A stretch of DNA of 64,000 bases from Pseudomonadota bacterium. GTDB lineage: Bacteria; Pseudomonadota; Gammaproteobacteria; Burkholderiales; Burkholderiaceae_C. This document shows positions 1 through 64,000 of the stretch, in pieces (the first letter of the stretch is position 1; each line of letters opens with the position of its first letter). Below the pieces are notes generated by a model. The model worked only from the letters and a program-made list of their open reading frames with translations. It made no database searches and had not been told where the DNA came from. The position numbers were made by a program, and so were the translations under genes. The stretch is taken from NCBI GenBank assembly GCA_021805825.1, contig JAJZEC010000007.1, positions 25,864 through 89,863 of the forward strand, in the 5' to 3' direction.

Positions 1-217
1 CGAAGACAAAGGAGCCCGGGGCGCTGAGGCTCAGCGCATCGCTGCCGTTGTTGAGCAGACCCAGGGTGCCCTCGAACGCACCGGTACTACCGCCGATGCG
101 GAACTCGCCGAATGCAGCGCCGGGTCCCTTGCCCCCCCCGCCACCACCGCAGCCGCCCAGCGCGATGCAAGCGGCGACTGCCGCGAGAGACCAATCCAAG
201 CCTTTGGGTAATGACAT
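1..217 (-). CDS. N-terminal part of a predicted lipoprotein, running off the left edge (not in ORF track)
   Basis: Minus-strand ATG at 217 with GGAGG just upstream; translates MSLPKGLDWSLAAVAACIALGGCGGGGGGKGPGAAFGEFRIGGSTGAFEGTLGLLNNGSDALSLSAPGSFVF with no stop; hydrophobic signal, LGGC lipobox and Gly linker. Confidence 0.75.
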   Translation of the reverse strand, partial: MSLPKGLDWSLAAVAACIALGGCGGGGGGKGPGAAFGEFRIGGSTGAFEGTLGLLNNGSDALSLSAPGSFVF

Positions 218-569
218 GAAACCTCCGCTACGTTATCGACCGTTCCAACCCATCCACCCGATCCACCCGTGGAAACCATTTTGGTGTAAAGGCCTTCATG
301 CGTGACCTCATGCGTGACCAGCAGAGCCTTCGGGGACTGGGAGGCATCAGACCAGAACGGTATCTGTAACGCAATGCGTCCTTTGGTCACTTATCGTGAC
401 ATTCGTGGGCAGCTGCGTTTGCGTTAACGCCGTTCTTCCGGGCGCCGCATCGGGCATGGCCCGCGAATGCGTCGATACCCGGGTGGCGCCATGGACCGAG
501 CCATTCGCCGGCACGAGCGCGCGCCGGCGCCGCGCGTGGCGCACAATGCCGGCATCGTCGCCCTCCCCC

Positions 570-1511
570 ATGCGCCCCATCGAACCCCGCCTGCTGCAGG
601 CCTTCGTCGCCGTCGCCCATGAGGGCCACGTGTCGCGTGCCGCGCAGCGGCTGCACCGCAGCCAGCCGGCACTGAGCCAGCAACTCAAGGAACTCGGCGA
701 GCGCCTCGGCGTGGAACTCTTCCAGCGCGGCGCCAGCGGCATGCTGCTCACGCGCGACGGCGCCGCCCTGCTCAGCCATGCCGAACGTGCCCTCGACAGC
801 CTGGCCGAGTTCGAGCAGGCTGCACAGCGCGTCAAGGGAGGCGGGGCGCGCGGTCCGCTGCGCATCGGCACCATCCTCGACCCCGAGTTCACCCGCCTGG
901 GCGCCTTCCTGCGCGAACTCGTCGCCCTCGCCCCCGAACTCGAACCCGAACTGCAGCACGGCGTCAGTGGCGAGGTGCTGGAGCGCCTGCAGGCGCGCAC
1001 CATCGACGTCGGCTATTACCTGGGCGACCCCAACCACGACAGTGCCGAGGCCGGTGCCGGCCCGCGGCGGCCCGGCGAGGCCTTCGCCGACGACATCCTC
1101 ACCCGCTTCAGCTACCGCGTCATCGCCCCGCCGGGATGGGGCCCGCAGGTCCAGGGGCGCGGCTGGAGCGAACTCGTGCGCCTGCCCTGGGTGGCCACGC
1201 CGCAGCGCTCGGTGCACTCGCGCCTGCTGCAGGCGCTGCTGCAGCCCATGGGGCTGCACCTCAACCGCGTAGCCCTGGTCGACCAGGAGGCCTCCATGCT
1301 GTCCCTGGTACGCTCCGGGGTCGGCCTCTCGCTGGCACGCGACGCGGTGGCCATGCGCGAGAGCCAGCGCGAGGGCCTGGTCATCGCCGAGCAGGTCGAC
1401 ATCGCCTGCGACCTGCGTTTCGTCTGCCTCGCGCAGCAGCGCCGACGCCCTGCCGTGCAGTGCGCCTGGCAGGCGCTGCGTCGCGCCTGGCGAAAGGCGG
1501 CGGACGACTGA
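570..1511 (+). CDS. LysR family transcriptional regulator
   Basis: HTH LLQAFVAVAHEGHVSRAAQRLHRSQPALSQQLKELGERLGVELFQR, then LRIG substrate-binding domain. Start at ATG 570 (or 546) rather than ORF-track 396. Confidence 0.93.
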   Translation: MRPIEPRLLQAFVAVAHEGHVSRAAQRLHRSQPALSQQLKELGERLGVELFQRGASGMLLTRDGAALLSHAERALDSLAEFEQAAQRVKGGGARGPLRIGTILDPEFTRLGAFLRELVALAPELEPELQHGVSGEVLERLQARTIDVGYYLGDPNHDSAEAGAGPRRPGEAFADDILTRFSYRVIAPPGWGPQVQGRGWSELVRLPWVATPQRSVHSRLLQALLQPMGLHLNRVALVDQEASMLSLVRSGVGLSLARDAVAMRESQREGLVIAEQVDIACDLRFVCLAQQRRRPAVQCAWQALRRAWRKAADD

Positions 1512-1761
1512 ATGACACCCGCCGGCAAACGTTCACTATGGTCTGAAACTGCCGAAACACCCGGATCTGCTAGATTCCTGACACGAAACAGGCGAAGTTC
1601 TACCAAATTAGAAAGAAGTGGCCTCCTGACCTGATCGCCCCGCCATCCGCCTCCCAGCCTTCGGCGGCCTTTCCGCTTTTTGAGCTGGCAGCCGGATGCC
1701 GTCCGCCTTCCCCCGCGGCGCCTCGCGCGCCGCAGGCCCTTGCGCGCGCCTTCCCGCGCAG

Positions 1762-1783
1762 CGGCTGCGGGGCCCGCAGCCGG
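1762..1783. repeat. Perfect 10-bp inverted repeat (CGGCTGCGGG-GG-CCCGCAGCCG) in PKS leader
   Basis: Read directly from the sequence, 35 nt upstream of the PKS ATG at 1818. Confidence 0.6.
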
Positions 1784-1817
1784 TGTCCTTTGTTGCCAGG
1801 AACGACAACACGATTTG

Positions 1818-4800
1818 ATGGACACCGCAACCCCGTCCCCCATCGCCATCGTCGGCCTGGCCATGCGCCTGCCCGGCGACCTGCAACAACCACACGACCT
1901 CTGGCAGGCCTTGCGCGAAGGCCGCGATCTCGTCGGCAGCATCGACCCCGCGCGCTGGGCCACGCGCGAACTGCAACATCCCTCGCGCGCGGAACCCGGG
2001 CGCAGCATCACCTTCTCCGCCGGGGTGCTTTCGGACATCGAATCCTTCGATGCCTCCTTCTTCGGCATCTCCCCGCGCGAGGCGCAACTGCTCGACCCGC
2101 AGCAGCGCCTGCTGCTCGAAATGGCCTGGGAGACCCTGGAGGATGCAGGCATTCCGCCCACGCAGGTCGCCGGAAGCGACTGCGCGGTGTACCTGGGCAT
2201 CTCCGGGCTCGACTACGGCATGCGCCTGTTCGGCGACATGGCGGTCATGGGCGCCCACACCATGACGGGCAACACCATGAGCGTGGCGGCCAACCGCCTG
2301 TCCTATGTGTTCGACCTGCACGGTCCGAGCCTGGCGGTGGACACGGCCTGCTCCTCCTCCCTCGTGGCCCTGCACCACGGCTGCGAGGCGCTGCGCCACG
2401 GCCAGGCGGGCATGGCGCTGGTGGGGGGCATCAACGTACTGCTGCACCCCTATCCTTTCGTCGGCTTCACCAAGGCGTCCATGCTCTCGGCCAACGGCCG
2501 CTGCCGGCCCTTCGCTGCCGGCGCCGACGGCTATGTACGCGCCGAAGGCGGCGGGCTGCTGCTGCTCAAGCCGCTGCAGCAGGCGCTGCGCGACGGAGAC
2601 CGCATCCACGGCGTCATCCGCGCCAGCGGGGTCAACACCGACGGCGCGCGCAAGAGCGGGCTGACCATTCCCAGCGGGCAGGCACAGGCCGAGCTCATGC
2701 AGCAGGTGCTGGGCGCGGCCGGGCTGCAGGCGCAGGACATCGACTACCTGGAAGCCCACGGCACCGGGACGCGCATCGGCGACCCCATCGAAGCCGGCGC
2801 CATCGGCCGCGTCTACGGCCAGCCGCGCGACGGTGCGCCGCTGCCCATCGGCTCCATCAAGAGCAACCTGGGCCACCTCGAGCCCGCCTCCGGCATGGCC
2901 GGCCTGTTCAAGGCGCTGCTCGTGCTGCAGCACGCCGAGGTGCCGCCCACGCGGGTGCAGGGCGAACTCAACCCCGACATCGACTTCGACACCCTCGGCC
3001 TGCAGGTGGTACGCGAAGCGGCACCGCTGGCGCCTGCGCAACGCCCGCTGCGTGCGGCGGTCAACTCCTTCGGTTTCGGCGGGGTCAACGCCCACGTCAT
3101 CCTGGAGCAGCCGCCGTCGGCGGCGCCGCGCGCGATGCCGGCGTTCGACGCCGCCGCCCCCGCCGCCGCCCCGCTGCTGCTCAGCGCGCAGGACGCAGGC
3201 GCGCTGCGCGCGCTGGCGCGCGCCTACCTGCCGCTGCTGGAGGATCCGGCGCGGCGCGCCGAGGTGGCGCAGGCGGCCTGGCGTCAGCGTGCATGGCTGG
3301 GCGAACGCCTGGCGCTGGCCGATGCCGGCGATGCGCAGGCGCTGCAGGCGCTGCGCGACTTTGCCGAGGGCGGTGAAGCCGACACTGCCCGACTCTGGCA
3401 GGAGCAGGCGCTGCCCGACCTCGAAGGCGGCCACGCCCGGGTAGCCTGGATCTACAGCGGCAACGGCGCGCAATGGGTGGGCATGGGGCGGCGCCTGCGC
3501 CAGCAGAGCGCGCTGTTCGACAGCACGCTGCGCGACACCGCAGCGCGCATCGCCGCGCATGGCGGCCCCGACGTGCTCGCAGCGCTCGACGACGACCAGG
3601 CGCAGGCGATGGACGACACGGCGGTGGCGCAACCCGCGCTGTTCGCCCTGCAGGTGGCCACCACCAGCGTGCTGCGCAGCCGCGGGCTGCGCGCCGACGC
3701 CGCCATGGGACACAGCGTGGGTGAAATCGCCGCCGCGTGGGCGATGGGCGTGCTCGACCTCGACTCCGCCTGCCGTGTCATCGTCGCGCGCAGCGCGGCG
3801 CAGGCCACCACGCGCGGCGCCGGACGCATGGCCGCCGTGGGCCTGGGTGCGCAGGCGCTGCAGCAGCGGCTGCAGGCACTCGGGCTGGAAGGGCAGGTGG
3901 CCATCGCCGCCGACAACAGCCCGCGCAACAGCACCGTCAGCGGTACGCCGCAGGCACTGCAGCAACTGCACGAAGGCCTGCGCGCCGACGCGACCGCATG
4001 GCGCGAACTGGGTCTGGACTACGCCTTCCACAGCCCCGCCATGGACCCCATCCGCGAGCCCCTGCTGCACAGCCTGCAGGGGCTGCAGCCCGCGCCTGGC
4101 CAGGGACGCGTGTTCTCCAGCGTCACCGGGGCCGAACTCGCCGGCAGCGCCTTCGATGCCGACTACTGGTGGCACAACATCCGCGACTGCGTGCAATTCG
4201 CCCCCGCGCTGCGCGCCATGCGCGAGGCCGGGGTGCGCCTGTTCGTGGAAATCGGCCCGCATGCCATCCTGCAGCGCTACCTCGCGGAAACCCTCGACGG
4301 CGTGCTGCCGCAGGCGCGCGCCCTGGCCTGTGCGCCGCGCCGCGACGACACCCTGGCGCGGCTGCACGAATGCGTGCTGCGCGCGGCCATGCTCGGCGCC
4401 GAGGTGGACGCCGCGGCCTGGTTCGCGCAAGACCTGCCCCGGCGCGTGGCCCTGCCCTCCTACCCCTGGCAGCGCCAGCGCCACTGGTACCCGCGCAGCA
4501 GCGAATCGCGCAGCGCGCTGGAGCGGCGCGCCGTGCACCCCCTGCTCGGCTGGCGCCTGGATGACCATCCAGCCGGCTGGGAGAACCACCTCGACCCGCG
4601 CACGCAGACCTGGCTGGCCGGGCACAAGGTGGGCGGCGCCATGGTGCTGCCCGCCGCCGCCTATGTCGAAATGGCCCTCGCCGCCTCGAAGGAACACTTC
4701 GGCAGCGAAAGCGCCGGCCATGTGCTCGAAGGCCTCGACATCGTCGCTCCGGTGGTGTTCGACGGCGAGCACGCGCGCACCCTGCGCCTGCTCTTCGACG

Positions 4801-7800
4801 CGCAGTCGCTGCGCTTTCGCATCGAGGGCCGGCCGCGCCTGAGCGAGGACGCCTGGACGCTGCACGCCCAGGGGCGCCTGCTCGGCGCCGTTCCCGGCGG
4901 AGAATCGCGCCAGCCGCTGCTCGCGCAGCAACCCGCGGCCACGCGCCTCGACGCGCAGCGCCACTACGCCCTGTGCGAAGCCCTCGGGCTGGACTACAGC
5001 GGCGCCTTCCGCGCCATCCAGGGCATCGAGGTGGCGGCGCGCTCGATCAGCGCCACCCTGCGCCCCGACGACGCGTGCGACCCCGCCTGGCTGCTCCCGC
5101 CGCCGGCCCTCGACCAGGGCTTCCAGTCCGTTCTCGGCTGGCTCGGCGCGCTGCGCCAGGGTCCGGCCGAGGACGATGCCATGGGCTACCTGCCGGTAGG
5201 CATCGGCCGCCTCGACTACTGGGCACTTCCTGCCGCCGACGACGCGCCGGCGCAGCCCGTGCGCAGCGTGCGCGTCAGCTTGGTGCGCAGCAGCCCGAGA
5301 TCGGTGCTGGTCGACCTTGAACTCCTCGACGCCGCCGGCACGGTGCTGGCCCGCCTGCGCGACTGCCGCTTCCGCGCCGCCGCGCTGGTGGCGCAGGCGC
5401 GTGCGGTATCCACCTGGGCGCTGCTGCCCCAGCTGCAACCGCTGCCGCCGTCGCCCGAGGCCGCGGCGCGCGGCGGCCTGCCCGAGGCCGCGGCCCTGCT
5501 GCAGCGCCTGCAGCAGCAAGCCGTCGACACCGAACAGGCCGCCGTGCACGCGCGCTACCTGGAGCAGGCGGCGCCGCTGCTCGAACTGCTGCCGCTGGCG
5601 TTCGGCCGCGACGCACTGCTCGCGCAGTTGCCGCCCGGCTCGACGGTCGAGGACAGCCGCGTGGCGCAATGGCGCCAGGCGCATCCCCTGCTGCAATGGC
5701 TGCTCGACCAGATGGAACAGCAAGGCCTGCTGCTGCAAGGCGCGCAGGGCTGGGAACTGCACGACGACCCGCAGCTGCCAGCCGCCGCCGACATCTGGAA
5801 TGCTGCCCTCGAATCCTGCCCGCAGGCCGCCCCCGAGCTGCTGCAGCTCGGGCTGGCCGGCAGCGCGCTGCCGGCGCTGCTCGCCGGCGCAGCCGATGCA
5901 CCGGCAGCCGACCTGAGCGCGCTGCTGCGCGCTCCCGCCTACCGCATGGCCGACGCGCAGGCACTGCGCGCGCTGCACGCTCTGCTCGGCGACTGGCCGC
6001 GTGGCCGCAGGCTGCGCGTTCTCGAGCTGTGCTCCACCGACGATAGCCTGTTCAGCCCTGCCAGCGCCTGGCTCGAAGGGCTCGCGCACCCCCGCCCGCA
6101 GGATGTCGACTGGGTACTGGGTTGCGCCGATGCCGACGCCCTGGCGCAGTTGCAGGCCGCGCATGCCGATGACGCGCGGCTGCGCGCGCTGCTGCTGGAT
6201 CCGAACGAATTCGAACTCCCCGATCTGGCCGATGAAGCGCCCTTCGACATCGTGCTCGTGCGCCAGGTGCTGCACCGCAGTTCCAAGCCGCAGCGCGCGC
6301 TGCGCGCGCTGGCCGCGCGCATGCACAGCGACGCCTGGCTGCTGCTCGCCGAACGCCGCCCGGATCATGCAGCCCACCTGGGCTTCGGACTGCGGCGCGA
6401 CTGGTGGCATGTGACCGATGGGCGCGCCGAAGGCGCGCTGCTGCCCGACGCCACGTGGTGCGACTGGCTGGCCGAACACGGCTGGCGCGACACCGCCATC
6501 CTGCCCGCGGCCTCGTCCGAGCCCGCGGCGCTGCTCGGCGGCTTCGTGCTGCTGGCGCGCGCTCCGCGGCAGGCACTGCTGCAGCAACAGGCGGCGACGC
6601 CGGTCGACTGGGTGCTGCACCTGCAGCACCCGGCCTGGCAGGCCACCGCCGAACGACTGGCCGAGCGCCTGCGCGCGGCCGGCCACGGCGTGCGGCTGGC
6701 GAGCGCGGACGACGGAGCGGGCGCCGGCTCGCCACAGCGTCATGTGCTGTTCGTCGGCAGCGCACCGCGGTCCGGCGCGCAGCCCACGCCGGCCGACGCC
6801 GCCGAAGTCGCTCGCCAGGCCGAGGCGCTGCGCGGCAGCCTGCTCGAGCTGGCCGCCTCCCCCGAGGGCCGTCGCGTGCACCTGGTGCTGCGTGGCGGCG
6901 CGCTGGTCGACGACGCGCAGGCCACCGCGGCCGACCCGGCTGCCGCGGCGCTTTGGGGCCTGGCGCGGGTCGCGATGAACGAATGCCACCCGCTGGCGCT
7001 GCAGCTCATCGACCTCGATGCCGCCAGCCCCGACGAAGGCGCCGAACGCCTGTTGCAGGAACTGCTGCACGGCGACGACGAGCAGGAAGTGCTGCTCGGC
7101 GCCGCGCACGGCGCCCCGTTGCGCCAGGTGCCACGGGTACGCCCGCTGCCGCTGGAGGCGCAGCAGCACGACGCGCAGGCCTGGCGGCTGGACTTCCGCC
7201 TGGCCGGGCAACTGCGCAACCTGCAGTGGCAGGCGGTGCCGCGGCGCGAGCCCGGCCCCGGCGAGGTGGAGATCCGCGCCATGGCCGCGGGGCTCAACTT
7301 CCGCGACGTCATGTACGCGATGGGGCTGCTCGCCGACGAAGCGGTGGAGCAGGGTTTCGCCGGCGCCAGCCTCGGTCTGGAGGTGGCCGGGCGGGTGCTG
7401 CGCTGCGGCCCCGGGGTCGAACACCTGCGGCCTGGCGACGAGGTGCTGGCCTTTGCCGGCGCCAGCTTCGCCAGCCACGTGGTGGTGCCGGCGCGCGCGG
7501 TGGCCCGCAAGCCCGAGCACTGGAGCTTTGCCGAGGCCGCCACCGTGCCCACGGTGTTCTTCACCGTCTGGTACGCCCTCAAGCACCTGGCCCGGCTGCA
7601 GCCTGGCGAGCGCGTGCTGGTGCATGGCGCGGCCGGCGGTGTCGGGCTGGCGGCCATCCAGGTCGCCAGGCTGCTGGGCGCCGAGGTCTACGCCAGCGCC
7701 GGCAATCCGGCCAAGCGGGCCTTCGTGCGCATGCTCGGGGTACAGCACGTGGTCGACTCGCGCAGCCTGGACTTCGACCGCGCGGTGCTGCGCGCCAGCG

Positions 7801-9428
7801 ACGGCCAAGGCGTCGACGTGGTGCTCAATTCGCTGGCCGGCGAGGCCATTGCGCGCAACCTGGCGTGCCTCAAGCCCTTCGGCCGATTCATCGAACTGGG
7901 CAAGCGCGACTTCTACGAGAACACCCCCGTCGGCCTGCGCCCCTTCCGCAACAACCTGAGCTATTTCGGCGTCGATGCCGACCAGCTCATGTCGCTGCGC
8001 CCGGAACTCGCCGCCGAGGTGTTCGCCGAAGCCATGCAGTGCTTCGCCGACGGCAAGCTCCACCCGCTGCCGCACCGCCTGTTCGAGCCCGACCAGGTGG
8101 TCGACGCCTTCCGCCACATGCAGCAGGCGCGCCAGATCGGCAAGGTCGTGGTCGAGCTCGAGCGCCGGCCGCGCCACATCCAGCCGGCGCAGCGCCCGCG
8201 GCTGCAACTGCGCGCCGACGCCAGCTACCTGGTCAGCGGCGGGCTGTCGGGCTTCGGGCTGGCCAGCGCGCGCTGGCTGGCCGATCGCGGCGCACGCCAC
8301 CTGGTGCTGCTCGGCCGGCGCGGCGAGCAGACCCCCGGGCTGCAACAGCCGCTGCAGGAACTGCGCGCGCGCGGCGTGCAGGTTCAGGTGCACGCTTGCG
8401 ACATCAGCGACCGCCAGGCACTGCGCCAGGTGTTCGAGCAGATGCGCGCCGGCATGCCCGAACTGCGCGGCGTGCTGCACGCGGCGATGGTGCTCGACGA
8501 CGCGCTGATGAGCGGCCTGGACGAGCAGCGTCTGCGCCGCGTGCTGCAACCCAAGCTCGACGGCGCGTGGAACCTGCACCAGGCCACCGCCGGGCTGCCG
8601 CTGGATCTGTTCGTGCTGTTCTCGTCGGCCACCACCATGCTGGGCAACCCGGGGCAGGCCAACTACGTGGCGGCCAACGCCTCGCTGGAGGCGCTGGCGC
8701 GGCTGCGCCGCCGTCAGGGGCTGGCCGGCTGCGCGGTGGCCTGGGGGCCGATCGCCGATGTCGGCGTGCTCACCACCAACGAGGTCGCGCGCGAGAACCT
8801 GCAGGCGCGCCTGGGCGCCGCGCCCATCGAGTCGGCCGCAGCGCTGGATCGCCTGGAAGCCCTGATGCTGCAGCAGGTCGCCGGCGCGGCGGTGATGAAC
8901 CTCGACTGGCCATCGCTGCAGCGCCTGCTGCCCGGCGCCGGGGCACGACGCTTCGACACCCTGCGCGGAGCCGGCGGCGATGCCCGGGAGGACGACGAGG
9001 ACGACCTGCGCCAGCGCCTGGCCGCGCTGTGTGCCGACGAAGCCCGCGCGCTGGTGCAGCAGATGCTGTGCCGCGAGGTCGCTGAGATCCTGCGCCTGCC
9101 TGCCGACAAGGTGGGGCCGGCGCAGTCGGTGTTCGACCTCGGCATGGACTCGCTGATGGCCGTCGAGCTCGGGCTCGCGCTGGAGCGTCGCTTCGGCATC
9201 CGCGTGCCGCCGATGATGCTCAACGAAAACCCCAGCATCGAGCGTATCGCCGAGCGCCTGCTCGCCCAGCTCGGGCCGCAGCCGGGCGAGGAGGCTGCCG
9301 ACAGCACCCGCGACATGGTGCGCAGCGTGCTGTCGCAGCACGCCGAGAACACCGCGCTGCAGCAGGTCGACGAGCTCGCCCAGCAGGTGCGCCAGGCCGC
9401 CGAGGGCGGCACCCAACTCATTGCCTGA
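1818..9428 (+). CDS. wcbR: Type I reducing polyketide synthase KS-AT-DH-(pseudo MT)-ER-KR-ACP, WcbR/RkpA-like
   Basis: KS DTACSSS, HGTGT, KSNLGH; AT GHSVG and YAFHS; DH HKVGGAMVLP and ALDQGFQ; ER VHGAAGGVG; KR SGGLSGFG, VLDD, NYVAAN; ACP LGMDSL; no TE. Followed by a PLP acyltransferase as in Burkholderia wcb and rhizobial rkp loci. Start set at ATG 1818. Confidence 0.9.
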   Translation: MDTATPSPIAIVGLAMRLPGDLQQPHDLWQALREGRDLVGSIDPARWATRELQHPSRAEPGRSITFSAGVLSDIESFDASFFGISPREAQLLDPQQRLLLEMAWETLEDAGIPPTQVAGSDCAVYLGISGLDYGMRLFGDMAVMGAHTMTGNTMSVAANRLSYVFDLHGPSLAVDTACSSSLVALHHGCEALRHGQAGMALVGGINVLLHPYPFVGFTKASMLSANGRCRPFAAGADGYVRAEGGGLLLLKPLQQALRDGDRIHGVIRASGVNTDGARKSGLTIPSGQAQAELMQQVLGAAGLQAQDIDYLEAHGTGTRIGDPIEAGAIGRVYGQPRDGAPLPIGSIKSNLGHLEPASGMAGLFKALLVLQHAEVPPTRVQGELNPDIDFDTLGLQVVREAAPLAPAQRPLRAAVNSFGFGGVNAHVILEQPPSAAPRAMPAFDAAAPAAAPLLLSAQDAGALRALARAYLPLLEDPARRAEVAQAAWRQRAWLGERLALADAGDAQALQALRDFAEGGEADTARLWQEQALPDLEGGHARVAWIYSGNGAQWVGMGRRLRQQSALFDSTLRDTAARIAAHGGPDVLAALDDDQAQAMDDTAVAQPALFALQVATTSVLRSRGLRADAAMGHSVGEIAAAWAMGVLDLDSACRVIVARSAAQATTRGAGRMAAVGLGAQALQQRLQALGLEGQVAIAADNSPRNSTVSGTPQALQQLHEGLRADATAWRELGLDYAFHSPAMDPIREPLLHSLQGLQPAPGQGRVFSSVTGAELAGSAFDADYWWHNIRDCVQFAPALRAMREAGVRLFVEIGPHAILQRYLAETLDGVLPQARALACAPRRDDTLARLHECVLRAAMLGAEVDAAAWFAQDLPRRVALPSYPWQRQRHWYPRSSESRSALERRAVHPLLGWRLDDHPAGWENHLDPRTQTWLAGHKVGGAMVLPAAAYVEMALAASKEHFGSESAGHVLEGLDIVAPVVFDGEHARTLRLLFDAQSLRFRIEGRPRLSEDAWTLHAQGRLLGAVPGGESRQPLLAQQPAATRLDAQRHYALCEALGLDYSGAFRAIQGIEVAARSISATLRPDDACDPAWLLPPPALDQGFQSVLGWLGALRQGPAEDDAMGYLPVGIGRLDYWALPAADDAPAQPVRSVRVSLVRSSPRSVLVDLELLDAAGTVLARLRDCRFRAAALVAQARAVSTWALLPQLQPLPPSPEAAARGGLPEAAALLQRLQQQAVDTEQAAVHARYLEQAAPLLELLPLAFGRDALLAQLPPGSTVEDSRVAQWRQAHPLLQWLLDQMEQQGLLLQGAQGWELHDDPQLPAAADIWNAALESCPQAAPELLQLGLAGSALPALLAGAADAPAADLSALLRAPAYRMADAQALRALHALLGDWPRGRRLRVLELCSTDDSLFSPASAWLEGLAHPRPQDVDWVLGCADADALAQLQAAHADDARLRALLLDPNEFELPDLADEAPFDIVLVRQVLHRSSKPQRALRALAARMHSDAWLLLAERRPDHAAHLGFGLRRDWWHVTDGRAEGALLPDATWCDWLAEHGWRDTAILPAASSEPAALLGGFVLLARAPRQALLQQQAATPVDWVLHLQHPAWQATAERLAERLRAAGHGVRLASADDGAGAGSPQRHVLFVGSAPRSGAQPTPADAAEVARQAEALRGSLLELAASPEGRRVHLVLRGGALVDDAQATAADPAAAALWGLARVAMNECHPLALQLIDLDAASPDEGAERLLQELLHGDDEQEVLLGAAHGAPLRQVPRVRPLPLEAQQHDAQAWRLDFRLAGQLRNLQWQAVPRREPGPGEVEIRAMAAGLNFRDVMYAMGLLADEAVEQGFAGASLGLEVAGRVLRCGPGVEHLRPGDEVLAFAGASFASHVVVPARAVARKPEHWSFAEAATVPTVFFTVWYALKHLARLQPGERVLVHGAAGGVGLAAIQVARLLGAEVYASAGNPAKRAFVRMLGVQHVVDSRSLDFDRAVLRASDGQGVDVVLNSLAGEAIARNLACLKPFGRFIELGKRDFYENTPVGLRPFRNNLSYFGVDADQLMSLRPELAAEVFAEAMQCFADGKLHPLPHRLFEPDQVVDAFRHMQQARQIGKVVVELERRPRHIQPAQRPRLQLRADASYLVSGGLSGFGLASARWLADRGARHLVLLGRRGEQTPGLQQPLQELRARGVQVQVHACDISDRQALRQVFEQMRAGMPELRGVLHAAMVLDDALMSGLDEQRLRRVLQPKLDGAWNLHQATAGLPLDLFVLFSSATTMLGNPGQANYVAANASLEALARLRRRQGLAGCAVAWGPIADVGVLTTNEVARENLQARLGAAPIESAAALDRLEALMLQQVAGAAVMNLDWPSLQRLLPGAGARRFDTLRGAGGDAREDDEDDLRQRLAALCADEARALVQQMLCREVAEILRLPADKVGPAQSVFDLGMDSLMAVELGLALERRFGIRVPPMMLNENPSIERIAERLLAQLGPQPGEEAADSTRDMVRSVLSQHAENTALQQVDELAQQVRQAAEGGTQLIA

Positions 9429-9447
9429 GCCCCCGGAGAACCACCCC

Positions 9448-10812
9448 ATGAGCTCCGCCGACGACAAGCAACCCAGCGCCAAGCCGGCGGCCCGGCCCAC
9501 GGGCCTGGCCGCGATGGCGCGCCAGCGACTGATCGAGCGCCTGCGCGGCCCGGCCGCCCCTGGCGGCGCCTCCGCGCGACTGCAGGAGGAACACGCCGAT
9601 CCCCATCCCAGGGTGCCGGAGTCGCTGTGCCGTTTCGACACCCACCCGGCCTACGAGAAGCTGCTGGTGTCGCAGACCGCCGCACAGCGCGTGGGGGTGG
9701 GCAACCCCTTCTTCAAGGTGCATGAATCGGCCGCCGGCGCCACCACCCGCATCGCCGGCCGCGAATACGTCAACTTCTCCAGCTACGACTACCTCGGGCT
9801 CAACGGCCACCCGCGCATCGAGGAAGCCGTGTTGCAGGCGGTGCGACGCTACGGCACCTCGGCGTCGGCCAGCCGTCTGGTGGCCGGCGAGCGCCCGATC
9901 CAGCGCGAGCTGGAAGCCGAGCTCGCCGCTTTCTACGGCGCGCAGGCCTGCGTGGCCTTCGTCAGCGGCCACGCCACCAACGTCAGCACCATCGGCAGCC
10001 TGTTCGGGCCGAAGGATCTGGTGCTGCACGACGCGCTGGCGCACAACAGCGTGCTCGAGGGCATCAAGCTGTCGGGGGCGCACCGGCGCGGCTTCGCGCA
10101 CAACGACTGGCAGCAGCTCGACGCGCTGCTGCACCAGATGCGGGGTGACTTCGAACGCGTGCTGGTGGTCGTCGAAGGCCTGTACAGCATGGACGGCGAC
10201 CTGCCGGAACTGCCCCGCTTCATCGAAGTCAAGCGCCGCCACAAGGCGCTGCTGATGGTCGACGAGGCGCATGGGCTGGGGGTGCTCGGAGCCACTGGGC
10301 GCGGCGTGGCCGAGCACTGGAGCATCGCCCCCGACGGGGTCGACATCTGGATGGGCACGCTCAGCAAGTCCCTTGCCGGCTGCGGGGGCTTCGTCGCCGG
10401 CAGCCGCCCGCTGGTCGAGCTGCTCAAGTACACGGCGCCGGGCTTCGTCTACAGCGTGGGGCTGTCGCCTGCGATGGCCGCCGCGTCACTGGAGGCGCTG
10501 CGCATGCTGCGCGAACAGCCCGAGCGCGTGCAGGCGCTGCAACGCAACGGTCAGCTGCTGCGCGACTACGCGCGCACGCGCGGCATCGACACCGGGCTGT
10601 CGATGGGCTACGCGATCACCCCCGCGATCCTCGGCTCCTCGCTGCGCGCGGTGAAGGCCTCCAACGCGCTCTTCGAGCGCGGCTTCAACGTACAACCCAT
10701 CGTGCACCCGGCGGTCGAGGAGCGCGCCGCGCGGCTGCGCTTCTTCGTGTCCGCCTCGCACACCGCGGCGCAGATCACCTCGGCGGTCGACGCACTGGCG
10801 CGGGCCCTGTAG
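9448..10812 (+). CDS. wcbT: PLP-dependent alpha-oxoamine synthase (AONS/SPT family), WcbT/RkpG-like
   Basis: NFSSYDYLGL, GTSASASRLVAG, HNS, EGLYSMDGD, DEAHG, GTLSK (PLP Lys). ATG 9448 with GGAGA upstream; alternative TTG 9421 overlaps the PKS stop. Confidence 0.85.
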   Translation: MSSADDKQPSAKPAARPTGLAAMARQRLIERLRGPAAPGGASARLQEEHADPHPRVPESLCRFDTHPAYEKLLVSQTAAQRVGVGNPFFKVHESAAGATTRIAGREYVNFSSYDYLGLNGHPRIEEAVLQAVRRYGTSASASRLVAGERPIQRELEAELAAFYGAQACVAFVSGHATNVSTIGSLFGPKDLVLHDALAHNSVLEGIKLSGAHRRGFAHNDWQQLDALLHQMRGDFERVLVVVEGLYSMDGDLPELPRFIEVKRRHKALLMVDEAHGLGVLGATGRGVAEHWSIAPDGVDIWMGTLSKSLAGCGGFVAGSRPLVELLKYTAPGFVYSVGLSPAMAAASLEALRMLREQPERVQALQRNGQLLRDYARTRGIDTGLSMGYAITPAILGSSLRAVKASNALFERGFNVQPIVHPAVEERAARLRFFVSASHTAAQITSAVDALARAL

Positions 10813-11183
10813 TGTCCCGCCCGCGTGGCCGCCTGCGCGCGTTCACCGACGCTGCCCGCGGCCTGCGCGTGCTGCTGGCCACCCAGCCGCACGCCCGATT
10901 CCATGCCGTGGCGAGCGCAGCGGCGCTGCTACTGGGCGCGGTGCTGCACCTGAGCGCGTGGCGCTGGGCCGCGGTGCTCGCGGCCATCGCGCTGGTCGTC
11001 GTCGCCGAGGCGCTCAACACCGCGGTGGAATTCGCCGTGGATCTGGCCAGCCCGCAGTGGCACGAACGCGCGCGCGACGCCAAGGACGTCGCAGCGGCCG
11101 CCGTGCTGCTGGCCAGCCTGGCCGCGCTGGCGCTGGGCCTGCTGGCCTTTGGCGAACCGCTGCTGCACCGCCTCGGCGGCTGA
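10812..11183 (+). CDS. dgkA: Diacylglycerol/undecaprenol kinase family (DgkA) membrane protein
   Basis: Three hydrophobic helices, AEALNTAVEFAVD and AKDVAAAAVL motifs; GTG start overlaps the upstream TAG. Confidence 0.88.
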   Translation: MSRPRGRLRAFTDAARGLRVLLATQPHARFHAVASAAALLLGAVLHLSAWRWAAVLAAIALVVVAEALNTAVEFAVDLASPQWHERARDAKDVAAAAVLLASLAALALGLLAFGEPLLHRLGG

Positions 11184-11236
11184 GCGGGGCGCCGGCGCAC
11201 TGCCCACCCGGGCGCCCGCCTGAGCAGGCCCACCGC

Positions 11237-11370
11237 CGGCGCGACGACGTGCAAGCCTTCGCGCGCTCGTGCGATCAACTCGATGTACCACTGGCCGTGG
11301 AAGTATCGCGATCTGGCCAGGGCGCGCATGCCTGGGCCTTCTTCCAAACGGCGGGGAGTGCGCGCGATGG
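11237..11370 (+). pseudogene. Remnant of an archaeo-eukaryotic primase (AEP, TOTE-type) / primase-helicase gene
   Basis: About 45 codons RDDVQAFARSCDQLDVPLAVEVSRSGQGAHAWAFF resemble the SRSGxGxHxWxFF AEP motif; no start codon, and similarity ends at the toxin stop. Confidence 0.55.
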
Positions 11371-11709
11371 TCAATCCAGCAGGGCCACGAGACGCCCGAT
11401 AGCGTCGTCGATCACCTCTTGGGGTGCATGCTCGATCTTGCGCGCCTTGCGAGCGGCTAGGTCAAGCATGCGAATCTTGTTCACCAAGGCTACGCCCTGT
11501 GTCTTGCAGCCAGTGCCCGTCAGGGTCACAGCAAAGCCGGCGTAGCGTGCGAAGTCGCCGCCCTGGGTGATCGGCGCGATCAGCACATCGCCGAGCCAGT
11601 TGAACTCCTTGGTCGTCAGGACCAGAGCCGGCCGGGTGCCGCGCTGCTCAAGGCCGATGGCGGGGTCCAGGGGCACGCTCACGATGTCGCCTCGTTCGAA
11701 AACAGCCAT
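11371..11709 (-). CDS. chpB: Type II toxin, ChpB/MazF/PemK endoribonuclease family
   Basis: 112 aa: FERGDIVSVPLDPAIGLEQRGTRPALVLT...APITQGG...QGVALVNKIRMLD. Start overlaps the antitoxin-part stop (TGATG). Confidence 0.9.
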   Translation of the reverse strand: MAVFERGDIVSVPLDPAIGLEQRGTRPALVLTTKEFNWLGDVLIAPITQGGDFARYAGFAVTLTGTGCKTQGVALVNKIRMLDLAARKARKIEHAPQEVIDDAIGRLVALLD

Positions 11710-12446
11710 CAGATGACCTCGCCGCCCACGGGTCGCGCCACATCCCACAGCGCCAGGTCGGCCGGCGGCGCGGCCTTCAGGTCGCACTGCGCGATCATGT
11801 CGGCCAGGACGTACTTGCGCTTGGGCGTCAGCACGATCTTGCCGTCTGCCGTCGTGTCCAGCGTCAGGTGCTGGCCGGCGCCGATGCCAAGTTCTTTGAG
11901 AACCGGGGGCGGGATCACCACGGCGGTGCTGTTGCCCATCTTGATGGAATTGGCCACTCCGCCGACGCAGAAGGCGGTGAGCGGAAGCGCCAGCCACCAG
12001 CTGTGGAGCAGGGGGTCGATTCCGGCAATGTCCAGCCGCGTCAGCGCCACGCCGGTGATGGCGCAGGCGAGAAGGCCCGAGGCCATGGTGGCGAGCAGGC
12101 GGAACAACACCCCCACGCGCTTGGTGAGATCCTCGGCCAGGCCCGCGGCGAAGGCCGGCAGCCCGGCCACGCACAGCCGATTGAGCAGAACCGCTCCATG
12201 GCCCGCACCATGCGCCGACGCATAGACCACGCCCAGCAGCGCCACCGGCCCGGCCAGCAAAGCCACCCCGCCCACCCGCGCGGTGGGACGGGAATGGGCC
12301 TTCTGCACTCCCTCCAGGCCGTCCAGCGTGAGGCGGCCGTGCCAGCGCTGGGTGAGCGCAAGCAGCAGCGCCACACCGCCGGAGACCGCAAGCACCACCG
12401 CAAGCCCGAGCGCACCCTCGAGCAACTCCCGGGCAGCCATGCCCAT
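11709..12446 (-). pseudogene. In-frame chimera: 5' part of a WecA/MraY-like (glycosyl transferase family 4) gene joined to a ChpS/MazE-like antitoxin lacking its first residues
   Basis: Residues 1-168: multi-TM, QKAHSRPTARVGGVAL, AGLAEDLTK, GVANSI. Residues after the junction (about 11940): KMGNSTAVVIPPPVLKELG...KYVLADMIAQCDLK...WDVARPVGGEVI, AbrB/MazE-like. Confidence 0.8.
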
Positions 12447-12641
12447 TCTCCAGAAGATGTTGGTGGATCTCGCCCCGCGGCAACGCGGATGCGCGGGGTT
12501 GGGGGCTGGATGCCGCCGAATCCCCGGCTACATAGAAAAATTCGAATGATTCCGTAGGTTTGACGACAAAAAGTCTACGTTTTTTGCGTGTTACTTGTCT
12601 ACCGTGCCGTGTGACAATCAGGCGGCGCGGCGCCCGGCGGA

Positions 12642-13388
12642 TCAGCGCCCGGCCAGCCAGCCCACGGTTTCCTTGATCGCGTGGGCGCTGCGGCGCAAGG
12701 CGCCGGCATCGGGCAGCCATTCGCGGATTGCGCCTTCGTGCCGCGCCTCGAAATCGGTCGCGGCCGGAACGGCGTGCAGGCCATGCTTGCGCATTTGCGC
12801 CAGCGCGCGCCGCATGTGCAGCGCGGATGTGACGAGCAGCACGTTGTGGATGCCCCGCTTGGCAAGCAGTGCTGCGGAAAATTGCGCATTCTGGCGTGTA
12901 TTCAAGCTGCGGCGCTCGAGCAGCATGGCCTGCCGCGGAACCCCCAGGTCGAGCAGCAGGCTGCGCATCGCGCCGGCTTCCGTTCCCAGGTTCACCCCGG
13001 GGTCGCCATTGCCGCCGCTGAGCACCACCAGCGGCGCCTTGCCGGCGTGGTACAGGCGGGCGGCGTACCACACCCGCGCGGCGGCGCTGTTCAGGTGGGG
13101 CAGATGGCCCGCATGTTGCGGCGGCTCCACACCGCAGCCCAGCACCAGCATCGCCGGCTCCCGCGGCAGGCGCCGCAGCGGGATGTAGGGCACGCTGCGT
13201 TCCACCGCTCCCACCAGCAGGTTGCTGAAGACGGGGGTGGAGCACAGCCACAGCCAGGCCCAGCACAAGGCGGCCAGGATCCACGCCAGGCGGCGCGCAC
13301 GGCGCGCGAGCACCGCAGCCAGCAGCGCGCCGACGAGGGCGGTGCCCAGCGGGGAGATCAGGAAGATGACGAATGTGTCGAAGGCCAT
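12642..13388 (-). CDS. YdcF/ElyC family (DUF218) membrane protein
   Basis: N-terminal TM helices, LVLGCG, LSGG, TEAGAM, LERRSLNTRQNA, LVTSALHMRRA. Start at ATG 13388. Confidence 0.88.
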   Translation of the reverse strand: MAFDTFVIFLISPLGTALVGALLAAVLARRARRLAWILAALCWAWLWLCSTPVFSNLLVGAVERSVPYIPLRRLPREPAMLVLGCGVEPPQHAGHLPHLNSAAARVWYAARLYHAGKAPLVVLSGGNGDPGVNLGTEAGAMRSLLLDLGVPRQAMLLERRSLNTRQNAQFSAALLAKRGIHNVLLVTSALHMRRALAQMRKHGLHAVPAATDFEARHEGAIREWLPDAGALRRSAHAIKETVGWLAGR

Positions 13389-13434
13389 CGCTCGAGGGTG
13401 CGCGTCGGGGCTTGCCGGCGGCCCGCGTAGCTCC

Positions 13435-14640
13435 TCATCGCGGACGATCCGTGGCGCGCCAGCAATCCCGGCGCGCCTCGAAACGCTTGAGCACCAGGCA
13501 GAGCTCGCGCTCGGCTGCCGCGCGCTCGGCGGCGATCTCCCGCAAGCGCGCGTACCCCCGCTCGACCAGCGCGGAAACGCGCTGCGGATCGTCGAGGCTG
13601 GCCACCGCGAGCGCCAGATCCTCCGCGGCATCGGGGTCGACGAGCAGCGCGGCATCGCCCACCTGTTCGCCGATCCCCGCGCTGTAGATCAGGGGTTTGC
13701 CCGCGCTCCAGGCTTCCAGAGGAGGCAGATTGGTGGGCCCGAAGTACGTCGGCATGACGACCGCGCCACAGCCCTCGTACAAACCGCGCAGATCCGCCGA
13801 CTCGACGAAGCCGAGGAAGCGCACCTGCTCCTGCACGCCCAGCCTCACCGCGGTGGCACGCAGGTATTCCAGAACGCCGTAGTCCTTGCCGCACAGCACG
13901 AGCTGGGGTGTCTTGCCGCCGGCTTTCAGGAGGGCCAGGCACTGCAGGATGCGAATGTGGTTCTTGTGCGCCCAGAACTGCGCAGGATAGAACAGATAGC
14001 CCGGGCGCAGCTGGTGGCGTTGCAGCACCTCGGGGGTCGGCGCCGATGTGCTCTCGTTCAGGAAGGGAGAGGGCGCGAAGGGCATCGGCAACAGGCGCGC
14101 CGCATCGACTCCATAGCGCTCGCTGATGCGCCGCGCCAGTTGCGTGGAGTCGCAGAGCACGCAGATGGCCTGCGCCAGGGTGTTGCGGTACAGCTCCTCA
14201 CGCACAAGGAATTCATCGTTCGCCCGCACCTCGGGAAACTCGGGCTGGTCGCGGTGGCTCAGATCCCATACCGTTGCAACGTAGTTCAGGCGCCGCAACG
14301 CGAGGCAGCGGCGGCTCGGCGTGACAAAGTAGAGCAGATCCACACCCATGCCCTCGAGCGTGCGCTCCAGGGCGCTGGTCAGCCCGAGCCGCGCCTGCGC
14401 CTCGCGCAGCAGGCCGTTCATGCTCGCCGCGATCAGCCAGCGCTCCGTCCAGTCGCGCCGGATGTGCACTGCGCGCAGGCCGAGCGCCTCCAGGACGGGA
14501 AGGTTTTCCCGGAATCGCGTCGCGACGAGGAATTCGTAGCGCCCCGAGCACAGGCGCCGCATCTGGTCGATGGCGTTGATCGCCTGGTGGTAGCCGCCGC
14601 CGGCGCTGAGCCGGTTGTCGAGAACGGCAGCAATCCTCAC
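13435..14640 (-). CDS. Glycosyltransferase, GT-B fold (GT4-like)
   Basis: LFYPAQFWAHKNH, VRFLGFV, LPPLEAWSAGKP, VGDAALLVDP. GTG start overlaps the upstream stop (GTGA). Confidence 0.88.
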   Translation of the reverse strand: MRIAAVLDNRLSAGGGYHQAINAIDQMRRLCSGRYEFLVATRFRENLPVLEALGLRAVHIRRDWTERWLIAASMNGLLREAQARLGLTSALERTLEGMGVDLLYFVTPSRRCLALRRLNYVATVWDLSHRDQPEFPEVRANDEFLVREELYRNTLAQAICVLCDSTQLARRISERYGVDAARLLPMPFAPSPFLNESTSAPTPEVLQRHQLRPGYLFYPAQFWAHKNHIRILQCLALLKAGGKTPQLVLCGKDYGVLEYLRATAVRLGVQEQVRFLGFVESADLRGLYEGCGAVVMPTYFGPTNLPPLEAWSAGKPLIYSAGIGEQVGDAALLVDPDAAEDLALAVASLDDPQRVSALVERGYARLREIAAERAAAERELCLVLKRFEARRDCWRATDRPR

Positions 14641-15755
14641 CGCAGACACTCCCGGATCCTTGCCGCGACGCGCTCGATCTGCTGTTCGCTGAGCGCCATG
14701 CCGCTGGGCACGTACAAGCCGCGCAGCGCCAGGCGCTCGGCAACCGGGTAGCGCTCGGAACGGAACCATCCCCGCCCACGAAGAACCGGCTGCAGGTGCA
14801 TGGGGTAGAAAAACGGCCGGGTGCCGACCCCTGCAGCCTGCAGGCGCGCCATCATGGCCGAAGCGTCGAGGCCCGTGGATTCATCGAGCACGATTCCGTA
14901 GACCCAGTAGATGTTGTCGGCGAAGGCAGTTGCCGCCAGCGGGAGTTGCAGCCCGGGGACGTCGCGCAGCAGTTCGGTGTACAACTGCCCCATCCTGCGC
15001 TTGCGCGCCACGAACTCGTCGAGGCGCTCCAGCTGCGCCAGGCCCAGCGCTGCCTGCATGTTGGTCATGCGGTAGTTCCATCCCAGGCGCTCGTGCACGA
15101 AGCGGCGCTGCGGCTGGAAGCACAGGTTCCGCAGGCTGCGGAAGACCTCGGCGAGTTCGGCATCGTCGGTGACCAGCATGCCGCCTTCGCCGGTCGTGAT
15201 GTGCTTGTTGGCGTAGAAGCTGAAGACGCTGACGTCGCCGAAACTGCCGCACGGCGCCCCGCCGCAGGTCTGCCCGTGCATTTCCGCAGCGTCTTCGATG
15301 ACCCGCAGGCCATGCCGCCGCGCCAGATCCGTGATGCGCCGCATATCCACCGGCAAGCCGAAAATGTGCGGAACCAGCAGGGCCTTGGTGTTCGACGTGA
15401 TCCTCGACTCGATCGCCTCGAGGTCCATGTTCCAGGTCTCGGGATCGCTGTCGACCAGCACCGGGGTCGCACCGCTGCGGACGATCTGGGTGATGCACGA
15501 AATGATGGTGAAGGTCGGCAGGATGACTTCGTCGCCCGGGCCCACGCCGAGGGCGTCGACCGCGATGTCCAGCGCCGCGGTGCCGTTGGCCACGGCCACC
15601 GCGTGCCGACGCCCGACGCGCGCCGCGAAACGCTGCTCGAACTCGCGCACGAAAGGCCCGTCGGATGAGATCCAGCCGCTTTCGATGCATTGCAGCAGGT
15701 ATCGCTTCTCGCTGCCGTCGAGCAGCGGTTCATTGACCGGTATGAAATCGTTCAT
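14637..15755 (-). CDS. per: DegT/DnrJ/EryC1/StrS aminotransferase, GDP-perosamine synthase-like
   Basis: IPVNEP, GWISSDGPF, NGTAAL, IEDAAE, FSFYANKHITTGEGG, GWNYRMTN; gmd and manC are in the same run. Confidence 0.8.
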   Translation of the reverse strand: MNDFIPVNEPLLDGSEKRYLLQCIESGWISSDGPFVREFEQRFAARVGRRHAVAVANGTAALDIAVDALGVGPGDEVILPTFTIISCITQIVRSGATPVLVDSDPETWNMDLEAIESRITSNTKALLVPHIFGLPVDMRRITDLARRHGLRVIEDAAEMHGQTCGGAPCGSFGDVSVFSFYANKHITTGEGGMLVTDDAELAEVFRSLRNLCFQPQRRFVHERLGWNYRMTNMQAALGLAQLERLDEFVARKRRMGQLYTELLRDVPGLQLPLAATAFADNIYWVYGIVLDESTGLDASAMMARLQAAGVGTRPFFYPMHLQPVLRGRGWFRSERYPVAERLALRGLYVPSGMALSEQQIERVAARIRECLR

Positions 15756-16507
15756 CAGCGGTTGCTCAGTACGAAACACACGCCCCAGGTATCTTCGCCG
15801 GGAACCCGGCCGCTGAGGAATTCCTCGGCGGCCACGCGCCGGAAGCCGTGGGCCGCGGCCAGCCAATCGATCTCAGGCAGGGAAAAGTGACGCATCGGAT
15901 GCGTTTCCTCCAGAAGCTGCACGCTCCCGTGTCGGCGATCCCGCACGACCATGGTGTAGTGGACATCCACCCGGTTCTCGTTCGGCAGCATCGTGGGCTC
16001 CGCGATGCGCAGGATCTCTGTTTCCTCGTCGGCCATGCGTTTGACCCGCACCGACGGCCGCTGGGCCAGCACAGCCGGCGAGTACCAGGCATCGAACACA
16101 AAGACGCCGCCCGCCTCCAGATGGGCAGCGGCCGTCGCGAACACCGCGCCCAGATCCTCGTTGGACGTCTGGTAGCTCAGCACATGGAACAGCGACAGCA
16201 CGGCGTCGAAGCGGCAGCCCATGCGCACGCTTCGCGCATCCCCGAGCTGGCACGCGAAGCCGCCGCCGGTGGCCGCCGCCGCCATCATCCGGGGGCTGCG
16301 CTCGATTCCCTGCACGCGGTAGCCTCGCCCGGCAAGCAGGCGGCCGTGCCGCCCGGTGCCGCTGCCGAGCTCGAGCAGGCTCCCCTCCACGATGCCCTGG
16401 CGCTCCAGCACGCCGCAGACATACGCGGCCTCCGCTGCGGAGTCCTTGTCGCGGTACAACAGATCGTAGTAACGGCCGTAGGCGTCGAAGGGCAACTCGG
16501 GGCTCAT
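15755..16507 (-). CDS. Class I SAM-dependent methyltransferase
   Basis: YYDLLY, LLELGSGTGRH, GDARS, FDAVLSLFHV, GGVFVFD. Confidence 0.88.
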   Translation of the reverse strand: MSPELPFDAYGRYYDLLYRDKDSAAEAAYVCGVLERQGIVEGSLLELGSGTGRHGRLLAGRGYRVQGIERSPRMMAAAATGGGFACQLGDARSVRMGCRFDAVLSLFHVLSYQTSNEDLGAVFATAAAHLEAGGVFVFDAWYSPAVLAQRPSVRVKRMADEETEILRIAEPTMLPNENRVDVHYTMVVRDRRHGSVQLLEETHPMRHFSLPEIDWLAAAHGFRRVAAEEFLSGRVPGEDTWGVCFVLSNR

Positions 16508-16944
16508 TGCCCGCTCTCCCGGTGGCGAGCCCCGTCGGCGGCAATGCCCTCGAAGCGCTCCTTGTCCGCATCCCCTGCGTACGGACCCTGCTTGACCTCG
16601 ATAATCTCGGAGTCCTCGAGCATTTCGAAGCCGTGGCCTCCGCGAATCAGCAGGATCACGTCGCCGCTTCCGAGCACGCGGCTTTCCAGGTACTCCCGGT
16701 TCTCGTCGTAGAAATCGACCCGAACCCGTCCCCTGCGGATGAACAGCACCTCGTTGGTGTACGTCACCTCGCGCGGAACCGGCCGATGGACGTGCGGCGC
16801 GATGCAGTATCCGGCCGGACGGTTCATGTAGCCCAGCTGCTGCGAGTACGAACCCGGCGTCAGGAACACGATTCCGTTGGCACGATAATCCGCGCGCAGG
16901 ATCAGGGCCAGTTCCACTCCGTCCCGCGAAATGCTCTCGGTCAT
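16504..16944 (-). CDS. Small cupin-fold protein
   Basis: PHVH...EVLFIRRG...GDVILL..GGHGF...EVKQGPY two-His cupin pattern; 4-nt overlap with the methyltransferase. Confidence 0.7.
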   Translation of the reverse strand: MTESISRDGVELALILRADYRANGIVFLTPGSYSQQLGYMNRPAGYCIAPHVHRPVPREVTYTNEVLFIRRGRVRVDFYDENREYLESRVLGSGDVILLIRGGHGFEMLEDSEIIEVKQGPYAGDADKERFEGIAADGARHRESGQ

Positions 16945-16997
16945 GCTTCTCCCCCCAATTCCGTCACGCGATCGCCCGCCGGGCGCACCACCCTGCC

Positions 16998-17798
16998 TCA
17001 GGGTTCATAGCCCAGAACCTCGATCAGGTTTCCGGTCACCTCCCGGAACAACTGATAATGCTCGGCTTCGAATTCATCCCGATGCGATGACGACTTGAAT
17101 CTGTAGTGCGATTCCGTCTTGTCCTGTCGATGCGCCAGGTCGCGCTCGCGCATCCTGTCCTTGGTGTAGTCGCCGACGATCCCGGAAACCTCCGCCGCTG
17201 AATAATCGAGGCCGCAGTGGCGCAGGATGGATTCGATGCCTTCCAGCGGCCTGGAAGTGATGTCCTCGAATTTCAGGAACAGGATATCCGGGTCTTCGCG
17301 CCCGAGCTCCACCCACGAGCGCATCACCGAGAACTTGTCGTTGAACCGGATGAAATAGCTCAGCGCCTCCCTCTTCGGCACCCCCGCGAACCGCCGCCGG
17401 AGATCCAGCACGACCGGATTCTCCGCGTGCGTCTTCATCGTAGAATGATAGTCCGAAACAACCAGGTCGCGGGGATCCCGATAGATATAAACGGCCTTGT
17501 GTGCCTCGGGTTTTTCGATGAAATACCTGTAGGTCTGGTAGGAAACGTAGAGCCCCGGCACGAATACGCCCCGCGGAAAGCGCGCGACGTGTTCACCATA
17601 TTCGTAGTTGCGCTGCGGCATGCGTACAAGCCGCGTGATGCGCGCCATCCGTCGATCGCTGAATATCGCGGAAATCCACTGGCTTCCGCTCTTCTGGACG
17701 GTCGGAAAATACAGATTATCGAGCGTCCGGCCTCCGCGCAGAGCAAAGGCACGCGCTGTGGTCTTCATGTCGCGCAAAAATGTCTTCATGTCCTTCAC
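16998..17798 (-). CDS. PAPS-dependent sulfotransferase domain protein
   Basis: 5'-PSB-like TVQKSGSQW, 3'-PB-like YRDPRDLVVSDY, LKFED. GTG start; alternative ATG 17789. Confidence 0.85.
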   Translation of the reverse strand: MKDMKTFLRDMKTTARAFALRGGRTLDNLYFPTVQKSGSQWISAIFSDRRMARITRLVRMPQRNYEYGEHVARFPRGVFVPGLYVSYQTYRYFIEKPEAHKAVYIYRDPRDLVVSDYHSTMKTHAENPVVLDLRRRFAGVPKREALSYFIRFNDKFSVMRSWVELGREDPDILFLKFEDITSRPLEGIESILRHCGLDYSAAEVSGIVGDYTKDRMRERDLAHRQDKTESHYRFKSSSHRDEFEAEHYQLFREVTGNLIEVLGYEP

Positions 17799-17804
17799 TC
17801 TTGT

Positions 17805-19115
17805 TCACGGCAGCATCCGCAGCCCGGTTCTCCTGCGCACGTAGACCACGGCGCTGAGCTTGGAAAGCAACATGGCGAGATTTTCGCCCCAGACAGCGCC
17901 CAGCAGGCCATCGTAGCCGGCGCCCACCAGCAGGATGGGAATTCTCAGCAACAGGAACGCGATTTCAAACCGCAACAGCTGCCCCTCCCTGTTCGCAAGC
18001 ATCAGCACCAGGCCGGTCTGCCCCGTGAAGGCGTTGATCACCTGGCCGACCATCAGCACCTCGACGATGAGCAGGGAATGCGCATAATCATGGCCGTACA
18101 AGCCGACCACCTTGCTCCCGAACACCGCGATGAGCAGGGCGCAGACCAGGGAAAAGGCTGCGTTCCATCGGGTGGCCATCCGCACCAGAGACTGTGCCTC
18201 GTGGAATTTGCGGGCTGCCCAGGCGACCGCCAGCCTCGACTGCAGGAACAGGCTGATCGAAATCGAGCCCAGAGAAACCACGCCGATGATCTGCCGCGCC
18301 GCCTGCAATACCCCGACATCGCGGATTTCCATGAGGTAGCCGACCACGTACACGACGGCCTGCTGGTCGAGCAGTGCTACGACGGTGACCAGAAAGAAGG
18401 TCGTGGCCGTGCGGTAGGAGATGCCTCCACCGCCCCCGCGCTGCACGCCCGAACCCGCGAGGGCGACCCCGACGCGCCGCAGGCACTGCCGCTGGAAGAC
18501 GATGCCCGAGGCCAGCGCAACTCCTCCAGCCAGCAGCTGGATCTGCAGCGCGGTCGAGATCGTGAACGATCCCGGATGGAGGAACGCCAGCAGCGCCACG
18601 GCGATGAACCATGGCCTGATCCATACATCGGGCAGGTCGGCCCGCAAGACCCACCCAAGGCCGCGCAGGATGGCCGCGCGGTGCTGGTTCAAGGCCTGCA
18701 GGGCAACGATGCCGACGGCCATGCTGATGATGATCAGCGGCACCCCACGCAGGATGCCGAAGGATCCCGACCATTTCGCGATGACCGCGATCGCGTAGAT
18801 CACGACGACCGCGCACAGCATGATGAAGATCGCTCTCCAGAACAAGGCCGCGAAGCCTTCGAACCGATCCACGGCCTTCATCCGCGCAACCTCCCGGGTG
18901 ATCAGGTAGGGCAGGCCGAAGCCTGCCCCGGTGGCCGCCAGCGCAACAAGGGACATGATGAGCGTATAGACCCCGAAGTCCCCGGATCCGAGCATCCGCG
19001 CAATCAGGACGTTGCACGCAAAGAGCACCGCGGCACCCGACACCTTCATCGAGAACATCGCCACGATCCTCAGGAAAGTGGCGCGCCGAGACTCGCTGAT
19101 GGCTTGATCGTGCAT
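17805..19115 (-). CDS. Wzx-like oligosaccharide flippase (MOP superfamily)
   Basis: IARMLGSGDFGVY, many TM helices, GQVINAFTGQTGLVLMLAN. Start uncertain (19115 chosen; ORF extends to 19217 overlapping gmd). Confidence 0.8.
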   Translation of the reverse strand: MHDQAISESRRATFLRIVAMFSMKVSGAAVLFACNVLIARMLGSGDFGVYTLIMSLVALAATGAGFGLPYLITREVARMKAVDRFEGFAALFWRAIFIMLCAVVVIYAIAVIAKWSGSFGILRGVPLIIISMAVGIVALQALNQHRAAILRGLGWVLRADLPDVWIRPWFIAVALLAFLHPGSFTISTALQIQLLAGGVALASGIVFQRQCLRRVGVALAGSGVQRGGGGGISYRTATTFFLVTVVALLDQQAVVYVVGYLMEIRDVGVLQAARQIIGVVSLGSISISLFLQSRLAVAWAARKFHEAQSLVRMATRWNAAFSLVCALLIAVFGSKVVGLYGHDYAHSLLIVEVLMVGQVINAFTGQTGLVLMLANREGQLLRFEIAFLLLRIPILLVGAGYDGLLGAVWGENLAMLLSKLSAVVYVRRRTGLRMLP

Positions 19116-19185
19116 GGAGTCGGGCGTCTCGAAGCTGCCGGGATCGCTCTGCGGGCTTCCTGCGCTCAGGTGGCGCGATGCGGGC

Positions 19186-20280
19186 TCATTCGTGGTAATT
19201 CGGGGTGTGAAAACCATTGGACTTCGACAATTCGTCGCGCCGCGCGGCCGTCAGGTCTTCGCGAACCATCTCGGTCACCAATCGGGCGAAGTCGATCCTG
19301 GGCGTCCAGCCCAGTTTCTCGCGTGCCTTGCCGGCGTCTCCCAGCAGGGTTTCCACTTCGGTCGGCCGGTAGTACCGCGGGTCGACCGCAATGACGCACC
19401 GCCCCTGCGCGTCGAATGCCTTCTCTGCGGCACCGCGCCCTTCCCAGCGCAAGTCCATCTCCATCTCCCGCGCCGCGGCGTTGACGAAGTCGCGCACGCT
19501 GTACTGGGCCCCGGTGGCGATCACGAAGTCCTCGGGCTGATCCTGCTGCAGCATCAGCCACTGCATCTCCACATAGTCCCTGGCGTGCCCCCAGTCGCGC
19601 TTCGCATCGAGGTTGCCCAGGTACAGGCAGTCCTGCAGGCCCAGCTTGATGCGCGCAAGTCCGCGGGTGATCTTGCGGGTGACGAAGGTCTCGCCACGTC
19701 GAGGGCTTTCGTGGTTGAACAGGATGCCGTTGCAGGCGTACATGCCGTAGGCCTCGCGGTAGTTCACCACGATCCAGTAGCCGTAGAGCTTGGCCACCGC
19801 GTAGGGGCTGCGGGGGTAGAACGGCGTACTTTCCTTCTGCGGGCTTTCCTGCACCAGCCCGTAGAGTTCGGAGGTGCTCGCCTGGTAGAAGCGGGTCTTC
19901 TTCTCCAGCCCCAGGATGCGGATGGCCTCGAGCAGCCGCAGCACGCCCAGCGCGTCGGAGTTGGCGGTGTACTCGGGCTCCTCGAAGGACACCGCCACGT
20001 GGCTTTGCGCGGCCAGGTTGTAGATCTCGTCGGGCTGCGTCTGCTGCACGATGCGCAGCAGACTGCTCGAGTCGGTCATGTCGCCGTGGTGCAGGAAGAG
20101 ACGCACACCGGCTTCGTGGCGATCCTGATAGAGGTGGTCGATACGATCGGTGTTGAACAGGGAAGTGCGGCGCTTGATGCCATGCACGATGTAGCCCTTG
20201 TCCAGCAGCAGCTCGGCGAGATACGAACCGTCCTGCCCGGTGATCCCGGTGATCAGCGCGACTTTGGGTGTGTCAGTCAT
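19186..20280 (-). CDS. gmd: GDP-mannose 4,6-dehydratase
   Basis: [52 protein letters not shown]. Confidence 0.97.
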
Positions 20281-21268
20281 GGAGTGTGCCGTGGCGGCTG
20301 TGGTTCGCGAGGAAGTCCTGGTAGGCGTTCTCCAGCCCGCGTTCCAGTTCGATCGTCGGCTTCCAGCCCAGGGCCTGCAGGCGCGCGCTGTCCATCAGCT
20401 TGCGCGGTGCTCCGTCGGGCTTGCTGCTGTCGAAGGCCACACGCCCGGTGAAGCCGGTGACCCTGGCGACCAACCGCGCCAGTTCGGCAATACTGATGTC
20501 GCTGCCGCAGCCCACGTTGATGTGGCTGAGCATCGGCTGGGTGTGCTGCGCGTAGGCCTCGCGGCTCAGGCCCATCACGTGCAGGCTCGCCGCGGCCATG
20601 TCGTCGACATGCAGGAACTCCCGACGCGGCTTGCCGCTTCCCCACACCGTGACCAACTCGGATCCGGCCAGCCTGGCCTCGTGGAAGCGACGCAGCAGCG
20701 CCGGGATCACATGGGAGTTCTCCGGGTGGTAGTTGTCGCCCGGGCCGTACAGGTTGGTGGGCATCACGCTGCGGTAGTCGATGCCATGGCTGGCGCCGTA
20801 CTGCCGGTTGTAGCTCTCGCACAGCTTGATGCCGGCGATCTTGGCAATGGCATACGGTTCGTTGGTGGGTTCCAGGGTTCCGGTCAGCAGCGCATCCTCG
20901 CGCATCGGCTGCGGCGCCAGGCGGGGGTAGATGCAGCTCGAGCCCAGCAGCAGCAGGCGCCGCGTGCCGCTGCGGAACGCAGCGTCGATGACATTGGCCT
21001 GGATCATCAGGTTCCGGTAGATGAAGTCGGCCGGATAGGTGTTGTTCGCATGGATGCCGCCGACCTTGGCCGCCGCCAGGTACACCTCGTCGGGGCGCTG
21101 CGCCGCGAAGAAGGCACGCACGGCCGCCTGGTCGGTGAGGTCGAGTTCGTCATGCGTGCGCGTGACCATGCGCTCGGCCGGATGCCCCGCGGCCAGCAGC
21201 GCGCGCAGGATCGCGCTGCCCACCATGCCGCGGTGCCCGGCGATGTAGATCGTGGGGATGGCTGTCAT
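20273..21268 (-). CDS. fcl: GDP-L-fucose synthase
   Basis: [53 protein letters not shown]. Confidence 0.96.
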
Positions 21269-21302
21269 CTCTCGTAGGTGCTTGCAGATCCGTGCATGAC
21301 CG

Positions 21303-22727
21303 TCAGGCGCGGCCGTAGGCGTCGTCCATGCGCACGATGTCGTCCTCGCCCAGGTAGTCGCCGCTCTGCACCTCGATCATCACGAGGTCGAGCGTTCCCG
21401 GGTTCACCAGCCGGTGCGGCGTGCAGGCCGGGATGTAGGTGGATTCGTTGGTGCGCACGTAGCGCCCACCGTCTCCATGGATCACCTTCGCGGTTCCCGA
21501 CACCACCACCCAGTGTTCGCTGCGGTGGTGGTGCATCTGCAGCGACAGGCTGGCGCCGGGCTTGACCACGATACGCTTGATCTTGAACTTCTCCCCCTCC
21601 TCCAGCACCGTGTAGGTGCCCCAGGGGCGGTGCACGGTGCGGTGCAGCCGGTACGCGGGGTGGTCGCGGGTCTTGAGTTCGGCGTACAGGTGCTTGACCT
21701 CCTGCGCCCGCTCGCTGGCCACCACCAGCAGCGCATCCTCGGTGTCGACGATCACCAGCCCTTCGACTCCGAGGGCGCCGACCAGGCGGCCGCCCCGGGA
21801 GTGCACCGCGCAATCGCGCACATCGCGCAGCAGCGCTTCGCCGTCGACCCGGTTGCCCGCCTCATCGGCTGCCAGCAACTCGCTCAGCGACGACCACGAA
21901 CCGATGTCGCTCCAGCCCAGTGCGCAGGGCACCACGGCCACCCGGCTGGAGCGCTCCATCAGCGCGTAGTCCAGCGAGTCCTCGGGCACTGCCTCGAAGG
22001 CGGCAGGGTCGAGCTCGACCTGCTCGGTGCCCTCGCCGCGGCTGCGGCGCGCGCCCTCGACGCTGCGGCGCACGGCCTCGAGGATCTGCGGGACATGGGC
22101 GGCGTATTCCTCCAGCACCGCCCGCGCGGTGAAGCAGAACATGCCCGAGTTCCACAGGAAGCGACCGCTGGCGACGAATTGCCGGGCAGTGGCGGCGTCG
22201 GGCTTTTCCACGAAGCGCAGCACCCGCTCGCCCTCGGCTTCGATGTAGCCGTAGCCCGTCTCGGGCGCTTCGGGCTGGATGCCGAAGGTCACCAGGCACC
22301 CTTCGCACGCGCGCTGCGCAGCGCGCCGCACCGCCTGCGCGAATGCGGCTTCGTCGGTGATCAGGTGGTCGGCCGGCAGCACCAGCATCGGCACGTCGGG
22401 GTGCTCCGCCTCCAGGCTGAGCGCGGCGGCCGCCACCGCCGCGGCGGTGTTGCGGCCGAAGGGCTCGAGCAGGTAGGTGGTCGCAAGCCCCGCGGTGTTC
22501 ACGGCGCGGTAGTCGTCCGCCGTCTGGAAATAGAACTCCCGGTTGGTAACCGTGAGCACCTGCTCGACCCCCGGCAGCGCGGCCGCGCGCAGGAAGCTTT
22601 TCTGCAGCAGGCTGCGGCCGTCGGGCAGGCGGATGAAGGGCTTGGGGTGCGCCTCCCGCGACAGCGGCCACAGCCTCGAGCCGGCACCGCCGGAGAGGAT
22701 CACGGGAATCAACGGGTCAACCGCCAT
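21303..22727 (-). CDS. manC: Mannose-1-phosphate guanylyltransferase / mannose-6-phosphate isomerase
   Basis: [41 protein letters not shown]; C-terminal cupin [17 protein letters not shown]. Start at ATG 22727. Confidence 0.96.
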
Positions 22728-22947
22728 GGTGCGCGCCAGCCGGCTCTGGATCTGCGGAGTAGCAAGCCTAACAGGCAGTTGCCGGGTCAGAGGGATGGCG
22801 CGCAGTCGCCGGCGGCACCCGGGCGCGCAAACCCGCACACGCTCGCGCCCGCCCTTCGCTATGCTTGACCGAAAAAGCCGCCGCGGCGGGCGCAGGGGCG
22901 CGACGAAAGGCGCGGGCCGGGTGCGCGCGGGGCCACAGGAGACCAGC

Positions 22948-24666
22948 ATGCACAACGACCCCGCACGCCCCTGGCTGGCGCACTATCCGCCGGGCATCGA
23001 CTGGCACGCCCCGCTGCCGGCGCGCCCGCTGACCGAACTGCTCGACGCCGCGGTGCGCCGCTGGCCGGCGCTGCCGGCGCTGGAGTTCATGGGGCGCATC
23101 ATCGACTACGCGGCTTTCGGCGAACTCGTCGACGCCTTCGCCGTGGGCCTGCAGCGGCTGGGCGCGGGGCCGGGCGTGCATGTCGGGCTGTATCTGCCGA
23201 ACACGCCGCACTACGCGGTGGCCTTCTTCGGCGCGCTGCGCGCCGGCGCCACCCTGGTGAACTACTCGCCGCTGGACGCCGAGCGCGTGCTGGCCGACAA
23301 GATCGAGGACAGCCGCACCGACATCCTGATCACCCTCGACCTGAACACCCTGCTGCCGCAGGCGCTGCGGCTGCTGGACAGCACGCGGCTGCGCCACCTG
23401 GTGGTCGGCAACCTCGCCGATTACAGCGCAGCGCCCGCGGCCGTGCGCGACCGGCTGGAGCAGGATGGCCGGCTCACGCCGTGGCAGGCCGACGCGCGGC
23501 ACCACGATTTCTCCGGCCTGCTGGGCCACGGCCGGGCGCCGCTGCCGCATCCGGCGGGCGATCCGCACACCACCCTGGCCGTGCTGCAGTACACCGGAGG
23601 CACCACCGGGCGGCCGAAGGGCGCCATGCTCAGCCACGCCAACCTCAGCGCGGTGGCCGAACAGTACTTCCGGTCCGCGCAGGGCGCGCCGCCGGTGCTG
23701 CGGGAGTGCGCCGAGCGCATGCTGGTGGTGCTGCCGCTGTTCCACATCTATGCCCTCAGCGTGTGCCTGCTGTTCGGCGTGCGCCTGGGCGCCCACCTGG
23801 TGCTGCACCCGCGTTTCGAGGTCGACGCGGTGCTCAAGGATCTGCAGGACAGGCGCATCAGCATCTTCCCCGGCGTGCCCACGATGTACACCGCGGTGCT
23901 GCAGCACCCGCGCGCGGGCGCGCTCGACCTGCGCGCCCTCAGCTTCTGCGGCTCCGGCGGCGCGCCGCTGCCGCTGGAGGTGGCCGAGCGCTTCCGCCAG
24001 CTCACCGGCTGCCCGCTCAACGAGGGCTGGGGCATGACGGAGACCGGGCCCGCCGGCACCTTCACCCCCGTGCACGGGCTACGCAAGCCGGGATCCTGCG
24101 GCATGCCGCTGCCGGGGGTGACGGTGTCGATCCGCGCGCTCGACGATCCGGCGCGCGCGCTGCCGCCGAACGAGGCCGGCGAGCTGTGCGTGCGCGGGCC
24201 GAATGTGATGCAGGGCTACTGGAACGCGCCGCAGGTCAACGCCGAGGCCTTCACCCCCGATGGATTCTTCCGCAGCGGCGACGTGGCGCGCATGGACGAG
24301 GACGGCTGCCTGTTCATCGTCGACCGCACCAAGGACATGCTGCTGTGCGGGGGCTTCAACGTCTACCCGCGGCTCATCGAGGAGGCGATCTACGAACACC
24401 CGGACGTCGCGGAGGCCTGTGTCATCGGCGTGCCCGACACCTACCACGGCCAGGTTCCGAAGGCCTTTGTCGTGCTGCGGCCGCAGGCAGCGCCGCTGAG
24501 CCTGGAAGACCTGCGCGCCTTCCTCGCCACGCGCATCGGCAAGCACGAGATGGTGGCGGCGCTGGAACTGCGCGACACCCTGCCCAAGACGGCCGTCGGC
24601 AAGCTGTCGAAACGAGACCTCATCGAACAGGAACGCGCCGCCGCGGCGGCGCGCGCACAGGCATGA
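22948..24666 (+). CDS. Long-chain fatty acid/dicarboxylate--CoA ligase (ANL family)
   Basis: YTGGTTGRPKG, EGWGMTE, FFRSGD, DRTKD, LPKTAVGK. ATG 22948 with AGGAG. Confidence 0.93.
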   Translation: MHNDPARPWLAHYPPGIDWHAPLPARPLTELLDAAVRRWPALPALEFMGRIIDYAAFGELVDAFAVGLQRLGAGPGVHVGLYLPNTPHYAVAFFGALRAGATLVNYSPLDAERVLADKIEDSRTDILITLDLNTLLPQALRLLDSTRLRHLVVGNLADYSAAPAAVRDRLEQDGRLTPWQADARHHDFSGLLGHGRAPLPHPAGDPHTTLAVLQYTGGTTGRPKGAMLSHANLSAVAEQYFRSAQGAPPVLRECAERMLVVLPLFHIYALSVCLLFGVRLGAHLVLHPRFEVDAVLKDLQDRRISIFPGVPTMYTAVLQHPRAGALDLRALSFCGSGGAPLPLEVAERFRQLTGCPLNEGWGMTETGPAGTFTPVHGLRKPGSCGMPLPGVTVSIRALDDPARALPPNEAGELCVRGPNVMQGYWNAPQVNAEAFTPDGFFRSGDVARMDEDGCLFIVDRTKDMLLCGGFNVYPRLIEEAIYEHPDVAEACVIGVPDTYHGQVPKAFVVLRPQAAPLSLEDLRAFLATRIGKHEMVAALELRDTLPKTAVGKLSKRDLIEQERAAAAARAQA

Positions 24667-26762
24667 GCGAGATCCGCACCCATTACCGCAACTGCAACAT
24701 CTGCGAGGCCATGTGCGGCCTGGAGATCCGCCACCGCGACGGCGAGGTGCTGTCGATCAAGCCGGACCGCCAGGATCCCTTCAGCCTCGGCCATATCTGC
24801 CCGAAGGCGGTGGCGCTGCAGGATTTCCACGTCGACGAGGATCGCATCCGCACCCCGCTTCGGCGCAGCGCCGGGGGCTGGCAGCCGATCGGCTGGGACG
24901 AGGCCTTCGCCGAGATCGGCCAGCGCCTGCGCTCGATCCAGCAGCAGCACGGAGTGGACAGCGTGGGCGTCTACCTCGGTAACCCGAACGCCCACAACCT
25001 GGGCAGCGCGCTGCTGCTGCCCCGGCTGCAGAAGGTGCTGGGCAGCCGCAACCGCTACAGCTCGGCCTCGGCCGACCAGCTGCCGCATCACGTGGCGGCC
25101 AGCCAGATGTTCGGGGCCGGCCTCGCGATCGCGGTGCCCGACATCGACCGCACCGAGTTCCTGCTGATCCTCGGCGGCAATCCGGTGGTGTCCAACGGCA
25201 GCCTGATGACCGCCCCGGGCATGCCGCGGCGCCTGAAGGCGATCCTCGCGCGCGGCGGGCGGGTGGTGGTCGTCGACCCCCGACGCACGGAAACCGCCAG
25301 GCTGGCCAGCGAGCATTTCGCGATCCGCCCGGAGGCCGACGCGCTGCTGCTGTGCGCCCTCATCCGCACCCTGATCGACGACGGCAGCGTGGATTTCGGC
25401 AACGTCGCCGGCATGGTGGACGGCTACGAGCGTCTGGTCGAGGCCACCGCCGCCTTCACGCCCGAGCACGTGGCCGGCGCGGTGGGGATGGCCGCGGCCG
25501 ACATCCGCCGCCTGGCACGCGACTTCGCGGCGGCGCCTTCGGCGGTGTGCTACAGCCGCATGGGCGCGAGCACGCAGTCCTTCGGCGGGCTGTGCCAGTG
25601 GCTGACGCTGGTGCTGAACATCGTCAGCGGCAACTTCGACCGCCCCGGCGGCGCGATGTTCCCGCAACCCGCGCTCGACCTGCTGGCGCGCGCACCGCGC
25701 ACCGACCCCGCGACACGCCAGCCGCCGCGTTCGCGGGTGCGCGGCCTGCCCGGCCACAGCGGCGAATTCCCGGTGGCCACGCTGGCCGACGAGATCCTCA
25801 CCGAGGGCGAGGGGCGCATCCGCGGGCTGCTGAGCATCGCCGGCAACCCGGTGCTGTCGGCTCCGGGCGGCGCGCGCCTCGACGAAGCCTTCAGCCGCCT
25901 GGACTTCATGGTCGCGGTGGACATCTACCTCAACGAGACGACACGCCACGCCCATATCGTGCTGCCGGCGGCCAGCGGGCTGGAGATCGCGCAGTACGAC
26001 GTGTATTTCAACAGCTTCGCGGTGCGCAACGTCGCCAAGTACTCGCCACCGCTGTTCGCGCCGCGCGGCGAACAGCGATCCGACGGGCAGATCCTGCAAG
26101 GCCTCATCGCCTGCCTCGGCGGCGCGGCCGACGAGGCCATGCCGGAGGCGCTGCTCGACGCCGCCCTGCGTTCGGGCCCGTACAAGGAGCAGGGGCTGAG
26201 CCTGCAGATGCTGCTGGAGCATCCGCACGGCATCGACCTCGGCGCGCTGCGCCCCTGCGCGCGCGAGCGCCTGCGCACCGTCGACGGCCGCATCCGGCTG
26301 GCCCCCGAGCTGTTCCTCGGCGACCTGCCGCGGCTGCACGCCAGCCTGACCGACGCCGCCACGCCGAGGGACTTTCCGCTGCGCCTGATCGGGCGCCGCC
26401 TGGTCTGGAACCACAACACCTGGACGCAGAACGCGCACCGGCTGCTCAAGGCCGCCGGCCCGATCACCGTGCAGGTGCATCCCGACGATGCGCAGCGCCT
26501 GGGCATCGCCGACGGCCAGATGGTCACCGTGCGCTCGCGCACCGGCCAGCTGCGGCTGCCGGCCGAGTACGACTCCGACATCGCCCCCGGCGTGGTGAGC
26601 ATCGCGCAGGGCTGGGGCCACGACGGCCCCGGCATCGCCATGCGCCGCGCTGCGGCGCAGCCAGGCGCAGGGATCAACAGCCTGACCGATACCGAGCGCA
26701 TCGACCCGCTGACAGGCAACGCCGCCTTCAACGGCACCCCGGTGTCGATCCGCGCGGACTGA
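24663..26762 (+). CDS. Molybdopterin (Mo-bisPGD) oxidoreductase family protein with N-terminal Fe-S motif
   Basis: CNICEAMCG...HICPKA, VDPRRTETA, DIYLNETTRHA, C-terminal VHPDDA and VSIAQGWG. ATGA overlap with the ligase; no twin-arginine signal seen. Confidence 0.9.
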   Translation: MSEIRTHYRNCNICEAMCGLEIRHRDGEVLSIKPDRQDPFSLGHICPKAVALQDFHVDEDRIRTPLRRSAGGWQPIGWDEAFAEIGQRLRSIQQQHGVDSVGVYLGNPNAHNLGSALLLPRLQKVLGSRNRYSSASADQLPHHVAASQMFGAGLAIAVPDIDRTEFLLILGGNPVVSNGSLMTAPGMPRRLKAILARGGRVVVVDPRRTETARLASEHFAIRPEADALLLCALIRTLIDDGSVDFGNVAGMVDGYERLVEATAAFTPEHVAGAVGMAAADIRRLARDFAAAPSAVCYSRMGASTQSFGGLCQWLTLVLNIVSGNFDRPGGAMFPQPALDLLARAPRTDPATRQPPRSRVRGLPGHSGEFPVATLADEILTEGEGRIRGLLSIAGNPVLSAPGGARLDEAFSRLDFMVAVDIYLNETTRHAHIVLPAASGLEIAQYDVYFNSFAVRNVAKYSPPLFAPRGEQRSDGQILQGLIACLGGAADEAMPEALLDAALRSGPYKEQGLSLQMLLEHPHGIDLGALRPCARERLRTVDGRIRLAPELFLGDLPRLHASLTDAATPRDFPLRLIGRRLVWNHNTWTQNAHRLLKAAGPITVQVHPDDAQRLGIADGQMVTVRSRTGQLRLPAEYDSDIAPGVVSIAQGWGHDGPGIAMRRAAAQPGAGINSLTDTERIDPLTGNAAFNGTPVSIRAD

Positions 26763-26782
26763 CGCGGCGGCGACCATCACGG

Positions 26783-27133
26783 CTAGAACCGCAGCCGCAC
26801 CCCGATCCACGCGTTGTGCGCGACGGCGAAGGCCTCGACGGCCAGCGATCCCCATTGCCATTGGCGGCGGTACAGCGGAGGCATCCACGCCGAGACGAGC
26901 CCGTGCAGCGCGACCATGGCCAGGAAATGCTCGTTGACCGCGCGCTGGCTCGGGCGGCTGCCCAGCAGGGGGTTGCGCTCGCGGTAGCCGTGGCGCACCG
27001 CCCACTGGGTCTGGCGGGCATCGACCAGCAGCAGTGCGTCGTAGCCGAGTTCGCGCCAGGTGTCGTGGCGCGTCCAGCGGGCCGGCGCTGCGTCGGCGTG
27101 CAGGGCCGTCGCGCACAGCGCCAGTGCGACCAT
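26783..27133 (-). CDS. Small hypothetical exported/membrane protein
   Basis: Signal-like MVALALCATALHADA, then DARQT..., RERNPLLGSRPSQRAVNEHF, two hydrophobic stretches, ends VRLRF. Start uncertain. Confidence 0.6.
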   Translation of the reverse strand: MVALALCATALHADAAPARWTRHDTWRELGYDALLLVDARQTQWAVRHGYRERNPLLGSRPSQRAVNEHFLAMVALHGLVSAWMPPLYRRQWQWGSLAVEAFAVAHNAWIGVRLRF

Positions 27134-27549
27134 GCCGCGCGTTGCGGCCCTTCGGTGCTGCCGCCGTGCCGGCCCTTGCATGCGCGCCCCCATTGCAGCC
27201 CGGATGGCCGGGGCCACCGGTGCGGGTGGACGGCCATCGGGGCAGATGCTCCTGGAGCATCGAAGGGCTCATTGAACGCAGCGCCGCCAAGCCCGCCAAC
27301 GGGGCAGCGGAGGGTTTATCCGTGGCTCAACGAAGGGCTCAGCGGCCATTCGCAGCGGGGTCGCGGCGGGTAAATCCGGGCGCTTCTGCCACACCCGGGG
27401 AACCACGGGCAGACCCCAACTACTGCCGCCCGCGGGAGCGCCCTATGATGTCCTGAAAGCGGTCCCCGGGACGCAGGCCCGCCCTGCGCCCCGCAAAGCA
27501 TGCGGGCAAGCCCCCCGGGGAGACCAGACACAACAAACGAGGAGACTCC

Positions 27550-29193
27550 ATGCGCCACCACCGAATCACCCTGGCCCTGCTGGGAACCGCCGCGCTTGCC
27601 GGATGCGGCGGGGGCACATCGTCTGCACCGCCGGCGGTGCAGGCGCTTGCGTCGACCTTTTCGGCAAGCGCCAGCCAGTTCACCGCGGCGCTGAACGCCG
27701 GGGGGAGCAGCGGCCAGGCGGTGCTGGCTCTGGCCACCGGAGACCCCACCCTGGCCACCCCGTTGCCGTGCGGGGTCAGTGTGTACCACTACAGTTTCAA
27801 CACCGTCGACGGCCAGGGCCAGCCGACCACCGCGTCGGCCGCGCTGATGCTGCCCACCGGATCGGCCAGCATCTGCTCCGGGGCGCGCCCGATGCTGGAA
27901 TACGCCCACGGAACGAATTTCTACCGCAGCTACAACCTGGCCGCTCTCGGCGACTCCACCAACCCGGCGTACGGCGAAGCTACGCTGATCGCCGCCATGT
28001 ACGCGGCCAATGGCTACATCGTGGTGGCCCCCAACTACGAGGGCTACGACACCTCCACCCTGAGCTACCACCCCTACCTGGTGGGCAAGGCGCAGTCGCA
28101 GGACATGATCGACGCGCTGGCGGGCGGCAGGGCCGCGCTGTCCATGCTGGGGTCGACGGTCTCCGACGACGGCAAGCTGTTCCTCACCGGCTATTCCCAG
28201 GGCGGCTACGTGGCGCTGGCCACCGAGAAGGCGATGCAGCAGCAGGGCATGACCGTCACCGCGGCATCCCCCGGTTCGGGCCCCTACGCGCTGGAGGCGC
28301 TGGTCGACTACATCTTCCTGGGCCACCCGGATCTGGGGGCTCCGCAGTTCGGCAGCCTGCTGGTCGAGGCCTACCAGGCCAGCTACGGCAACATCTACAG
28401 CTCCACCTCCCAGGTGTTCGCCAACAACCTGTACACCCCGCTGCCCTACCCCAGCGCGGCGGCCGCGACGGCCAGCCCGGTGACCGTGACCACGCCGATG
28501 TTCTCGGCCACCGCGCCCACCGCCAGCGACGTCACCCAGCCTTCGGCCGCGTTGGCCGATGCGATGGCGGCGGTGTTTCCCGATACCGTTCCGCCGTGGG
28601 GCAACACCCCGACCACCCCCGACTCCTCGGTGATCAACCAGACCCTGTGGACGGGGTTGTTCGACACCACGGGAACCGCCCTGCCCTCGGATGCCTACGG
28701 GGCCGGCTTCTCCACGCTGTGGTCCACGTATTTCTCGAGCAGCAGCAACTACCTGATCAACCCGACCTTCCGCGCCAACTACCTGGCCGACGTGGTGGCC
28801 AACCCCGACGGGTTGTTCGCGGGAACCACCGGCTTGCCCAGCACCAGCGCCGCCGAAGCCTTCCGCCAGGATCTGGCGGCCAACGACCTGCGCGGCTACA
28901 AGCCGACCTCGCCGACCATGCTGTGCGGCGGGAGCAGCGACCCGATCGTCTACTACCCGCTGGACACCGGGGTGATGCAGCAGGAATGGGGAACTCCCAC
29001 CAACACCCTGTTCTCCCTGGACGTGGATCCGGCGAGCTTGCCGACCAGCGGGCCGACCCTGCCCTTCAAGGCCATCCAGCAGGCCTTCCAGGCGTGGAAG
29101 AGCAGCAACCCGAGCACCGAAGTGGTCAATTACCACGGCACGGTCGGGGTGTACTGCGCTGCGGCGGCCAGGGAGTTCTTCGCCGGCTTCTAG
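27550..29193 (+). CDS. Lipoprotein alpha/beta-hydrolase (secreted lipase-like)
   Basis: GGAG RBS; LAGC lipobox; YAHGT, VVAPNYEG, GYSQGG nucleophile elbow, candidate Asp (DPIVY) and His (NYHG). Confidence 0.85.
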   Translation: MRHHRITLALLGTAALAGCGGGTSSAPPAVQALASTFSASASQFTAALNAGGSSGQAVLALATGDPTLATPLPCGVSVYHYSFNTVDGQGQPTTASAALMLPTGSASICSGARPMLEYAHGTNFYRSYNLAALGDSTNPAYGEATLIAAMYAANGYIVVAPNYEGYDTSTLSYHPYLVGKAQSQDMIDALAGGRAALSMLGSTVSDDGKLFLTGYSQGGYVALATEKAMQQQGMTVTAASPGSGPYALEALVDYIFLGHPDLGAPQFGSLLVEAYQASYGNIYSSTSQVFANNLYTPLPYPSAAAATASPVTVTTPMFSATAPTASDVTQPSAALADAMAAVFPDTVPPWGNTPTTPDSSVINQTLWTGLFDTTGTALPSDAYGAGFSTLWSTYFSSSSNYLINPTFRANYLADVVANPDGLFAGTTGLPSTSAAEAFRQDLAANDLRGYKPTSPTMLCGGSSDPIVYYPLDTGVMQQEWGTPTNTLFSLDVDPASLPTSGPTLPFKAIQQAFQAWKSSNPSTEVVNYHGTVGVYCAAAAREFFAGF

Positions 29194-29217
29194 TGTCCGG
29201 TTCGGCGGGACAGGACA

Positions 29218-29514
29218 CTAGCTGCGCATCGCCGTCGGGCCCCCCATGCCGGACGGCCCTCCGGGGCCGCCCGGATGCGGGCGGCACGTGCGCAGTTGCC
29301 GGGGATCCTGCGCCTGCTCGACGCATTGCATGGCCTGCTGCATGCGCTGCAGGATCATCTGCTTGCGCCGGGCAAAGCGCTGCGGGTTGAACGACCGCGG
29401 CTGGCTCATGCCCGGCCCGCCAGGCGCCTGGCCCTGCGGGGCCGCCTGCTGCGCGAACGCCATTGCGCTGCCGGCGGCAAGCGCGAGGGCCAAGGCGATG
29501 GGAAGAACTTTCAT
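29218..29514 (-). CDS. Small secreted protein with a Cys pair
   Basis: Signal MKVLPIALALALAAGSAMA; helical core QQAMQCVEQAQDPRQLRTC; Gly/Pro-rich ends. Confidence 0.65.
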   Translation of the reverse strand: MKVLPIALALALAAGSAMAFAQQAAPQGQAPGGPGMSQPRSFNPQRFARRKQMILQRMQQAMQCVEQAQDPRQLRTCRPHPGGPGGPSGMGGPTAMRS

Positions 29515-29631
29515 GGTCGCTCCGGAAGAGGTTGCGGAAATCTGCGCAACGCTTTCGTTGCGCGTTCTGCCGACAGCGGTAGCCATTGGTTGCATGGGCC
29601 CGGCGACCTGCGCTTGCCGCCGCGACCTCCC

Positions 29632-30618
29632 CTACCGCGCAGCGCGATCCTTCCACGCGGCGGCTCCCGGCAGGCCCTGCTTGCGCGCGACGATGGCATC
29701 CACGGCGCGCAGGAACTGCCGGGTCTGCTCGACCGACTGCGCTTCGATGCGCTCCATCTCCTCGCGCAGCGCGCCCAGTGTCGACCGCGCCCAGGCGGCG
29801 TCGTCGACGCCGTAGGCGATGCCGTAGCGATCGGCCTCGCGCGGCCGCCAGGCCAGCCTGTCCACGCCTTCCTCGGGAACCACCACCGACAGGCAGCCGC
29901 ACAGCGCGGCGTAGCGCGAGAGCATGGTGTAGGGGTCGTAGGAATAGCAGACCTTGACCCGCGAGAACACCTCGGCCATCTGCTGGTCGCTCATGTCGTC
30001 CACGCAGATCGAATCGGCCATGTCATGCACCATGCGGCGCCCGCGACCCTTGCGCAGGATGTAGCAGGAACCGCTTCTCGGTGCCGCAGGCTCGGGCTCG
30101 CGGAAGATGTCCGTCTTCAGGATCTGGCAGCGCAATTCCAGATGCGGTACGTCGGCAGGGCTGCCCTCTCCAAAGTGCTGGGCGTAGGTGAGCAAGAGAT
30201 CCGTCTCGCCGAGTTCGGTCTCGCCCGTGAAAAAGCCTGGCCGGTGCAGCAGCCAGCGCACCACGACGGGCGCGCGAAGCGGGTTGCCCGCGACGATTTC
30301 CGGATAGATCGCGACGAAGTCGCGCGGCAGGCGCCGCGAGTAGGGCGCATGCAGGTGCCTGGGACGCTGGAGCCGGTAGCCCAGGAACTGCTTCAGCAGC
30401 CATCGCCAGCGACACAGGAAGCACCCCCCGAATGCCCGCAGGGTACGCGCCTCGCGGAATTCCTGGCAGAAGAAGCCCGGGAACACTGACGCCTGCCTCC
30501 CCAGGCTGTTGATCAGATGGCACAACTTGTGGATGACCAGGGATCCGCCGATGCTCTCGTCATAGAGCGGCCCATACAGGACCAAAGGCAAGCCCTCCCC
30601 CCCATGCTCCTTGTTCAT
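29632..30618 (-). CDS. WavQ-like polysaccharide-locus protein (possible degenerate GT-B enzyme)
   Basis: GGSLVIHKLCHLIN, IYPEIVAGNPL..PVVVRWLLHRPG, YILRKG, SYDPYTML..YAALCGCLSVVVP resemble WavQ-type proteins as recalled. Start at ATG 30618. Confidence 0.6.
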   Translation of the reverse strand: MNKEHGGEGLPLVLYGPLYDESIGGSLVIHKLCHLINSLGRQASVFPGFFCQEFREARTLRAFGGCFLCRWRWLLKQFLGYRLQRPRHLHAPYSRRLPRDFVAIYPEIVAGNPLRAPVVVRWLLHRPGFFTGETELGETDLLLTYAQHFGEGSPADVPHLELRCQILKTDIFREPEPAAPRSGSCYILRKGRGRRMVHDMADSICVDDMSDQQMAEVFSRVKVCYSYDPYTMLSRYAALCGCLSVVVPEEGVDRLAWRPREADRYGIAYGVDDAAWARSTLGALREEMERIEAQSVEQTRQFLRAVDAIVARKQGLPGAAAWKDRAAR

Positions 30619-31053
30619 TCGCCGTTTCTGGTCGTGTGCCTTCGCCCGCTGCTCGCATGCCGAGCGCCTTGCGGTGCTGCCCCCGATCGCCCGATCACTG
30701 CTGCCACGACGGAATGCGCGAACCGCTTGCTCGATCACCCCCGGGGCAGCCCTGGGCGTCGCGCCAGGGCAGCGACATCGGATGGAGCCAGGTTCCGGAC
30801 CGGCAAGCCGCACCGATCGGCGGGCCGTGGCCTGCAGCGAGTCGCCTCGCGCCGCGCGTGGTGACGCGCAACCGTCATAGCCTAGCAACGTTCGACAGGA
30901 ATGGATTCCCCGGGGAGCATGAATTTCCCGCAATCCGGGGTTGCCGTGCAACGCGATGGCAACCGCTTGCCGGTTCGTATACTGCGCACGGTGCGCATGG
31001 AATGCGCTCCGGTTCCCTCCGCGAAACACCCACCCCGGCGGCCACACCGCTCG

Positions 31054-32181
31054 ATGAACGACAGCAAGACCTACGTCACCCGCCCCTGGTTGCCGCCGTT
31101 GTCGGAGTTCCTGCCGTACCTGGAGGAAATCTGGCGCAACAAGACCCTGACCAACAACGGCCCGTTCCACCAGCGTTTCGAGGCCGCGCTGTGCGAGCAC
31201 CTGGGGGTCGAGCATGTCTCGCTGTTCTGCAACGGCACCATCGCCCTCGTGACCGCGCTGCAGGCGCTGGGCATCGAGGGCGAGGTGATCACGACCCCGT
31301 ACTCCTTCGTGGCCACCGTGCACAGCCTGGTGTGGAACCGCATCGAGCCGGTGTTCGTCGACATCGATCCGCACAGCTGCAACCTCGACCCCCGCGCCAT
31401 CGAGGCCGCGATCACGCCGCGCACGACGGCGATCCTGCCGGTGCACTGCTACGGCACGCCGTGCGCGGTGGACGAGATCCAGGCGGTGGCCGATCGCCAT
31501 GGGCTGCGCGTGCTGTACGACGCCGCGCATGCCTTCGGCGTGCGCCAGCACGGCCGCAGCCTGCTCGCCCACGGCGACATGTCGGTGCTGAGCTTCCATG
31601 CGACCAAGGTGTTCCAGACCTTCGAGGGCGGAGCGGTGATCTGCAGGGATGCGCGCTCCAAGGCGCAGGTCGATTACCTGAAGAATTTCGGCTTCGCCAA
31701 CGAGGTCACGGTGGTGGCCACCGGAATCAACGGCAAGATGAGCGAGGTCAACGCGGCCTTCGGCCTGCTGCAGCTCGAACATGTGGATCAGGCGCTGGCG
31801 CTGCGCGCGGCCGTCGACGCGCGCTACCGCGAGCAACTGGCGCTTGTGGAAGGCGTGCATTGCCTGCCGCGCGCGCCGGTGGACACCGACAACCATGCCT
31901 ATTTCCCGGTGCTGGTGACGGCCGGGGAGACGGTGCGCGACCGGGTGTACGCGTACCTCAGGCAGCATGGGGTTTTCGCCCGCCGCTATTTCTATCCCTT
32001 GATCTCGGATTTCCCGATGTACCGCAATCTGCCGTCGGCGGCGCCGGAACGCCTGCCGGTGGCCCGCAGCGTCGCGCAGCAGATCCTGTGCCTGCCGATC
32101 TTTCCGGATCTGCCGCTCGACAAGGTGGACGAGATCTGCCGCCTGCTGGCGCTTGCGCTGGAGTCGCGGCATGCTGCCTGA
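31054..32181 (+). CDS. vioA: DegT-family aminotransferase, VioA-like (dTDP-4-amino-4,6-dideoxyglucose synthase)
   Basis: YVTRPWLPPL, LTNNGPFH, TPYSFVAT, YDAAHAFG, LSFHATKVFQTFEGG, GINGKMSE, RRYFYP. Confidence 0.8.
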   Translation: MNDSKTYVTRPWLPPLSEFLPYLEEIWRNKTLTNNGPFHQRFEAALCEHLGVEHVSLFCNGTIALVTALQALGIEGEVITTPYSFVATVHSLVWNRIEPVFVDIDPHSCNLDPRAIEAAITPRTTAILPVHCYGTPCAVDEIQAVADRHGLRVLYDAAHAFGVRQHGRSLLAHGDMSVLSFHATKVFQTFEGGAVICRDARSKAQVDYLKNFGFANEVTVVATGINGKMSEVNAAFGLLQLEHVDQALALRAAVDARYREQLALVEGVHCLPRAPVDTDNHAYFPVLVTAGETVRDRVYAYLRQHGVFARRYFYPLISDFPMYRNLPSAAPERLPVARSVAQQILCLPIFPDLPLDKVDEICRLLALALESRHAA

Positions 32182-33106
32182 GGGGGAACGTTTCGACCTC
32201 GTCGAGCCCGTTGCGCTGGCCGAACTGGACGAACTGGACGCTGTAGGCGCGCGGCCGGGGCCGCACGCCAGCGTGCGCGGCCTGGCGCTGCTCGGCCACG
32301 GGCAGGAAGGCGATCTCTCGTTCTGCGACCGGGCGCCGGCGCCTTCGCTGGTGCTGCGGGCGGGCAGCTGGGTGCTGAGCACCGAGGCGCTGGCCGCCGA
32401 CTTGCGCGCGCGCTTCCCGCAGGTCGGGTGGCTGGTCGCCGAGGACCCGCGGGCGGTGTTCATCGACTTCGGGCATGCGCTGCTGGCGCGCGAGGCGGTG
32501 GCGGTCGACGCGCGCCTGCCGCGCCCCTTCGGCATCGACCCCGGCGCGCAGGTCGGGCCGCATGCCGTGGTGCACCCGCACAGCCGCATCGAGGCCGGGG
32601 CGCGCATCGGCGCGCATTGCGTGATCCATCGCGGCAGCTGGATCGGGCCGCGCGCGGTGATCCGCGACCACGCGGTGGTCGGCGTCGAGGGCATCAACGC
32701 CTATCGCGGCGCCGACGGCCGGGTGCGCAGCTTTCCGCATTTCGCCGGGGTGCTGGTCGGCGCGGATGCCGAGGTCGGTGCCGGCGCGGTGCTGGTCAAG
32801 GGCATCCTGACGCACACCCGGGTGGGCGCCCGCTCCATCATCGGCAACCTGTGCAACGTGGGGCATGGGGTCGAGGTCGGCGAAGGCGTGTGGATGTCGG
32901 TGGGCTGCCTGGTCGGCGGCCACAGCGCGATCGGTGCCGGCGCCACGCTGGGCCTCGGGGTGCGGGTGCGGGACAATCTGCGGATCGGCGCCGGAGCCAG
33001 CGTCGGCATGGGCAGCGTGGTCGTGCGCCCGGTGCCGCCGGCGGCCTCGGTGTTCGGCAACCCGGCCCGCGCCATGCCGGCGGTGCAGGCCGGCCCCGCG
33101 CGATAG
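32171..33106 (+). CDS. Hexapeptide-repeat acyltransferase with LpxD-like N-terminal domain
   Basis: EGDLSF and EDPRAVF N-terminal domain; IG/VG hexapeptide repeats; IGNLCNVGHGVEVG (His at the LpxD catalytic position); GNPARA. Confidence 0.8.
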   Translation: MLPEGERFDLVEPVALAELDELDAVGARPGPHASVRGLALLGHGQEGDLSFCDRAPAPSLVLRAGSWVLSTEALAADLRARFPQVGWLVAEDPRAVFIDFGHALLAREAVAVDARLPRPFGIDPGAQVGPHAVVHPHSRIEAGARIGAHCVIHRGSWIGPRAVIRDHAVVGVEGINAYRGADGRVRSFPHFAGVLVGADAEVGAGAVLVKGILTHTRVGARSIIGNLCNVGHGVEVGEGVWMSVGCLVGGHSAIGAGATLGLGVRVRDNLRIGAGASVGMGSVVVRPVPPAASVFGNPARAMPAVQAGPAR

Positions 33107-33114
33107 GAGCCGCG

Positions 33115-33699
33115 ATGGATCTTCGCCTGGAATTGCCGTTCAAGGGAGACCGCAACTACCTGCACGGCACCGACATCCACGATGCCGTGCGCGACGCCGT
33201 ACGGAACCGGTGGGGCGAGGCCGAGGCCGTCGATCTGTCCTTCCACCGCCTGGCGCGGCACGCGCTGCGGCTGCGCGACGAGGCGCCGGCTCAGGAGGCG
33301 ATGGCCGTCTGCCGCTGCAGGGCCGGCGGCGGCGCACGGCAACTGTGGGTGGTCGAAACGGAGGAGCCGGTGCAGGGCCGCAGGCCCTACGACGAAGAGG
33401 CGGTCGTCGCCCCGATGCAGGTCGACCACGACCGTCGCGTGGCCGTGCTCGACGGCGACCGCGCGCGCACCGACATCGAGACCTGGGTGGCGATGACCAA
33501 GCGCCTGCACCAGCTGGCGCTGCCCGATCTGCGCGGCAGATGGCTGTTCGTGCGCGCGCGCCTGCCGCGCTTCGGCGGCGCCGGCGGGCCGGCCCGGCGC
33601 GAGATCCGGATCGCCGCGGTGCTCGGCAACCGGCTGACCCGCAACGAACTGCTGCTCGACGGGAAGCCGGCGGGCGAGATCTACTTCGCGCTGGATTGA
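33115..33699 (+). CDS. Hypothetical protein of the acyl-sugar cassette
   Basis: GGAG RBS, 194 aa, FKGDRNYLHGTD motif; sits between the acyltransferase and KAS III with 8-10 nt gaps. Confidence 0.7.
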   Translation: MDLRLELPFKGDRNYLHGTDIHDAVRDAVRNRWGEAEAVDLSFHRLARHALRLRDEAPAQEAMAVCRCRAGGGARQLWVVETEEPVQGRRPYDEEAVVAPMQVDHDRRVAVLDGDRARTDIETWVAMTKRLHQLALPDLRGRWLFVRARLPRFGGAGGPARREIRIAAVLGNRLTRNELLLDGKPAGEIYFALD

Positions 33700-33709
33700 G
33701 GAGCCTGCA

Positions 33710-34636
33710 TTGATCGGATTGCGCGCCATCGCGACCTACCTGCCGCGGCAGCGGGACAGCAACCTCGAACTGCTCGAGCGCTTCGAGCTCGACGAGGCCT
33801 TCCTGCGCAACAAGATCGGCGTCGTCGAGCGCGCGCGGCGCGGCGCCGACGAGGACACCGTGGACATGGCGCACCGCGCGCTGGAGGCGCTGCTCGAGCG
33901 CAGCGGCCTGGCGCGCGAAAGCATCCAGGCCCTGGTGCTGGTGACGCAGAATCCGGATCGGCGCATCCCCCATGCCTCGCCGCTGGTGCACCGCAAGGCC
34001 GGGCTGCCCGAGTCCTGCGCCACCTTCGACCTGTCGCTGGGCTGTTCGGGCTATGTGTACGGCCTGTCGGTGCTGCGCGGCTTCCTGGAGGCGAACGGGC
34101 TGGAGCGCGGCGTGCTGCTGACCTGCGACCCGTACAGCAAGATCATCGACCCGCGGGACAAGGCCACCGTGCTGCTGTTCGGCGATGCCGCCAGCGCCAC
34201 CCTGCTCTGCCGCGACGAGCCCTTGTACGCGATTTCGGCGGGGGTGTTCGGCACGCAGGGAGACGCCGGCCGCGCGCTGGTGTGCGACAACGATCGCCTG
34301 GAGATGAACGGGCGCGCGGTGTTCAGCTTCGCCCTCACCGCGGCCTCGCAGAGCCTGGAGCAGTTGCTCGAGCGCGAGGGCCTGGCGCGCGAGGAGGTCG
34401 ATCTGTACGCCGTGCACCAGGGCAGCAAGTACATTGTCGACAGCCTGCAGCGGCGCATGCGCATCGACCCCGCGCGCATGCCCTTCGTGGCCGCCGGCGT
34501 CGGCAATGCGGTGTCTTCATCCATTCCGCTGCTGCTGGAACCGGTGCTGGCCGGTGCCGCGCCGCCGCGGCGCATTGCGCTGTGCGGCTTCGGCGTGGGC
34601 CTGTCGGTCGCCTCGTGCCTGCTGCAGCGTTCTTGA
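33710..34636 (+). CDS. 3-oxoacyl-ACP synthase III (FabH-like) family protein
   Basis: Cys-His-Asn triad LGCSGY, HQGS, GNAVSSS; LFGDAASA; GFGVGLS. TTG start with GAGGAG. Confidence 0.9.
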   Translation: MIGLRAIATYLPRQRDSNLELLERFELDEAFLRNKIGVVERARRGADEDTVDMAHRALEALLERSGLARESIQALVLVTQNPDRRIPHASPLVHRKAGLPESCATFDLSLGCSGYVYGLSVLRGFLEANGLERGVLLTCDPYSKIIDPRDKATVLLFGDAASATLLCRDEPLYAISAGVFGTQGDAGRALVCDNDRLEMNGRAVFSFALTAASQSLEQLLEREGLAREEVDLYAVHQGSKYIVDSLQRRMRIDPARMPFVAAGVGNAVSSSIPLLLEPVLAGAAPPRRIALCGFGVGLSVASCLLQRS

Positions 34637-34651
34637 AGAGGAATCCTCCCG

Positions 34652-34885
34652 ATGCCATCCCGCAGTGAACTGATCGCCCTTGCCGTGAACACCGGATTCG
34701 TCCCCGACCCCGGATCCTTCGACGCCGACAAGACCTTCGCGCAGAACGGAATCGATTCCCTGGACACCATGACCGTGCTGCTGGCCATCGAGGAGGCCGT
34801 CGGCGCCAAGTTCAGCGAAAGCGAGCTGGCCGCGATCCATTCGCTGGCCGACGTCGAGCGCACGCTGGCGCAGCGCGCCGCCTGA
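34652..34885 (+). CDS. Acyl carrier protein
   Basis: 77 aa, acidic, GIDSLD phosphopantetheine Ser; GAGGA RBS. Confidence 0.88.
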   Translation: MPSRSELIALAVNTGFVPDPGSFDADKTFAQNGIDSLDTMTVLLAIEEAVGAKFSESELAAIHSLADVERTLAQRAA

Positions 34886-34904
34886 AGCGGCGCGCCGCGC
34901 GCGC

Positions 34905-36242
34905 TCAGACGATCGACGTGCCGACCCCGAGCCTGCGGCGCACCTGCAGGTACATCAGTCCGTTCCACAGGATCATCGTGAGCAGCGTCGCGGTGGCCGC
35001 GCCCAGGCTGCCCCAGCGCGGGATCAGCAGCAGGTTGAGCGCGATGTTGAGCGCCGCGGCCACGCCCGCGGCGCGCGCCGCTGCGCCCTCGCCGCCGGTC
35101 ATGTTGAGCACCAGGCCGACGGAGCCGAAGCCGACGTTGATCAGCTGCGCGGCGCACAGCACGAGCATCGGCGCGTAGGCACCGGCATAGGCAGCACCGA
35201 GCACCGGGATGATCAGCCAGCGCGCGCCGACCGCGATGGCCAGCGCGACCAGCGCCGCGACCAGCAGGGTGCTGCGCGCGCTCAGCCGCAGCAGGCGCTG
35301 CAGCTTGCGGTGATCGCCATGGGTATGCAGGGTGACGACATGCTTGGCGATGAACAGGTTGGCGGCGTTCAGCGGCAGCACGACGAGCGAGGCCGCCTGC
35401 ACCGCGACGCGGTAGATGCCGGCGTCGCGCGCGCCGCCCAGCACCCCGAGCAGCAGCAGGTCGGCCTGCACGTTGATCAGCATCAGTCCGCCCATGAGGG
35501 CGAAGGGAACGACCGCGCGCAACCAGGCCGCGGTGTCGTGTTGCGCAGGGGCCTGCGCGACTTCGGGCGGGCGATGGCGCCGCAGCCAGTTGCGCGTGAC
35601 CAGCAGCACGACCGCGACGGCCGCGCCCTGCAGCAGCAGCACGGCCTGCGGGCCGAGCAGCGCCGGCCGCAGGAGCAGCGCGGCCGCCAGGAACAGCGCG
35701 AACAGCCAGGGGCGCAGCACACTGCCCGGCACCTGGCTGAGCACCCCGGGGTGCACGCCGCGCAGCGCGGCGGCGTAGAAGGTGCTGGTGGGCAGCAGCA
35801 GCAGCAGCAGCGCACTGGCGGCGATGGCCGGCGGCGAGATCGCGCCGTGGCCGTGCGCGCCGCCGAACAGCCCGAAGGCCAGCGCCAGCGCCGCGGTGGG
35901 CACCGCGTAGACCAGCGAGGCGCGCCAGGCCAGGCGCCACAAGCCGCGCAGGCGCGCCCAGTCGGAGGTGGCGCAGTATTGCGCCGTGTAGCGCAGCACG
36001 ACCTGGTCGAGCCCGCTCAGGGGCATCACCTGCACCAGGCCGATCGCGGCGCCGACGAAGCTGTAGATGCCGAAACCGACGGGGCCGAGGTGCCGCGCCA
36101 GGACGACGGCGACCAGGAACTGCAAGGGCAGCGCCTGCACCTGGATCAGCAGGCTGAAGGCACCGCCGCGGAACAAGGGGCTGCTGCGCAGGCGCTGCGC
36201 GTAGGCCAGCCAGGCGGCCAGGCGGGGGAACCGGCTGTTCAA
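34905..36242 (-). CDS. Second Wzx-like flippase
   Basis: LARHLGPVGFGIY, DLLLLG, AGIYRVA, QLINVGFGSVGLVLNMTG, LNLLLIPRWGSLGAA. TTG 36242 with GGAG chosen as start. Confidence 0.85.
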   Translation of the reverse strand: MNSRFPRLAAWLAYAQRLRSSPLFRGGAFSLLIQVQALPLQFLVAVVLARHLGPVGFGIYSFVGAAIGLVQVMPLSGLDQVVLRYTAQYCATSDWARLRGLWRLAWRASLVYAVPTAALALAFGLFGGAHGHGAISPPAIAASALLLLLLPTSTFYAAALRGVHPGVLSQVPGSVLRPWLFALFLAAALLLRPALLGPQAVLLLQGAAVAVVLLVTRNWLRRHRPPEVAQAPAQHDTAAWLRAVVPFALMGGLMLINVQADLLLLGVLGGARDAGIYRVAVQAASLVVLPLNAANLFIAKHVVTLHTHGDHRKLQRLLRLSARSTLLVAALVALAIAVGARWLIIPVLGAAYAGAYAPMLVLCAAQLINVGFGSVGLVLNMTGGEGAAARAAGVAAALNIALNLLLIPRWGSLGAATATLLTMILWNGLMYLQVRRRLGVGTSIV

Positions 36243-36342
36243 GGCCCGTCGCTCCAGGCCCGCGCACACCGCGCGCGCGGCGGTGGCGCGCCGACCAGCA
36301 GGCGCCCTCCGGGCGATGCGGTGCGGATGGTGGGATGCGTGC

Positions 36343-37290
36343 TCACCGCACGGATTGTGCCTGCTCTCCCGGGCCGCGCGGATCGCGGCCTCCGCCCTGC
36401 CCTGCACGCCCGGCGGCCCACTCCCGCAGCGGCGCGCAGGCGGCGACGAAGGGCGGATTGCGCCAATCCCCCCCCGGGGGGTAGCGCAGCGGCCGGCCCT
36501 GCAGGTCGTGCACGCAGCCGCCGGCGCCTTCGAGCACGGCCTGCGCGGCCGCGGTGTCCCACAGGCAGGTGGGGCCCAGGCGGGGGTAGACATGCGCCAG
36601 CCCCTGGGCGACGCGGCAGAACTTCAGGGAACTTCCGGCCTGCAGCAGTTCGCAGCGGCCCAGGCCCCGGATGAAGTCGGCGGTCGCCGCGTCGAGGTGG
36701 CTGCGGCTGGCCACCACGCGGCAGGGCTCGGCGGGCGCCGGGGGCGGGGCGACGTGGATCGGCCGCTCGCCCTGGGCGTCGCGCTGCCAGGCGCCGAGGC
36801 CGGGGCCGCCCCAGAAGCTCTGCCCCAGCGCCGGGGCGTGCACCACGCCCCAGACCACCACCCCGCCGCGCACGAGGGCGATGTTGACGCTGAACTCGCC
36901 GTTGCCGGCGAGGAATTCGCGGGTTCCGTCGAGCGGGTCGACCAGCCAGAAGGGCTGCCCGGCTTGCAGCGCAAGCTCGGGGCCTTCCTCGGACACCACC
37001 GCCACGTCGGAAAGCAGCCGCGGCAGCTGCTGCACGATCAACTGATGGGCCTCGAGGTCGGCGCGGGTCAGCGGGCTGCCGTCGGCCTTGTCGGCCAGGC
37101 GGGCGCCGGGAGCCCGGGGCGCGCAGGCTTCGCGGTGGTGCTGCTCGTACAGGCGCAGGATGCGCTGCCCGGCCTGCTCGGCCAACTCCAGCAGCTGCCG
37201 CACCAGGGTGGAGTCGGGCGCAGCAGCGATTGCGGAGCCTTGCGCGGCCGGGGTGGGTGTCGGGCTTTGTTGACGCATATTGTGATTCAT
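36343..37290 (-). CDS. cysQ: 3'(2'),5'-bisphosphate nucleotidase
   Basis: [55 protein letters not shown]. Confidence 0.93.
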
Positions 37291-37417
37291 CGATTCATCG
37301 ATTGCAGTTTTGCATGTTTCTAGGCAAAATGACAAGAATCGTACGGAGTATTCGCATTTTGCGCCAACTCTCGATGCCTCTTCCCAGCTTCACCGCGGCC
37401 TGCCGGATCCTGCCCCG

Positions 37418-38914
37418 ATGAACGATTCTGCCTCCATCCCCCCTGCCCCCGCGCCGGCCACCCAGGACGCCGGCTGCCCGCACGCGCTGCTGCAGCCGGG
37501 CACCGCCTGGGATCTGGCCGCCGCCTGCGCGGTGGTCGAGCAGGCGGGGCTGGCCGACAGCCGGCGCACCGCGGAGCGCCGGCTGCACGCCTGGGGGCTT
37601 CTGCCCGAGGAACTGGGCCTGGAAGCGCTGCGCGACGAACAGGGCCGCAGCCCGCGGCTGCTGGTGGCGCGCCGCGTGTTGGAGGAAGTGCGGGCGCGCC
37701 GCCACCTGGCCTTGTTCGTGCAACTGCATGGGCTGCCGGGCGGACGGCTGTTGCTGCACGCCAACGACGGGCGCGGCGCGCGCTCGTGGGTGGCGCTGGG
37801 CCAGGCCGTGCCCGATCGCGCGGAGCTGTGCGCGGCGCTGGCGCGGCTGCAGCAACTGGCGGGCAAGCCGGTGGGGCTGTTCGCCCATGGCGAACTCGTC
37901 GGCAGGCTGCGCGGCCTGGCGCTGCCCGGGCAGCTGGAGTTCGTGGAGGAAGCCTACGCTCCGGTGCTGCCGGCGCTGGTCTGGACCGCGCCGGGGCAGC
38001 GCGCGACGCGCGCGCCGCGCAGCGCGCACCTGCAGCGGCTGGAGGACGAGAGCATCCACATCCTGCGCGAGGCGGTGGCCGAGGCCGAGAACCCGGTGAT
38101 GCTGTACTCGTTGGGCAAGGACAGCTCGGTGATGCTTCACCTGGCGCGCAAGGCCTTCCATCCCGGACTGCCGCCCTTTGCGCTGCTGCATGTCGATACA
38201 CGCTGGAAGTTCCGGGAGATGTACCTGTTCCGCGACTGGGTGGCGCGGGTCAGCGGCATGCGCCTGCTGGTGCATGTGAACCCGCAGGCCGTGGAGCGCG
38301 ACATCAACCCCTTCGACCACGGCTCGGCGCTGCACACCGACATCACCAAGACGCAGGGGCTGAAGCAGGCACTGGACGCCCACGGATTCGACGTGGTGTT
38401 CGGCGGCGCGCGACGCGACGAGGAAAAGAGCCGCGCCAAGGAGCGCATCTTTTCCTTCCGCGACGCCCACCACGGCTGGGATCCGAAGAACCAGCGGCCG
38501 GAACTGTGGAATCTCTACAACGCGCGCAGGAACCGGGGCGAGAGCATCCGGGTGTTTCCGCTGTCGAACTGGACCGAGCTCGATGTCTGGCAGTACGTGG
38601 AGCAGGAGCAGTTGGCGGTGGTTCCGCTGTACTTCGCGAAGCGGAGGCCGGTGGTACGGCACGGCGATTCGCTGCTGATGGTCGACGACGATCGCTTCCG
38701 CCTGCTCGACGGTGAGCACATCGAACTGCGCATGGTGCGCTTTCGCAGCCTGGGCTGCTACCCGCTGAGCGCGGGGGTGGAGTCGCAGGCCGCTTCGGTG
38801 CCGGAGATCATCGAGGAACTGCTGCACAGCCGGCATTCGGAACGCCAGGGGCGGGCCATCGACGCCGACGGCGCCGCCAGCATGGAGCGCAAGAAGAAAG
38901 AGGGGTATTTCTGA
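37418..38914 (+). CDS. cysD: Sulfate adenylyltransferase subunit 2 with about 200-aa N-terminal extension
   Basis: [66 protein letters not shown]. Confidence 0.92.
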
Positions 38915-40848
38915 TGCAGCGGCGCATGCAGGATCGCCTTCCGGAGCGGGGGGCCGCCCCGCCGCAAGCACCGAGCGCGCAACCCCTGGCGCAGGATCTG
39001 CTGCGGCTGATCACCTGCGGCAGTGTGGACGATGGCAAGAGCACCCTGATCGGCCGCCTGCTGTGGGAGGCGCAGCAGGTGCCGGAGGATCAGCTGCAGG
39101 CCCTGCGCGCCGACAGCCGGCGCTACGGGACCCAGGGCGACGACATCGACTACGCGCTGCTGGTCGACGGCCTGGCCGCCGAGCGCGAGCAGGGCATCAC
39201 CATCGACGTGGCCTACCGCTATTTTTCCAGCGCCAGCCGGCGCTTCATCGTCGCCGACACCCCGGGGCACGAGCAGTACACCCGCAACATGGTGACCGCG
39301 GCCTCCACCGCCGACGCCGCGCTGCTGCTGGTCGACGCCCGCGCCGGACTGCAGCGGCAGACCCGCCGGCATGCCTACGTGGCCTCGCTGCTGGGCGTGC
39401 GCCATGTGCTGCTGGCGGTGAACAAGATGGATCTGGTGGACTTCCGCGAGGAGGTCTTCCGCGGCATCGAACGGGCCTTCGCGGACTTCGCCCGGGATCT
39501 GGGCTTCGCCTCGCTGACCGCGGTGCCGCTGAGCGCGTTGCGCGGGGACAACCTCAGCCAGCGCTCGGCGCACACGCCCTGGTACCAGGGGCCGACGCTG
39601 CGCGGCTGGCTCGACGGCGTGCCGGCGCGCGCGCCGGCGGCCGCGGAGGAGCCGGCGGCCTTCCCGGTGCAGTGGGTGAACCGGCCGGATGCGGGCTTTC
39701 GGGGCCTGAGCGGCAGCGTGGCGCGCGGGGTGCTGCGCGTGGGCGATGAACTGCGGGTGACGGCCTCGGGCGAACGGGCCCGGGTGGCGGAAATCCTCGG
39801 CTTCGACGGCGCGCTGCCGCAGGCCGAGGCCGGGCGGGCGGTGACCCTGCGGCTGGATCGGGAGATCGACGCCTCGCGCGGCGACATGCTGAGCCACGCC
39901 GCCGACCCGCTGCAGGGTGCCGACCAGTTCGAGGCGGTGCTGGTATGGATGCATGCGGACGCCGGGCTGGTCGGCCGCAGCTACGAGATCAAGCTGGCGA
40001 CGCAGACGGCCGCCGCCTCGATCACCAGCATCGGCCACCGGGTGAACGTGGATACGCTGGCGCCCGAGCCCACGCACCAGCTCGGCATGAACGACATCGC
40101 TGTGTGCAAGCTGGCGGCGACGCGGGCGCTGGCCTTCACGCCCTATGCGCAGTCGCGCGAACTCGGGGCCTTCATCCTGATCGACCGCTTCAGCCATGCG
40201 ACGGTGGCCGCGGGCATGATCCGCCACGCACTGCGCCGAGCCACCAACGTGCACCGCCAGGCCCTGAGCATCACCCCGGCGCAGCGCGAGCGCATGAACG
40301 GCCATGCGGCGCAGGTGCTGTGGTTCACCGGCCTGTCGGGAGCGGGCAAGTCGACCCTGGCCAACGCGCTGGAGGTGGCGCTGCATGCGCGCGGCATGCG
40401 CACCTACCTGCTCGACGGCGACAACCTGCGCCACGGCCTGAACCGCGACCTGGGATTCACCGAGGCCGACCGCGTGGAGAACATCCGCCGCGTGGCCGAA
40501 GTGGCGCGCCTGATGGCCGACGCCGGGCTGGTGGTGCTGAGCGCCTTCATCTCGCCCTATGCCCGCGATCGCGCGATGGCGCGCGAGATCATCGGCGCCG
40601 AGCGTTTCGTCGAGGTGTATGTGGACACCCCGCTGGAGGTCTGCGAGGCGCGCGACGTGAAGGGCCTGTACCGCAAGGCGCGCAGCGGCCTGATTCCCAA
40701 CATGACCGGGGTGCAGAGCCCCTACGAAGCCCCGGAGCAGCCGGATCTGCGCATCAGCGGCAGCCAGGGCTCGCCGCAGGCCGCGGTGCAGCAGCTGCTG
40801 CAGGCCTTGTGCGAGCGCGGTGCGCTGCCGGCGGGCGACAGCCATTGA
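38914..40848 (+). CDS. cysNC: Bifunctional sulfate adenylyltransferase subunit 1 / APS kinase (CysN/CysC, NodQ-like)
   Basis: [36 protein letters not shown]; C-terminal [32 protein letters not shown] coupling to cysD. Confidence 0.95.
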
Positions 40849-40930
40849 GCAGCCGGCGCGGACGGCAGGGCAGCGCGCGCGACGCAGGCCGGATATGCTG
40901 GAGCCTTCTCCAGGCATCGAGTCCCCCTTG

Positions 40931-41452
40931 ATGAAAGCCCGCAGCCGCAGCTCCTGCGTCAGGTTCTTCGCCGGCACGACGCTCGCCCTCTGCGCCGGCA
41001 TCGCGAATGCCTGGGCGGCGCTGGGACTGCCTGCCGCCAGCATCGCCCAGGATGGCGTGGTGCTGCAAAGCCCGCAGGCGCGCGCCTTCGCGGCGCAGGT
41101 GCAGACGGCCAACGGCGCGGGAACGGGCTCGGGCTATTCGACGCAGTTCGTGCAGGACGGTTCGATCGCGGTGGCGGAGTACGTCAATGCGGCCACCGAC
41201 CAGGTGTTCGCGGTGCGCTGGAGCGGGCCTTCGATGCCCGACCTGCAGCAACTGCTGAACTCCACCAACTTCCTGGCCCTGCGCCAGGCGCAGCTCGCCA
41301 GCCGGCAGGCCCGGCCGGTCGGCGGGGCGGTGGACATCACCCTCGCCGACCTGGTGTACCGCGCCTATGGGCATATGGGGGATTTCCGCGGCTATGCCTA
41401 CCAGCCGTCCGGGGCACCGCAGGGATTCGACCCCGCGGTGCTCGCCCGCTGA
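40931..41452 (+). CDS. DUF2844-like secreted protein
   Basis: Signal ending ANAWAALG; VAEYVN...VFAVRWSGPSMPDLQQLL, GHMGDFRGYAY; directly upstream of a DUF3443-like gene, as in the Burkholderia pair. Confidence 0.7.
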   Translation: MKARSRSSCVRFFAGTTLALCAGIANAWAALGLPAASIAQDGVVLQSPQARAFAAQVQTANGAGTGSGYSTQFVQDGSIAVAEYVNAATDQVFAVRWSGPSMPDLQQLLNSTNFLALRQAQLASRQARPVGGAVDITLADLVYRAYGHMGDFRGYAYQPSGAPQGFDPAVLAR

Positions 41453-41468
41453 CCCCGCCACACCGCCG

Positions 41469-42836
41469 ATGAAGGCCGCATCCAGGATCCTGCTCGCCAC
41501 GGCGCTGTGCGTCGCGCTGCCGCTGGGGCTGGCGGCCTGCGGGGGTGGTGGCGGGGGCGGCTCGACCACCTCCTCGACGGCGACGGCCGGCACCTCGCCG
41601 GCCGGTGTATCCACCGCGGGCGGTGCCGGCGCTTCGTCCTCGGGCGCTTCGTCGACCGGCGCCTCATCGACCGGCGCTTCGTCGACGGGGACTTCGTCGA
41701 CGGGCAGTTCCTCCAGCGGCAGTTCCTCCACCGGCAGCGGCGGCTCGTCGTCCACCTCGCCGCCGGCGGTGACGGCGGCCAACCAGGTGGCGCTGCTGGT
41801 GGAACAGAATCCCGACGTCAGCAGTTTCGTCACGGCCAACATGCCCTATGTCACGCTGAGCGTCTGTGATGCCGCTGGACACTGCGACCAGGTCGACCAT
41901 GTGCTGTTGGACACCGGATCGACCGGCCTGCGCATCTTCGCCGCCGACCTGCCGGGGCTGTCGCTGCCGACGGTGTCGACGACCGCAGGCGCCCCGGCCG
42001 GCGAATGCGCCAGCTTCCTCTCCGGATACATGTGGGGCCCCGTTCGGCAGGCCACCGTCGAGATCGGGGGCGAGACCGCGCAGGTGCCGATCCAGGTGGT
42101 GGCCGACGGCAGCTTCGCGCCCGTGCCGAAGTCCTGCTCCTCGACCAACCTGCAGGGCTACACGAGCGAGAACGGCACGGGCGGGCTGGGCGCCAAGGGA
42201 ATCCTCGGGGTCGATGTGTTCCCCACCGACGGCCAGAGCTACTACGGGTGCAACGGGAGCAGTTGCACCTCGGGCTTCGTCAGCCAGCAGGTCGCCAACG
42301 TGGTCGACGGCTTCGCCGCCGACAACAACGGGATCATCATCACCATGCCCAGCGTGTCAGCGTCGGGCCAGGCCAGCGCGCAGGGCACGCTCACCTTCGG
42401 CGTCGATACCCGATCCGACAACCAGCAGGCAGGCTACTCCCTGCTGCAGGAGGACATCAGCGGCTCGATCGACGTCACGATGAACGGCTCGAGCTACCAG
42501 CGCAGCGTGGTGGACAGCGGATCGAACTTCTACTTCCTCAACATGCCCTCGGGAACGCCCACCAGCGGCGGCTTCCTCGATCCCGCGCAGGCCACCACCT
42601 ACCCGACGGTGCTGTCGTCGAACGTCGTGGCGACGCAGAGCCTTTCCACGTCGATCGAGATCGATCCCTACCGCAATGTGTCCGGCGATGCCGTGGATCC
42701 GAACACGGGCGTGCCCTTCAACAGCCCGGGCGAGCAGATTCTCGGCATGCCGTACTTCTACGGCCGCAGCATCGCCTGGACCTACATGGGCAAGCAAAGC
42801 CTCGAAGGCAGCGGGCCGCTGATCGCCTTCCACTGA
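41469..42836 (+). CDS. DUF3443-like lipoprotein with pepsin-like aspartic-protease motifs
   Basis: LAAC lipobox, Gly/Ser/Thr linker, NMPYVTLSVC, LLDTGSTGLR, GILGV, VVDSGSN, ILGMPYFYGR. Confidence 0.75.
   Translation: MKAASRILLATALCVALPLGLAACGGGGGGGSTTSSTATAGTSPAGVSTAGGAGASSSGASSTGASSTGASSTGTSSTGSSSSGSSSTGSGGSSSTSPPAVTAANQVALLVEQNPDVSSFVTANMPYVTLSVCDAAGHCDQVDHVLLDTGSTGLRIFAADLPGLSLPTVSTTAGAPAGECASFLSGYMWGPVRQATVEIGGETAQVPIQVVADGSFAPVPKSCSSTNLQGYTSENGTGGLGAKGILGVDVFPTDGQSYYGCNGSSCTSGFVSQQVANVVDGFAADNNGIIITMPSVSASGQASAQGTLTFGVDTRSDNQQAGYSLLQEDISGSIDVTMNGSSYQRSVVDSGSNFYFLNMPSGTPTSGGFLDPAQATTYPTVLSSNVVATQSLSTSIEIDPYRNVSGDAVDPNTGVPFNSPGEQILGMPYFYGRSIAWTYMGKQSLEGSGPLIAFH
41628..41732 (+). repeat. 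Seven imperfect 15-bp tandem repeats encoding G(A/T/S)SS(T/S)
   Basis: Units such as GGCGCTTCGTCGACC read directly; translate GASSS GASST GASST GASST GTSST GSSSS GSSST. Confidence 0.85.
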
Positions 42837-42859
42837 GCGGCGTGCGCGGGCGACGCCGC
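42837..42859. terminator. GC-rich hairpin between convergent genes (possible terminator)
   Basis: GCGGCGT...ACGCCGC inverted repeat; no clear U-tract. Confidence 0.3.
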
Positions 42860-42865
42860 CGCGAC

Positions 42866-43252
42866 TCAGGGCAGCCGCAGGTACAGCACCTGTGTGCTTC
42901 GGCTGTCGGAGGAACGCGATCCGGGGCGGGCCTTGGTGACCAGGCAGGGGACGACCCTGCCGTTGCTGGACAGGTAGAAGCGATCGCCGGCGCGGAACAG
43001 ATCGTCCTGCACCACGGCGACCAGGCCGTTCGCGGAGCGGAACACCTCGGCATCCATCGCGTACCGGCCGTCGCGGTCGTGCACGGCCTTGCACTGCATG
43101 GCGGTGGCCGATCCGCGCTTGTCCGCCCCCCGGGAGCGGGATTCGCCCAGCAGGATGCCCAGCACGCGGCCATCGATGCCGTCCCGAACCGCTTGCTCCG
43201 GCTCGACCCACGCCATCCTGTTCGCCCGGTAGTCCAATGCCTGTGCGTACAT
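42866..43252 (-). CDS. Hypothetical protein, paralog A
   Basis: 128 aa, AGGA RBS; shares DAxVFRS..GLV.VVQDDLFR..DRFYL and terminal VLYLxLP with 48616-48996. Confidence 0.75.
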   Translation of the reverse strand: MYAQALDYRANRMAWVEPEQAVRDGIDGRVLGILLGESRSRGADKRGSATAMQCKAVHDRDGRYAMDAEVFRSANGLVAVVQDDLFRAGDRFYLSSNGRVVPCLVTKARPGSRSSDSRSTQVLYLRLP

Positions 43253-43431
43253 GTCCTGTCCCTGCTGAGCGCGTGCGCCGGACGGCGCCTTGCATTCCAA
43301 AGCCGCCAGTCTCGGCCTTCCGCGGCGGTCGGGCCATCCCCATGCGGGGAGGATCGGGATCTTTCCTTCGATCGGCGCGGATTCCCCGGGTGCCGCCCCC
43401 TTCCGGATGGGGGTGCCGCGGACGTGGCCGG

Positions 43432-43445
43432 GGCACTAGGCTTGC
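43432..43445 (+). promoter_or_regulatory. Candidate sigma-54 (-24/-12) promoter upstream of the hybrid kinase
   Basis: GGCAC-TAGGC-TTGC with exact GG-N10-GC spacing in the 43253-43654 intergenic region. Confidence 0.45.
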
Positions 43446-43654
43446 GCACCACGCGCGCCCCCGGTGCACAACACCGCGGCGCCGGAACCTGATCGGGCGC
43501 TTGCGCGTGCCTACAATCGGATGCAACAGTTTCCCTCAGGCGCATCCGGAAAGCGCGAAGCGCACATTCGCCCCGGAGGATGCATCTCGGCAAGGGCCGG
43601 GGCGCGTCCGGGAAAGCCTGCGGGAACCCAGGATCTCGCCAAGGGAACCCTTCG

Positions 43655-47400
<3,746 letters not shown>

Positions 47401-47404
<4 letters not shown>

Positions 47405-48576
47405 TGCATTGGGACGACGAACGGCGGCTGCCGGTGGTGCTGGCGGTCGATGACACCCCGGAGAACCTGACGGTGATCGGCGCCATGCTGGAAGGCGTGG
47501 CGCAGGTGAAGGTGGCCAACAGCGGGGAGAAGGCGCTGCGCGTGGCCGAGGCCGCCGCGCCCGACCTGGTGCTGCTCGACGTGATGATGCCGGTGATGGA
47601 CGGCTACGCGGTGTGCCGCGAGCTGAAGGCGCGCGCGCGCACGCGCGACGTGCCGGTGATCTTCCTGACCGCCCGCTCCTCGGTGGAGGACGAGCGCCAC
47701 GGGCTCGAGCTCGGCGCGGTCGACTACATCACCAAGCCGATCAGCCCGCCGATCCTGCTGGCCCGCGTCCACACCCACCTGGCGATGAAGCGCGCATCGG
47801 ATTTCCTGCGCGACAACAACGCCTTCCTGACGCAGGAGGTCGAGCGCCGCATCGCGGAAAACCTGGCGATCCAGAACGCCACCATCCAGGTCGTGACCTC
47901 GCTGGCCGAAACCCGCGACCCCGAGACCGGGAACCATATCCGGGGCACCCAGCACTATGTGCGCGCGCTGGCCACCCAACTGGCCCGCGATCCGCGCCAT
48001 GCGCAGCAGCTGGGATCCGAATGCATCGATACGCTGTATCGATCGGCACCGCTGCACGACATCGGCAAGGTCGGGATTCCCGACCAGATCCTGCTCAAGC
48101 CCGGCCGGCTGACCCCCGAGGAATTCGGCATCATGAAGCAGCATGCGCGCCTGGGCGTGGAGGCCATCGAACGCGCCGAGCAGCAGCTGGGCATGCAGGT
48201 GGATTTCCTGCGCACGGCCAAGCAGATCGCCGGCGGGCACCACGAAAAATGGGACGGCACGGGCTATCCCGAAGGCCTGCGCGGCGAGGACATCCCGCTG
48301 GCGGCGCGCCTGATGGGGGTGGCCGATGTCTACGATGCGCTGATCAGCCGCCGGGTCTACAAGGATTCGATGCCCCACGCGGCGGCGATGGCCATCATGC
48401 GCCGCGGGCGCGGCAGCCATTTCGATCCCGAGGTGCTCGATGCCTTCCTGGCCATCGAGCCGGAGATCCAGGCGATCGCCGCGCGCTATGCGGACACCGA
48501 CGAGGAACTCGAACGCAAGCAGTTCGCGCAGCGCTTCGTGGTCGGCGCCGCGAACGCCCGGCAGGACAGGGCCTGA
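47401..48576 (+). CDS. Response regulator with HD-GYP phosphodiesterase domain (RpfG-like)
   Basis: REC LLDVMMP; ETGNH, LHDIGK, HHEKWDGTGYP, ADVYDAL.SRRVYK. ATGA overlap with the kinase. Confidence 0.94.
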
Positions 48577-48615
48577 GCGCCGAGCGCGTGCGCCGGCGGG
48601 CGGTGCCGCCGCGGC

Positions 48616-48996
48616 TCAGGGCAGGCTCAGGTACAGCACCCTTGTCTGCGGTTGATCGGAGGCACGCGTGGCGGGGCGGATCTCGCGGATGGTGAAGGTG
48701 GTGGTCTTGCCGTTGATCACCAGGTAGAAGCGATCTTCGCAGCGGAACAGATCATCCTGCACCACGACGACCAGGCCGCGCTCGGAGCGGAACACCTGGG
48801 CATCGATCTCGTGCCGGCCCTCGCGGTCGTACACCGCCTGGAAGGACAGGGGCCTGGCCGCGCCGCGGTTCTCGACGCCCATCGCGCCCGCCGCCCCGAG
48901 CAAGGCTCCGAGCACCTTGCGATCGACGCTGACCTGCACCACTTCCTCGCTCTCGATCCAGGCCGCCTTGCGCCCGGGGAATGCCTGCATGTCCAT
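48616..48996 (-). CDS. Hypothetical protein, paralog B
   Basis: 126 aa; conserved block shared with 42866-43252 (52/58 nt identical at 48721-48778 vs 42971-43028). Confidence 0.75.
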   Translation of the reverse strand: MDMQAFPGRKAAWIESEEVVQVSVDRKVLGALLGAAGAMGVENRGAARPLSFQAVYDREGRHEIDAQVFRSERGLVVVVQDDLFRCEDRFYLVINGKTTTFTIREIRPATRASDQPQTRVLYLSLP

Positions 48997-49133
48997 GGCC
49001 TTTCTCCCGCTTCGCCGGCGCGCTCCCGCATCGACCGGTCTCCTGGCTCGAAGCATCGGCGCTGCGCGGGGCGCGGCCAATCCCCAGACGGGGAGTCGCG
49101 TGACGCCGGCGCGGCGACGGGCACCGCGGTGGC

Positions 49134-52100
49134 TCAGGCGGCCGCCACCGCAGGCCGCGCATACGCCTGGCTGACCCGCTTCGCCAGCCAGTGCATCAGC
49201 GCCTGCGAGGCCGCGTCGCGCACATACCCGTCGTGCCCGCCATGAACCTGGGCGTGCCAGTGCAGCACCTCGGGGTCGTCGACGCCCTGCTTGCGCAGGA
49301 ACGCGGTGAGCGCGCAGTGCTCGACCGGCCCCGGCGCCGCGGCCCGCTGCGGGTCACGGGTGACAGCCCAATGCAGCGCCAGTGCGCCGGGCCAGGTGCG
49401 CAGCGCGGCGGCCGTGGGCCCGGCGGTGCCACGAGCGCGCATCCAGCCGAGGAAGTCGGCCGCCGGCATCGGTCGCGCGATGCCGTAGCCCTGGCCGAAC
49501 TCGGCGCCCAGCAGCCGCGCGACCTCGATGAACCCTTCCTCCTCCAGGCCCTCGACCACCGCGCGTTCGGCGAATTCCCTGCCGATGCGCTCCAGCGAGG
49601 CCAGCAGCCGCAGGGTGCGCATGGGGTCGCGCGGCAGGTTGGCGAGCAGGGACTGATCGATCTTGACCGTATCGAAGGGCAGTGAGGCCAGGCGCGTCAA
49701 GCTGCCGTAGCCCGCGCCGAGATCGTCCAGCGCCAGGCGCACTCCCAGAGCGTCGAGCGCATGGATGGTCTGGTCGCAGCGCGAGACGTCGATCTGCTGG
49801 GTTTCCAGGATCTCCAGCGTCAGATGCTCGGGAGCGACCCGCGCCTGGCGCAGCGCCTGCTCGACCCAGGAAGCGCAATCGGGGTGCGCCAGGCTGACCG
49901 GCGGCAGGTTGATGGAGATTTCGACGTCCAGGCCCGCGTCGCGCCAGCCGTGCAGGCTTTCGAGCGCCTGCTCGAGCCCCTGCCGGAACAGCGCGTGGAG
50001 TTCCTGCGTGCCGAAGGCGGGCAGGAAGCGTCCCGGAGGAATCCAGGCTCCGTCGGCACCCTGCAGCCTGGCCAGGGCCTCGGCCTTCACCACCGCGCCG
50101 GTCTGCAGGTGGGCGATGGGCTGCACCCACATGCTCAAGCCACCGCCATACAGGAGTTGCCGGTACGCCCGCACCTCGGCCGGGGGCAGCGGCCGCTGGC
50201 CGCCGGAGGTGGCCGCGAACTGCGCCTGGATGCGCCCGTGCAGCAGATCCAGCCACGACCGCGCCCAGTGCGATGCGAACTGGTTCGGATAGGCCCCGCA
50301 CAGGATGAGCACGCTGTCGGCGTGTTCGCCATCGGCGATGGGCAGCGCCGCGGCGCTGCGCCAGCCCGAGGCCTGGGCCAGTGCGCGCCAGGGCTGCAGC
50401 CGGGGATCGAGCAGGAAGGAATCGACCACCTGCAATTCCCGCGTGAACCAGGCCATCGACAACGGCCCGCGCTCGCGCCCCAGGATCGGGTTCAGGTTGG
50501 GCAGGCTGTGGGCCTGCTCCAGCCGCTCGGCCACGCGATCGAACCCGGCCCCGGCTCCGCTTTCGATGTGCAGCACGCCATGCTCGTCGGGGCGGAACAC
50601 CGCGACATGGCGCACCCCCGGCAGCGCGGCCAGGGCCTCGAGCATCGCCGGCAGCACGTCGACCCAGCGCGCATCGGCAGCCACCGGCTCGCTCAGCACC
50701 GCGGCGTAGGTGTCGGCGACCTCGTCCATCGCCGCGAGCTGGGTCTGGATCTCCAGGCGCAGCCGGGCCGTCGCGATGCGCAGCATGCGGTAGCGCACCC
50801 GCGGCGCGATGGGCGTGCTTTCCAGCTGCCTGCGCAGCAGATCCTCGTACAACCCGAAGCTGCGCTCCATGCTCGCCCCGGCCAGCCCGACCAGCGCGTG
50901 GATGCGGCCGATCTCGCGCGCCCGGCCCTCCAGCGCCTCGCGGGTGTTGCCGGGCTGGAACAGGCTCAGCAGGTGCGCGGCCTGCCGGATCTTCAGGCGA
51001 TCGAGCTCGGGCGCGCTCAGGGTACGCAGCACCGGGGCCATGCTCTCGTCGTGCGCGAGCTCGTCGTAGAAGGCGCTGCTGAAGGCGGTCGCCACGGCCT
51101 CGAAGATGCGGGTATCGATGGACTGCAGCAGCAGCGAGGAAGCGGCGCCGAAGACGTCGAGTTGCTCCTCCGGAACCGCAAGTTCGGGCAGTTCGGACGA
51201 CTGCGCTCCGATGCGCCACCAGGAGCCGCGCTCGGCCTTGCGCGCCTTGCCGGCGTACATCGCGCCATCGGCCTGGCGCAGCAGTGCGTCGCCGTCGCCG
51301 GCATCGCGCGGGTACAGCGCCAGGCCCATGGTCATGCCTACATGCGCCAGGCGACCCTCGCCGAGGTCGAAGGGCTGCTCGACCGCGGCATGCAGGCGAT
51401 CCAGCGCGATGCGGATCTGGCTCAGTGCGTCGGCCTCGCCCAGCGCTTCCAGCACGACGACGAACTCGTCTCCACCGGCGCGCGCCAGGAAGTCGCTCTG
51501 CCGCAGGCGCGCGCGCAAGCGGGTGGCGAACTCGCCCAGCAGCACATCGCCCGCGGCATGCCCGAAGCTGTCATTGACCGGCTTGAAATCGTCGAGGTCG
51601 AGCAGGCCGACCGCCAGGGCCTCCTGTCGCCGCTGCGCACGCGCCAGCGCCCCCGGCAGGTATTCGTCGAGCGCCAGCCGGTTGGGAAGGCCGGTCAGCG
51701 GATCGGTGCGCGCCAGCCTGTGCTCCGATTCCTGCTGCACGCGCAGGCGGCGGGCGGCGGCGATGCGCTCCAGCGTGAGGCCTGCGTCGTGCGCCAACCC
51801 CAGCAGCAGGTGCCGCAACTCGGGCTCGAAGGCCACGTCGTCGCCACGATACAGCAGCAGCAAGGCCCATGCGCTGCCTTCGCGCCGGATCGGCAGCAGG
51901 CTGACGGCGCGCAAGCCGACGCCGGCCGCGGCGGTCGCCCAGGGCGCGTCTTCGGTGTCGTGCAGGCCGAGGTTGAACAATGCTCGGCCCTCCAGCCACG
52001 CGCGGCCGGCGCCGGTGGGCTGCTGCGAGGATGCGACGCGCAGCGGCAGCGCAGCCGGATCGAGCGGCGCAAGCCTTCCGGCTGCCGCCGCCACCATCAA

Positions 52101-53156
52101 CAGGCCGTCGTCGCGCGGGCGCAGCACCATGGCCAGCGGCAGGCCGCCGGCGCCGGCTGCCCGCGCGCACAGGTCGCGCAGGTACGCGATCTCGTCGTCG
52201 GCCTCGGCGGCGGCCTGGTTGGCCTGGGCGACGAACTCCTGCAACTGTCCGCCGCGGGCCAGCAGCACCGCGGCGCGATGCAGCCGGAGGTTGCCGCCCT
52301 GCAGGCTGCGCAGCACAAGGGCCAGGTACGCCGCGGCGCCGGCCAGCGCCAGCAGCAGCATGCCCAGTTGCCAGCCGGGCCGGGCCACGGCATCCCAGGT
52401 GCGGGAGGCCAGGTACGCGGCCGGTGCGCGGGCGCGCACCACGAAGGGATAGCCGGGAACGGGAACCGACAGTTCCAGCGCATCGCCCCGGCCCAGTGAC
52501 CGCGGCAGCGCACCGAGCGCAACCGGGCTCCCCCAGGCCCGGCCATCGCGCTCATCGACCACGCGCAGGCGCCATGGCAAGGCGGCCGAGGCCTGGGTGG
52601 CCAGCAACTCGGCCACGGGGTAGGACGAAGCGACGAAGCACCGCGCCTGCGCCTGAGCGTCGGCCACGCGCAGGCGCATCGGCAGCGCCTCGACCGCGCC
52701 GACCCCGTCCCCGGCGGCCGCCGGCGCAGCTGCGCCCACCTTTCCCAGCAGCACGCCCGGATCGCCCGTCAGCGGCGCGAAGGCCGCCGGGCTCGGAGTC
52801 AGGCGGGTCAGCCGAAGGCCGGGAAGCCATCGCGCCCATCCGGATCCGGTGCCCGCGCCTTCCCGCGGCGCGGCGGTGGAGGAGCCGGCGCGCAGCAGCG
52901 CGCTGCCGGCGATGCGCAGCTGGCGCAGCCGGAGGTCGAGCCGATCGGCGATGCGGTCGGCCAGCGCCTCGGCCCGGGAATGCCCCTCCAGCAACACGGC
53001 ACGGCGCGCCGAGGCAGCCTGCTGCAGCAGCACGCCGGCGACCAGCAGCGCCGCCAGCAAGCAGGACGCGAGCAGCGCCAGCTGGGCGAAGCGGACATGC
53101 TGCGCGTCGGGCCCGGAGGACTCCGGGCGCGGGGCGTCGGCTGGCGGCAGGCTCAT
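49134..53156 (-). CDS. Membrane-anchored GAF-GGDEF-globin-GAF-EAL protein with CZB-like C-terminus
   Basis: Two TM segments around a periplasmic region; TDPLTGLPNR, LLDLDDFK, RQSD I-site, GGDEF; globin SAFYDEL...IGRIHALVGL; AEALARL, DDLGAGYGSL, VVEGLE. Start at ATG 53156, overlapping the upstream stop. Confidence 0.88.
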   Translation of the reverse strand: MSLPPADAPRPESSGPDAQHVRFAQLALLASCLLAALLVAGVLLQQAASARRAVLLEGHSRAEALADRIADRLDLRLRQLRIAGSALLRAGSSTAAPREGAGTGSGWARWLPGLRLTRLTPSPAAFAPLTGDPGVLLGKVGAAAPAAAGDGVGAVEALPMRLRVADAQAQARCFVASSYPVAELLATQASAALPWRLRVVDERDGRAWGSPVALGALPRSLGRGDALELSVPVPGYPFVVRARAPAAYLASRTWDAVARPGWQLGMLLLALAGAAAYLALVLRSLQGGNLRLHRAAVLLARGGQLQEFVAQANQAAAEADDEIAYLRDLCARAAGAGGLPLAMVLRPRDDGLLMVAAAAGRLAPLDPAALPLRVASSQQPTGAGRAWLEGRALFNLGLHDTEDAPWATAAAGVGLRAVSLLPIRREGSAWALLLLYRGDDVAFEPELRHLLLGLAHDAGLTLERIAAARRLRVQQESEHRLARTDPLTGLPNRLALDEYLPGALARAQRRQEALAVGLLDLDDFKPVNDSFGHAAGDVLLGEFATRLRARLRQSDFLARAGGDEFVVVLEALGEADALSQIRIALDRLHAAVEQPFDLGEGRLAHVGMTMGLALYPRDAGDGDALLRQADGAMYAGKARKAERGSWWRIGAQSSELPELAVPEEQLDVFGAASSLLLQSIDTRIFEAVATAFSSAFYDELAHDESMAPVLRTLSAPELDRLKIRQAAHLLSLFQPGNTREALEGRAREIGRIHALVGLAGASMERSFGLYEDLLRRQLESTPIAPRVRYRMLRIATARLRLEIQTQLAAMDEVADTYAAVLSEPVAADARWVDVLPAMLEALAALPGVRHVAVFRPDEHGVLHIESGAGAGFDRVAERLEQAHSLPNLNPILGRERGPLSMAWFTRELQVVDSFLLDPRLQPWRALAQASGWRSAAALPIADGEHADSVLILCGAYPNQFASHWARSWLDLLHGRIQAQFAATSGGQRPLPPAEVRAYRQLLYGGGLSMWVQPIAHLQTGAVVKAEALARLQGADGAWIPPGRFLPAFGTQELHALFRQGLEQALESLHGWRDAGLDVEISINLPPVSLAHPDCASWVEQALRQARVAPEHLTLEILETQQIDVSRCDQTIHALDALGVRLALDDLGAGYGSLTRLASLPFDTVKIDQSLLANLPRDPMRTLRLLASLERIGREFAERAVVEGLEEEGFIEVARLLGAEFGQGYGIARPMPAADFLGWMRARGTAGPTAAALRTWPGALALHWAVTRDPQRAAAPGPVEHCALTAFLRKQGVDDPEVLHWHAQVHGGHDGYVRDAASQALMHWLAKRVSQAYARPAVAAA

Positions 53157-54709
53157 GCCGCCTGGGCCTCGACACGGTCGCGCCCGCCTTCCTTCGCGCG
53201 GTACATCGCGGCATCGGCGCGGCTGAGGGCGTTGTCGATCGCCATGCGCCCCTGCCCGACCAGGCTGACGCCGATGCTCAGCGTGACCGGCAGGCGCTGG
53301 CCATGGATGCGCATGGCGTGCCGGCCCACGGCCTCGCGGATGCGTTCGGCAACGACACAGGCGTCGTCCAGGTCGGTATGGGGCATCAGCACGGCGAATT
53401 CCTCGCCGCCGATGCGCGCCAGCACGTCGTGGGCGCGCAGCGCCGCGCGCACGCGTCCGGCGAGCATCTGCAGCACCAGGTCGCCGACGCCATGGCCGCG
53501 ACTGTCGTTGATGGACTTGAAGCGGTCGACATCCATCAGCAGCAGCGACAGGGGGCGTGCGGCCGCGCGATCGAGCATGGCCTCGGCGTCGAGGAAGAAT
53601 CCCCGGCGGTTGCGCAGTCCGGTCAGCGGATCGGTCTCCGACAGCCGGTGCAGCTCCTGTTCGTAACGCTTGCGCGCGGTGATTTCCACCAGGCTGGAGA
53701 TCACCGCCGGCTGGCCGTCGTAGCGCAGGCAGCGGGCGGCGAGCATGACGTCGATGGGCGCGCCGTCGACGGTGCGCAGGCGCACGTCGGCCGACCGGAC
53801 CAGGCCGCGGCTGCGCAGCGCGCCGAGCATCGCGCGCTGCTCCTGCCGACGCACGAAGAACCAGCTGGCGTTGGCCTGCCGATACGCCAGCTGGCTGCGC
53901 CCCGGGTTGAACAGCAGCCGCGCGGCGCGGTTGGCCAGCAGCACGTCTCCACCGCGGGCCTTGTTGACGACCAGCGGCACCGGACACACCTCGAGCAGGC
54001 GCCGCAGGCTGCGTTCGGCGCCCCGCCGCTCGCGCACCTCGCGTCGCACCCGGCGGCGCGCCAGCCAGGCCTGGCGCCGGGCGCGACCATCGCGCACCGC
54101 GAGCTGCCAGCCGGCCAGATTGGCCAGCAGAACGAGCAATGCGACCATCGCCATCGAGCGTGGCGACAACTGGTAGGCGAGATCCACTTCGGCCAGATAG
54201 GCGGCGCCCAGCATCGGCAGCAACCACAGGTTGGCCCGGGTCAGCGGTGGCAGGTAGGCGTAGAAGGCCAGCGTGACCGCGAGCAGGGGAACCACGCGGT
54301 AGGCCGCCGCACCGTGGTAGTTCAGCGTGATGACGGACAGGCCCAGCACCACCGCCAGTTCGAACGCGATCAAGGCACGGCGCAACGTGTCCAGGCCGCT
54401 GCGCGCCGTGGGGCGGGCGAGGTAGGCCAGCAGCAGGCCGAGGCCGAAGATGCCCAGCCGGATGCCGAACAGTTCGCCCAGGAGCACGCGGTCGCGCAGC
54501 ACCGCGGCATCGAGCAGCGCGGCGAGCAGGAACACGGCGCCGCCGAGCAGGCCGAACAGCCGCAACCGGGAGCGGGTGACCGCCAGCACCGCCTGCTGGT
54601 AGGCGCGCTCCATGCGGGCATCGACGAACATGCCGTGACGATTCAGCGCATGGGCGCTGCCCCGGCGCGTTGCCGCCGCCGCGGCGTGCAAGGTTCTTCG
54701 ATGGGGCAT
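53153..54709 (-). CDS. Membrane PAS-GGDEF diguanylate cyclase
   Basis: About six TM helices, PAS-like region, TDPLTGLRNR, MDVDRFKSIND..GH..GD, RAHD I-site, GGEEF. ATG 54709 with AGGA (alternative 54745). Confidence 0.9.
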   Translation of the reverse strand: MPHRRTLHAAAAATRRGSAHALNRHGMFVDARMERAYQQAVLAVTRSRLRLFGLLGGAVFLLAALLDAAVLRDRVLLGELFGIRLGIFGLGLLLAYLARPTARSGLDTLRRALIAFELAVVLGLSVITLNYHGAAAYRVVPLLAVTLAFYAYLPPLTRANLWLLPMLGAAYLAEVDLAYQLSPRSMAMVALLVLLANLAGWQLAVRDGRARRQAWLARRRVRREVRERRGAERSLRRLLEVCPVPLVVNKARGGDVLLANRAARLLFNPGRSQLAYRQANASWFFVRRQEQRAMLGALRSRGLVRSADVRLRTVDGAPIDVMLAARCLRYDGQPAVISSLVEITARKRYEQELHRLSETDPLTGLRNRRGFFLDAEAMLDRAAARPLSLLLMDVDRFKSINDSRGHGVGDLVLQMLAGRVRAALRAHDVLARIGGEEFAVLMPHTDLDDACVVAERIREAVGRHAMRIHGQRLPVTLSIGVSLVGQGRMAIDNALSRADAAMYRAKEGGRDRVEAQAA

Positions 54710-54783
54710 GGGCCGTCCTGTGGCGCCGAATGTAGTGCGCGCCATCGGCAACGACCATCCCCAGGCGGGGACGTCGCGGCTGC

Positions 54784-55569
54784 TCAGTTGCCTGGATCGA
54801 GCATTTCGGCGAAGAAGCGGCTTGGCTCGTCCCCGGCCTGCAGCAGCAGCGCGCGCGCGTTCCTGCGGTGCATCGCCCGGATCTCCCGGATCCTGCGCTG
54901 GATATCGGTTTCCGAATCGGCGTAGGCGCGGGCCACGTCCCGGAACTCCGTCTGCAAACCCTCGAAGGCCTCGACGACCGCGGGATCGAAGTGACTCCCG
55001 CTGCCGGCGAACAGGATGGCCGCGGCCTGCGCATGATCCATCGCCGGCCTGTGCAGCCGGCGGCTGATGAGCGCGTCGTAGACGTCGGCAACGGCCATCA
55101 GCCGTGCGGCCACCGGGATGGCATCGCCGGCCAGCCCGTGCGGGTAGCCGCTGCCGTCCCATCGCTCATGGTGGCCTTCGACGATCTGGCGGGCCACCCG
55201 CAGAAACAGCAGGTCGACGCCGGGTTCGCGGGCGGCGCGCTCGAGGGCCTCGCCTCCCAGCGTGGTGTGGCGCTTCATGACCTCGAACTCGGCAGGCTCG
55301 TAGCTTGCCGGCTTGAGCAGGATGTGGTCGGGAATCGCGACCTGGCCGATATCGTGCAACGGCGCGCACTGGAACAACAAGTCGATCATGCCCTCGAGCC
55401 GCAGGGTCGGGCCGAAGCGCGGATGCTCGCGCAGACGCTCGGCGAGCAGCCGCAGGTAGTGCTGGCCGCGGCGGAGGTGGTTGTCCGTTTCCAGGTCGCG
55501 TGCCGCGGCCAGCGAGGCCAGCGCATGCATGCTCAGGCGCGATCGCGCAGCGGCGGACGGGTCGATCAA
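54784..55569 (-). CDS. Stand-alone HD-GYP domain protein
   Basis: [29 protein letters not shown]; no REC domain; TTG start with AGGGG. Confidence 0.85.
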
Positions 55570-55593
55570 GCCGGGCCCCTGTGGTGCGGCGTT

Positions 55594-56574
55594 TCAGACG
55601 CAGACGGCCGGCGGGCTGCGCTCGCCGGCCGTACGGTGGACGAACTCGGGCGCGCTCAGCCCGAGCGCCTCGAGCAGTTCATGGGCTTCGCGCGTCGCGC
55701 TGCGCAGCACGCTCACGCGGTGCGTGAGATCCCAGCGGTAGCGCAGGCGCGTGTTCTGCTCGAGCCAGGCCGCGCTGCACATGGCGTCGTCGAACCAGCC
55801 GAGGCCCTCGCGCGCCACCAGGGTGGCCAGGCCGTCGACATCGGCCAGCAGCGCGAGCAGCGACTCGACCTTGCCTTCGCCGGCGACCGCCGGGACGCCG
55901 CGGTGGTGGTCGCGTGCGACCACCGCGAAGGCCTCGGGCAGATGCCATTGGTGGAGCGCCAGGTAGCCGAGATCGGCATGGGTGTAGCCGAACCAGCCGA
56001 CTTCGATGCGCGCCAGCTCTTCGGGCCCATCCCACCGCGCCTGCTCGACCATCTGGAACTGCTGCGGGTTGTGCGCCAGCATCAGGAAGCGCCCGATGTC
56101 GTGCAGCAGGCCGGCGGTGTAGGCCTCGCCGGGATCGATGCGGGTGTTGGAGACCATCGGAGCCATGCGGCGCATGAAACATGCCGCGAGCACCGAGTGC
56201 ATCCACAATTCCCGGGCACCGCGGTCGAGCGCCGGAAACACGCGCTGGATGGAGTCGGCCAGCATCAGCCCGGCGGCCGCGCGCGCTCCCACGCGCAGCA
56301 GCGCGGCCGCGGTGGACAGCACCGGGCGCCCCGCGCGGTACTGCGCCGAATTGGCCATGTGCAGCACGCGCAGCGCGAAGCCTGGGTCGGCGTCGACCAG
56401 TTCATGCACCCGCTCGAAATAGTCGATGCGATCGGCGTCCAGCGCCGCCACCTGCACGGCCAGGGACGACGGCACCGGCAGTTTCTCGAGCACTTGTTCG
56501 ATGCGGTCGCGGATGGTGGTGGGCACAGAGACCACACAGGACAGCCGCGGGGCTGGACGAAGTGGGGGGTTCAT
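55594..56574 (-). CDS. HDOD domain protein
   Basis: KLPVPSS, DADPGFALRVLHMANSA, LWMHSV, AYTAGLLHDIGR, GYTHADLG.LAL.QWHLP. Confidence 0.88.
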   Translation of the reverse strand: MNPPLRPAPRLSCVVSVPTTIRDRIEQVLEKLPVPSSLAVQVAALDADRIDYFERVHELVDADPGFALRVLHMANSAQYRAGRPVLSTAAALLRVGARAAAGLMLADSIQRVFPALDRGARELWMHSVLAACFMRRMAPMVSNTRIDPGEAYTAGLLHDIGRFLMLAHNPQQFQMVEQARWDGPEELARIEVGWFGYTHADLGYLALHQWHLPEAFAVVARDHHRGVPAVAGEGKVESLLALLADVDGLATLVAREGLGWFDDAMCSAAWLEQNTRLRYRWDLTHRVSVLRSATREAHELLEALGLSAPEFVHRTAGERSPPAVCV

Positions 56575-56671
56575 GGCGGTCGGGGGGCGAGGCTGGCGTG
56601 GAAGCCAGTCTGCCGGCGGCGCAGGGGCCGCACCATCCCCATCCGGGGACGGCGGCAGGCCGCGCGAACCT

Positions 56672-57667
56672 TCAGGCGCCGCGGCGCGCGCGCAGGCGCG
56701 GCAGGCCCATCACCAGTCGCACCAGATCGACCTGCCCGCGGGTGCGGGTCTTGGCGAAGATCACCTTCAGGTAGGTGCGGGCCGTGGCCAGCGTGATGCC
56801 GCAGGCGCCGGCAGCCTCCTCCAGCGAGGCCGTCGAGGCCAGCGCGTGCACCAGGCGCCCCTCGGAAGGGGTCAGCGCGAACAGCTTGGACAGATGCGCC
56901 GGCTCCAGCACCTCCGGGCTCTGCGCATCCTGCACATGGATCATCACCCCGTCGCCCCAGACGGTCAGGGCCAGCAGCAGCTGGCCGCGTCCGTCGCTGC
57001 GCGGCAGCGCGAGCACGTCGTCCTGCCCGTTGGAGGCCACGGCCTCGATGGCCCGGCGCAGCGCCGCGGCATGCGCGGGATCGCGCGCAGCCACCCTGCC
57101 CCCGGCCATGCGCTGCAGCGCGGCGCCCTCGGCCAGCACCGAGGCGGCGCGGCGGTTGGCGTACAGCAGCGTCGACGCCGCGTCCACCAGCAGCAGCGCC
57201 AGGGGGATTTCCTCGAAGGCGGCGCGGATCGGGCCCTGCGAGAGATCCGGCCGCAGCGCCGCGGCAATGGCCTCGACGAGTTGTTCCGGAGTGCAGGGCT
57301 TGCGCAGGTAGCGGGCGATGCCCACGCGGTTGACGGCATCGACCACGGTGGCGAAATCCTCCGCGCCCGACAGCAGGATGCTGGGCAGGCCGGGGTTGTC
57401 CTGGCGCATGGCCTCGATCATGCTGACGCCGTCCATGCCCGGCATGCGCACGTCGGCGACCACCAGGTCGAAGGACTCCTGACGGCAGGCCTCGAGCGCT
57501 TCGCGCGGGTCGCTGACAAAGCGCATGCTCCACTGCGCGGCCTTGCCGCGCAGGCCGGCGCGCAGCACCTCCAGCAGGAAGGCGTCGTCGTCGACGAACA
57601 GGATGCGCCCGGTGCGGCCGTCGGATTCCGGGCCCCGGGTGCCGGCTGCAGCCTCTTGGATGCTCAT
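56672..57667 (-). CDS. Response regulator: REC + PAS-like + LuxR-type HTH
   Basis: ILFVDDD, VADVRMPGMDG, RYLRKP; C-terminal FALTPSEGRL...AAGACGITLATARTYLKVIFAKT. Start 57667 (alternative 57748). Confidence 0.85.
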   Translation of the reverse strand: MSIQEAAAGTRGPESDGRTGRILFVDDDAFLLEVLRAGLRGKAAQWSMRFVSDPREALEACRQESFDLVVADVRMPGMDGVSMIEAMRQDNPGLPSILLSGAEDFATVVDAVNRVGIARYLRKPCTPEQLVEAIAAALRPDLSQGPIRAAFEEIPLALLLVDAASTLLYANRRAASVLAEGAALQRMAGGRVAARDPAHAAALRRAIEAVASNGQDDVLALPRSDGRGQLLLALTVWGDGVMIHVQDAQSPEVLEPAHLSKLFALTPSEGRLVHALASTASLEEAAGACGITLATARTYLKVIFAKTRTRGQVDLVRLVMGLPRLRARRGA

Positions 57668-57845
57668 GAAGCCCGATGGTAGCCGCTGCGGCCGGGTTGG
57701 CTCGCGGCCTTCCTGGAACGACTTCGCGGATCGTGCAATACGCAACATTTTTTCACCTATGCAAGGAAAATTTCGCGCTAGAACGTAGCCAGGAGCCTCG
57801 AAGCCGGCGACCCCGGCAAGCCCGTCACCCCACAAGGAGACTGTC

Positions 57846-59495
57846 ATGGCAAGTGTTCCCGCGTCCTCCGCCAACCCCGCGAGCCCACCCCACCACATCC
57901 GCAAGGTGGCGGGAATCTGGAGCCTGCTGTTCGCCAGCCTCACCGCCATCGTCGGCTCGGGCTGGTTGTTCGCGCCGCTGAACGCGGCGCAGCAGGCGGG
58001 CCCGGCAAGCGTGATCTCATGGATCATCGGTGCAGTGGCCATCCTGCTGCTCGCCTTCGTCAACGCGGAACTCACCACCGCCTTTCCCGGCATGGGCGCG
58101 GTCATCACCTTTCCCAAGCTGAGCCACGGCAGCCTGATGGCCGCGGTTATGAGCTGGGTGGTCTTCCTGGGCTACGTCACGGTGGCCCCGGCCGAGGTGC
58201 TGGCGGTCGTGACCTATGCCAACAACTACCTGCCGGGCCTGGTGCATACCCACAGCCACCTGCTGACGCCGATGGGATTCGCCGCCAGCGTGGTGCTCCT
58301 CGGCGTGTTCGTGGTGATCAACGCGCTGGGCGTGAAGGCACTGCTGCGCGTGGGCAACACGGTGATGATCTGGAAACTCATCGTTCCGGCACTGACGGTG
58401 CTGGTGCTGCTGGCCGTGGCCTTCCACGGTTCGAACTTCAGCTCCCAGGGCTTCGCCCCGATGGGCGTGCAGGGCATCGTCGGCGCGGTGGCGGCGTCGG
58501 GCATCGTGTTCAGCTTCCTGGGCTTTCGCCAGGCGGTCGAACTCTCCGGCGAAGCCAGCCGGCCGCAGCGCGATCTGCCCATCGCCATCGTCGGCTCGGT
58601 GCTGATCGCCGCGGTGCTGTTCATCGGGCTGGAGGTGGCCTTCGTCGGTGCGCTCAGCCCGTCGTCACTGGCACAGGGCTGGTCCAAGCTGCATTTCGCC
58701 GGATCCGCGGGCCCCTTCGCCGGACTGGCGATGCTGGTCGGAATGAGCTGGCTGGCGGTGCTGCTGTACATCGATGCGGTGATCTCGCCGGCCGGCACCG
58801 GCCTCGTCTACGGCGGCACCACGGCGCGGGTTGTCTACGCCACCGGGCGCGACGGCCTGTCCTTCGGCTGGCTGGCCTCGCTGAACCAGCGCGGAGTGCC
58901 GGCAGCCGGGCTGTGGGTGACCTGGATCGTCGGCATGCTGTTCTTCCTGCCCTTCCCTTCCTGGCAGAAGATCGTCACCTTCATCTCGTCGGCCACCGTG
59001 CTCGGCTACGGCGTCGGCCCGGTGGCGCTGATGACCCTGCGACGCACCATGCCGCTGTCGGAGTACCAGCGCCCCTTCACCCTGCAGGGCGCCGGGCTGT
59101 GGGCGCCGCTGGCTTTCATCATCTCCAACTTCATCATCTACTGGTCGGGCCGCGCCACCGACGACTTCCTGTTCGGCGCCCTGTTGCTGATCTTCCTGGT
59201 CTACATCATCGTGCAGGCGGTGACCGGCAAGATCGCGCAGCTGCAATGGGCGGGCGCCTGGTGGCTGCTGCCCTACTTCCTCGGCATGTGGGCGATCACC
59301 CATTTCGGACCGAAGGACGGGGTGATCGGCGGCGTCGGGCTGTACGGCTTCTACACCGGCATGGGGCTGGTGGTTCTGCTCAGCCTGCTGGTGATGTGGA
59401 TGGCGGTGCAGAGCGGACTGCCGGATCCGCGCGAGGCCAAGACGGTGATCCAGGCCAGCGATCCGGAGCGCCTGGCCGCAGCATCGATGGAGTGA
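57846..59495 (+). CDS. APC family amino acid permease
   Basis: AAGGAG RBS; IVGSGWLF, AGPASVISW, FSFLGFRQAVELSGE, many TM helices. Confidence 0.92.
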   Translation: MASVPASSANPASPPHHIRKVAGIWSLLFASLTAIVGSGWLFAPLNAAQQAGPASVISWIIGAVAILLLAFVNAELTTAFPGMGAVITFPKLSHGSLMAAVMSWVVFLGYVTVAPAEVLAVVTYANNYLPGLVHTHSHLLTPMGFAASVVLLGVFVVINALGVKALLRVGNTVMIWKLIVPALTVLVLLAVAFHGSNFSSQGFAPMGVQGIVGAVAASGIVFSFLGFRQAVELSGEASRPQRDLPIAIVGSVLIAAVLFIGLEVAFVGALSPSSLAQGWSKLHFAGSAGPFAGLAMLVGMSWLAVLLYIDAVISPAGTGLVYGGTTARVVYATGRDGLSFGWLASLNQRGVPAAGLWVTWIVGMLFFLPFPSWQKIVTFISSATVLGYGVGPVALMTLRRTMPLSEYQRPFTLQGAGLWAPLAFIISNFIIYWSGRATDDFLFGALLLIFLVYIIVQAVTGKIAQLQWAGAWWLLPYFLGMWAITHFGPKDGVIGGVGLYGFYTGMGLVVLLSLLVMWMAVQSGLPDPREAKTVIQASDPERLAAASME

Positions 59496-59614
59496 GTCGC
59501 GCCGCGGTTGCGCCGCGCGGGGGCCCGCTCCCCGCGCGCGCGCCGGCGTCGCAGGTGGCGACCGGGGCTCCGGTCGTACTGCGGGAGTCACCCGACCGAC
59601 CTTCGATCCGGCGC

Positions 59615-62380
59615 TCAAAGCACGGCCATGCGCTGCGCGCGCGCCAGGGCGCCGGTGCGGCTCCGGACCCCGAGCTTGGCGTAGATGTTGTGCAGATGCC
59701 ATTTGACCGTGGCTTCCGAAAGGAACAGTCGTTGCGCGAGTTCCCGGTTGCTCAACCCGGCCTGCATCATGCGCAGGATCCGCAGCTCGCGCTCGGTGAG
59801 TTCCTCGGCCGCGGTCTGCAGCGCGGGAGCGGGCATCGCCGAGCCGCCACGACCGGCCACACGCAGCAATCGCTCGATGTACTCCAGCGGTGCCTGATCC
59901 ACACCGACCGGGCCGTGACACCGTGCATCACGGATGACCTCGAGGAGGTCGGGTAGCAGCGGATCGAGATCCAGCAGGCTGCGCAGCAGCCCGCAGCGCG
60001 CACCGAGCGCCAGCGCCTCATCGAGGGTGCGCAGCGCCTGCGCGGAATCGGGCCCGCCGACATGCTGCTGAACGGACTTGAGCGCCAGCAGGCGCGCCAG
60101 CTGTGCCTGATGGCCCTTGCGCTGCGCGCCGCGGATCGCCCAGGCCAAGGCGCCCGCGCCTTCGCCATGCCGGCTGCGCGCCAGGCGCAGGCGCAAGGCG
60201 AGCAGTTCCACGCTGTCCTCCTGCATGGGGGCCTCTCCCGCCTCGGCGCCCGCCAGGAACACCCCGGGCTCGTTGCCGAGGAAACCATAGGATTGCCCCA
60301 GCCGCACGGCGTCATCCAGGGAGGTCGTGGCCAGGCGCAGCGCGCACCGCTCGGCCGCCAACAGGCGCGCCAGGCGCGGCAGCTTCAGCCGGTGCCCGAG
60401 CGACTCCCCCTCGAGCAGGCAGCCTTCTGCGGCGGACAACTCGCCGCGGCAGCGCAGCAGGCGCGCCTGGGTGAGGTACCCCGCGGCACTCATCTCGACG
60501 AGCCCGTGTTCGTCGATGAAGGGCAGCCCCAGATCCAGGTAGTGTTGCGCCTGATCGAGCTCGTCGCGCTCCCAGCAGATGCCCGCTGCCAGCAAGGTGA
60601 GCATGGAGCCGGCGTAGGAAACCACGCCCAGGCTGTGCTGGATGGCGGCCAGGCCTTGTTGCGCATGCTCGAGCGCCTGCAGATGATCGCCGCGCCGCAA
60701 GGCCAGCATGGTGGCCAGCGCGCTGGCCCAGGCGAGCCCGTAGTGCGCGCCACACTCATCGAAGGCACGGCGCGCGATACCCAGCGCCTGCACCCCCTGC
60801 TCGAAGGCGTCCGTGGCGCAGCATCCAGCGGCCAGCACGTTGGCCACCACCCCGGTGTGGAAGGATGGGGCCTGCGGCCAACCGTGCAACCAGGCTTCGC
60901 CGGCGACCTTGGCGCGTAGCGGCTGATCCGACAGCGCGAAGTACACGCAGCGAATCATCTCCACCGTGCAGCGCACGGCGCCGAGGTCGGCCTCGTCGAG
61001 GCCGTTCAGGCTGTCGCTCTCGAGCGCACGCAGTTCGGCGTCGGCCTCGGCAAGGCGCCGGGTGAGCACCAGCGACCAGGCATGACCCGTGCGAATCCCC
61101 GGACGCGCACGCACCAGCGCCTGCGGAAGGCGCTCGAGCCAGCCGAGCAGGGTGGCATGCTCGCCACGATGCTGCACCAATTCCACCGAGAAGGCGGCCA
61201 CGAGGTTGGCGGCACGTGGAAGATCCTGTGCGTCGTAGGCGTAGCGCACGGCCTCGTGCAGCAGGCCGTGGCGCTGGAACCAGACGCTGGCGCGGCCGCA
61301 CAGCGCACGCACGGCGTCGCCCGAACGCGCGTGGACGTGGCCCCGGCCGCGCAGGTAGTCGGCAAACAGGTGGTGGTAGCGAAACCAGGTTCGGGAGCGA
61401 TCGAGCCCGGTGAGGAACAGATGGCGTGCCTGCACCTCGGCCAGCATGGCGTGACTGTCGCTGCGCCCGCGAACCTCGTCGCACAATTCGGCGCAGAAAC
61501 GCTCCAGCGGCGCCGTGTCGAGCAGAAAGTCGCGCAGCTCGGGGCGCAAGCGCTCGAGCACCTGCTCGCCCAGATAGTCGGTGACGTCGCGATCACTGCC
61601 GGAGAAGGCCGCGACGAAGGCCCCCTTGTCCTCGCTGTCCCGCAGCGCGAGCGAGGCTAGCTGCAGGCCTGCGATCCAGCCTTCGGTGCGTTCATGCAGG
61701 GACTGCAGCTGGGCTCGATCCAGCGTCGCTCCGCTGACCTGGCCGACCAGGTCGGCCGCCTCGTCGAGCCCGAGGCCGAAGTGCTCGGTGTCGAGCTCCA
61801 CCAGCTCGCGATGCAGACGCCACTGGCTGAGCGACAAGGGCAGACGCGTGCGGCTGGCGATGACCATGCCAACCGTAGGGGGCAGGTGGCCAAGCAGCCA
61901 TTCGAGTTTGCGGTGCACGCGTTCGGAGTGCACGAGATGGAAGTCGTCGAGCACCACCAGCAGGCGCCCCTCGTGGCCCATGAAGTCGTGCAGCAGCGAG
62001 GTGACGATGGCATCCAGGGAGACCATCGAAGCCCCTTCGGTCTGCGCCAGCGCGCCGCGGCCGAGCCGCGCATCGGCGCGTTGCAAGGCGCCGGCCAGGT
62101 AGCGCATGAAACGCAGGGGGTCGTTGTCCTCCTCGCCCACACTGAGCCAGGCGCAGGCCACGTCCAGAAGCCCCAGACGCGCGACGAACTGGGCCAGCGC
62201 CGTGGTCTTGCCGTAGCCGGCCGGCGCAGTCACGCTGAGCAGACGCTTGGTCAGCCCCGCATGCAGCATGGCCGACAGCCCCGCACGCTCGAGCAGCCCG
62301 GGCGCGAGCTGCGGCGGCGCCAGCTTGGACTCCATGAGCAGATCCGCCGTCTCGGGCGGTGCTGGCCGTGTGCGCTGCAT
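59615..62380 (-). CDS. MalT/LuxR family ATP-dependent transcriptional regulator (STAND)
   Basis: SKLAPP, Walker A APAGYGKTT, Walker B VLDDFH, TEGWIAGLQL, FRYHHLF, C-terminal LTERE..SNRELA..LFLSEATVKWHLHNIYAKL. Start 62380 or 62335. Confidence 0.92.
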   Translation of the reverse strand: MQRTRPAPPETADLLMESKLAPPQLAPGLLERAGLSAMLHAGLTKRLLSVTAPAGYGKTTALAQFVARLGLLDVACAWLSVGEEDNDPLRFMRYLAGALQRADARLGRGALAQTEGASMVSLDAIVTSLLHDFMGHEGRLLVVLDDFHLVHSERVHRKLEWLLGHLPPTVGMVIASRTRLPLSLSQWRLHRELVELDTEHFGLGLDEAADLVGQVSGATLDRAQLQSLHERTEGWIAGLQLASLALRDSEDKGAFVAAFSGSDRDVTDYLGEQVLERLRPELRDFLLDTAPLERFCAELCDEVRGRSDSHAMLAEVQARHLFLTGLDRSRTWFRYHHLFADYLRGRGHVHARSGDAVRALCGRASVWFQRHGLLHEAVRYAYDAQDLPRAANLVAAFSVELVQHRGEHATLLGWLERLPQALVRARPGIRTGHAWSLVLTRRLAEADAELRALESDSLNGLDEADLGAVRCTVEMIRCVYFALSDQPLRAKVAGEAWLHGWPQAPSFHTGVVANVLAAGCCATDAFEQGVQALGIARRAFDECGAHYGLAWASALATMLALRRGDHLQALEHAQQGLAAIQHSLGVVSYAGSMLTLLAAGICWERDELDQAQHYLDLGLPFIDEHGLVEMSAAGYLTQARLLRCRGELSAAEGCLLEGESLGHRLKLPRLARLLAAERCALRLATTSLDDAVRLGQSYGFLGNEPGVFLAGAEAGEAPMQEDSVELLALRLRLARSRHGEGAGALAWAIRGAQRKGHQAQLARLLALKSVQQHVGGPDSAQALRTLDEALALGARCGLLRSLLDLDPLLPDLLEVIRDARCHGPVGVDQAPLEYIERLLRVAGRGGSAMPAPALQTAAEELTERELRILRMMQAGLSNRELAQRLFLSEATVKWHLHNIYAKLGVRSRTGALARAQRMAVL

Positions 62381-62433
62381 GTTCGGCCTGGCGGTGCTGG
62401 ATCCGGACAAGCCCCACCTGCGCCCGCGGGGGC

Positions 62434-63627
62434 TCAGGCCGCGCGATGCGCCTCGTACAAGGTCACCACGCACGCGCCGCCAAGACCCAGGTTGTGCTGC
62501 AAGGCGATGCGCGCGCCGTCCACCTGCCGCTGTTCGGCGGTGCCGCGCAGCTGCTGGGTCAGCTCGTAGCACTGTGCGAGCCCGGTGGCTCCCAGCGGAT
62601 GCCCCTTCGAGAGCAGCCCTCCGGAGGGGTTGACCACCACCTGTCCGCCGTAGGTGTTGTCGCCAGCGTCGACAAAGCCGGCCCCGCCGCCCTCGGGGCA
62701 CAGGCCGAGCGCCTCGTAGGTGATCAGTTCGTTCTGCGCGAAGCAGTCGTGCAGTTCGACGACATCGACATCGCGCGGGCCGATGCCCGCCTGCTCGCAG
62801 GCCTGGCGCGCCGCCTGCTGGCTCATGCCATACCCGACCACCTGCATCATGTCATGGCTGTGCAGGCTCTGCGGGCCGTCGGTGGTCATGGCCTGGGCAG
62901 CGATGCGCACGTCGCTGCGCAGGCCGTGGCGGCGGGCATAAGCCTCCGAGACCAGCACCGCGGCCGCCGCGCCACAGGTGGGCGGGCAGGCCATCAGGCG
63001 CGTGAGCACTCCGGGCCAGATCGCCGGCGCATTCAGTACCTCCTCCTCGCTGAGTTCCTTGCGGAACAGCGCAAGCGGGTTGCGCGCCGCATGCCGGCTG
63101 GCCTTCGCACGCACCTTGGCGAAGGTCGACAAGCTGGTTCCGTAGCGCTGCATATGCGCCAGTCCGGCTCCCCCGAAGTAGCGCAGCGCCAGCGGAATTT
63201 CGGGCCGGCCGACGAGGGCGTCGACCTCGCGGTCGAAGTCCTCGAAGGGGCTGGGTCGATCCTCGAACACCATGCCCAGCGCGCCCGGCCGCATCTGCTC
63301 GAAGCCCAGCGCCAGCACGCAGTCGGCGGCCCCGCTGGCCACCGCCTGGCGCGCCAGGAACAGCGCGGTGGAGCCGGTGGAACAGTTGTTGTTCACGTTG
63401 ATCACCGGGATGCCGGTCAGCCCCAGCCCGTAGGCGGCCTTCTGGCCGCTGGTGGAGTCGCCGTACACATAGCCTGCGTAGACCTGCTGCACCGACGCGT
63501 AGTCGATGCCACAGTCCTCCAGCGCCAGCCTGCCGGCGCGCGCGCCCATGATGTGGTAGGGGTCGCTGGCCCCGGGCTTGGTGAATGCAATCATGCCGAC
63601 TCCGGCAACGCAGACCGCTTGGCTCAT
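62434..63627 (-). CDS. Lipid-transfer protein / SCP-x-type thiolase
   Basis: NNNCSTGST, CPPTCGAAA, VVELHDCF, NPSGGLLSKGHPLGATG, HNLGLGG. Confidence 0.92.
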   Translation of the reverse strand: MSQAVCVAGVGMIAFTKPGASDPYHIMGARAGRLALEDCGIDYASVQQVYAGYVYGDSTSGQKAAYGLGLTGIPVINVNNNCSTGSTALFLARQAVASGAADCVLALGFEQMRPGALGMVFEDRPSPFEDFDREVDALVGRPEIPLALRYFGGAGLAHMQRYGTSLSTFAKVRAKASRHAARNPLALFRKELSEEEVLNAPAIWPGVLTRLMACPPTCGAAAAVLVSEAYARRHGLRSDVRIAAQAMTTDGPQSLHSHDMMQVVGYGMSQQAARQACEQAGIGPRDVDVVELHDCFAQNELITYEALGLCPEGGGAGFVDAGDNTYGGQVVVNPSGGLLSKGHPLGATGLAQCYELTQQLRGTAEQRQVDGARIALQHNLGLGGACVVTLYEAHRAA

Positions 63628-64000
63628 CGCTTGCCTTCCTCCATTCGCGACAACAATTCCTGCCGGATGTCCTTCTTCAGGACTTTACCCAGCCTGGAGC
63701 GCGGCAGATCGGGCCACACCTCGACCTGCTTGGGGGCCTTGACACTGCCGATGCGCGCCTTGACGAAGTCTTGCACAACCTGGGATTCGATGCTGCGTCC
63801 CGCATGCAATTGCAGCACGGCCACCACGCGCTCGCCCCATTTGTCGTCGGGCAGCCCGATGACCGCGCAGTCACGCACGTCGGGATGCTGCATCAGCGCC
63901 TGTTCCACCTCGACGGAGTAGACGTTGAATCCCCCGGTGATGACCATGTCCTTGGCGCGATCGACGATGTACAGGTAGCCGTCGTCGTCGAGGCGGCCGA
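63624..64000 (-). CDS. Acyl-CoA synthetase, C-terminal part (5' end outside the window)
   Basis: DDDGYLYIVDRAKDMVITGGFNVY, PDDKWGE, LPRSRLGKV; ATGA overlap with the thiolase. Confidence 0.88.
   Translation of the reverse strand, partial: GRLDDDGYLYIVDRAKDMVITGGFNVYSVEVEQALMQHPDVRDCAVIGLPDDKWGERVVAVLQLHAGRSIESQVVQDFVKARIGSVKAPKQVEVWPDLPRSRLGKVLKKDIRQELLSRMEEGKR

Follow-up and report, generated by a model that had tools for sequence, protein, structure and literature searches.

A DgkA-family kinase gene, probably captured from an undecaprenyl phosphate recycling cassette, lies directly behind a WcbR/WcbT-type PKS-AOS gene pair

The described systems closest to the locus analyzed here are capsule loci that pair a PKS with an alpha-oxoamine synthase (AOS). 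In the wcb capsule locus of the Burkholderia pseudomallei type, a single-module PKS without a TE and with KS, AT, DH, ER, KR, and ACP domains (WcbR) is followed by an AOS of the BioF/SPT family (WcbT). RkpA/RkpG of the rkp-1 region of Sinorhizobium have the same PKS-like and AOS-like enzymology, and rkpG presumably also lies beside genes for RkpH (SDR), RkpI, and RkpJ (KpsS-like), unlike in the DNA studied here. WcbR/RkpA represent one PKS group within capsule clusters, and the motifs DPQQR and HGTGT have been named in its description (PMC3908369). The rkp-1 region is described in PMC4881576, with reference to Kiss et al. 1997 and Muller et al. [quoted passage not shown] Literature searches on wcbR/wcbT function and on a capsule lipid anchor of PKS origin yielded no mechanistic information. 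The wcbR/wcbT (rkpA/rkpG) pair occurs in hundreds of proteobacterial genomes, including those of pathogens and symbionts, and a clue to its downstream step would be useful.

Here, we analyze a 64,000-nucleotide stretch of DNA (the window), in which genes for a PKS, an AOS, and a DgkA-family kinase (dgkA2) lie head to tail on the same strand (Table 1). We suggest that two units of different origin have probably been joined at this locus, i.e., a PKS-AOS module of the wcbR/wcbT type and a dgkA2 gene from an undecaprenyl phosphate (Und-P) recycling cassette. An earlier note on this DNA had described a TE-less PKS, an AOS, and a DgkA-family kinase with near-zero or overlapping spacing, and both parts of this description hold: the domains and motifs of all three proteins are confirmed at the positions in Table 1, the gap between the PKS and AOS genes is 19 nt if AOS begins at 9448, and the TAG stop codon of the AOS gene shares 1 nt with the GTG start codon of dgkA2. 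The PKS ORF extends from 1680 to 9428 with the ATG at 1818 as the likely start; the AOS ORF is open from 9421, and its likely ATG is the one at 9448, judging from the 454-aa length of the database copy P0001.

Table 1. Coordinates of the PKS, AOS, and kinase genes and of neighboring features in the window
Feature	Position	Strand	Basis
LysR-family regulator, upstream of PKS, candidate context gene	396..1511	+	Pfam HTH_1, LysR_substrate
Iterative fully reducing type I PKS, WcbR/RkpA type	1818..9428	+	Pfam, NCBIfam domains, intact motifs
Alpha-oxoamine synthase (AOS), BioF/SPT/Kbl family, WcbT/RkpG type	9448..10812	+	Pfam, NCBIfam, orthologues
DgkA2, second DgkA-family lipid kinase of the genome	10812..11183	+	Pfam DAGK_prokar, orthologue contexts, tree
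MazF/PemK toxin gene, part of TA insertion between dgkA2 and glycan cluster	11371..11709	-	PemK_toxin
Truncated WecA/MraY-like GT4, in-frame fusion to MazE antitoxin; disrupted	11709..12446	-	Pfam
DUF218 (Upr-like) protein	12642..13655	-	Pfam DUF218
GDP-mannose-based glycan cluster with flippase	13435..22955	-	Pfam

The PKS has the domain order KS-AT-DH-(pseudo-MT)-ER-KR-ACP followed by a tail of ~70 aa C-terminal of the ACP. Its Pfam matches are ketoacyl-synt, Acyl_transf_1, PKS_DH_N/PS-DH, ADH_N/ADH_zinc_N (ER), KR, and PP-binding; the methyltransferase match is a weak remnant, and the Pfam scan detected no thioesterase domain. All catalytic motifs are intact (DTACSSS, HGTGT, NLGH, GHSVG, YAFH, HKVGGAMVLP, GGVG, and GMDSL). 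Thus, as in WcbR/RkpA, a single module without a TE and with intact DPQQR and HGTGT motifs is encoded directly upstream of an AOS of the BioF/SPT family, while a surrounding ABC-transporter (Kps-type) capsule locus is missing from the window.

In common with SPT, BioF, and Kbl, the AOS has a PLP domain of fold-type I, in which the His, Asp, His, and Lys positions are conserved (Aminotran_1_2 match in Pfam at 3e-44); H184, D281, H284, S315, and K316, the latter being the lysine of the SK motif, are invariant across 16 family members. The top NCBIfam models are BioF (354 bits), Kbl(-related), and serine palmitoyltransferase, and every match scores below the curated cut-off of the respective model. 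With 196 to 300 bits against cut-offs of 500 to 670 for the SPT models, the protein does not qualify as a true sphingolipid SPT. It also differs from these enzymes by an N-terminal extension of ~95 aa, which is conserved within its own family, and its acyl donor would presumably be the ACP of the PKS in place of acyl-CoA or a free ACP. Such a pair would naturally be expected to condense an acyl-ACP with an amino acid. In this scheme, the iterative, fully reducing PKS would assemble a long saturated acyl chain that stays bound to the ACP of the same protein, and the AOS would free this chain by condensing it decarboxylatively with an amino acid to give a 2-amino-3-keto lipid.

The genomic relatives of the AOS number >597, of which we analyzed the loci of the best 80; 67 AOS loci were informative. 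AOS orthologues in at least 80 genomes are 53 to 85% identical to the window AOS. A PKS gene lies beside AOS in 61 of the 67 informative loci, and a PKS orthologue was present in 79 of 87 compared loci, mostly directly upstream of AOS. The frequent neighbors of the pair are KpsM/T/E/D/C/S, a sulfatase-like protein, an SDR, or ManC, with Kps-type genes in 35 of the informative loci, sulfatase-like genes in 25, SDR genes in 17, and ManC in 7; in relatives within the genus and in the closest relatives from metagenomes the order is PKS-AOS-ManC-KpsE-like-ABC2. PKS-AOS-ManC-Kps is carried by Thiomonas strains such as the T. delicata type. Relatives include Nitrosomonas europaea and Burkholderia loci, in which a sulfatase-like gene, the PKS gene, another gene, and the AOS gene (product 55 to 58% identical to the window AOS) follow one another in this order. 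No rhizobial loci are among the best 80 of the >597 relatives. Based on these neighbors, the PKS-AOS pair is a widespread proteobacterial capsule module of the wcbR/wcbT (rkpA/rkpG) type, and the PKS-then-AOS coupling proposed in the earlier note fits this conserved pairing. The wcb locus and the window are both associated with GDP-sugar capsule genes. However, compared to wcb, the window has no gene between PKS and AOS and instead has a DgkA-family gene after AOS.

The surroundings of the pair in the window are less typical. The pair adjoins neither an SDR gene nor a sulfatase-like or Kps export gene, and the earlier note had likewise described SDR, sulfatase-like, and export genes as not adjacent. 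A reading of the locus as lacking adjacent polysaccharide genes, however, does not hold, since a glycan cluster on the minus strand (12642 to 22955) adjoins. This cluster encodes a GT1, a DegT aminotransferase, a methyltransferase, a Wzx-like flippase, Gmd, an epimerase/reductase, and ManC, the last of which shares 68% identity with the protein encoded by the manC gene directly after AOS in genus relatives. Homologues of KpsM, KpsE, KpsD, and KpsS were not detected in the assembly; the 5-kb contig C101 carries a single Capsule_synth gene, and contig C52 carries a Wza-type gene that is unrelated. In this light, PKS-AOS could be an orphaned remnant that lost its Kps export and initiation genes and makes nothing useful, in which case the juxtaposition with dgkA2 would be functionally meaningless. 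The adjoining TA insertion and broken GT4 gene would also agree with decay. However, the intact catalytic motifs of PKS and AOS over 9 kb of coding sequence and an AOS dN/dS of 0.26 relative to the closest relative in the genus, G023, speak against a remnant, and the genome is a MAG in 110 contigs, so that accessory genes may merely be unassembled. We consider an orphaned pair quite improbable.

DgkA2 is a three-helix membrane kinase that matches DAGK_prokar (PF01219) at 1e-28 (99.4 bits; cut-off, 22.3) and no NCBIfam model. It aligns to residues 14 to 107 of E. coli DgkA and retains the equivalents of E69, N72, E76, D80, and K94-D95, while its similarity to E. coli DgkA is weak (phmmer E ~4e-8). 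In place of Glu28 and Glu34 in the NEAAFRQE segment of E. coli DgkA, DgkA2 has Gln and His in a QPxARxH motif, and this Gln is present in at least 90% of aligned members of the DgkA2 clade. A separate E. coli-type housekeeping DgkA with the segment SESALRQE is encoded on contig C110 and shares 35 to 39% identity with DgkA2. The shared catalytic core (E, N, E, D, KD) would be compatible with DgkA2 being a true diacylglycerol kinase that detoxifies the DAG set free when a phospholipid-consuming transferase decorates the envelope or glycan, as in eptA-dgkA and mcr-3-dgkA. DgkA and PAP2 genes both travel with mcr and eptA (PMC7559476), and the sulfatase-like proteins that accompany PKS-AOS in relatives are membrane proteins. 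The transferases meant here are the phosphoethanolamine/phosphoglycerol transferases of the sulfatase family. However, this genome yielded no homologue of the sulfatase-like proteins typical of the capsule loci, nor does a sulfatase-like gene lie beside DgkA2 in related contigs, and the E. coli-type DgkA is already present. Moreover, a DAG kinase paired with a PAP2 that acts on phosphatidate would create a futile cycle, while a C55-PP phosphatase and an undecaprenol kinase would converge on one product. A role as a diacylglycerol kinase is, therefore, unlikely.

The gene neighborhoods of DgkA2 orthologues point instead to Und-P recycling. The nearest orthologues (83, 75, and 70% identity) adjoin a PAP2 phosphatase, in contexts that include Wza, or DUF218 plus WbaP or WecA; in two of these contexts the order is PAP2-DgkA-DUF218 beside WecA- or WbaP-type initiating transferases. 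A same-strand adjacent PAP2 gene accompanies 5 of 5 relatives with at least 65% identity to DgkA2, 7 of 12 with 50 to 65% identity, and 3 of 55 below 50%. In a tree, the AOS-linked DgkA2 copies are nested within the PAP2-linked clade (support 100/99). The link to DUF218 is confined to the closest relatives, i.e., two contig contexts and this window. The Gram-positive DgkA is an undecaprenol kinase (PMC5723303), C55-PP is a substrate of E. coli PAP2 enzymes (PMC7559476), and DUF218 has recently been described as an Upr-like C55-PP-polysaccharide release factor (bioRxiv 10.64898/2026.10.14.759067). Accordingly, the neighborhood matches three Und-P-regenerating activities, those of Gram-positive DgkA, of the C55-PP phosphatases BcrC/PgpB (PAP2), and of Upr-like DUF218, and the repeated occurrence of a PAP2-DgkA(-DUF218) cassette next to initiating transferases that depend on Und-P fits the recently proposed role of DUF218 (Upr-like) proteins in carrier-lipid recycling. 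Given the functions of these neighbors, phosphorylation of undecaprenol would be a coherent role for DgkA2, although, in comparison with the Gram-positive enzyme, this activity is predicted from gene context for Gram-negative DgkA paralogues, and PAP2 is missing from this genome. We suggest that DgkA2 is most likely an undecaprenol-kinase-like enzyme that was recently captured into the PKS operon. It would not be a partner in the PKS-AOS pathway and would convert undecaprenol to Und-P, thereby recycling carrier lipid for the adjoining Und-P-dependent glycan cluster.

Traces of the cassette persist in the window. The DUF218 gene and the broken WecA-like gene lie 0.5 to 1.5 kb downstream of dgkA2, and the DUF218 protein is 70% identical over ~252 aa to the DUF218 proteins of two related metagenome contigs (L130 and L131), in which the DUF218 gene comes directly after DgkA2. 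In the GT4 remnant, Glycos_transf_4 covers profile positions 5 to 81 of 160 and is followed by MazE_antitoxin in one ORF; the remnant is 46% identical to residues 114 to 251 of a 449-aa GT4 encoded beside the PAP2-DgkA2-DUF218 cassette of L131. The PemK_toxin match lies at the C-terminal end of a long minus-strand ORF. We suggest that rearrangements in the common ancestor with G023 placed dgkA2 directly behind AOS, and that the TA insertion and the broken WecA gene are marks still visible at the rearrangement site, where breaks lie at 11254 to 11278, 11942, and 12330 to 12359. Searches of this genome and of G018, G022, and G023 found no PAP2 of the cassette type. Counting against the recycling role is that the cassette is incomplete here, with PAP2 gone and the WecA-like gene broken.

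The earlier note had proposed the kinase as the third step of one pathway, in which the PKS supplies an acyl chain, the AOS attaches an amino acid to it, and phosphorylation of this long-chain base by DgkA2 yields a non-isoprenoid glycan primer or anchor. It had also named conservation of dgkA beside wcbT in relatives as a check. This check failed: by tblastn and HMM searches, a DgkA-family ORF was found within 10 kb of AOS in none of the best 80 of the >597 relatives and, conversely, AOS was found in none of 88 loci of DgkA2 relatives. Among 25 genomes of the genus, AOS is present in 13, the DgkA2 paralogue in 4, and both in 2, and there is no pattern of co-occurrence; AOS and dgkA2 are adjacent only in this genome and in G023, leaving 11 of the 13 AOS-bearing genomes without the kinase, while G018 and G022 have DgkA2 without any AOS. 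The orthologues of DgkA2 are linked to PAP2 and DUF218, and no ketoreductase/SDR is present here to supply a hydroxyl group for the kinase. What speaks for a single pathway is that the genes share a strand, overlap by 1 nt here, and are 13 nt apart in G023, that no terminator is predicted, that the kinase is under purifying selection in both genomes, and that the cassette PAP2 was lost, which may have left the kinase available for a different function. Overall, we regard the three-step pathway as very unlikely. On the evidence gathered, it would be feasible only as a recent, lineage-specific co-option. Because the kinase appears to be a recent neighbor with conserved partners of its own that are unrelated to PKS-AOS, the window offers no clue to the downstream step of the pair.

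The junction between the AOS gene and dgkA2 is real and not an assembly artefact because a 5924-nt contig from an independent run spans 8500 to 11278 with zero mismatches. No terminator-like site was predicted between AOS and the kinase, terminator matches otherwise being at chance level, and a scan of this high-GC DNA for sigma-70 promoters found nothing. A search for RNA data carrying the sequence gave no RNA run; all runs that contain it are DNA metagenomes from mine drainage and wastewater. The arrangement suggests that dgkA2 is now probably co-transcribed with PKS and AOS in this genome and in G023, and dgkA2 is maintained under purifying selection in both (dN/dS of 0.34 relative to G023). 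Given the short spacing, the shared strand, and the lack of a predicted terminator in two genomes, the kinase may have acquired a new lineage-specific functional link with PKS-AOS. A specific version of this link, in which the co-opted DgkA of the lineage of this genome (G000) and G023 phosphorylates the PKS-AOS amino lipid to form a phospho-sphingoid-like primer replacing the usual Kps-type lipid acceptor, is highly improbable. By analogy with the known Und-P-regenerating enzymes, the PAP2-DgkA(-DUF218) cassette rather leads to the prediction that a clade of Gram-negative DgkA proteins has undecaprenol kinase activity.

The three genes at the start of the window, encoding a PKS of the WcbR/RkpA type, an alpha-oxoamine synthase (AOS) of the WcbT/RkpG type and the DgkA-family kinase DgkA2, have the compact layout described in the earlier note. 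All three ORFs are co-directional and carry the expected domains, the TAG stop of AOS and the GTG start of the kinase gene overlap by one base, and a 5924-nt contig from an independent run matches 8500-11278 without mismatch, demonstrating that the AOS-kinase junction is real. No terminator-like site is predicted between AOS and kinase. The full set of PKS catalytic motifs is intact, and AOS retains every residue that is invariant across 16 members of its family. The window corresponds to positions 25864-89863 of contig C29 in G000, a metagenome-assembled genome of 110 contigs. GC content in the first 20 kb of the window is 65-75%, and the window sequence is also present in mine-drainage metagenome runs. 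The specificity motif of the PKS acyltransferase domain, at about residue 735, is YAFH. HAFH is a malonyl signature and YASH a methylmalonyl signature; YAFH presumably falls between the two.

Features of the locus and of related loci (window positions unless a contig is named)
Feature	Location	Strand	Description
PKS	1818-9428	+	KS, AT, DH, weak methyltransferase remnant, ER, KR, ACP; without thioesterase
AOS	ORF 9421-10812, probable start 9448	+	BioF/Kbl/SPT family
DgkA2	10812-11183	+	DgkA-family protein, 123 aa
MazE-GT4 fusion ORF	11709-12446	-	N-terminal half of WecA/MraY-like GT4 (profile positions 5-81 of 160), then MazE antitoxin domain
DUF218 gene	12642-13655	-	70% identical to cassette DUF218 genes
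Recurrent PAP2-DgkA-DUF218 operon	L130:5471-7127; L131:3866-7130		Metagenome contigs; related window stretch 10812-13655
Transposase gene beside DgkA2 relative	L127:803-1129		rve fragment
Transposase gene beside DgkA2 relative	L116:10386-11675		IS605 OrfB/TnpB, in same-genus genome G022

With the PKS-AOS pair, a known and widespread capsule-lipid module gains a new member. A pattern scan that covered one genome per species gave >597 AOS relatives; the best 80 were taken with 10-kb flanks, and the genes of all fetched AOS loci were clustered. In this clustering, the PKS is the constant partner of AOS (79 of 87 loci, and 61 of the 67 informative loci, i.e., those with at least four other genes). 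The variable neighbors include, by Pfam, an ABC-2 permease (KpsM), an ABC ATPase (KpsT), KpsE-like and Poly_export/SLBB (KpsD) proteins, Capsule_synth proteins (KpsS and KpsC), a membrane sulfatase-family protein and an SDR. Kps-type genes occur in 35, a sulfatase-like gene in 25, an SDR in 17 and ManC in 7 of the 67 informative loci. Burkholderia loci in the set have the order sulfatase-like gene, PKS, another gene and AOS. ManC directly follows PKS-AOS in the genus relatives G003, G006 and G012, and in the latter two ManC is followed by a KpsE-like gene and then an ABC-2 permease gene; the nearest metagenome relatives of AOS (79% and 78% identity) have this full order. The set also includes Nitrosomonas europaea, a protein of which has been named a WcbR/RkpA-type PKS, and wcb and rkp clusters combine a PKS with capsule biosynthesis and export genes (PMC3908369). 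The rhizobial rkp-1 region is said to produce a specific lipid carrier, and to modify it, for use in K-antigen secretion, which depends on this carrier (PMC4881576); we found no chemical identity for the rkp-1/wcb-type lipid in the literature consulted. The proposed synthesis of a long acyl chain by the PKS, followed by its release onto an amino acid by AOS, agrees with the standard reading for this family and stands as its presumptive chemistry.

The earlier note extended this pathway by a kinase step yielding a phosphorylated sphingoid-like lipid. Several lines of evidence contradict the kinase as a conserved third step. First, no DgkA-family ORF was detected in the best 80 of the >597 AOS loci by tblastn (1e-5), nor at E values up to 1 with an HMM derived from 22 DgkA sequences. 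Second, none of 88 loci of DgkA2 relatives contains AOS. Third, the two genes do not co-occur across the genus: among 25 genomes, 13 have AOS and 4 have DgkA2, and only the source genome, G000, and its closest relative, G023, have both, adjacent in each. G018 and G022 have DgkA2 in the absence of AOS, in G018 beside a molybdoenzyme gene and in G022 beside an IS605-type transposase gene. The clade is rare: of 400 other genomes sampled from the order, 3 have DgkA2-like genes. G000 has two DgkA genes, of which DgkA2 is the accessory one. The housekeeping copy, on contig C110, carries the E. coli-type SESALRQE segment, is 35-39% identical to DgkA2 and has orthologues in most of the genus.

Tracing the closest DgkA2 orthologues in the protein collection back to their contigs revealed a different context. 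For the 75% and 70% identical orthologues, it is a PAP2-DgkA2-DUF218 operon whose genes overlap. The operon of the first diverges from a gene for a WbaP-type (Bac_transf) initiating transferase, and that of the second from a WecA-type (Glycos_transf_4) one. The 83% orthologue adjoins a PAP2 phosphatase gene, followed by a Wza-like gene, a large gene without Pfam hit and a CpsB-like gene, and has a transposase fragment upstream. In the sample containing this gene, a 79% AOS relative followed by ManC lies on a different contig. Among those of the 88 loci with enough upstream sequence, an adjacent same-strand PAP2 gene becomes more common with rising identity to DgkA2 (3 of 55 below 50%, 7 of 12 at 50-65% and all 5 at 65% or more). 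In a maximum-likelihood tree, both AOS-linked kinases fall inside a clade with 100/99 support, the other traced members of which are PAP2-linked; the G000 kinase groups not with that of G023 but, with moderate support (89/71), with the PAP2/Wza-context sequence. The transposase genes beside DgkA2 relatives are consistent with horizontal movement of the kinase. Most likely, dgkA2 is a gene captured from a putative carrier-lipid recycling cassette and not a conserved pathway step.

The PAP2-DgkA-DUF218 cassette is the most useful lead. DUF218 proteins have recently been reported to be Upr-like enzymes that hydrolyse polysaccharide precursors linked to C55-PP, freeing C55-PP for recycling (bioRxiv 10.64898/2026.10.14.759067), E. 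coli C55-PP phosphatases belong among PAP2 enzymes (PMC7559476), and in Gram-positive bacteria DgkA acts as an undecaprenol kinase supplying the C55-P pool (PMC5723303). Because these family functions converge, the three genes beside WecA or WbaP form a coherent carrier-lipid regeneration unit, and, given the Upr-like function of DUF218, the cassette looks like a complete undecaprenyl-phosphate regeneration unit attached to glycan clusters. Our best-supported guess from gene context, with perhaps slightly better than an even chance, is that DgkA2 is undecaprenol-kinase-like. The E. coli DgkA catalytic core is conserved in DgkA2, which has Gln and His at the positions of Glu28 and Glu34; Gln at the metal-ligand position Glu28 occurs in at least 90% of the aligned clade, which has the motif QP(N/H)AR(I/F)H. 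By analogy with eptA-dgkA and mcr-3-dgkA (PMC7559476), DgkA2 could instead be a true DAG kinase; however, we found no phospholipid-consuming transferase nearby in G000 or on the contigs of related DgkA2 genes, and we consider this unlikely.

Probable remnants of the cassette lie downstream of dgkA2. The divergence of the DUF218 gene matches that of the kinase, and the truncated GT4 matches the WecA-like gene of the cassette. The MazE-GT4 fusion ORF overlaps MazF by ATGA, and the adjacent glycan cluster appears to have lost its initiating transferase to the TA insertion. Contigs from each of four independent metagenome runs break at 11238-11283, 11941-11942 and 12330-12359, one 1643-nt contig runs into 11238-11278 from another place, and 7-8 positions in the MazEF stretch are variant, which suggests that the stretch just downstream of dgkA2 varies structurally between strains or holds a repeated TA element. 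The MazEF pair, the fusion and the assembly-graph breaks at 11254-11278, 11942 and 12330-12359 mark an unstable spot. In the simplest reading, dgkA2 would have come in with an Und-P-dependent glycan cluster, and a later rearrangement would have put it behind AOS. Lineage-specific co-option of the kinase onto the PKS-AOS product is conceivable because the tight junction is common to two genomes (AOS proteins 83-85% identical), both genes are maintained (dN/dS 0.34 for dgkA2 and 0.26 for AOS), the kinase gene is very probably transcribed as part of the PKS operon, and in G000 the cassette PAP2 gene is gone and the WecA-like gene broken. However, this model has no comparative support, no reductase that could supply a hydroxyl for the kinase was found among the window neighbors or by homologue search in G000, and we regard it as very improbable.

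For the PKS-AOS module itself, decay is made less likely by its 9 kb of intact coding sequence. The fragmented G000 assembly contains no KpsM, KpsE, KpsD or KpsS homologues, and such genes may have escaped assembly. Its single Capsule_synth (KpsS/C-like) gene lies on contig C101 (5003 bp) with a GT1 gene, 50% identical to one in the PKS-AOS locus of G015, and an epimerase gene, 59% identical to window 20273-21268; C101 may be a fragment of a Kps-type capsule locus that the assembly left unplaced. The window has additional envelope and lipid genes nearby, at 22543-24666 and 30901-40848: an acyl-CoA synthetase gene that diverges from ManC, a second set of DegT, hexapeptide-transferase, KAS III and flippase genes, and CysQ-CysD-CysNC for PAPS synthesis. 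Taken together, they suggest a large island for surface glycans whose sugars are acylated and possibly sulfated.

Follow-up and report, generated by a model that had tools for sequence, protein, structure and literature searches.

Gene content of the 39-kb stretch

The window, a 64,000-nucleotide stretch of DNA from a Pseudomonadota bacterium, carries at 1815-40848 all gene classes of the original prediction, as recovered by GC3 frame analysis and Pfam/NCBIfam profile searches. We divided them into module A (PKS and alpha-oxoamine synthase), B (an operon from ManC to a GT1-family gene), C (unrelated genes), D (a seven-gene unit) and E (CysQ, CysD and CysNC). A, B, D and E are of already recognisable kinds: a capsule-lipid synthase pair, a sulfated-sugar operon, an acylated amino-sugar cassette and a sulfate-activation set. 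An addition to the earlier gene list is a WecA-like initiating transferase, truncated and fused to MazE. Glycan biosynthesis does not occupy the stretch without a break: MazEF and genes for an acyl-CoA ligase, a molybdopterin oxidoreductase and a lipase-like protein interrupt it at 11.2-12.4 kb and 22.5-29.5 kb.

Lipid genes (module A) and the region towards module B:
456-1511, +, LysR-family regulator, 5' of the PKS (Pfam HTH_1, LysR_substrate)
1815-9428, +, single-module iterative type I PKS of WcbR/RkpA/SgaA type, KS-AT-DH-MT-like-ER-KR-ACP (Pfam domains)
9421-10812, +, alpha-oxoamine synthase (AOS) of WcbT/RkpG/SgaB type (Pfam Aminotran_1_2)
10812-11183, +, DgkA, prokaryotic diacylglycerol-kinase-family lipid kinase (PF01219, 99 bits)
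11237-11370, +, startless shard with AEP-primase motif SRSGQGAHAW (plus-strand translation)
11371-11682, -, MazF/PemK toxin (PF02452, 76.6 bits)
11709-12446, -, WecA-like (Glycos_transf_4) N-terminus fused in frame to MazE/ChpS antitoxin (Pfam, ChpS match)
12642-13655, -, DUF218/ElyC-like membrane protein, true start probably near residue 90 (PF02698, 114.8 bits; weak ElyC match)

The predicted lipid genes (PKS, AOS and kinase) are thus present. The PKS motifs DTACS, HGTGT, GHSVG and LGMDSL are all intact, and the AOS displays the PLP-lysine motif GTLSK, with BioF and serine-palmitoyltransferase models matching below their cut-offs. AOS homologues of 53-80% identity adjoin a PKS in many Proteobacteria; the two genes lie side by side in 77 of 80 loci, around which KpsM, KpsT, KpsS/KpsC, KpsD, an SDR and a sulfatase-family membrane protein recur. 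Judged by sequence, module A is the WcbR/RkpA/SgaAB lipid module of Kps (ABC-exporter) capsule loci, in line with the suggested rhizobial rkp analogy. The WcbR/RkpA PKS is found in wcb/rkp capsule clusters (PMC3908369) and the SgaAB products are C24-C28 sphinganines (PMC12134224); by homology, module A would make a very-long-chain sphinganine-type lipid.

Five same-genus genomes share the order PKS-AOS-ManC-x-KpsM(-KpsT)-GT, and the window's ManC, which now opens module B, is 64-70% identical to the ManC directly 3' of AOS in relatives, of which it is the orthologue. The Kps genes are missing at the window locus, where AOS is followed by dgkA, the primase shard, MazEF and the truncated WecA-like gene. 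The dgkA start overlaps the AOS stop; it is the only copy in the genome (paralogue search) and adjoins AOS in 0 of 80 loci and 0 of 5 same-genus loci. The primase shard is a mobile-element scar. The WecA-like part of the chimera comprises about 170 N-terminal residues with four TM segments (Glycos_transf_4 profile positions 5-81 of 160), the gene being cut inside its catalytic domain, and only one other member of this family occurs in the genome, on contig C87. The genome yielded no capsule-type KpsM, KpsT, KpsD or KpsS, no SDR (rkpH-like) and no sulfatase-family membrane protein (rkpI-like), although with an assembly of 110 contigs absence of Kps genes is not provable; the sole Kps remnant is a KpsC-like fragment contig ending in HipBA. 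The Kps partners of module A would have been replaced, which would leave PKS/AOS stranded beside the scar.

Such an arrangement may also signify decay, with module B deprived of a cognate initiating transferase and module A of its Kps exporter after rearrangement, one or both yielding no finished surface product. The interrupted WecA-like gene with its MazE fusion, the primase shard and the missing capsule-type Kps genes speak for this. However, no other ORF of A, B, D or E is broken, their codon bias is normal and their catalytic motifs are preserved; three Bac_transf initiating enzymes encoded elsewhere could substitute, and free sphingolipids are produced by SgaAB-type pairs even where capsule genes are absent (PMC12134224). 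This makes decay rather improbable.

Sugar, acylation and sulfate-activation genes

Module B:
13435-14640, -, GT-B (Glycos_transf_1) GT1-family glycosyltransferase (Pfam)
14637-15755, -, GDP-perosamine synthase-like aminotransferase, DegT1 (best PDB matches 3BN1, 3DR4)
15755-16507, -, SAM-dependent methyltransferase (Methyltransf_25/23/11)
16504-16869, -, WbuC-like cupin (TIGR04366, 31 bits, under cut-off)
16998-17798, -, PAPS-type sulfotransferase (PF00685, 65.7 bits)
17805-19115, -, Wzx-type flippase 1 (PF01943, 38.9 bits; 10 hydrophobic segments)
19186-20280, -, GDP-mannose 4,6-dehydratase, Gmd (PF16363, 513 bits)
20273-21268, -, GDP-L-fucose synthase, Fcl (NF047922, 506.5 bits, cut-off 500)
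21303-22748, -, ManC, mannose-1-phosphate guanylyltransferase/isomerase, first gene of the operon (Pfam)

The tightly packed operon runs ManC-Fcl-Gmd-Wzx-sulfotransferase-WbuC-methyltransferase-perosamine synthase-GT, with a fall in GC to 0.63-0.67; ManC itself is of high GC. Congruent with the proposed GDP-fucose and GDP-perosamine pathways, ManC, Gmd (the only copy in the genome) and Fcl are accompanied by DegT1, which scores 317 bits to the Caulobacter perosamine synthetase (3BN1/3DR4) and 238 to the next family. The sulfotransferase, with homologues at 56-66% identity, carries QKSGSQW, a 5'-phosphosulfate-loop-like motif. Loci L087-L091 have the same gene set (Gmd 71%, WbuC 66-70%, DegT1 59-67%, sulfotransferase 58-62% and GT-B 36-37% identical) in the context of Wza, Wzz/GNVR, Wzy_C, Bac_transf and additional GTs; the 10 kb around it contain neither a PKS nor PAPS genes (cysDN) nor an acyl cassette. 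As a block of eight genes that includes the methyltransferase and the WbuC-like cupin, it is uncharacterised and known from metagenome/MAG loci only. Module B is a portable sugar-decoration block that elsewhere resides inside ordinary Wzx/Wzy/Wzz/Wza loci; it would make GDP-fucose and GDP-perosamine, and would add the methyltransferase, the sulfotransferase, one glycosyltransferase and a flippase.

Module C, which is not glycan-related (22552-29193):
22552-24666, +, AMP-forming acyl-CoA ligase (Pfam)
24663-26762, +, molybdopterin oxidoreductase (Pfam)
26783-27193, -, small unknown protein
27637-29193, +, lipase/alpha-beta-hydrolase-like protein (Pfam)

The ligase-oxidoreductase pair occurs in only two relatives, with different neighbours.

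Module D:
29632-30618, -, putative GT-B-fold glycosyltransferase, uncharacterised family (AF2 model, Foldseek)
31054-32181, +, DesI/VioA-like dTDP-4-amino-4,6-dideoxyhexose aminotransferase, DegT2 (best PDB match 2PO3, DesI, 234 bits)
32153-33106, +, LpxD-like left-handed beta-helix (hexapeptide transferase) (NF002060, 142 bits; top PDB matches LpxD)
33133-33699, +, double hot-dog-fold protein, dehydratase- or thioesterase-like (AF2 pLDDT 95.8)
33719-34636, +, KAS III (Pfam ACP_syn_III, ACP_syn_III_C)
34637-34885, +, dedicated ACP (Pfam PP-binding)
34905-36407, -, Wzx-type flippase 2 (PF01943, 55 bits)

The viosamine-type N-acylation cassette holds up, including its ACP dependence: DegT2 has TIGR04427 as top NCBIfam model, and the LpxD-like protein is probably an acyl-ACP-dependent N-acyltransferase. 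The hot-dog protein has no Pfam match, and its Foldseek matches are PKS DH domains and acyl-ACP thioesterases. The protein at 29632-30618, likewise without a Pfam match, has 2023 representative homologues; its model (pLDDT 88.5) returns GT-B glycosyltransferases as all top Foldseek matches. It is a probable second glycosyltransferase beside the GT1-family enzyme, the one clear GT of the original list. All seven genes have syntenic counterparts of 69-82% identity in L092 and G013 (the GT-B protein 69%, flippase 2 77% and in the same position), where module B, PKS and cysDN are not nearby; next to the L092 cassette lie a second Polysacc_synt gene and a GT9 gene. The core is found as well beside RmlAB and flagellin in L093, with a DegT2 homologue near RmlA/RmlB, and in the O-antigen-like locus L094. 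Module D is thus a portable unit. It would make and transfer an N-acylated 4-amino-4,6-dideoxyhexose by a route of presumed dTDP-viosamine type, using its own GT-B enzyme and flippase, with the acyl chain built on the dedicated ACP by KAS III and the hot-dog enzyme before transfer by the LpxD-like enzyme.

Module E:
36343-37209, -, CysQ, PAP phosphatase (TIGR01331, 236 bits, cut-off 229)
37418-38914, +, CysD, extended at its N-terminus by about 200 conserved residues (Pfam PAPS_reduct)
38914-40848, +, CysN-APS-kinase fusion, CysNC (Pfam GTP_EFTU, APS_kinase)

With this set all remaining predicted members (methyltransferase, sulfotransferase, PAPS genes and two Wzx flippases) are accounted for. 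A paralogue of CysD/CysNC lies on contig C3 and a housekeeping CysDN on C54. In G018, of the same genus, CysQ and CysD-CysNC lie directly upstream of a wcbR-like PKS in an integrase-bounded island, and in a Bordetella petrii locus PAPS genes are 3-6 kb from AOS; a PAPS-PKS/capsule link thus does exist in some lineages. Here, module E would supply PAPS in trans to the sulfotransferase(s), a use that we infer, as we do the substrates and the recipient glycans of the units.

One glycan or several

As originally noted, Wzy, Wzz and KpsMT are not detected inside the stretch by Pfam/NCBIfam profiles, nor was a further multi-TM protein seen there. The genome does however encode three Wzy_C proteins, Wzz, Wza, Wzm/Wzt and a KpsC-like gene elsewhere. 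It also encodes three initiating-type Bac_transf enzymes, rmlA and rmlB, and a flagellar glycosylation island in which both DegT2 and the GT-B gene have paralogues. The original prediction had named action on separate glycans and polymerase/export genes elsewhere as what would overturn it, and both apply at least in part, given the Wzy-type, LPS-core-like and flagellin-island contexts and the genes just listed.

That prediction was a single short glycolipid, in which all sub-clusters build a sulfated, methylated, N-acylated deoxy-amino-sugar oligosaccharide on the PKS/AOS lipid, DgkA phosphorylates the lipid and Wzx exports the product unpolymerised. Every part lies within 39 kb, Wzy, Wzz and KpsMT are not in the stretch, glycosyltransferases are few, the truncated undecaprenyl-type initiating transferase leaves room for another lipid acceptor, dgkA overlaps AOS, and PAPS genes accompany the PKS in G018. 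Nevertheless, among 18 same-genus genomes module A is present in 9, B in 0, D in 1 and E-type CysNC in 7; the presence of the modules is uncorrelated, without consistent pattern, and their contexts elsewhere differ. A and B are convergent with the scar between them, unrelated genes separate B from D, and the sole dgkA is never AOS-linked elsewhere. In relatives the PKS module partners Kps exporters and KpsC/KpsS rather than Wzx, and here two different Wzx flippases are present. The known substrates of Wzx proteins are undecaprenyl-PP-linked units and not sphingoid lipids. With modules this portable, and B and D having flippases of their own, we regard one such glycolipid as highly improbable.

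Another option is that B, D and E feed one undecaprenyl-linked O-antigen/EPS unit of fucose, methylated/sulfated perosamine and N-acyl-viosamine, with priming, polymerisation and ligation genes elsewhere and the PKS unrelated. B and D have one glycosyltransferase each and so could be complementary, Wzy_C, Wzz, Wza, Bac_transf and rmlAB are available in the genome, and the PAPS genes abut D while the sulfotransferase is in B. Against this, two flippases are redundant for a single unit, none of the homologous loci examined has B and D together, B is found in 0 and D in one of 30 relatives, and in the window the two are separated by six kb of unrelated genes. We consider this unlikely.

Rather, we favour, with moderate confidence, a variable, horizontally remodelled surface-glycan island of independently inherited modules, not one pathway. 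Two distinct flippases suggest at least two different undecaprenyl-linked units, which polymerase, ligase and initiating enzymes encoded elsewhere would finish; the most likely composition is two or more separate undecaprenyl-linked glycans, along with a capsule-lipid module left stranded and PAPS provided in trans. Some observations weigh against this mosaic: all modules cluster within 39 kb in one genome, which selection for co-function could explain; B and D have a single glycosyltransferase each, and the nearby initiating transferase is truncated; the genome encodes only two sulfotransferases, and that of the window lies 19 kb from a PAPS set; and PAPS genes are next to the PKS in G018 and near AOS in the Bordetella petrii locus.

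Relation to known systems

Closest to module A are Sinorhizobium rkp-1 (rkpA PKS, rkpG oxoamine synthase), wcbR/wcbT of the capsule locus in the Burkholderia pseudomallei group and SgaA/SgaB of Pseudomonas fluorescens MYb115, all sharing with the window a single-module KS-AT-DH-ER-KR-ACP PKS followed directly by an alpha-oxoamine synthase. Unlike the pair in same-genus relatives, the window pair is without adjacent KpsM/KpsT and GT, and has dgkA and a toxin-antitoxin scar instead. Module B, with ManC-Gmd-Fcl-Per, Wzx and a GT1-family transferase, is akin to Wzx/Wzy loci such as E. coli O157 per/gmd/fcl and the Caulobacter perosamine O-antigen, but without Wzy, Wzz and an intact initiating transferase. 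As for sulfated rhizobial surface polysaccharides (LpsS, NodH with NodPQ), the genome combines a PAPS-dependent sulfotransferase with NodPQ-like CysD/CysN-CysC and CysQ, bearing out the nodPQ analogy; the sulfotransferase differs from these systems as a SULT-like Sulfotransfer_1 protein within a sugar operon.

Module D is closest to the Pseudomonas syringae viosamine island (vioA, vioB, vioT, KAS III, ACP, reductase) and to Vibrio cholerae O1 rfbK-O, the latter for ACP-dependent N-acylation of perosamine; common to them are a DesI/VioA-type 4-aminotransferase, KAS III and a dedicated ACP leading to an N-acylated 4-amino-4,6-dideoxyhexose. In contrast to the viosamine island, its acyltransferase is LpxD-like rather than VioB-like, and a double hot-dog protein takes the place of the ketoreductase. 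Module D moreover adds a Wzx flippase and a novel GT-B protein to what the flagellin island holds, which points to a lipid-linked, periplasm-facing glycan rather than cytoplasmic flagellin glycosylation.

Gene map and interrupting genes

Since the window has a GC content of ~70%, genes were called from third-position GC and frame patterns, and named using Pfam and NCBIfam. All gene classes listed in the original prediction were located in this manner in 1815-40848. The description of this region as one 39-kb glycan stretch holds insofar as every class is found there, but unrelated genes interrupt it, namely a mazF toxin gene and the following features:

11237-11370, plus strand: startless shard between dgkA and mazF, encoding ...VSRSGQGAHAWAFF..., with an AEP-primase-like motif
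11709-12446, minus strand: WecA-MazE chimera, in which the ~170 N-terminal residues of a WecA-like initiating transferase, with four TM segments, run in-frame into a MazE/ChpS antitoxin
22.5-29.5 kb: AMP-forming ligase, molybdopterin oxidoreductase, lipase-like protein and small unknowns, unrelated to glycans as judged by Pfam

The shard is probably what remains of a mobile element lost by deletion. In the chimera, which is located upstream of the intact MazF toxin gene, the WecA-like part ends ...GGVANSI, cut at profile position 81 of 160, and is followed by KMGNSTAVVIPP..., the MazE/ChpS antitoxin. With this WecA-like gene truncated, no intact initiating phosphoglycosyl transferase was detected in the window; three Bac_transf genes are present elsewhere, and the only other Glycos_transf_4 gene of the genome, on contig C87, is probably MraY.

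Further downstream, at 22552-26762, a 704-residue AMP-forming ligase overlaps a 699-residue molybdopterin oxidoreductase by 4 nt. The pair is shared with only two of 18 same-genus genomes, at 83-88% identity and with different neighbours. A contribution of these enzymes to acylation chemistry, by analogy with RfbL of V. cholerae, was considered and is not supported, as the neighbours in the two relatives are unrelated.

Two sugar units, each with its own flippase

The operon encoding the sulfotransferase is on the minus strand and reads ManC-Fcl-Gmd-Wzx-sulfotransferase-WbuC-like cupin-methyltransferase-DegT-GT1; its genes overlap or are spaced apart (-8 to +128 nt). The nearest matches of the aminotransferase (DegT1) are the Caulobacter GDP-perosamine synthases of solved structure (317 bits, with the next family at 238), and Fcl scores above the GDP-L-fucose synthase equivalog cut-off. 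Together with ManC and Gmd, also recovered using Pfam and NCBIfam, the operon would therefore hold the genes for GDP-perosamine and GDP-L-fucose. ManC, heading the operon 10.5 kb from the alpha-oxoamine synthase (AOS) and on the opposite strand, has a high GC content unlike the genes after it, and is orthologous to the ManC located next to AOS in relatives (64-70% identity). The operon as such is 4-8 GC points under its surroundings.

Homologues of the sulfotransferase, 56-66% identical, were found on metagenome or MAG contigs only, and an exact look-up of the window protein in the contig index returned no record; the genome encodes two sulfotransferases. The same set of Gmd, Fcl, WbuC-like protein, DegT, methyltransferase, GT1, Wzx and sulfotransferase is present in three independent contexts (identities of 71% for Gmd, 66-70% for the WbuC-like protein, 59-67% for DegT1 and 58-62% for the sulfotransferase). 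Each homologous block is embedded in a conventional Wzx/Wzy locus, with neighbours including a ~1000-residue Wza, Wzz/GNVR, Wzy_C or an unannotated membrane protein, several GT2/GT4 genes and Bac_transf, and neither PKS/AOS, PAPS genes nor an acyl cassette were detected within 10 kb of these blocks. None of the 30 relatives searched has the block, which is best interpreted as a set of sugar-decorating genes for a polymer, gained by horizontal transfer. Sulfated surface polysaccharides are uncommon in bacteria, and these eight conserved and uncharacterised genes would add sulfate and methyl to a perosamine/fucose-containing Wzy-type polymer.

The window encodes two Polysacc_synt proteins above cut-off, with 10-11 hydrophobic segments, one in the sulfotransferase operon and one in the amino-sugar unit described below. 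No Wzy or Wzz was recognised in the original prediction, and indeed the window has neither a Wzy polymerase nor a Wzz/Wzc chain-length regulator. The genome search recovered three Wzy_C (polymerase/ligase) genes and one Wzz/Wzc gene on other contigs; Wza, Wzm/Wzt and the three Bac_transf genes are likewise outside the window's contig.

The second unit comprises a cassette on the plus strand, DegT-LpxD-like transferase-unknown-KAS III-ACP, and a Wzx gene divergent from it. Its aminotransferase (DegT2) is nearest to DesI, the dTDP-4-amino-4,6-dideoxyglucose transaminase, and rmlA and rmlB are encoded elsewhere in the genome. The original prediction had only one clear glycosyltransferase plus a WavQ-like protein; besides GT1 of the sulfotransferase operon, 29632-30618 encodes a probable second glycosyltransferase, as its predicted model (pLDDT 88.5) matches exclusively GT-B glycosyltransferases. 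This 328-residue protein has no Pfam match and belongs to a family that counts 2,023 representatives at E<=1e-3, some of which are parts of fused proteins of 1,000-1,200 residues. The family accompanies VioA-like aminotransferases both in the window and on contig C8, where a flagellar glycosylation island encodes a DegT2 paralogue (59%) and a paralogue of the GT-B gene (38%, G000:C8:15197-16102).

The unknown protein of the cassette, at 33133-33699, comprises 188 residues without Pfam match, and is modelled as a double hot-dog fold (pLDDT 95.8) resembling PKS dehydratase domains and acyl-ACP thioesterases. Its conserved family (~195 residues) is always placed between a hexapeptide transferase or aminotransferase and KAS III-ACP. 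The viosamine island of Pseudomonas has a ketoreductase where the window has this protein; neither a VioR-like ketoreductase nor a VioB-type acetyltransferase was found in the cassette, which lacks an SDR and has an LpxD-like acyltransferase. The hot-dog protein is a candidate dehydratase or thioesterase standing in for that ketoreductase.

Homologues of the hot-dog protein led to three contexts of the unit. All seven genes (GT-B, DegT2, LpxD-like, hot-dog, KAS III, ACP and Wzx) are syntenic at 69-82% identity in locus L092 and in the same-genus genome G013, where the copy fills an 8.4-kb contig; the L092 neighbours are another Polysacc_synt gene and a GT9 enzyme, and no CysQ or CysDN lies beside either copy. 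The combination of a VioA/DesI-like aminotransferase, KAS III and ACP is also kept in L093 and L094. In L093, a flagellin glycosylation island, the core is located beside RmlA/RmlB, a large methyltransferase-TPR protein, flagellin and FliA/FlhDC, and in L094 it is part of another O-antigen-like locus. The cassette of the window is in contrast linked to Wzx, the flagellar glycosylation island of this genome being on C8. This portable seven-gene N-acyl-amino-sugar unit brings two unannotated families, the GT-B-fold transferase (~2000 representative homologues) and the double hot-dog protein.

Lipid and sulfate-activation modules

The PKS has 2,537 residues and the Pfam domain order KS-AT-DH-MT-like-ER-KR-ACP of a single-module type I enzyme, with intact active-site motifs (DTACS, HGTGT, GHSVG and LGMDSL), congruent with an iterative single module. 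Directly downstream, AOS is an Aminotran_1_2 protein with the GTLSK lysine, as for PLP-dependent oxoamine synthases. Scanning one genome per species yielded 80 loci with an AOS of 53-78% identity; the PKS adjoins it in 77, and the pair is found in same-genus genomes as well. All ORFs from the 80 loci were clustered and recurrent neighbours run through Pfam, which returned KpsM (27 loci), KpsT (23), the Capsule_synth proteins KpsS/KpsC (26 and 16), KpsD (14), SDR (20), a sulfatase-family membrane protein (19) and GT1 (13).

A sphinganine product is shown only for the homologous SgaAB of Pseudomonas fluorescens, which makes C24-C28 sphinganines together with a phosphoglycerol sphingolipid (PMC12134224); the word 'capsule' is absent from the text of this 2025 paper. 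Considering the 53-57% AOS identity to Pseudomonas homologues, the product of the window pair would be a very-long-chain sphinganine-type lipid. In Beta- and Gammaproteobacteria (L007-L086), an SDR, a sulfatase/LtaS-family membrane protein, KpsS/KpsC and KpsMT often flank SgaAB-like PKS/AOS. Such flanks fit a sphingoid phosphoglycerol lipid as capsule anchor.

Five same-genus genomes have the order PKS-AOS-ManC-x-KpsM(-KpsT)-GT, with KpsM/KpsT 1-3 kb past AOS and, in one, KpsD upstream. In this genome, the place of ManC/Kps past AOS is taken by dgkA, the primase shard, MazEF and the truncated WecA. The proposed PKS/AOS/kinase lipid synthesis is right as to the three genes, and the AOS stop even overlaps the start of the DgkA-family kinase gene, but linkage of the kinase to AOS was not recovered in the 80 loci or the five same-genus loci. 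The idea of a lipid operon with DgkA as its conserved third member was consequently rejected; as dgkA is the sole copy in the genome and is never AOS-adjacent elsewhere, the trio is peculiar to this genome.

The lack of a Kps exporter noted in the original prediction was borne out in the window, where Pfam detects no KpsM/KpsT, and when the fragmented 3.35-Mb assembly was searched with profiles from the related loci, KpsM/T, KpsS and KpsD of the capsule type were not recovered. Genome-wide there is however a Wzm/Wzt-like pair in an O-antigen-like context on contig C70 and a sole KpsC-like gene on C101, and the sole Poly_export gene, on C52, is Wza-like. The 5-kb contig C101 (G000:C101:450-4913, L095) carries a GT1-family gene, an Fcl paralogue (59%), the KpsC-like Capsule_synth gene, HipB and the HipA N-terminus. 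This contig resembles a fragment broken off the Kps capsule locus, which in relatives has stayed beside PKS-AOS; no end overlaps with the window were found for C101 or for C3, a contig with a second cysD-cysNC. The C70 locus (G000:C70:20942-27375, L096), with Bac_transf, GT2, Wzm, Wzt, an RgpF-like protein and an epimerase, is of the ABC-transporter O-antigen-like type. Because the sole genome copies of Gmd and ManC are those of the window, it may be speculated that they also serve C70.

The PAPS genes consist of CysD and a CysN-APS-kinase fusion (CysNC) divergent from CysQ, as recovered by Pfam, with CysQ above the TIGR01331 cut-off. The genome has three cysDN sets: that of the window, a 64-72% identical paralogue on the 3.7-kb C3, and a housekeeping CysDN without kinase on C54. 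An N-terminal CysD extension of ~200 residues (37418-38030) has no Pfam match. As it is conserved in the C3 paralogue (G000:C3:360-1679) and in same-genus CysD genes (L107-L109 and L111), at 64-77% identity near full length, it is a real domain of the PAPS-type CysD; the upstream ORF region of a Bordetella homologue gave only weak HTH_29 and DDE_3 matches.

A tie of PAPS supply to the lipid or capsule locus is partly borne out. The genes adjoin the PKS in the same-genus genome G018 and are 3-6 kb from AOS in Bordetella petrii, and therefore such a link to PKS-type capsules exists in some lineages. CysNC of the window type is found in seven of the 18 same-genus genomes on contigs unrelated to the sulfotransferase operon or the amino-sugar unit. 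The G018 genes form an island (C114, L109, 1-9830), with RNase R, a phage-type integrase and CysQ, divergent from CysD-CysNC, and directly thereafter a wcbR-like PKS.

The modules compared with known systems

Among the 18 same-genus genomes, PKS/AOS is present in nine, the PAPS genes in seven, the amino-sugar unit in one and the sulfotransferase operon in none, without consistent pairing. According to the original prediction, all sub-clusters may build one short sulfated glycolipid on a polyketide lipid. The proximity of PAPS and PKS genes in G018 and Bordetella petrii is the best evidence for part of this idea, but comparative support for a single product is absent in a sample of ~100 loci: the two sugar units each have their own flippase, and the modules have separate histories and different partners elsewhere. 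We consider it very improbable. Equally improbable is that a sphingoid module, having lost its Kps exporter, was re-coupled to the acquired Wzx operon, so that a lipid made by the PKS and phosphorylated by DgkA would carry a sulfated/methylated oligosaccharide of perosamine/fucose and possibly N-acyl-viosamine; if true, O-antigen-type machinery would here assemble a bacterial glycosphingolipid.

The region is thus best taken for a glycan island of mosaic make-up, and probably not for a single pathway, with substrates assigned by homology. The island would feed at least two separate lipid-linked units, with PKS/AOS as a stranded capsule-lipid module and PAPS supplied in trans. As one pathway the region offers no discovery, rather a recombination hotspot of known kinds of glycan and lipid modules.

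Both analogies to rhizobial systems proved apt. CysD, the CysN-APS-kinase fusion and CysQ, apart from the housekeeping CysDN, resemble nodPQ, and the PKS/AOS neighbourhoods across the 80 loci share the rkp-1/wcb arrangement, congruent with Burkholderia, Nitrosomonas and rhizobia carrying WcbR/RkpA-type PKS genes in their wcb/rkp capsule clusters (PMC3908369). The natural separation of the PKS/AOS capsule-lipid pair from its Kps exporter in this genome represents a test of the lipid's own role, comparable to the SgaAB sphingolipids in Pseudomonas.

Follow-up and report, generated by a model that had tools for sequence, protein, structure and literature searches.

The window analysed here is a stretch of 64,000 nucleotides from a Thiomonas lineage, and on its minus strand a single reading frame (11709..12440) joins the N-terminal part of a membrane glycosyltransferase to most of a ChpS/MazE-type antitoxin, with a toxin gene immediately downstream. 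As delimited by profile matches and a three-way alignment with intact alleles, the product is 243 residues long from the second ATG, or 245 from the ATG at 12446, and ends at a TGA stop. The second ATG, at 12440, is the likelier start, having GGAG 7 nt 5′ of it and being the start called in the intact allele. According to the three-way alignment, the fusion consists of residues 1–166 of the glycosyltransferase (GT4) followed by residues 7–83 of the antitoxin.

The first part (11943..12440, minus strand) is the stump of a priming glycosyltransferase of the WecA/MraY family (PNPT, PF00953). Its Pfam match spans residues 92–168 (profile positions 5–81 of 160) and scores 26.0 bits, below the gathering score of 27, and a hydropathy scan finds five hydrophobic segments rather than the 10–11 transmembrane helices expected of the family. 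The loops at residues 35–54 and 103–110 are rich in lysine and arginine, and the other loops contain neither. The 3′ end of the stump, ..GGVANSI, falls within the motif of cytoplasmic loop III: only N-S-I is left of NxxNxxDGxxGL, the intact allele reading NSINIIDGFNGL, and the break lies at NSI|NIIDGFNGL. The break inside this motif, which the initial annotation had read from the window, is thus confirmed by alignment with the intact alleles.

The second part (11709..11942, minus strand) comprises codons 7–83 and the stop of a chpS/mazE-type gene, without its first six residues (MEVALK) and without the native promoter and operator. Residues 170–211 match MazE_antitoxin (PF04014; profile positions 4–45 of 48, 39.2 bits against a cut-off of 24.7), and residues 169–244 align with positions 7–82 of 83 of the NCBIfam ChpS model; the score against that equivalog (NF008463) is 46.8 bits, under its cut-off of 101, so the sequence is placed at family level only and not as a demonstrated ChpS orthologue. 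Residues 7–83 are 100% identical to the native antitoxin, and the toxin-binding C-terminal region is intact. As had been proposed, just the first residues are missing, although these form the first strand (M-E-[VI]-x-L-[KR]-[KR]), in whose place the GT4 residues ..GVANSI now stand. Direct reading of the sequence also locates the internal ATG noted earlier at 11937..11939 on the minus strand; it corresponds to Met8 of the native antitoxin and is a possible start for a 76-residue product.

The toxin gene (11371..11709, minus strand) encodes an intact ChpB/PemK-family protein of 112 residues, which scores 155.7 bits against the ChpB equivalog NF007320 (cut-off 129) and 78 bits against PemK PF02452 (cut-off 23.1; profile positions 1–105 of 109). 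Its ATG overlaps the stop of the fusion frame as TGATG at 11707–11711, a layout shared by its relatives; these scores and this overlap bear out the description of an intact toxin still coupled to the frame upstream. The toxin ATG is preceded at 7 nt by GAGG (11717–11720), and with this site of its own any transcript entering from upstream would be expected to yield toxin. An exact protein look-up found the identical toxin in strains with an intact antitoxin. In the window's genome, neither a PF04014 profile search nor tblastn with chpS revealed a second antitoxin of this type; the chimera is the only cognate antitoxin sequence left. The genome does encode another PemK-family toxin of 110 residues (G000, contig C80:34963–35265, plus strand), situated behind a small overlapping frame, MPSMHESKVARHRERMRAAGLRPVQFWVPD..., that has no PF04014 match in the genome-wide profile search. 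Neutralisation of the toxin by another antitoxin was therefore considered and judged unlikely: there is no second PF04014/chpS sequence, and the second PemK toxin is paired with an unrelated small antitoxin.

Both undeleted parents of the fusion were found. A query of the first 168 residues against a large protein collection returned intact GT4 proteins of 383 residues, P0001 being 100% identical over residues 1–168 and P0002 99%; P0001 carries PF00953. At the nucleotide level, a contig with intact GT4 (L024) is 99.988% identical to window 19950..11938 and another (L026) 99.53% identical to window 22392..11938. Past the match with the window, both run on into the remainder of the transferase gene and then into further glycan genes. 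On the other side, contig L027, which carries an intact antitoxin of 83 residues and the identical toxin, matches window 11942..1371 at 100.000% over 10,572 nt, and L028, also with an intact toxin–antitoxin pair, is 99.98% identical to the window. In the assemblies retrieved by exact toxin look-up, the intact pair adjoins the same dgkA–aminotransferase–PKS genes as in the window. Sister assemblies thus carry intact GT4 and intact chpS separately, and the joint between them is in frame, in agreement with the in-frame deletion posited by the initial annotation.

The three-way alignment places the joint precisely. Intact GT4 reads GCC AAT TCC ATC AAC ATC ATC GAC GGC TTC AAC GGC CTG (GVANSINIIDGFNGL), intact chpS reads ATG GAA GTC GCG CTG AAG AAG ATG GGC AAC (MEVALKKMGN), and the window reads GCC AAT TCC ATC AAG ATG GGC AAC. 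The two bases AA at 11941..11942 (minus strand) are common to both parents; since the C at 11943 is specific to GT4 and the G at 11940 to chpS, the crossover lies within this dinucleotide (11942–11941), and the joint was placed between 11943 and 11942. The exact microhomology is therefore AA, 2 nt, and not the ATCAA suggested before, with an imperfect homology of 4/5 (AAGAT/AACAT) around it. No repeat or insertion sequence (IS) was found at the joint. The absence of any divergence from the TA-side parent over 10.6 kb makes the event very recent, so recent, with 0 changes in that distance, that an unmutated toxin proves nothing. A recent, illegitimate deletion in a single Thiomonas lineage, at a microhomology of 2 nt, has almost certainly produced the fusion and has left a strain-level scar.

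The reality of the joint is supported by sequencing runs and by independent assemblies. In run X1, from mine drainage, a unitig of 58 nt in the Logan k=31 graph (11913..11970) consists of exactly the fusion-only 31-mers, has no mismatches and has a depth of 43.6, and the flanking unitigs of the window's haplotype lie at 45.8–51.8. A separate assembly contains contig L029, which holds the joint and 261 nt beyond it before it stops, and a contig of run X2, which belongs to a separate study of wastewater, crosses the joint by 7 nt without mismatches, reading GATGGAA where intact chpS has CTTCAGC. The X1 unitig, L029 and the X2 contig together support the junction on which the initial annotation relied. 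A search of run indexes with the junction only matched X1 alone, and in other runs of the same and other studies only intact alleles were seen. An assembly or binning chimera of two co-occurring strains, in which case no such molecule would exist, could draw on the fact that both intact alleles occur in the same samples, on loose ends at 11941 and 11942 in X1, X3, X4, X5, X7, X9 and X28, and on the end of the junction contig L029 only 261 nt past the joint. We consider this extremely improbable. The parents share two bases at the joint, which is far under any k-mer overlap and too few for a k-mer misjoin; the fusion-specific X1 unitig has a depth close to that of its haplotype's flanks; and the joint recurs in the window's genome assembly, in L029 and in run X2. 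The loose ends continue into intact GT4 and intact chpS, indicating instead that parents and derivative coexist. Intact forms are commoner than the fusion across samples, and the fusion is the dominant haplotype at the locus in X1, from which we conclude that the strain carrying it is viable in situ.

The deletion removed the 3′ 217 codons of the priming glycosyltransferase together with the native chpS promoter, operator and first six codons. Homology between the window and the intact TA alleles begins at 11942, and the native sigma-70-like promoter, TTGACG-17-CATAAT (10/12; L027 7130–7158, 31 nt 5′ of the chpS start), is present in the intact allele and absent from the window, so that the pair has indeed lost its own promoter as the initial annotation had supposed. 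The further content of the lost segment was taken from the closest intact strains. On the TA side, about 12 kb 5′ of the native promoter encodes a methyltransferase, an MmyB-like regulator, Wza, a Wzc-like protein of 828 residues with Wzz, GNVR and P-loop domains, a CpsB phosphatase, a YjbF-like protein (a weak match) and a GfcC/YjbH-like protein of 1124 residues. On the GT4 side, intact GT4 is followed by nucleotidyltransferase, epimerase and glycosyltransferase genes, extending up to 11.5 kb in lineage L036. The lost capsule and glycan DNA is absent from the window's genome (3.35 Mb, rated 100% complete), where the search returned only paralogues at 79–84% and one 89-nt repeat. The deletion is at least 14 kb long, a conservative minimum of approximately 14 kb being made up of 0.65 kb of GT4, 1.35 kb in L025 and 12.1 kb on the TA side, and it is probably longer than 20 kb; the figure is a minimum because the contigs obtained by walking out from both sides with exact-protein look-ups do not overlap.

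Several features of the ancestral region were observed alongside. The contigs that flank the lost capsule locus end at a common 226-nt repeat (L036 11859–12084 and L121 4578–4803; 95% identical), which adjoins a reading frame that by eye resembles a transposase remnant; the ancestral capsule locus may have been interrupted by IS copies, which would explain its failure to assemble in one piece. The locus is a mosaic: L024/L025, the strain closest to the window on the GT4 side, and L026/L036 have different genes following GT4. A ManC-like nucleotidyltransferase gene in the window (21446–22711) is an 83–86% paralogue of the gene after intact GT4 in L024, L025 and L026. Just 5′ of the native chpS promoter lies an element of 89 nt (L027 7017–7105) with a 95.5% identical copy in G000 contig C85:1358–1446; inspected by eye, this contig of 6.3 kb shows a toxin frame resembling PIN/VapC beside further small genes that may belong to a mobile element, and the 89-nt element may be a repeat or a mobile-element remnant. 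The first 59 nt of L024 match window 20944–21002 in inverted orientation, about 1 kb from the end of its collinear match at 19950, where L026 is collinear; the explanation is a strain-level inversion or else an artefact of the assembly end. Contigs C52, C70 and C80 of the genome (G000) still hold between them a further Wza gene (on C52) and three priming transferases of the Bac_transf type, from which it follows that other surface-polysaccharide systems survive the deletion; one of these might serve the orphaned glycan genes at window 12642–22400.

On the toxin side, the genes for a PKS, an alpha-oxoamine synthase-like aminotransferase and DgkA (window 1680–11183, plus strand) are 100% conserved in L027, L028 and L029, and the TA pair comes directly after them. 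Between dgkA and the toxin stop lies a fragment of about 45 residues of an AEP-TOTE primase (11234..11368, plus strand; PF22548 positions 98–142 of 230). The same sequence is found at 100% identity in strains with the intact pair, and the fragment is therefore older than the deletion; its presence suggests that the TA pair was acquired along with a conflict island, now decayed. The pair occurs widely among Betaproteobacteria and in varied surroundings, the toxins being 79–97% identical. Among the related loci with an antitoxin, all 79 have the N-terminus M/V-E/Q/D-[VI]-x-L-[KR]-[KR]-[MY]-G-N-S-T, and no other antitoxin fusion was seen in this set. Met8 is a start in none of the 79, and many have tyrosine at this position. 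Thiomonas delicata DSM 16361 (G012, NZ_LT592171.1), of the same genus, was tried as a model of the ancestor and rejected: its GT4 gene, 10 kb from the TA pair, is a paralogue of 40% identity, and the dgkA/PKS genes are missing from the neighbourhood.

The only sigma-70-like site 5′ of the fusion frame is TAGACA-18-TAGACT (9/12; 12572..12601, minus strand), a weak match to the consensus that sits in an AT-rich spacer after a DUF218 gene and is a candidate promoter for fusion and toxin. Transcription of both from the glycan promoter would be predicted from this arrangement. No RNA of the fusion, and nothing on the GT4 stump, was found in three metatranscriptomes of the mine-drainage study that includes X1. 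Two metatranscriptome runs, X21 and X22, contain contigs of a SNP-variant TA pair with the native chpS 5′ end (window 11455–11942), which shows that the intact module is transcribed in situ; as these runs show the intact SNP variant alone, they say nothing about the fusion.

The likely disposition of the fusion follows from what is known of the two families. WecA has 11 transmembrane segments and five cytosolic loops (PMC7685785), and in these enzymes DxxK lies in loop I, DDxxD in loop II and NxxNxxxxGxxG (here NxxNxxDGxxG) in cytoplasmic loop III (PMC5222938); with the break in the last of these, the antitoxin part would face the cytoplasm. In MazE-type antitoxins, an N-terminal swapped-hairpin domain binds DNA and a disordered C-terminal part binds the toxin (PMC4803016), and residues 45–76 of MazE alone still form a complex with MazF (PMC8086154). 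The VANSI that precedes the antitoxin part does not keep the hydrophobic pattern of the conserved residues that were lost, and the dimerisation/DNA-binding domain may be damaged as a result. Our literature search for membrane-anchored, membrane-tethered or transmembrane antitoxins, limited to those phrases in the texts searched, found none.

Taken together, these features outline how the rearranged locus might work. Because the joint is in frame, ribosomes initiating at the transferase start codon would translate five membrane helices and continue into the antitoxin, toxin would be made from the same read-through transcript via its own GAGG, and the working antitoxin of the pair, whose autoregulation has presumably been lost, would be the fusion anchored in the membrane or a fragment cleaved from it. 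That the fusion is translated and neutralises the toxin is, in this scheme, predicted from the gene arrangement. For the whole chain, in which transcripts of the glycan region give toxin and fusion and the tethered fusion neutralises the toxin, we see the chances as about even. A polytopic enzyme cut down to five helices may undergo rapid degradation, and an in-frame joint by itself has a one-in-three chance of arising.

Two other outcomes of the same deletion have to be weighed. The module may be silent or harmless, the pair being barely transcribed or ChpB only mildly bacteriostatic, and the fusion a neutral scar that will decay. The lack of fusion RNA in the three metatranscriptomes, the weak promoter-like site as the only one upstream, the prior of one in three for the in-frame state and the loss of the conserved N-terminal antitoxin strand all fit such a scar. 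Yet GT4 follows an AT-rich spacer and belongs to a glycan operon that is otherwise intact and of which approximately 8 kb align with L024 at 99.99%, so that its identity to strains in which the gene works leads one to expect read-through; the GAGG before the toxin ATG would turn any transcript into toxin; and the related intact module is transcribed in situ. On this evidence, a silent or harmless module seems unlikely to us. The working antitoxin might, alternatively, be a soluble product of 76 residues started at the ATG at 11939 and not the membrane fusion. This codon lies directly after the joint, and its product would retain the complete toxin-binding part and escape membrane insertion and quality control, but it would lack the entire first beta-strand. 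The nearest GGAG ends 17 nt 5′ of the ATG, which makes for a poor ribosome-binding site with no usable Shine–Dalgarno sequence; ribosomes travelling on the fusion frame would occlude the codon; and the record of Met8 among the 79 relatives, where it never serves as a start and is often tyrosine, argues against it further. We regard an internal start as quite improbable, and neutralisation by the tethered fusion as the preferred account of a functioning pair. The further suggestion that the toxin makes the lesion hard to lose found no support: the deletion cannot revert without recombination in any case, and nothing shows selection imposed by the toxin.

Set against E. coli chpBIK (ChpS–ChpB) and mazEF, the locus is similar in that the toxin passes both the ChpB and the PemK model, the antitoxin part matches MazE_antitoxin and aligns with E. 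coli MazE (1MVF, 1UB4), the stop and start codons overlap, and the intact 83-residue antitoxin of sister strains has a sigma-70-like promoter just upstream. It differs in that the antitoxin of the window has neither promoter and operator nor its first six residues and would be translated, if at all, at the C-terminal end of a predicted five-helix membrane protein. Likewise, over its first 166 residues the fusion is identical to a 383-residue, full-length member of the PNPT glycosyltransferases (WecA/MraY) in sister strains, and the region around the break aligns with E. coli MraY (8G01) at GTGNAVNLTDGLDGLA; unlike these enzymes, however, the transferase part of the fusion ends after TM5 in the loop III motif. 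Lacking DG..GL and all later helices, the stump cannot be an active transferase. The only other PF00953 match in the window's genome is one full-length gene, taken as mraY.

A further question is whether the toxin itself determined where the deletion could end. It is possible, although we think it doubtful, that the endpoint was filtered by the toxin, a survivor having needed a translatable antitoxin, and that the TA pair now stands on a foreign promoter with a functional, N-terminally truncated MazE-type antitoxin tethered to the inner membrane. A barrier of this kind has precedent in experimental work on superintegron cassettes, in which, as cited in PMC4803016, chromosomal TA loci obstruct large deletions (Szekeres et al. 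2007, Mol Microbiol 63:1588). The present case resembles the barrier described there: the large deletion lies in a variable region and ends at a TA module, and both the toxin and a translatable antitoxin remain in the survivor. The case differs in being a single natural event, which cannot show that selection by the toxin shaped the endpoint. Because ancestor and derivative coexist in one community, the idea of a toxin filter is directly testable. If it is right, the locus would provide a natural example of two things, a TA module that halts a deletion and a type II antitoxin anchored in the membrane.

Chimeras of genes made by deletion are common, and both gene families involved here are well known; for these reasons the find is not a fundamental one. 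The fusion is a real and recent deletion scar that arose in an ordinary way, and any function of it is a prediction. What the locus offers is a clean natural experiment, in which one mine-drainage community contains both undeleted alleles, 99.99% and 100% identical, alongside the derivative that carries the deletion. Should the fusion work, a MazE-type antitoxin would tolerate both the loss of its conserved first strand and tethering to the membrane, a TA pair could be re-wired to a host promoter, and there would be field evidence that chromosomal TA modules limit the extent of neighbouring deletions. For Thiomonas itself, the deletion marks a lineage without one capsule or exopolysaccharide export system, which may matter for biofilm formation or phage sensitivity.

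Follow-up and report, generated by a model that had tools for sequence, protein, structure and literature searches.

Work on globin-coupled sensors has dealt almost exclusively with proteins that begin with the globin, and in most cases the output domain was a cyclase. In the DNA stretch analysed here (the window, 64,000 nucleotides), one gene encodes a protein that carries a globin between a GGDEF and an EAL domain and ends in a Cys/His tail. The locus raises two questions: which of the two c-di-GMP enzymes the globin controls, and whether the tail is a CZB domain, the Zn and HOCl sensor with three His and one Cys ligands.

The gene (P0001; 49134..53156, stop codon included) lies on the minus strand, as do all features given with window coordinates below, and is a single ORF of 1340 aa according to the ORF list and its translation. 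An identical 1340-aa product is already present in the protein collection. The domain order is TM segment, periplasmic region, TM segment, GAF, GGDEF, sensor globin, GAF, EAL and a 90-aa Cys/His tail; ORF analysis, hydropathy, Pfam and recomputation of motif coordinates recovered every element listed by the first-pass annotation at its position. The start ATG shares an ATGA with the TGA of the upstream gene, which encodes a membrane-PAS-GGDEF protein with a GGEEF motif (53153..54745, start approximate; Pfam GGDEF E 2.8e-43). Judging from this overlap, the upstream PAS-GGDEF gene is translationally coupled to the 1340-aa gene.

Two hydrophobic segments (residues ~21-50 and 263-285, Kyte-Doolittle mean >1.9) flank ~215 residues at the N terminus. 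The first predicted TM helix (~residues 23-45; 53022..53090) has its hydropathy peak at 21-32 in a 19-residue window, with topology inferred, and the second (~263-285; 52302..52370) peaks at 263-267. The segment that they flank (~46-262; 52371..53021) is presumably a periplasmic sensor region; it has no Pfam or NCBIfam match, and homologous N-termini are found in the family members P0020, P0021, P0049, P0093, P0095 and P0058. A first GAF domain follows (326-462; 51771..52181; Pfam GAF/GAF_2, E 1e-11).

The catalytic motifs of both enzyme domains are intact. The GGDEF domain (483-642; 51231..51710; Pfam E 1.3e-38) carries a GG(D/E)EF motif with an RxxD I-site five residues upstream, namely GGDEF at 561-565 (nt 51476-51462) and RQSD at 552-555 (nt 51503-51492), both with recomputed coordinates. 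The family alignment shows no variation at G561, G562, D563 or E564. A second GAF domain (~830-984, Pfam match ~849-975; 50205..50669) scores 28.4 bits against Pfam GAF as an isolated piece and was detected in every member by the family HMM, between globin and EAL. The EAL domain (997-1229; 49470..50168; Pfam E 2.8e-46) has its EAL motif at 1026-1028 (nt 50081-50073, recomputed). The catalytic and metal-binding residues of EAL enzymes are those of the EALxR, N, ExLE, DD, KxD, E and Q positions. The full set is present in P0001 (E1026, R1030, N1083, E1115, E1118, D1144, D1145, K1165, E1202 and Q1222), and these ten residues are invariant or nearly so across the family. Judged by its catalytic residues, P0001 is probably a membrane enzyme able to both make and destroy c-di-GMP.

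Pfam matches and motifs agree that a globin lies between the intact GGDEF and the intact EAL domain, as had been claimed. This sensor globin (~665-821, Pfam match 686-799; 50694..51164) exceeds the Protoglobin (PF11563) cut-off of 25 bits, with a score of 32.0 when the whole protein is searched and 37.1 when the segment is searched alone. The family globin profile retrieved 8H17 (Tlr1989, 5e-5), 2W31 (GsGCS, 7e-5) and HemAT (1OR4, 1.6e-3) from PDB sequences. In the profile alignments to these solved globins, His753 of the IGRIH motif (nt 50900-50898) falls on the proximal F8 His and Tyr697 (nt 51068-51066) on B10, with 'GriHaLvGv' over 'asIHlrIGl' and 'aFYeel' over 'aFYknl'. The AF2 model of the globin (pLDDT 87.4) supports the same assignment: Foldseek returned DosC (4ZVA, top), HemAT (1OR4), AfGcHK (5OHE, TM 0.78), BpeGReg (6M9A) and 2W31, all at probability 1.00. 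The last helix of the model is unbroken (model residues 143-179). With a proximal His and a B10 Tyr as in haem-binding globin-coupled sensors, the P0001 globin is predicted to be haem-competent. It begins at about residue 665, behind the TM, GAF and GGDEF segments and ahead of GAF-EAL. This internal position is unusual, because characterised globin sensors start with the globin (PMC8846402); the first-pass annotation had noted that globin sensors usually lie N-terminal to GGDEF.

To place this architecture, the family was compared across the order. The block GGDEF-globin-GAF-EAL-tail is conserved in ~75 clusters at 50% identity and in 14 of the 401 genomes, and the core is common to 27 clusters and 75 representatives. 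Linker lengths within the core are tight. Different N-terminal sensors (MASE1, PAS, hemerythrin, CHASE or TM-periplasmic) are swapped onto it. Because the same domain order and residues recur in ~90 homologues, the architecture of P0001 is more than chance. The family with the core GAF-GGDEF-globin-GAF-EAL-Cys/His tail is conserved, and uncharacterised. At least nine related copies are present in this genome, which encodes seven full copies and two short globin-GAF-EAL proteins, besides one classical globin-GGDEF protein.

The short globin-GAF-EAL-tail form (~677 aa) is a family of its own. Standalone proteins of 677-688 aa with an N-terminal globin make up at least 19 clusters, and for this reason the globin of P0001 is taken to serve the EAL half as its sensor. 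The description of the globin as 'inserted' is correct as to its location between GGDEF and EAL; the word itself misleads, since the globin-GAF-EAL-tail unit also exists on its own and keeps the sensor-before-output order relative to EAL. The tree suggests that the fused form came first, with short forms at scattered places (five changes for six rows), so 'a cassette fused to a cyclase' is a statement about modularity and not about a dated event.

The C-terminal tail (~1245-1335; 49152..49424) is conserved in 93 family sequences. The candidate ligands are H1262, C1281, H1301 and H1305 (recomputed codon starts at nt 49373, 49316, 49256 and 49244). The Cys is conserved in 86 of 93 tails, the two His of helix alpha-3 in 85 and 79, and the first His in 67; the full HCHH set is present in 57, and a tally of the ligand patterns gave the C/H/H triad in 77. 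The first His was lost about ten times independently on the tree. Ligand losses tend to coincide, not significantly so in a tree-aware test that was underpowered (3-4 independent pairs, p 0.25-0.5). The AF2 model of the tail (pLDDT 82.8) is all-helical, with its His74 and His78 one helical turn apart and Cys54 at a helix start. The CZB domains of DgcZ (E. coli) and TlpD (H. pylori) and those of the EAL-CZB class have the same ligands in the same succession (His, Cys, HxxxH) as the tail and are likewise helical, and the EAL-CZB class shares with it the C-terminal place after EAL. EAL-CZB is a known architecture that accounts for 3.4% of known CZB proteins (PMC8262984).

A paralogue in the same genome carries a CZB at exactly the position of the tail. 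P0098 (contig C16, 1621 aa; 38% identity over 959 aa) has the order TM-periplasmic-TM, GAF, GAF, GGDEF, globin, GAF, EAL and then CZB; its B10 residue is Trp, not Tyr, and the 15 clusters of its group fall in a single narrow clade. It shares with P0001 the linker ARPMPAxxxxxW, followed by a CZB with the published motif (H-x2-F ... C-L-L-G-R-W ... H-A-E-F-H), which scores 27 or 21 bits against PF13682 in two runs, below the cut-off of 29.4.

The combined evidence favours, at a probability of roughly 60%, an inner-membrane and probably dimeric bifunctional c-di-GMP enzyme, with two sensor-output units in series and a predicted metal-binding tail as an additional input on EAL. The periplasmic region and GAF1 would control the GGDEF cyclase, which would also be under product feedback through the I-site. 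The haem globin would act from its place N-terminal to GAF2-EAL, the arrangement of the free-standing globin-GAF-EAL-tail proteins, and what it binds (O2, perhaps also NO or CO) or the redox state of its haem could be relayed to the EAL phosphodiesterase via the long helix that ends the globin and then GAF2. If it behaves like DcpG, DosP and GCS-HD-GYP, hydrolysis would be favoured when O2 is bound to the haem. The tail would form a small helical bundle in which the His of helix 1, the N-cap Cys of the next helix and the HxxxH of the third coordinate a metal, with Zn the likeliest candidate. It might regulate the neighbouring EAL allosterically in response to metal or to thiol oxidation, functionally like the CZB found at the same position in the paralogue.

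The tail had been annotated as matching the 3His-1Cys CZB pattern. Ligand set and order bear this out; spacing and the CxLGxW motif do not. The ligands are 19, 20 and 4 residues apart (H-19-C-20-H), against ~29, 28 and 4 both in the CZB of P0098 and in 33 canonical examples from the class, which makes the tail ~18 residues shorter between ligands. The motif CX(L/F)GXW(Y/L) has a near-universal Gly (PMC8262984), which is Thr in P0001 and mostly non-Gly in the family, and the Trp is replaced by Phe (C-A-L-T-A-F-L; family consensus C-P-L-t-x-F-L). The tail has no Pfam or NCBIfam match. Searched on its own with PF13682, the tail gave no match even with the E limit raised to 10, and a genome-wide scan at the same limit found four other places and not this one. 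Nor was a CZB found among PDB sequences with the tail profile (hmmsearch), and a Foldseek search of the AF2 model against the PDB, DgcZ 3T9O included, returned no structural neighbour. The tail of P0001 is not a canonical CZB: it lacks a PF13682 match, the typical spacing, the motif Gly and a fold match. That it is nevertheless a true member of the PF13682 family, a Zn or HOCl sensor of the DgcZ and TlpD kind, is rather unlikely, even with all four ligands present in CZB order, a C-x-L-x-x-F-L that resembles the published motif, and CZBs after the same linker and in the same place in the paralogue and several other EAL proteins. An hhalign comparison with canonical CZBs placed the Cys and both HxxxH His in register at P=0.0013, with a probability of only 18-19%, against P 0.09-0.6 for three tail controls. 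The tail is probably a shortened CZB-like candidate metal site, at best a shortened CZB relative.

An arrangement in which the globin mainly controls the preceding GGDEF (a reversed DosC type), or both enzymes reciprocally as in DcpG, leaving EAL to GAF2 and the tail, is unlikely. The globin does directly follow GGDEF, with a fairly constant linker of 15-19 residues across the family and an invariant WW pair at the GGDEF end, and the single globin of DcpG steers both activities in opposite directions (PMC10882959). Against this, in all characterised globin-coupled sensors the globin precedes the output that it regulates (PMC8846402, PMC10882959), and in the standalone proteins it travels with GAF-EAL-tail, not with GGDEF. 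The segment that connects GGDEF to the globin is modelled as disordered (pLDDT <50, AF2). A haem-free structural or dimerisation module like the RsbR-type non-haem globins of Bacillus, combined with a tail that is only a structural helical cap with no sensory Cys/His site, is very unlikely here. The proximal His is missing in 8 of 90 members and Tyr B10 in 34, the first tail His is replaced in 26 of 93, and the fold search mentioned above is compatible with a plain helical cap. However, the F8 His is kept in 82 of 90 and B10 Tyr in 56, both are present in P0001, and every one of the best matches by sequence or structure is a haem-binding sensor globin; in the tail, the frequent retention of the C/H/H triad and the tendency of ligand losses to coincide, albeit not significant, weigh against this reading.

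If the serial reading with a globin-controlled EAL is correct, such an enzyme occurs naturally both as a protein of its own and joined to the C-terminal side of an active cyclase, and the two forms would allow a direct test of how opposing activities are steered from one haem site. The tail would likewise extend the CZB idea to a shorter domain, and CZB-regulated signalling would be undercounted in surveys because current models miss this domain. A wider proposal, somewhat short of even odds, is that globin-GAF-EAL-tail represents an undescribed class of globin-coupled c-di-GMP phosphodiesterases, free-standing or behind a cyclase; that the tail is a new, database-unrecognised miniature metal/thiol-redox sensor, CZB-derived or convergent; and that the nine copies in this 3.35-Mb genome of a probable acid-mine-drainage bacterium form a battery of O2/redox/metal integrators with different N-terminal sensors. 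With their exchanged input domains, the nine paralogues of this small genome lend themselves directly to comparative work. Without haem or metal binding, the finding would shrink to an unusual arrangement within ordinary GGDEF-EAL domain shuffling.

One described counterpart is DcpG of Paenibacillus dendritiformis, a bifunctional globin-GGDEF-EAL globin-coupled sensor (PMC10882959). Compared by description, it has a sensor globin, GGDEF and EAL on one polypeptide as P0001 does, and whether it makes or hydrolyses c-di-GMP depends on the gas ligand, the behaviour that the first-pass annotation proposed for P0001. In DcpG, however, the globin is N-terminal to both enzymes, whereas in P0001 it lies between them and is followed by GAF; P0001 is also membrane-anchored, with a periplasmic region and a Cys/His tail. 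The same 2024 paper, in which DcpG is cited as combining both activities, describes GCS-HD-GYP of Vibrio fluvialis as a newly identified globin-coupled phosphodiesterase, O2-activated and with c-di-GMP hydrolysis as its output (PMC10882959). This protein differs from P0001 in having HD-GYP instead of EAL, in lacking GAF, GGDEF and tail, and in being soluble.

The globin model points to a further parallel, its best structural match being the globin of DosC. In E. coli, a globin sits on the cyclase DosC (DgcO/YddV) and a haem-PAS on the phosphodiesterase DosP (PdeO). In P0001, too, a cyclase and a phosphodiesterase would work together under haem control, with the differences that its globin goes with EAL and that both enzymes are fused. 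In this genome one of the short globin-GAF-EAL genes immediately follows a separate membrane-GGDEF gene, much like an operon pair.

The gene analyzed here occupies window positions 49134-53156 on the minus strand and forms a single open frame of 1340 codons in both the ORF list and the translation. An identical 1340-aa product is already present in the protein collection. A longer frame of 1985 codons at the same locus was rejected as spurious, a consequence of the 72% G+C content; its upstream stretch runs across a well-supported membrane-PAS-GGDEF gene that is read in a different frame. The gene ends a series of genes for c-di-GMP and HD-domain signalling that lie upstream in the same orientation (window 53153-57667, minus strand). 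This run comprises a response regulator-PAS gene (∼56672-57667), an HDOD gene (55594-56574), an HD-GYP gene (54784-55569) and the membrane-PAS-GGDEF gene (53153 to ∼54745), whose TGA overlaps the ATG of the target (ATGA), so that the two are translationally coupled. No histidine kinase is encoded on the target's strand within the run; a hybrid kinase and a response regulator-HD-GYP protein lie on the opposite strand nearby. Directly downstream, on the minus strand, is a small ORF of 154 aa (48616-49080) without a Pfam match.

Pfam searches identified a first GAF domain (residues 326-462), a GGDEF domain (483-642, E 1e-38), a Protoglobin domain (686-799; cut-off 25 bits, score 32 bits within the full protein and 37 bits as an isolated segment), a second GAF domain (∼849-975) and an EAL domain (997-1229, E 3e-46). 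Ahead of these, hydropathy places membrane segments at ∼21-50 and 263-285, flanking ∼215 residues. Neither this presumed periplasmic region nor the isolated ∼90-residue C-terminal tail belongs to any family in Pfam or NCBIfam, the sole row returned by these scans of the two regions being DUF6645 (E 0.16), which was treated as noise. The motif positions listed in the first-pass annotation all proved correct on recomputation: the GGDEF motif (residues 561-565) preceded by RQSD at a distance of five residues, the globin residues Tyr697 and His753, EALxR (residues 1026-1030), and the tail residues H1262, C1281, H1301 and H1305. All catalytic and metal-binding residues expected of an EAL domain are present, and they are invariant or nearly so across homologues.

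The family context identifies this protein as a member of a real, conserved and uncharacterised variant of the globin-coupled c-di-GMP enzymes. Searching with residues 645-1000 gave 27 clusters at 90% identity, and the tail by itself, searched exhaustively, gave 75 representatives at 50% identity. When domain HMMs built from the family were applied, the order GGDEF-globin-GAF-EAL-tail was recovered in nearly all full-length matches. The N-terminal sensors ahead of this block vary (MASE1, PAS, hemerythrin, CHASE or TM-periplasmic-TM), and the TM-periplasmic-TM region of the target is also found in family members P0020, P0021, P0049 and others. The block occurs in 14 of 401 genomes and 6 of 168 genera of the order. 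Taxon names, drawn from the few named database entries only, are Thiomonas sp., Thiomonas sp. FB-6 and FB-Cd, a Betaproteobacteria MAG and a Leptospirillia MAG. The last of these entries, P0173, carries a label from outside Proteobacteria, that of an acid-mine-drainage organism; lateral transfer or misbinning could account for it.

Queried as single sequences, neither the globin nor the tail gave a meaningful match among PDB sequences; solved sensor globins were reached only with a family profile. This profile, built from 18 family globins, matched Tlr1989 (8H17) at 5e-5, the Geobacter GCS (2W31) at 7e-5 and HemAT (1OR4) at 1.6e-3, with weak matches to the haem-binding Vibrio RsbR and AfGcHK. 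In the resulting alignments, His753 corresponds to the proximal histidine and Tyr697 to Tyr B10. The AlphaFold model of the globin (pLDDT 87.4) has as its closest PDB neighbours in Foldseek DosC, HemAT, AfGcHK (TM 0.78), BpeGReg, Tlr1989 and GsGCS, each with a probability of 1.00. Of 90 family globins, 82 retain His F8; position B10 is occupied by Tyr in 56 and by Trp in 13. From these alignments and the model we conclude that the target's globin should be haem-competent. The Trp B10 group includes P0098, a 1621-aa paralogue in the same genome (contig C16; L005:390-5252, minus strand) that carries YW in place of the target's FY; Trp at this position could confer a different ligand preference. 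Eight members (P0036, P0052, P0070, P0075, P0078, P0080, P0082 and P0088) have L, Y, Q, I or R at the proximal position while retaining the remaining block, and are probable haem-free variants.

The function of the target is deduced from its anatomy. Among known systems, its nearest analogue in function is DcpG, a globin-GGDEF-EAL enzyme whose phosphodiesterase activity is favoured by O2 and whose cyclase activity is favoured by NO (PMC10882959). DosC/DosP and GCS-HD-GYP, the latter being O2-activated (PMC10882959), rank next. A 2022 census of c-di-GMP sensing places haem globins at the N terminus (PMC8846402), and no paper describing a globin-GAF-EAL protein or an internal globin was found in the literature searched. 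Domain shuffling among GGDEF-EAL proteins is commonplace, and no new principle emerges from the present analysis; this family is a good experimental system.

Which of the two enzymes the globin serves is addressed by free-standing globin-GAF-EAL proteins with an N-terminal globin. The short form is a real group, with at least 19 clusters (677-688 aa), including one encoded on a Thiomonas sp. FB-6 contig of 170 kb. Given these proteins, the globin keeps the usual sensor-before-output order relative to the EAL domain, and we therefore take the EAL to be its putative primary target. It is possible that the globin also controls the GGDEF domain. Linker-length variance was considered as a clue to the partner enzyme and proved non-discriminating, every linker inside the block being tight in length. 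A recent fusion of a globin-phosphodiesterase cassette to a cyclase was our first reading of the architecture; it was dropped because, in a 96-row tree of the globin-GAF-EAL core, short and fused forms are intermingled, a pattern compatible with fusion or fission, early or late.

The same architecture recurs within the genome. When the family HMMs were run against six-frame ORFs from the 3.35-Mb assembly, they revealed seven full-length GGDEF-globin-GAF-EAL proteins, of which six, including the target, carry the HCHH tail and one a canonical-type CZB (chemoreceptor zinc-binding domain, PF13682). The paralogues lie at C10:11775-16949 (+), C33:6502-10275 (+), C45:4249-8112 (+), C4:18823-24105 (-), C83:12273-16136 (-) and, for the CZB-tailed P0098, C16:41389-46329 (-). 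Four of the seven share the target's 27-row clade, a sign that the family expanded within this lineage while its N-terminal sensors were exchanged. The census also recovered two short globin-GAF-EAL proteins, one classical globin-GGDEF protein and one GGDEF-EAL-CZB protein. The short protein on C10 (40067-42244) has 674 aa from its Met, with the globin 15-20 residues from the N terminus and an HCHH tail. The other short gene (C77:34577-36661, minus strand) encodes a tail without the Cys and His ligands, and a membrane-GGEEF gene lies ∼77 nt ahead of it on the same strand (C77:36723-37871). This pair, in which the fused architecture is divided over two genes, resembles dosCP with the globin on the phosphodiesterase.

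The tail is conserved in 93 sequences with the consensus GALAyHW ... CPLtxFL ... WHxxxH ... L..WL..RV. The cysteine is present in 86 of these, the first and second histidines of HxxxH in 85 and 79, and the histidine preceding the cysteine in 67; all four occur together in 57. Raw counts of joint ligand loss are inflated by relatedness, and a tree-aware test was non-significant, with too few independent events. The AlphaFold model is all-helical (pLDDT 82.8): one helix carries His35, Cys54 sits where the following helix begins, and a third helix bears His74 and His78, separated by one turn.

The first-pass annotation had matched this tail to the CZB ligand pattern and read the protein as an integrator of periplasmic, O2/haem and Zn/oxidant inputs; its observation of the architecture was confirmed, and the interpretation is supported in part only. 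The His/Cys/HxxxH ligand set agrees with CZB, but most tests of CZB membership fail. PF13682 did not match the isolated tail at E values up to 10, and a genome scan with it found four other CZB sites and not this one. Ligand spacings are 19, 20 and 4 residues versus ∼29, 28 and 4 in CZB, and the glycine of the CX(L/F)GXW(Y/L) motif, near-universal in CZB (PMC8262984), is substituted. The tail profile gave no significant match, and no CZB, among PDB sequences, nor did Foldseek of the model find a significant PDB neighbour, so the tail is not callable as CZB by fold. PF13682 in its present definition does not include the tail, and current domain models miss it.

Other evidence points toward a relationship. 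P0098 is 38% identical to the target over 959 aa, as far as a common ARPMPAxxxxxW linker, beyond which it carries a CZB that matches the published motif; the genome scan scores this CZB at 27 bits and hmmscan at 21 bits, both below the 29.4 cut-off. A CZB follows the same linker in other EAL proteins of the class, EAL-CZB being a recognised architecture (PMC8262984). Aligning a profile of 93 tails with one of 33 canonical CZBs in hhalign placed Cys on Cys and both His on both His across a gap of 7-8 residues (P=0.0013, probability 18-19%; three tail controls, P 0.09-0.6). Together, these three observations appear to link the tail with CZB. In the tree, the proteins with a CZB tail group in a single narrow clade on a long branch; either a full CZB was acquired by a swap in this clade, or the remaining members have a shortened one. 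Our reading is that the tail is a predicted, shortened CZB-like metal site, and we give metal binding in the proposed manner about an even chance (∼0.5). The GGDEF-EAL-CZB protein of the census (L004, C70:14576-17371, minus strand) has a CZB of 18.8 bits, below the Pfam cut-off, in which the first His is missing and the last is replaced by Tyr (HAEFY), a further degenerate CZB following an EAL domain.
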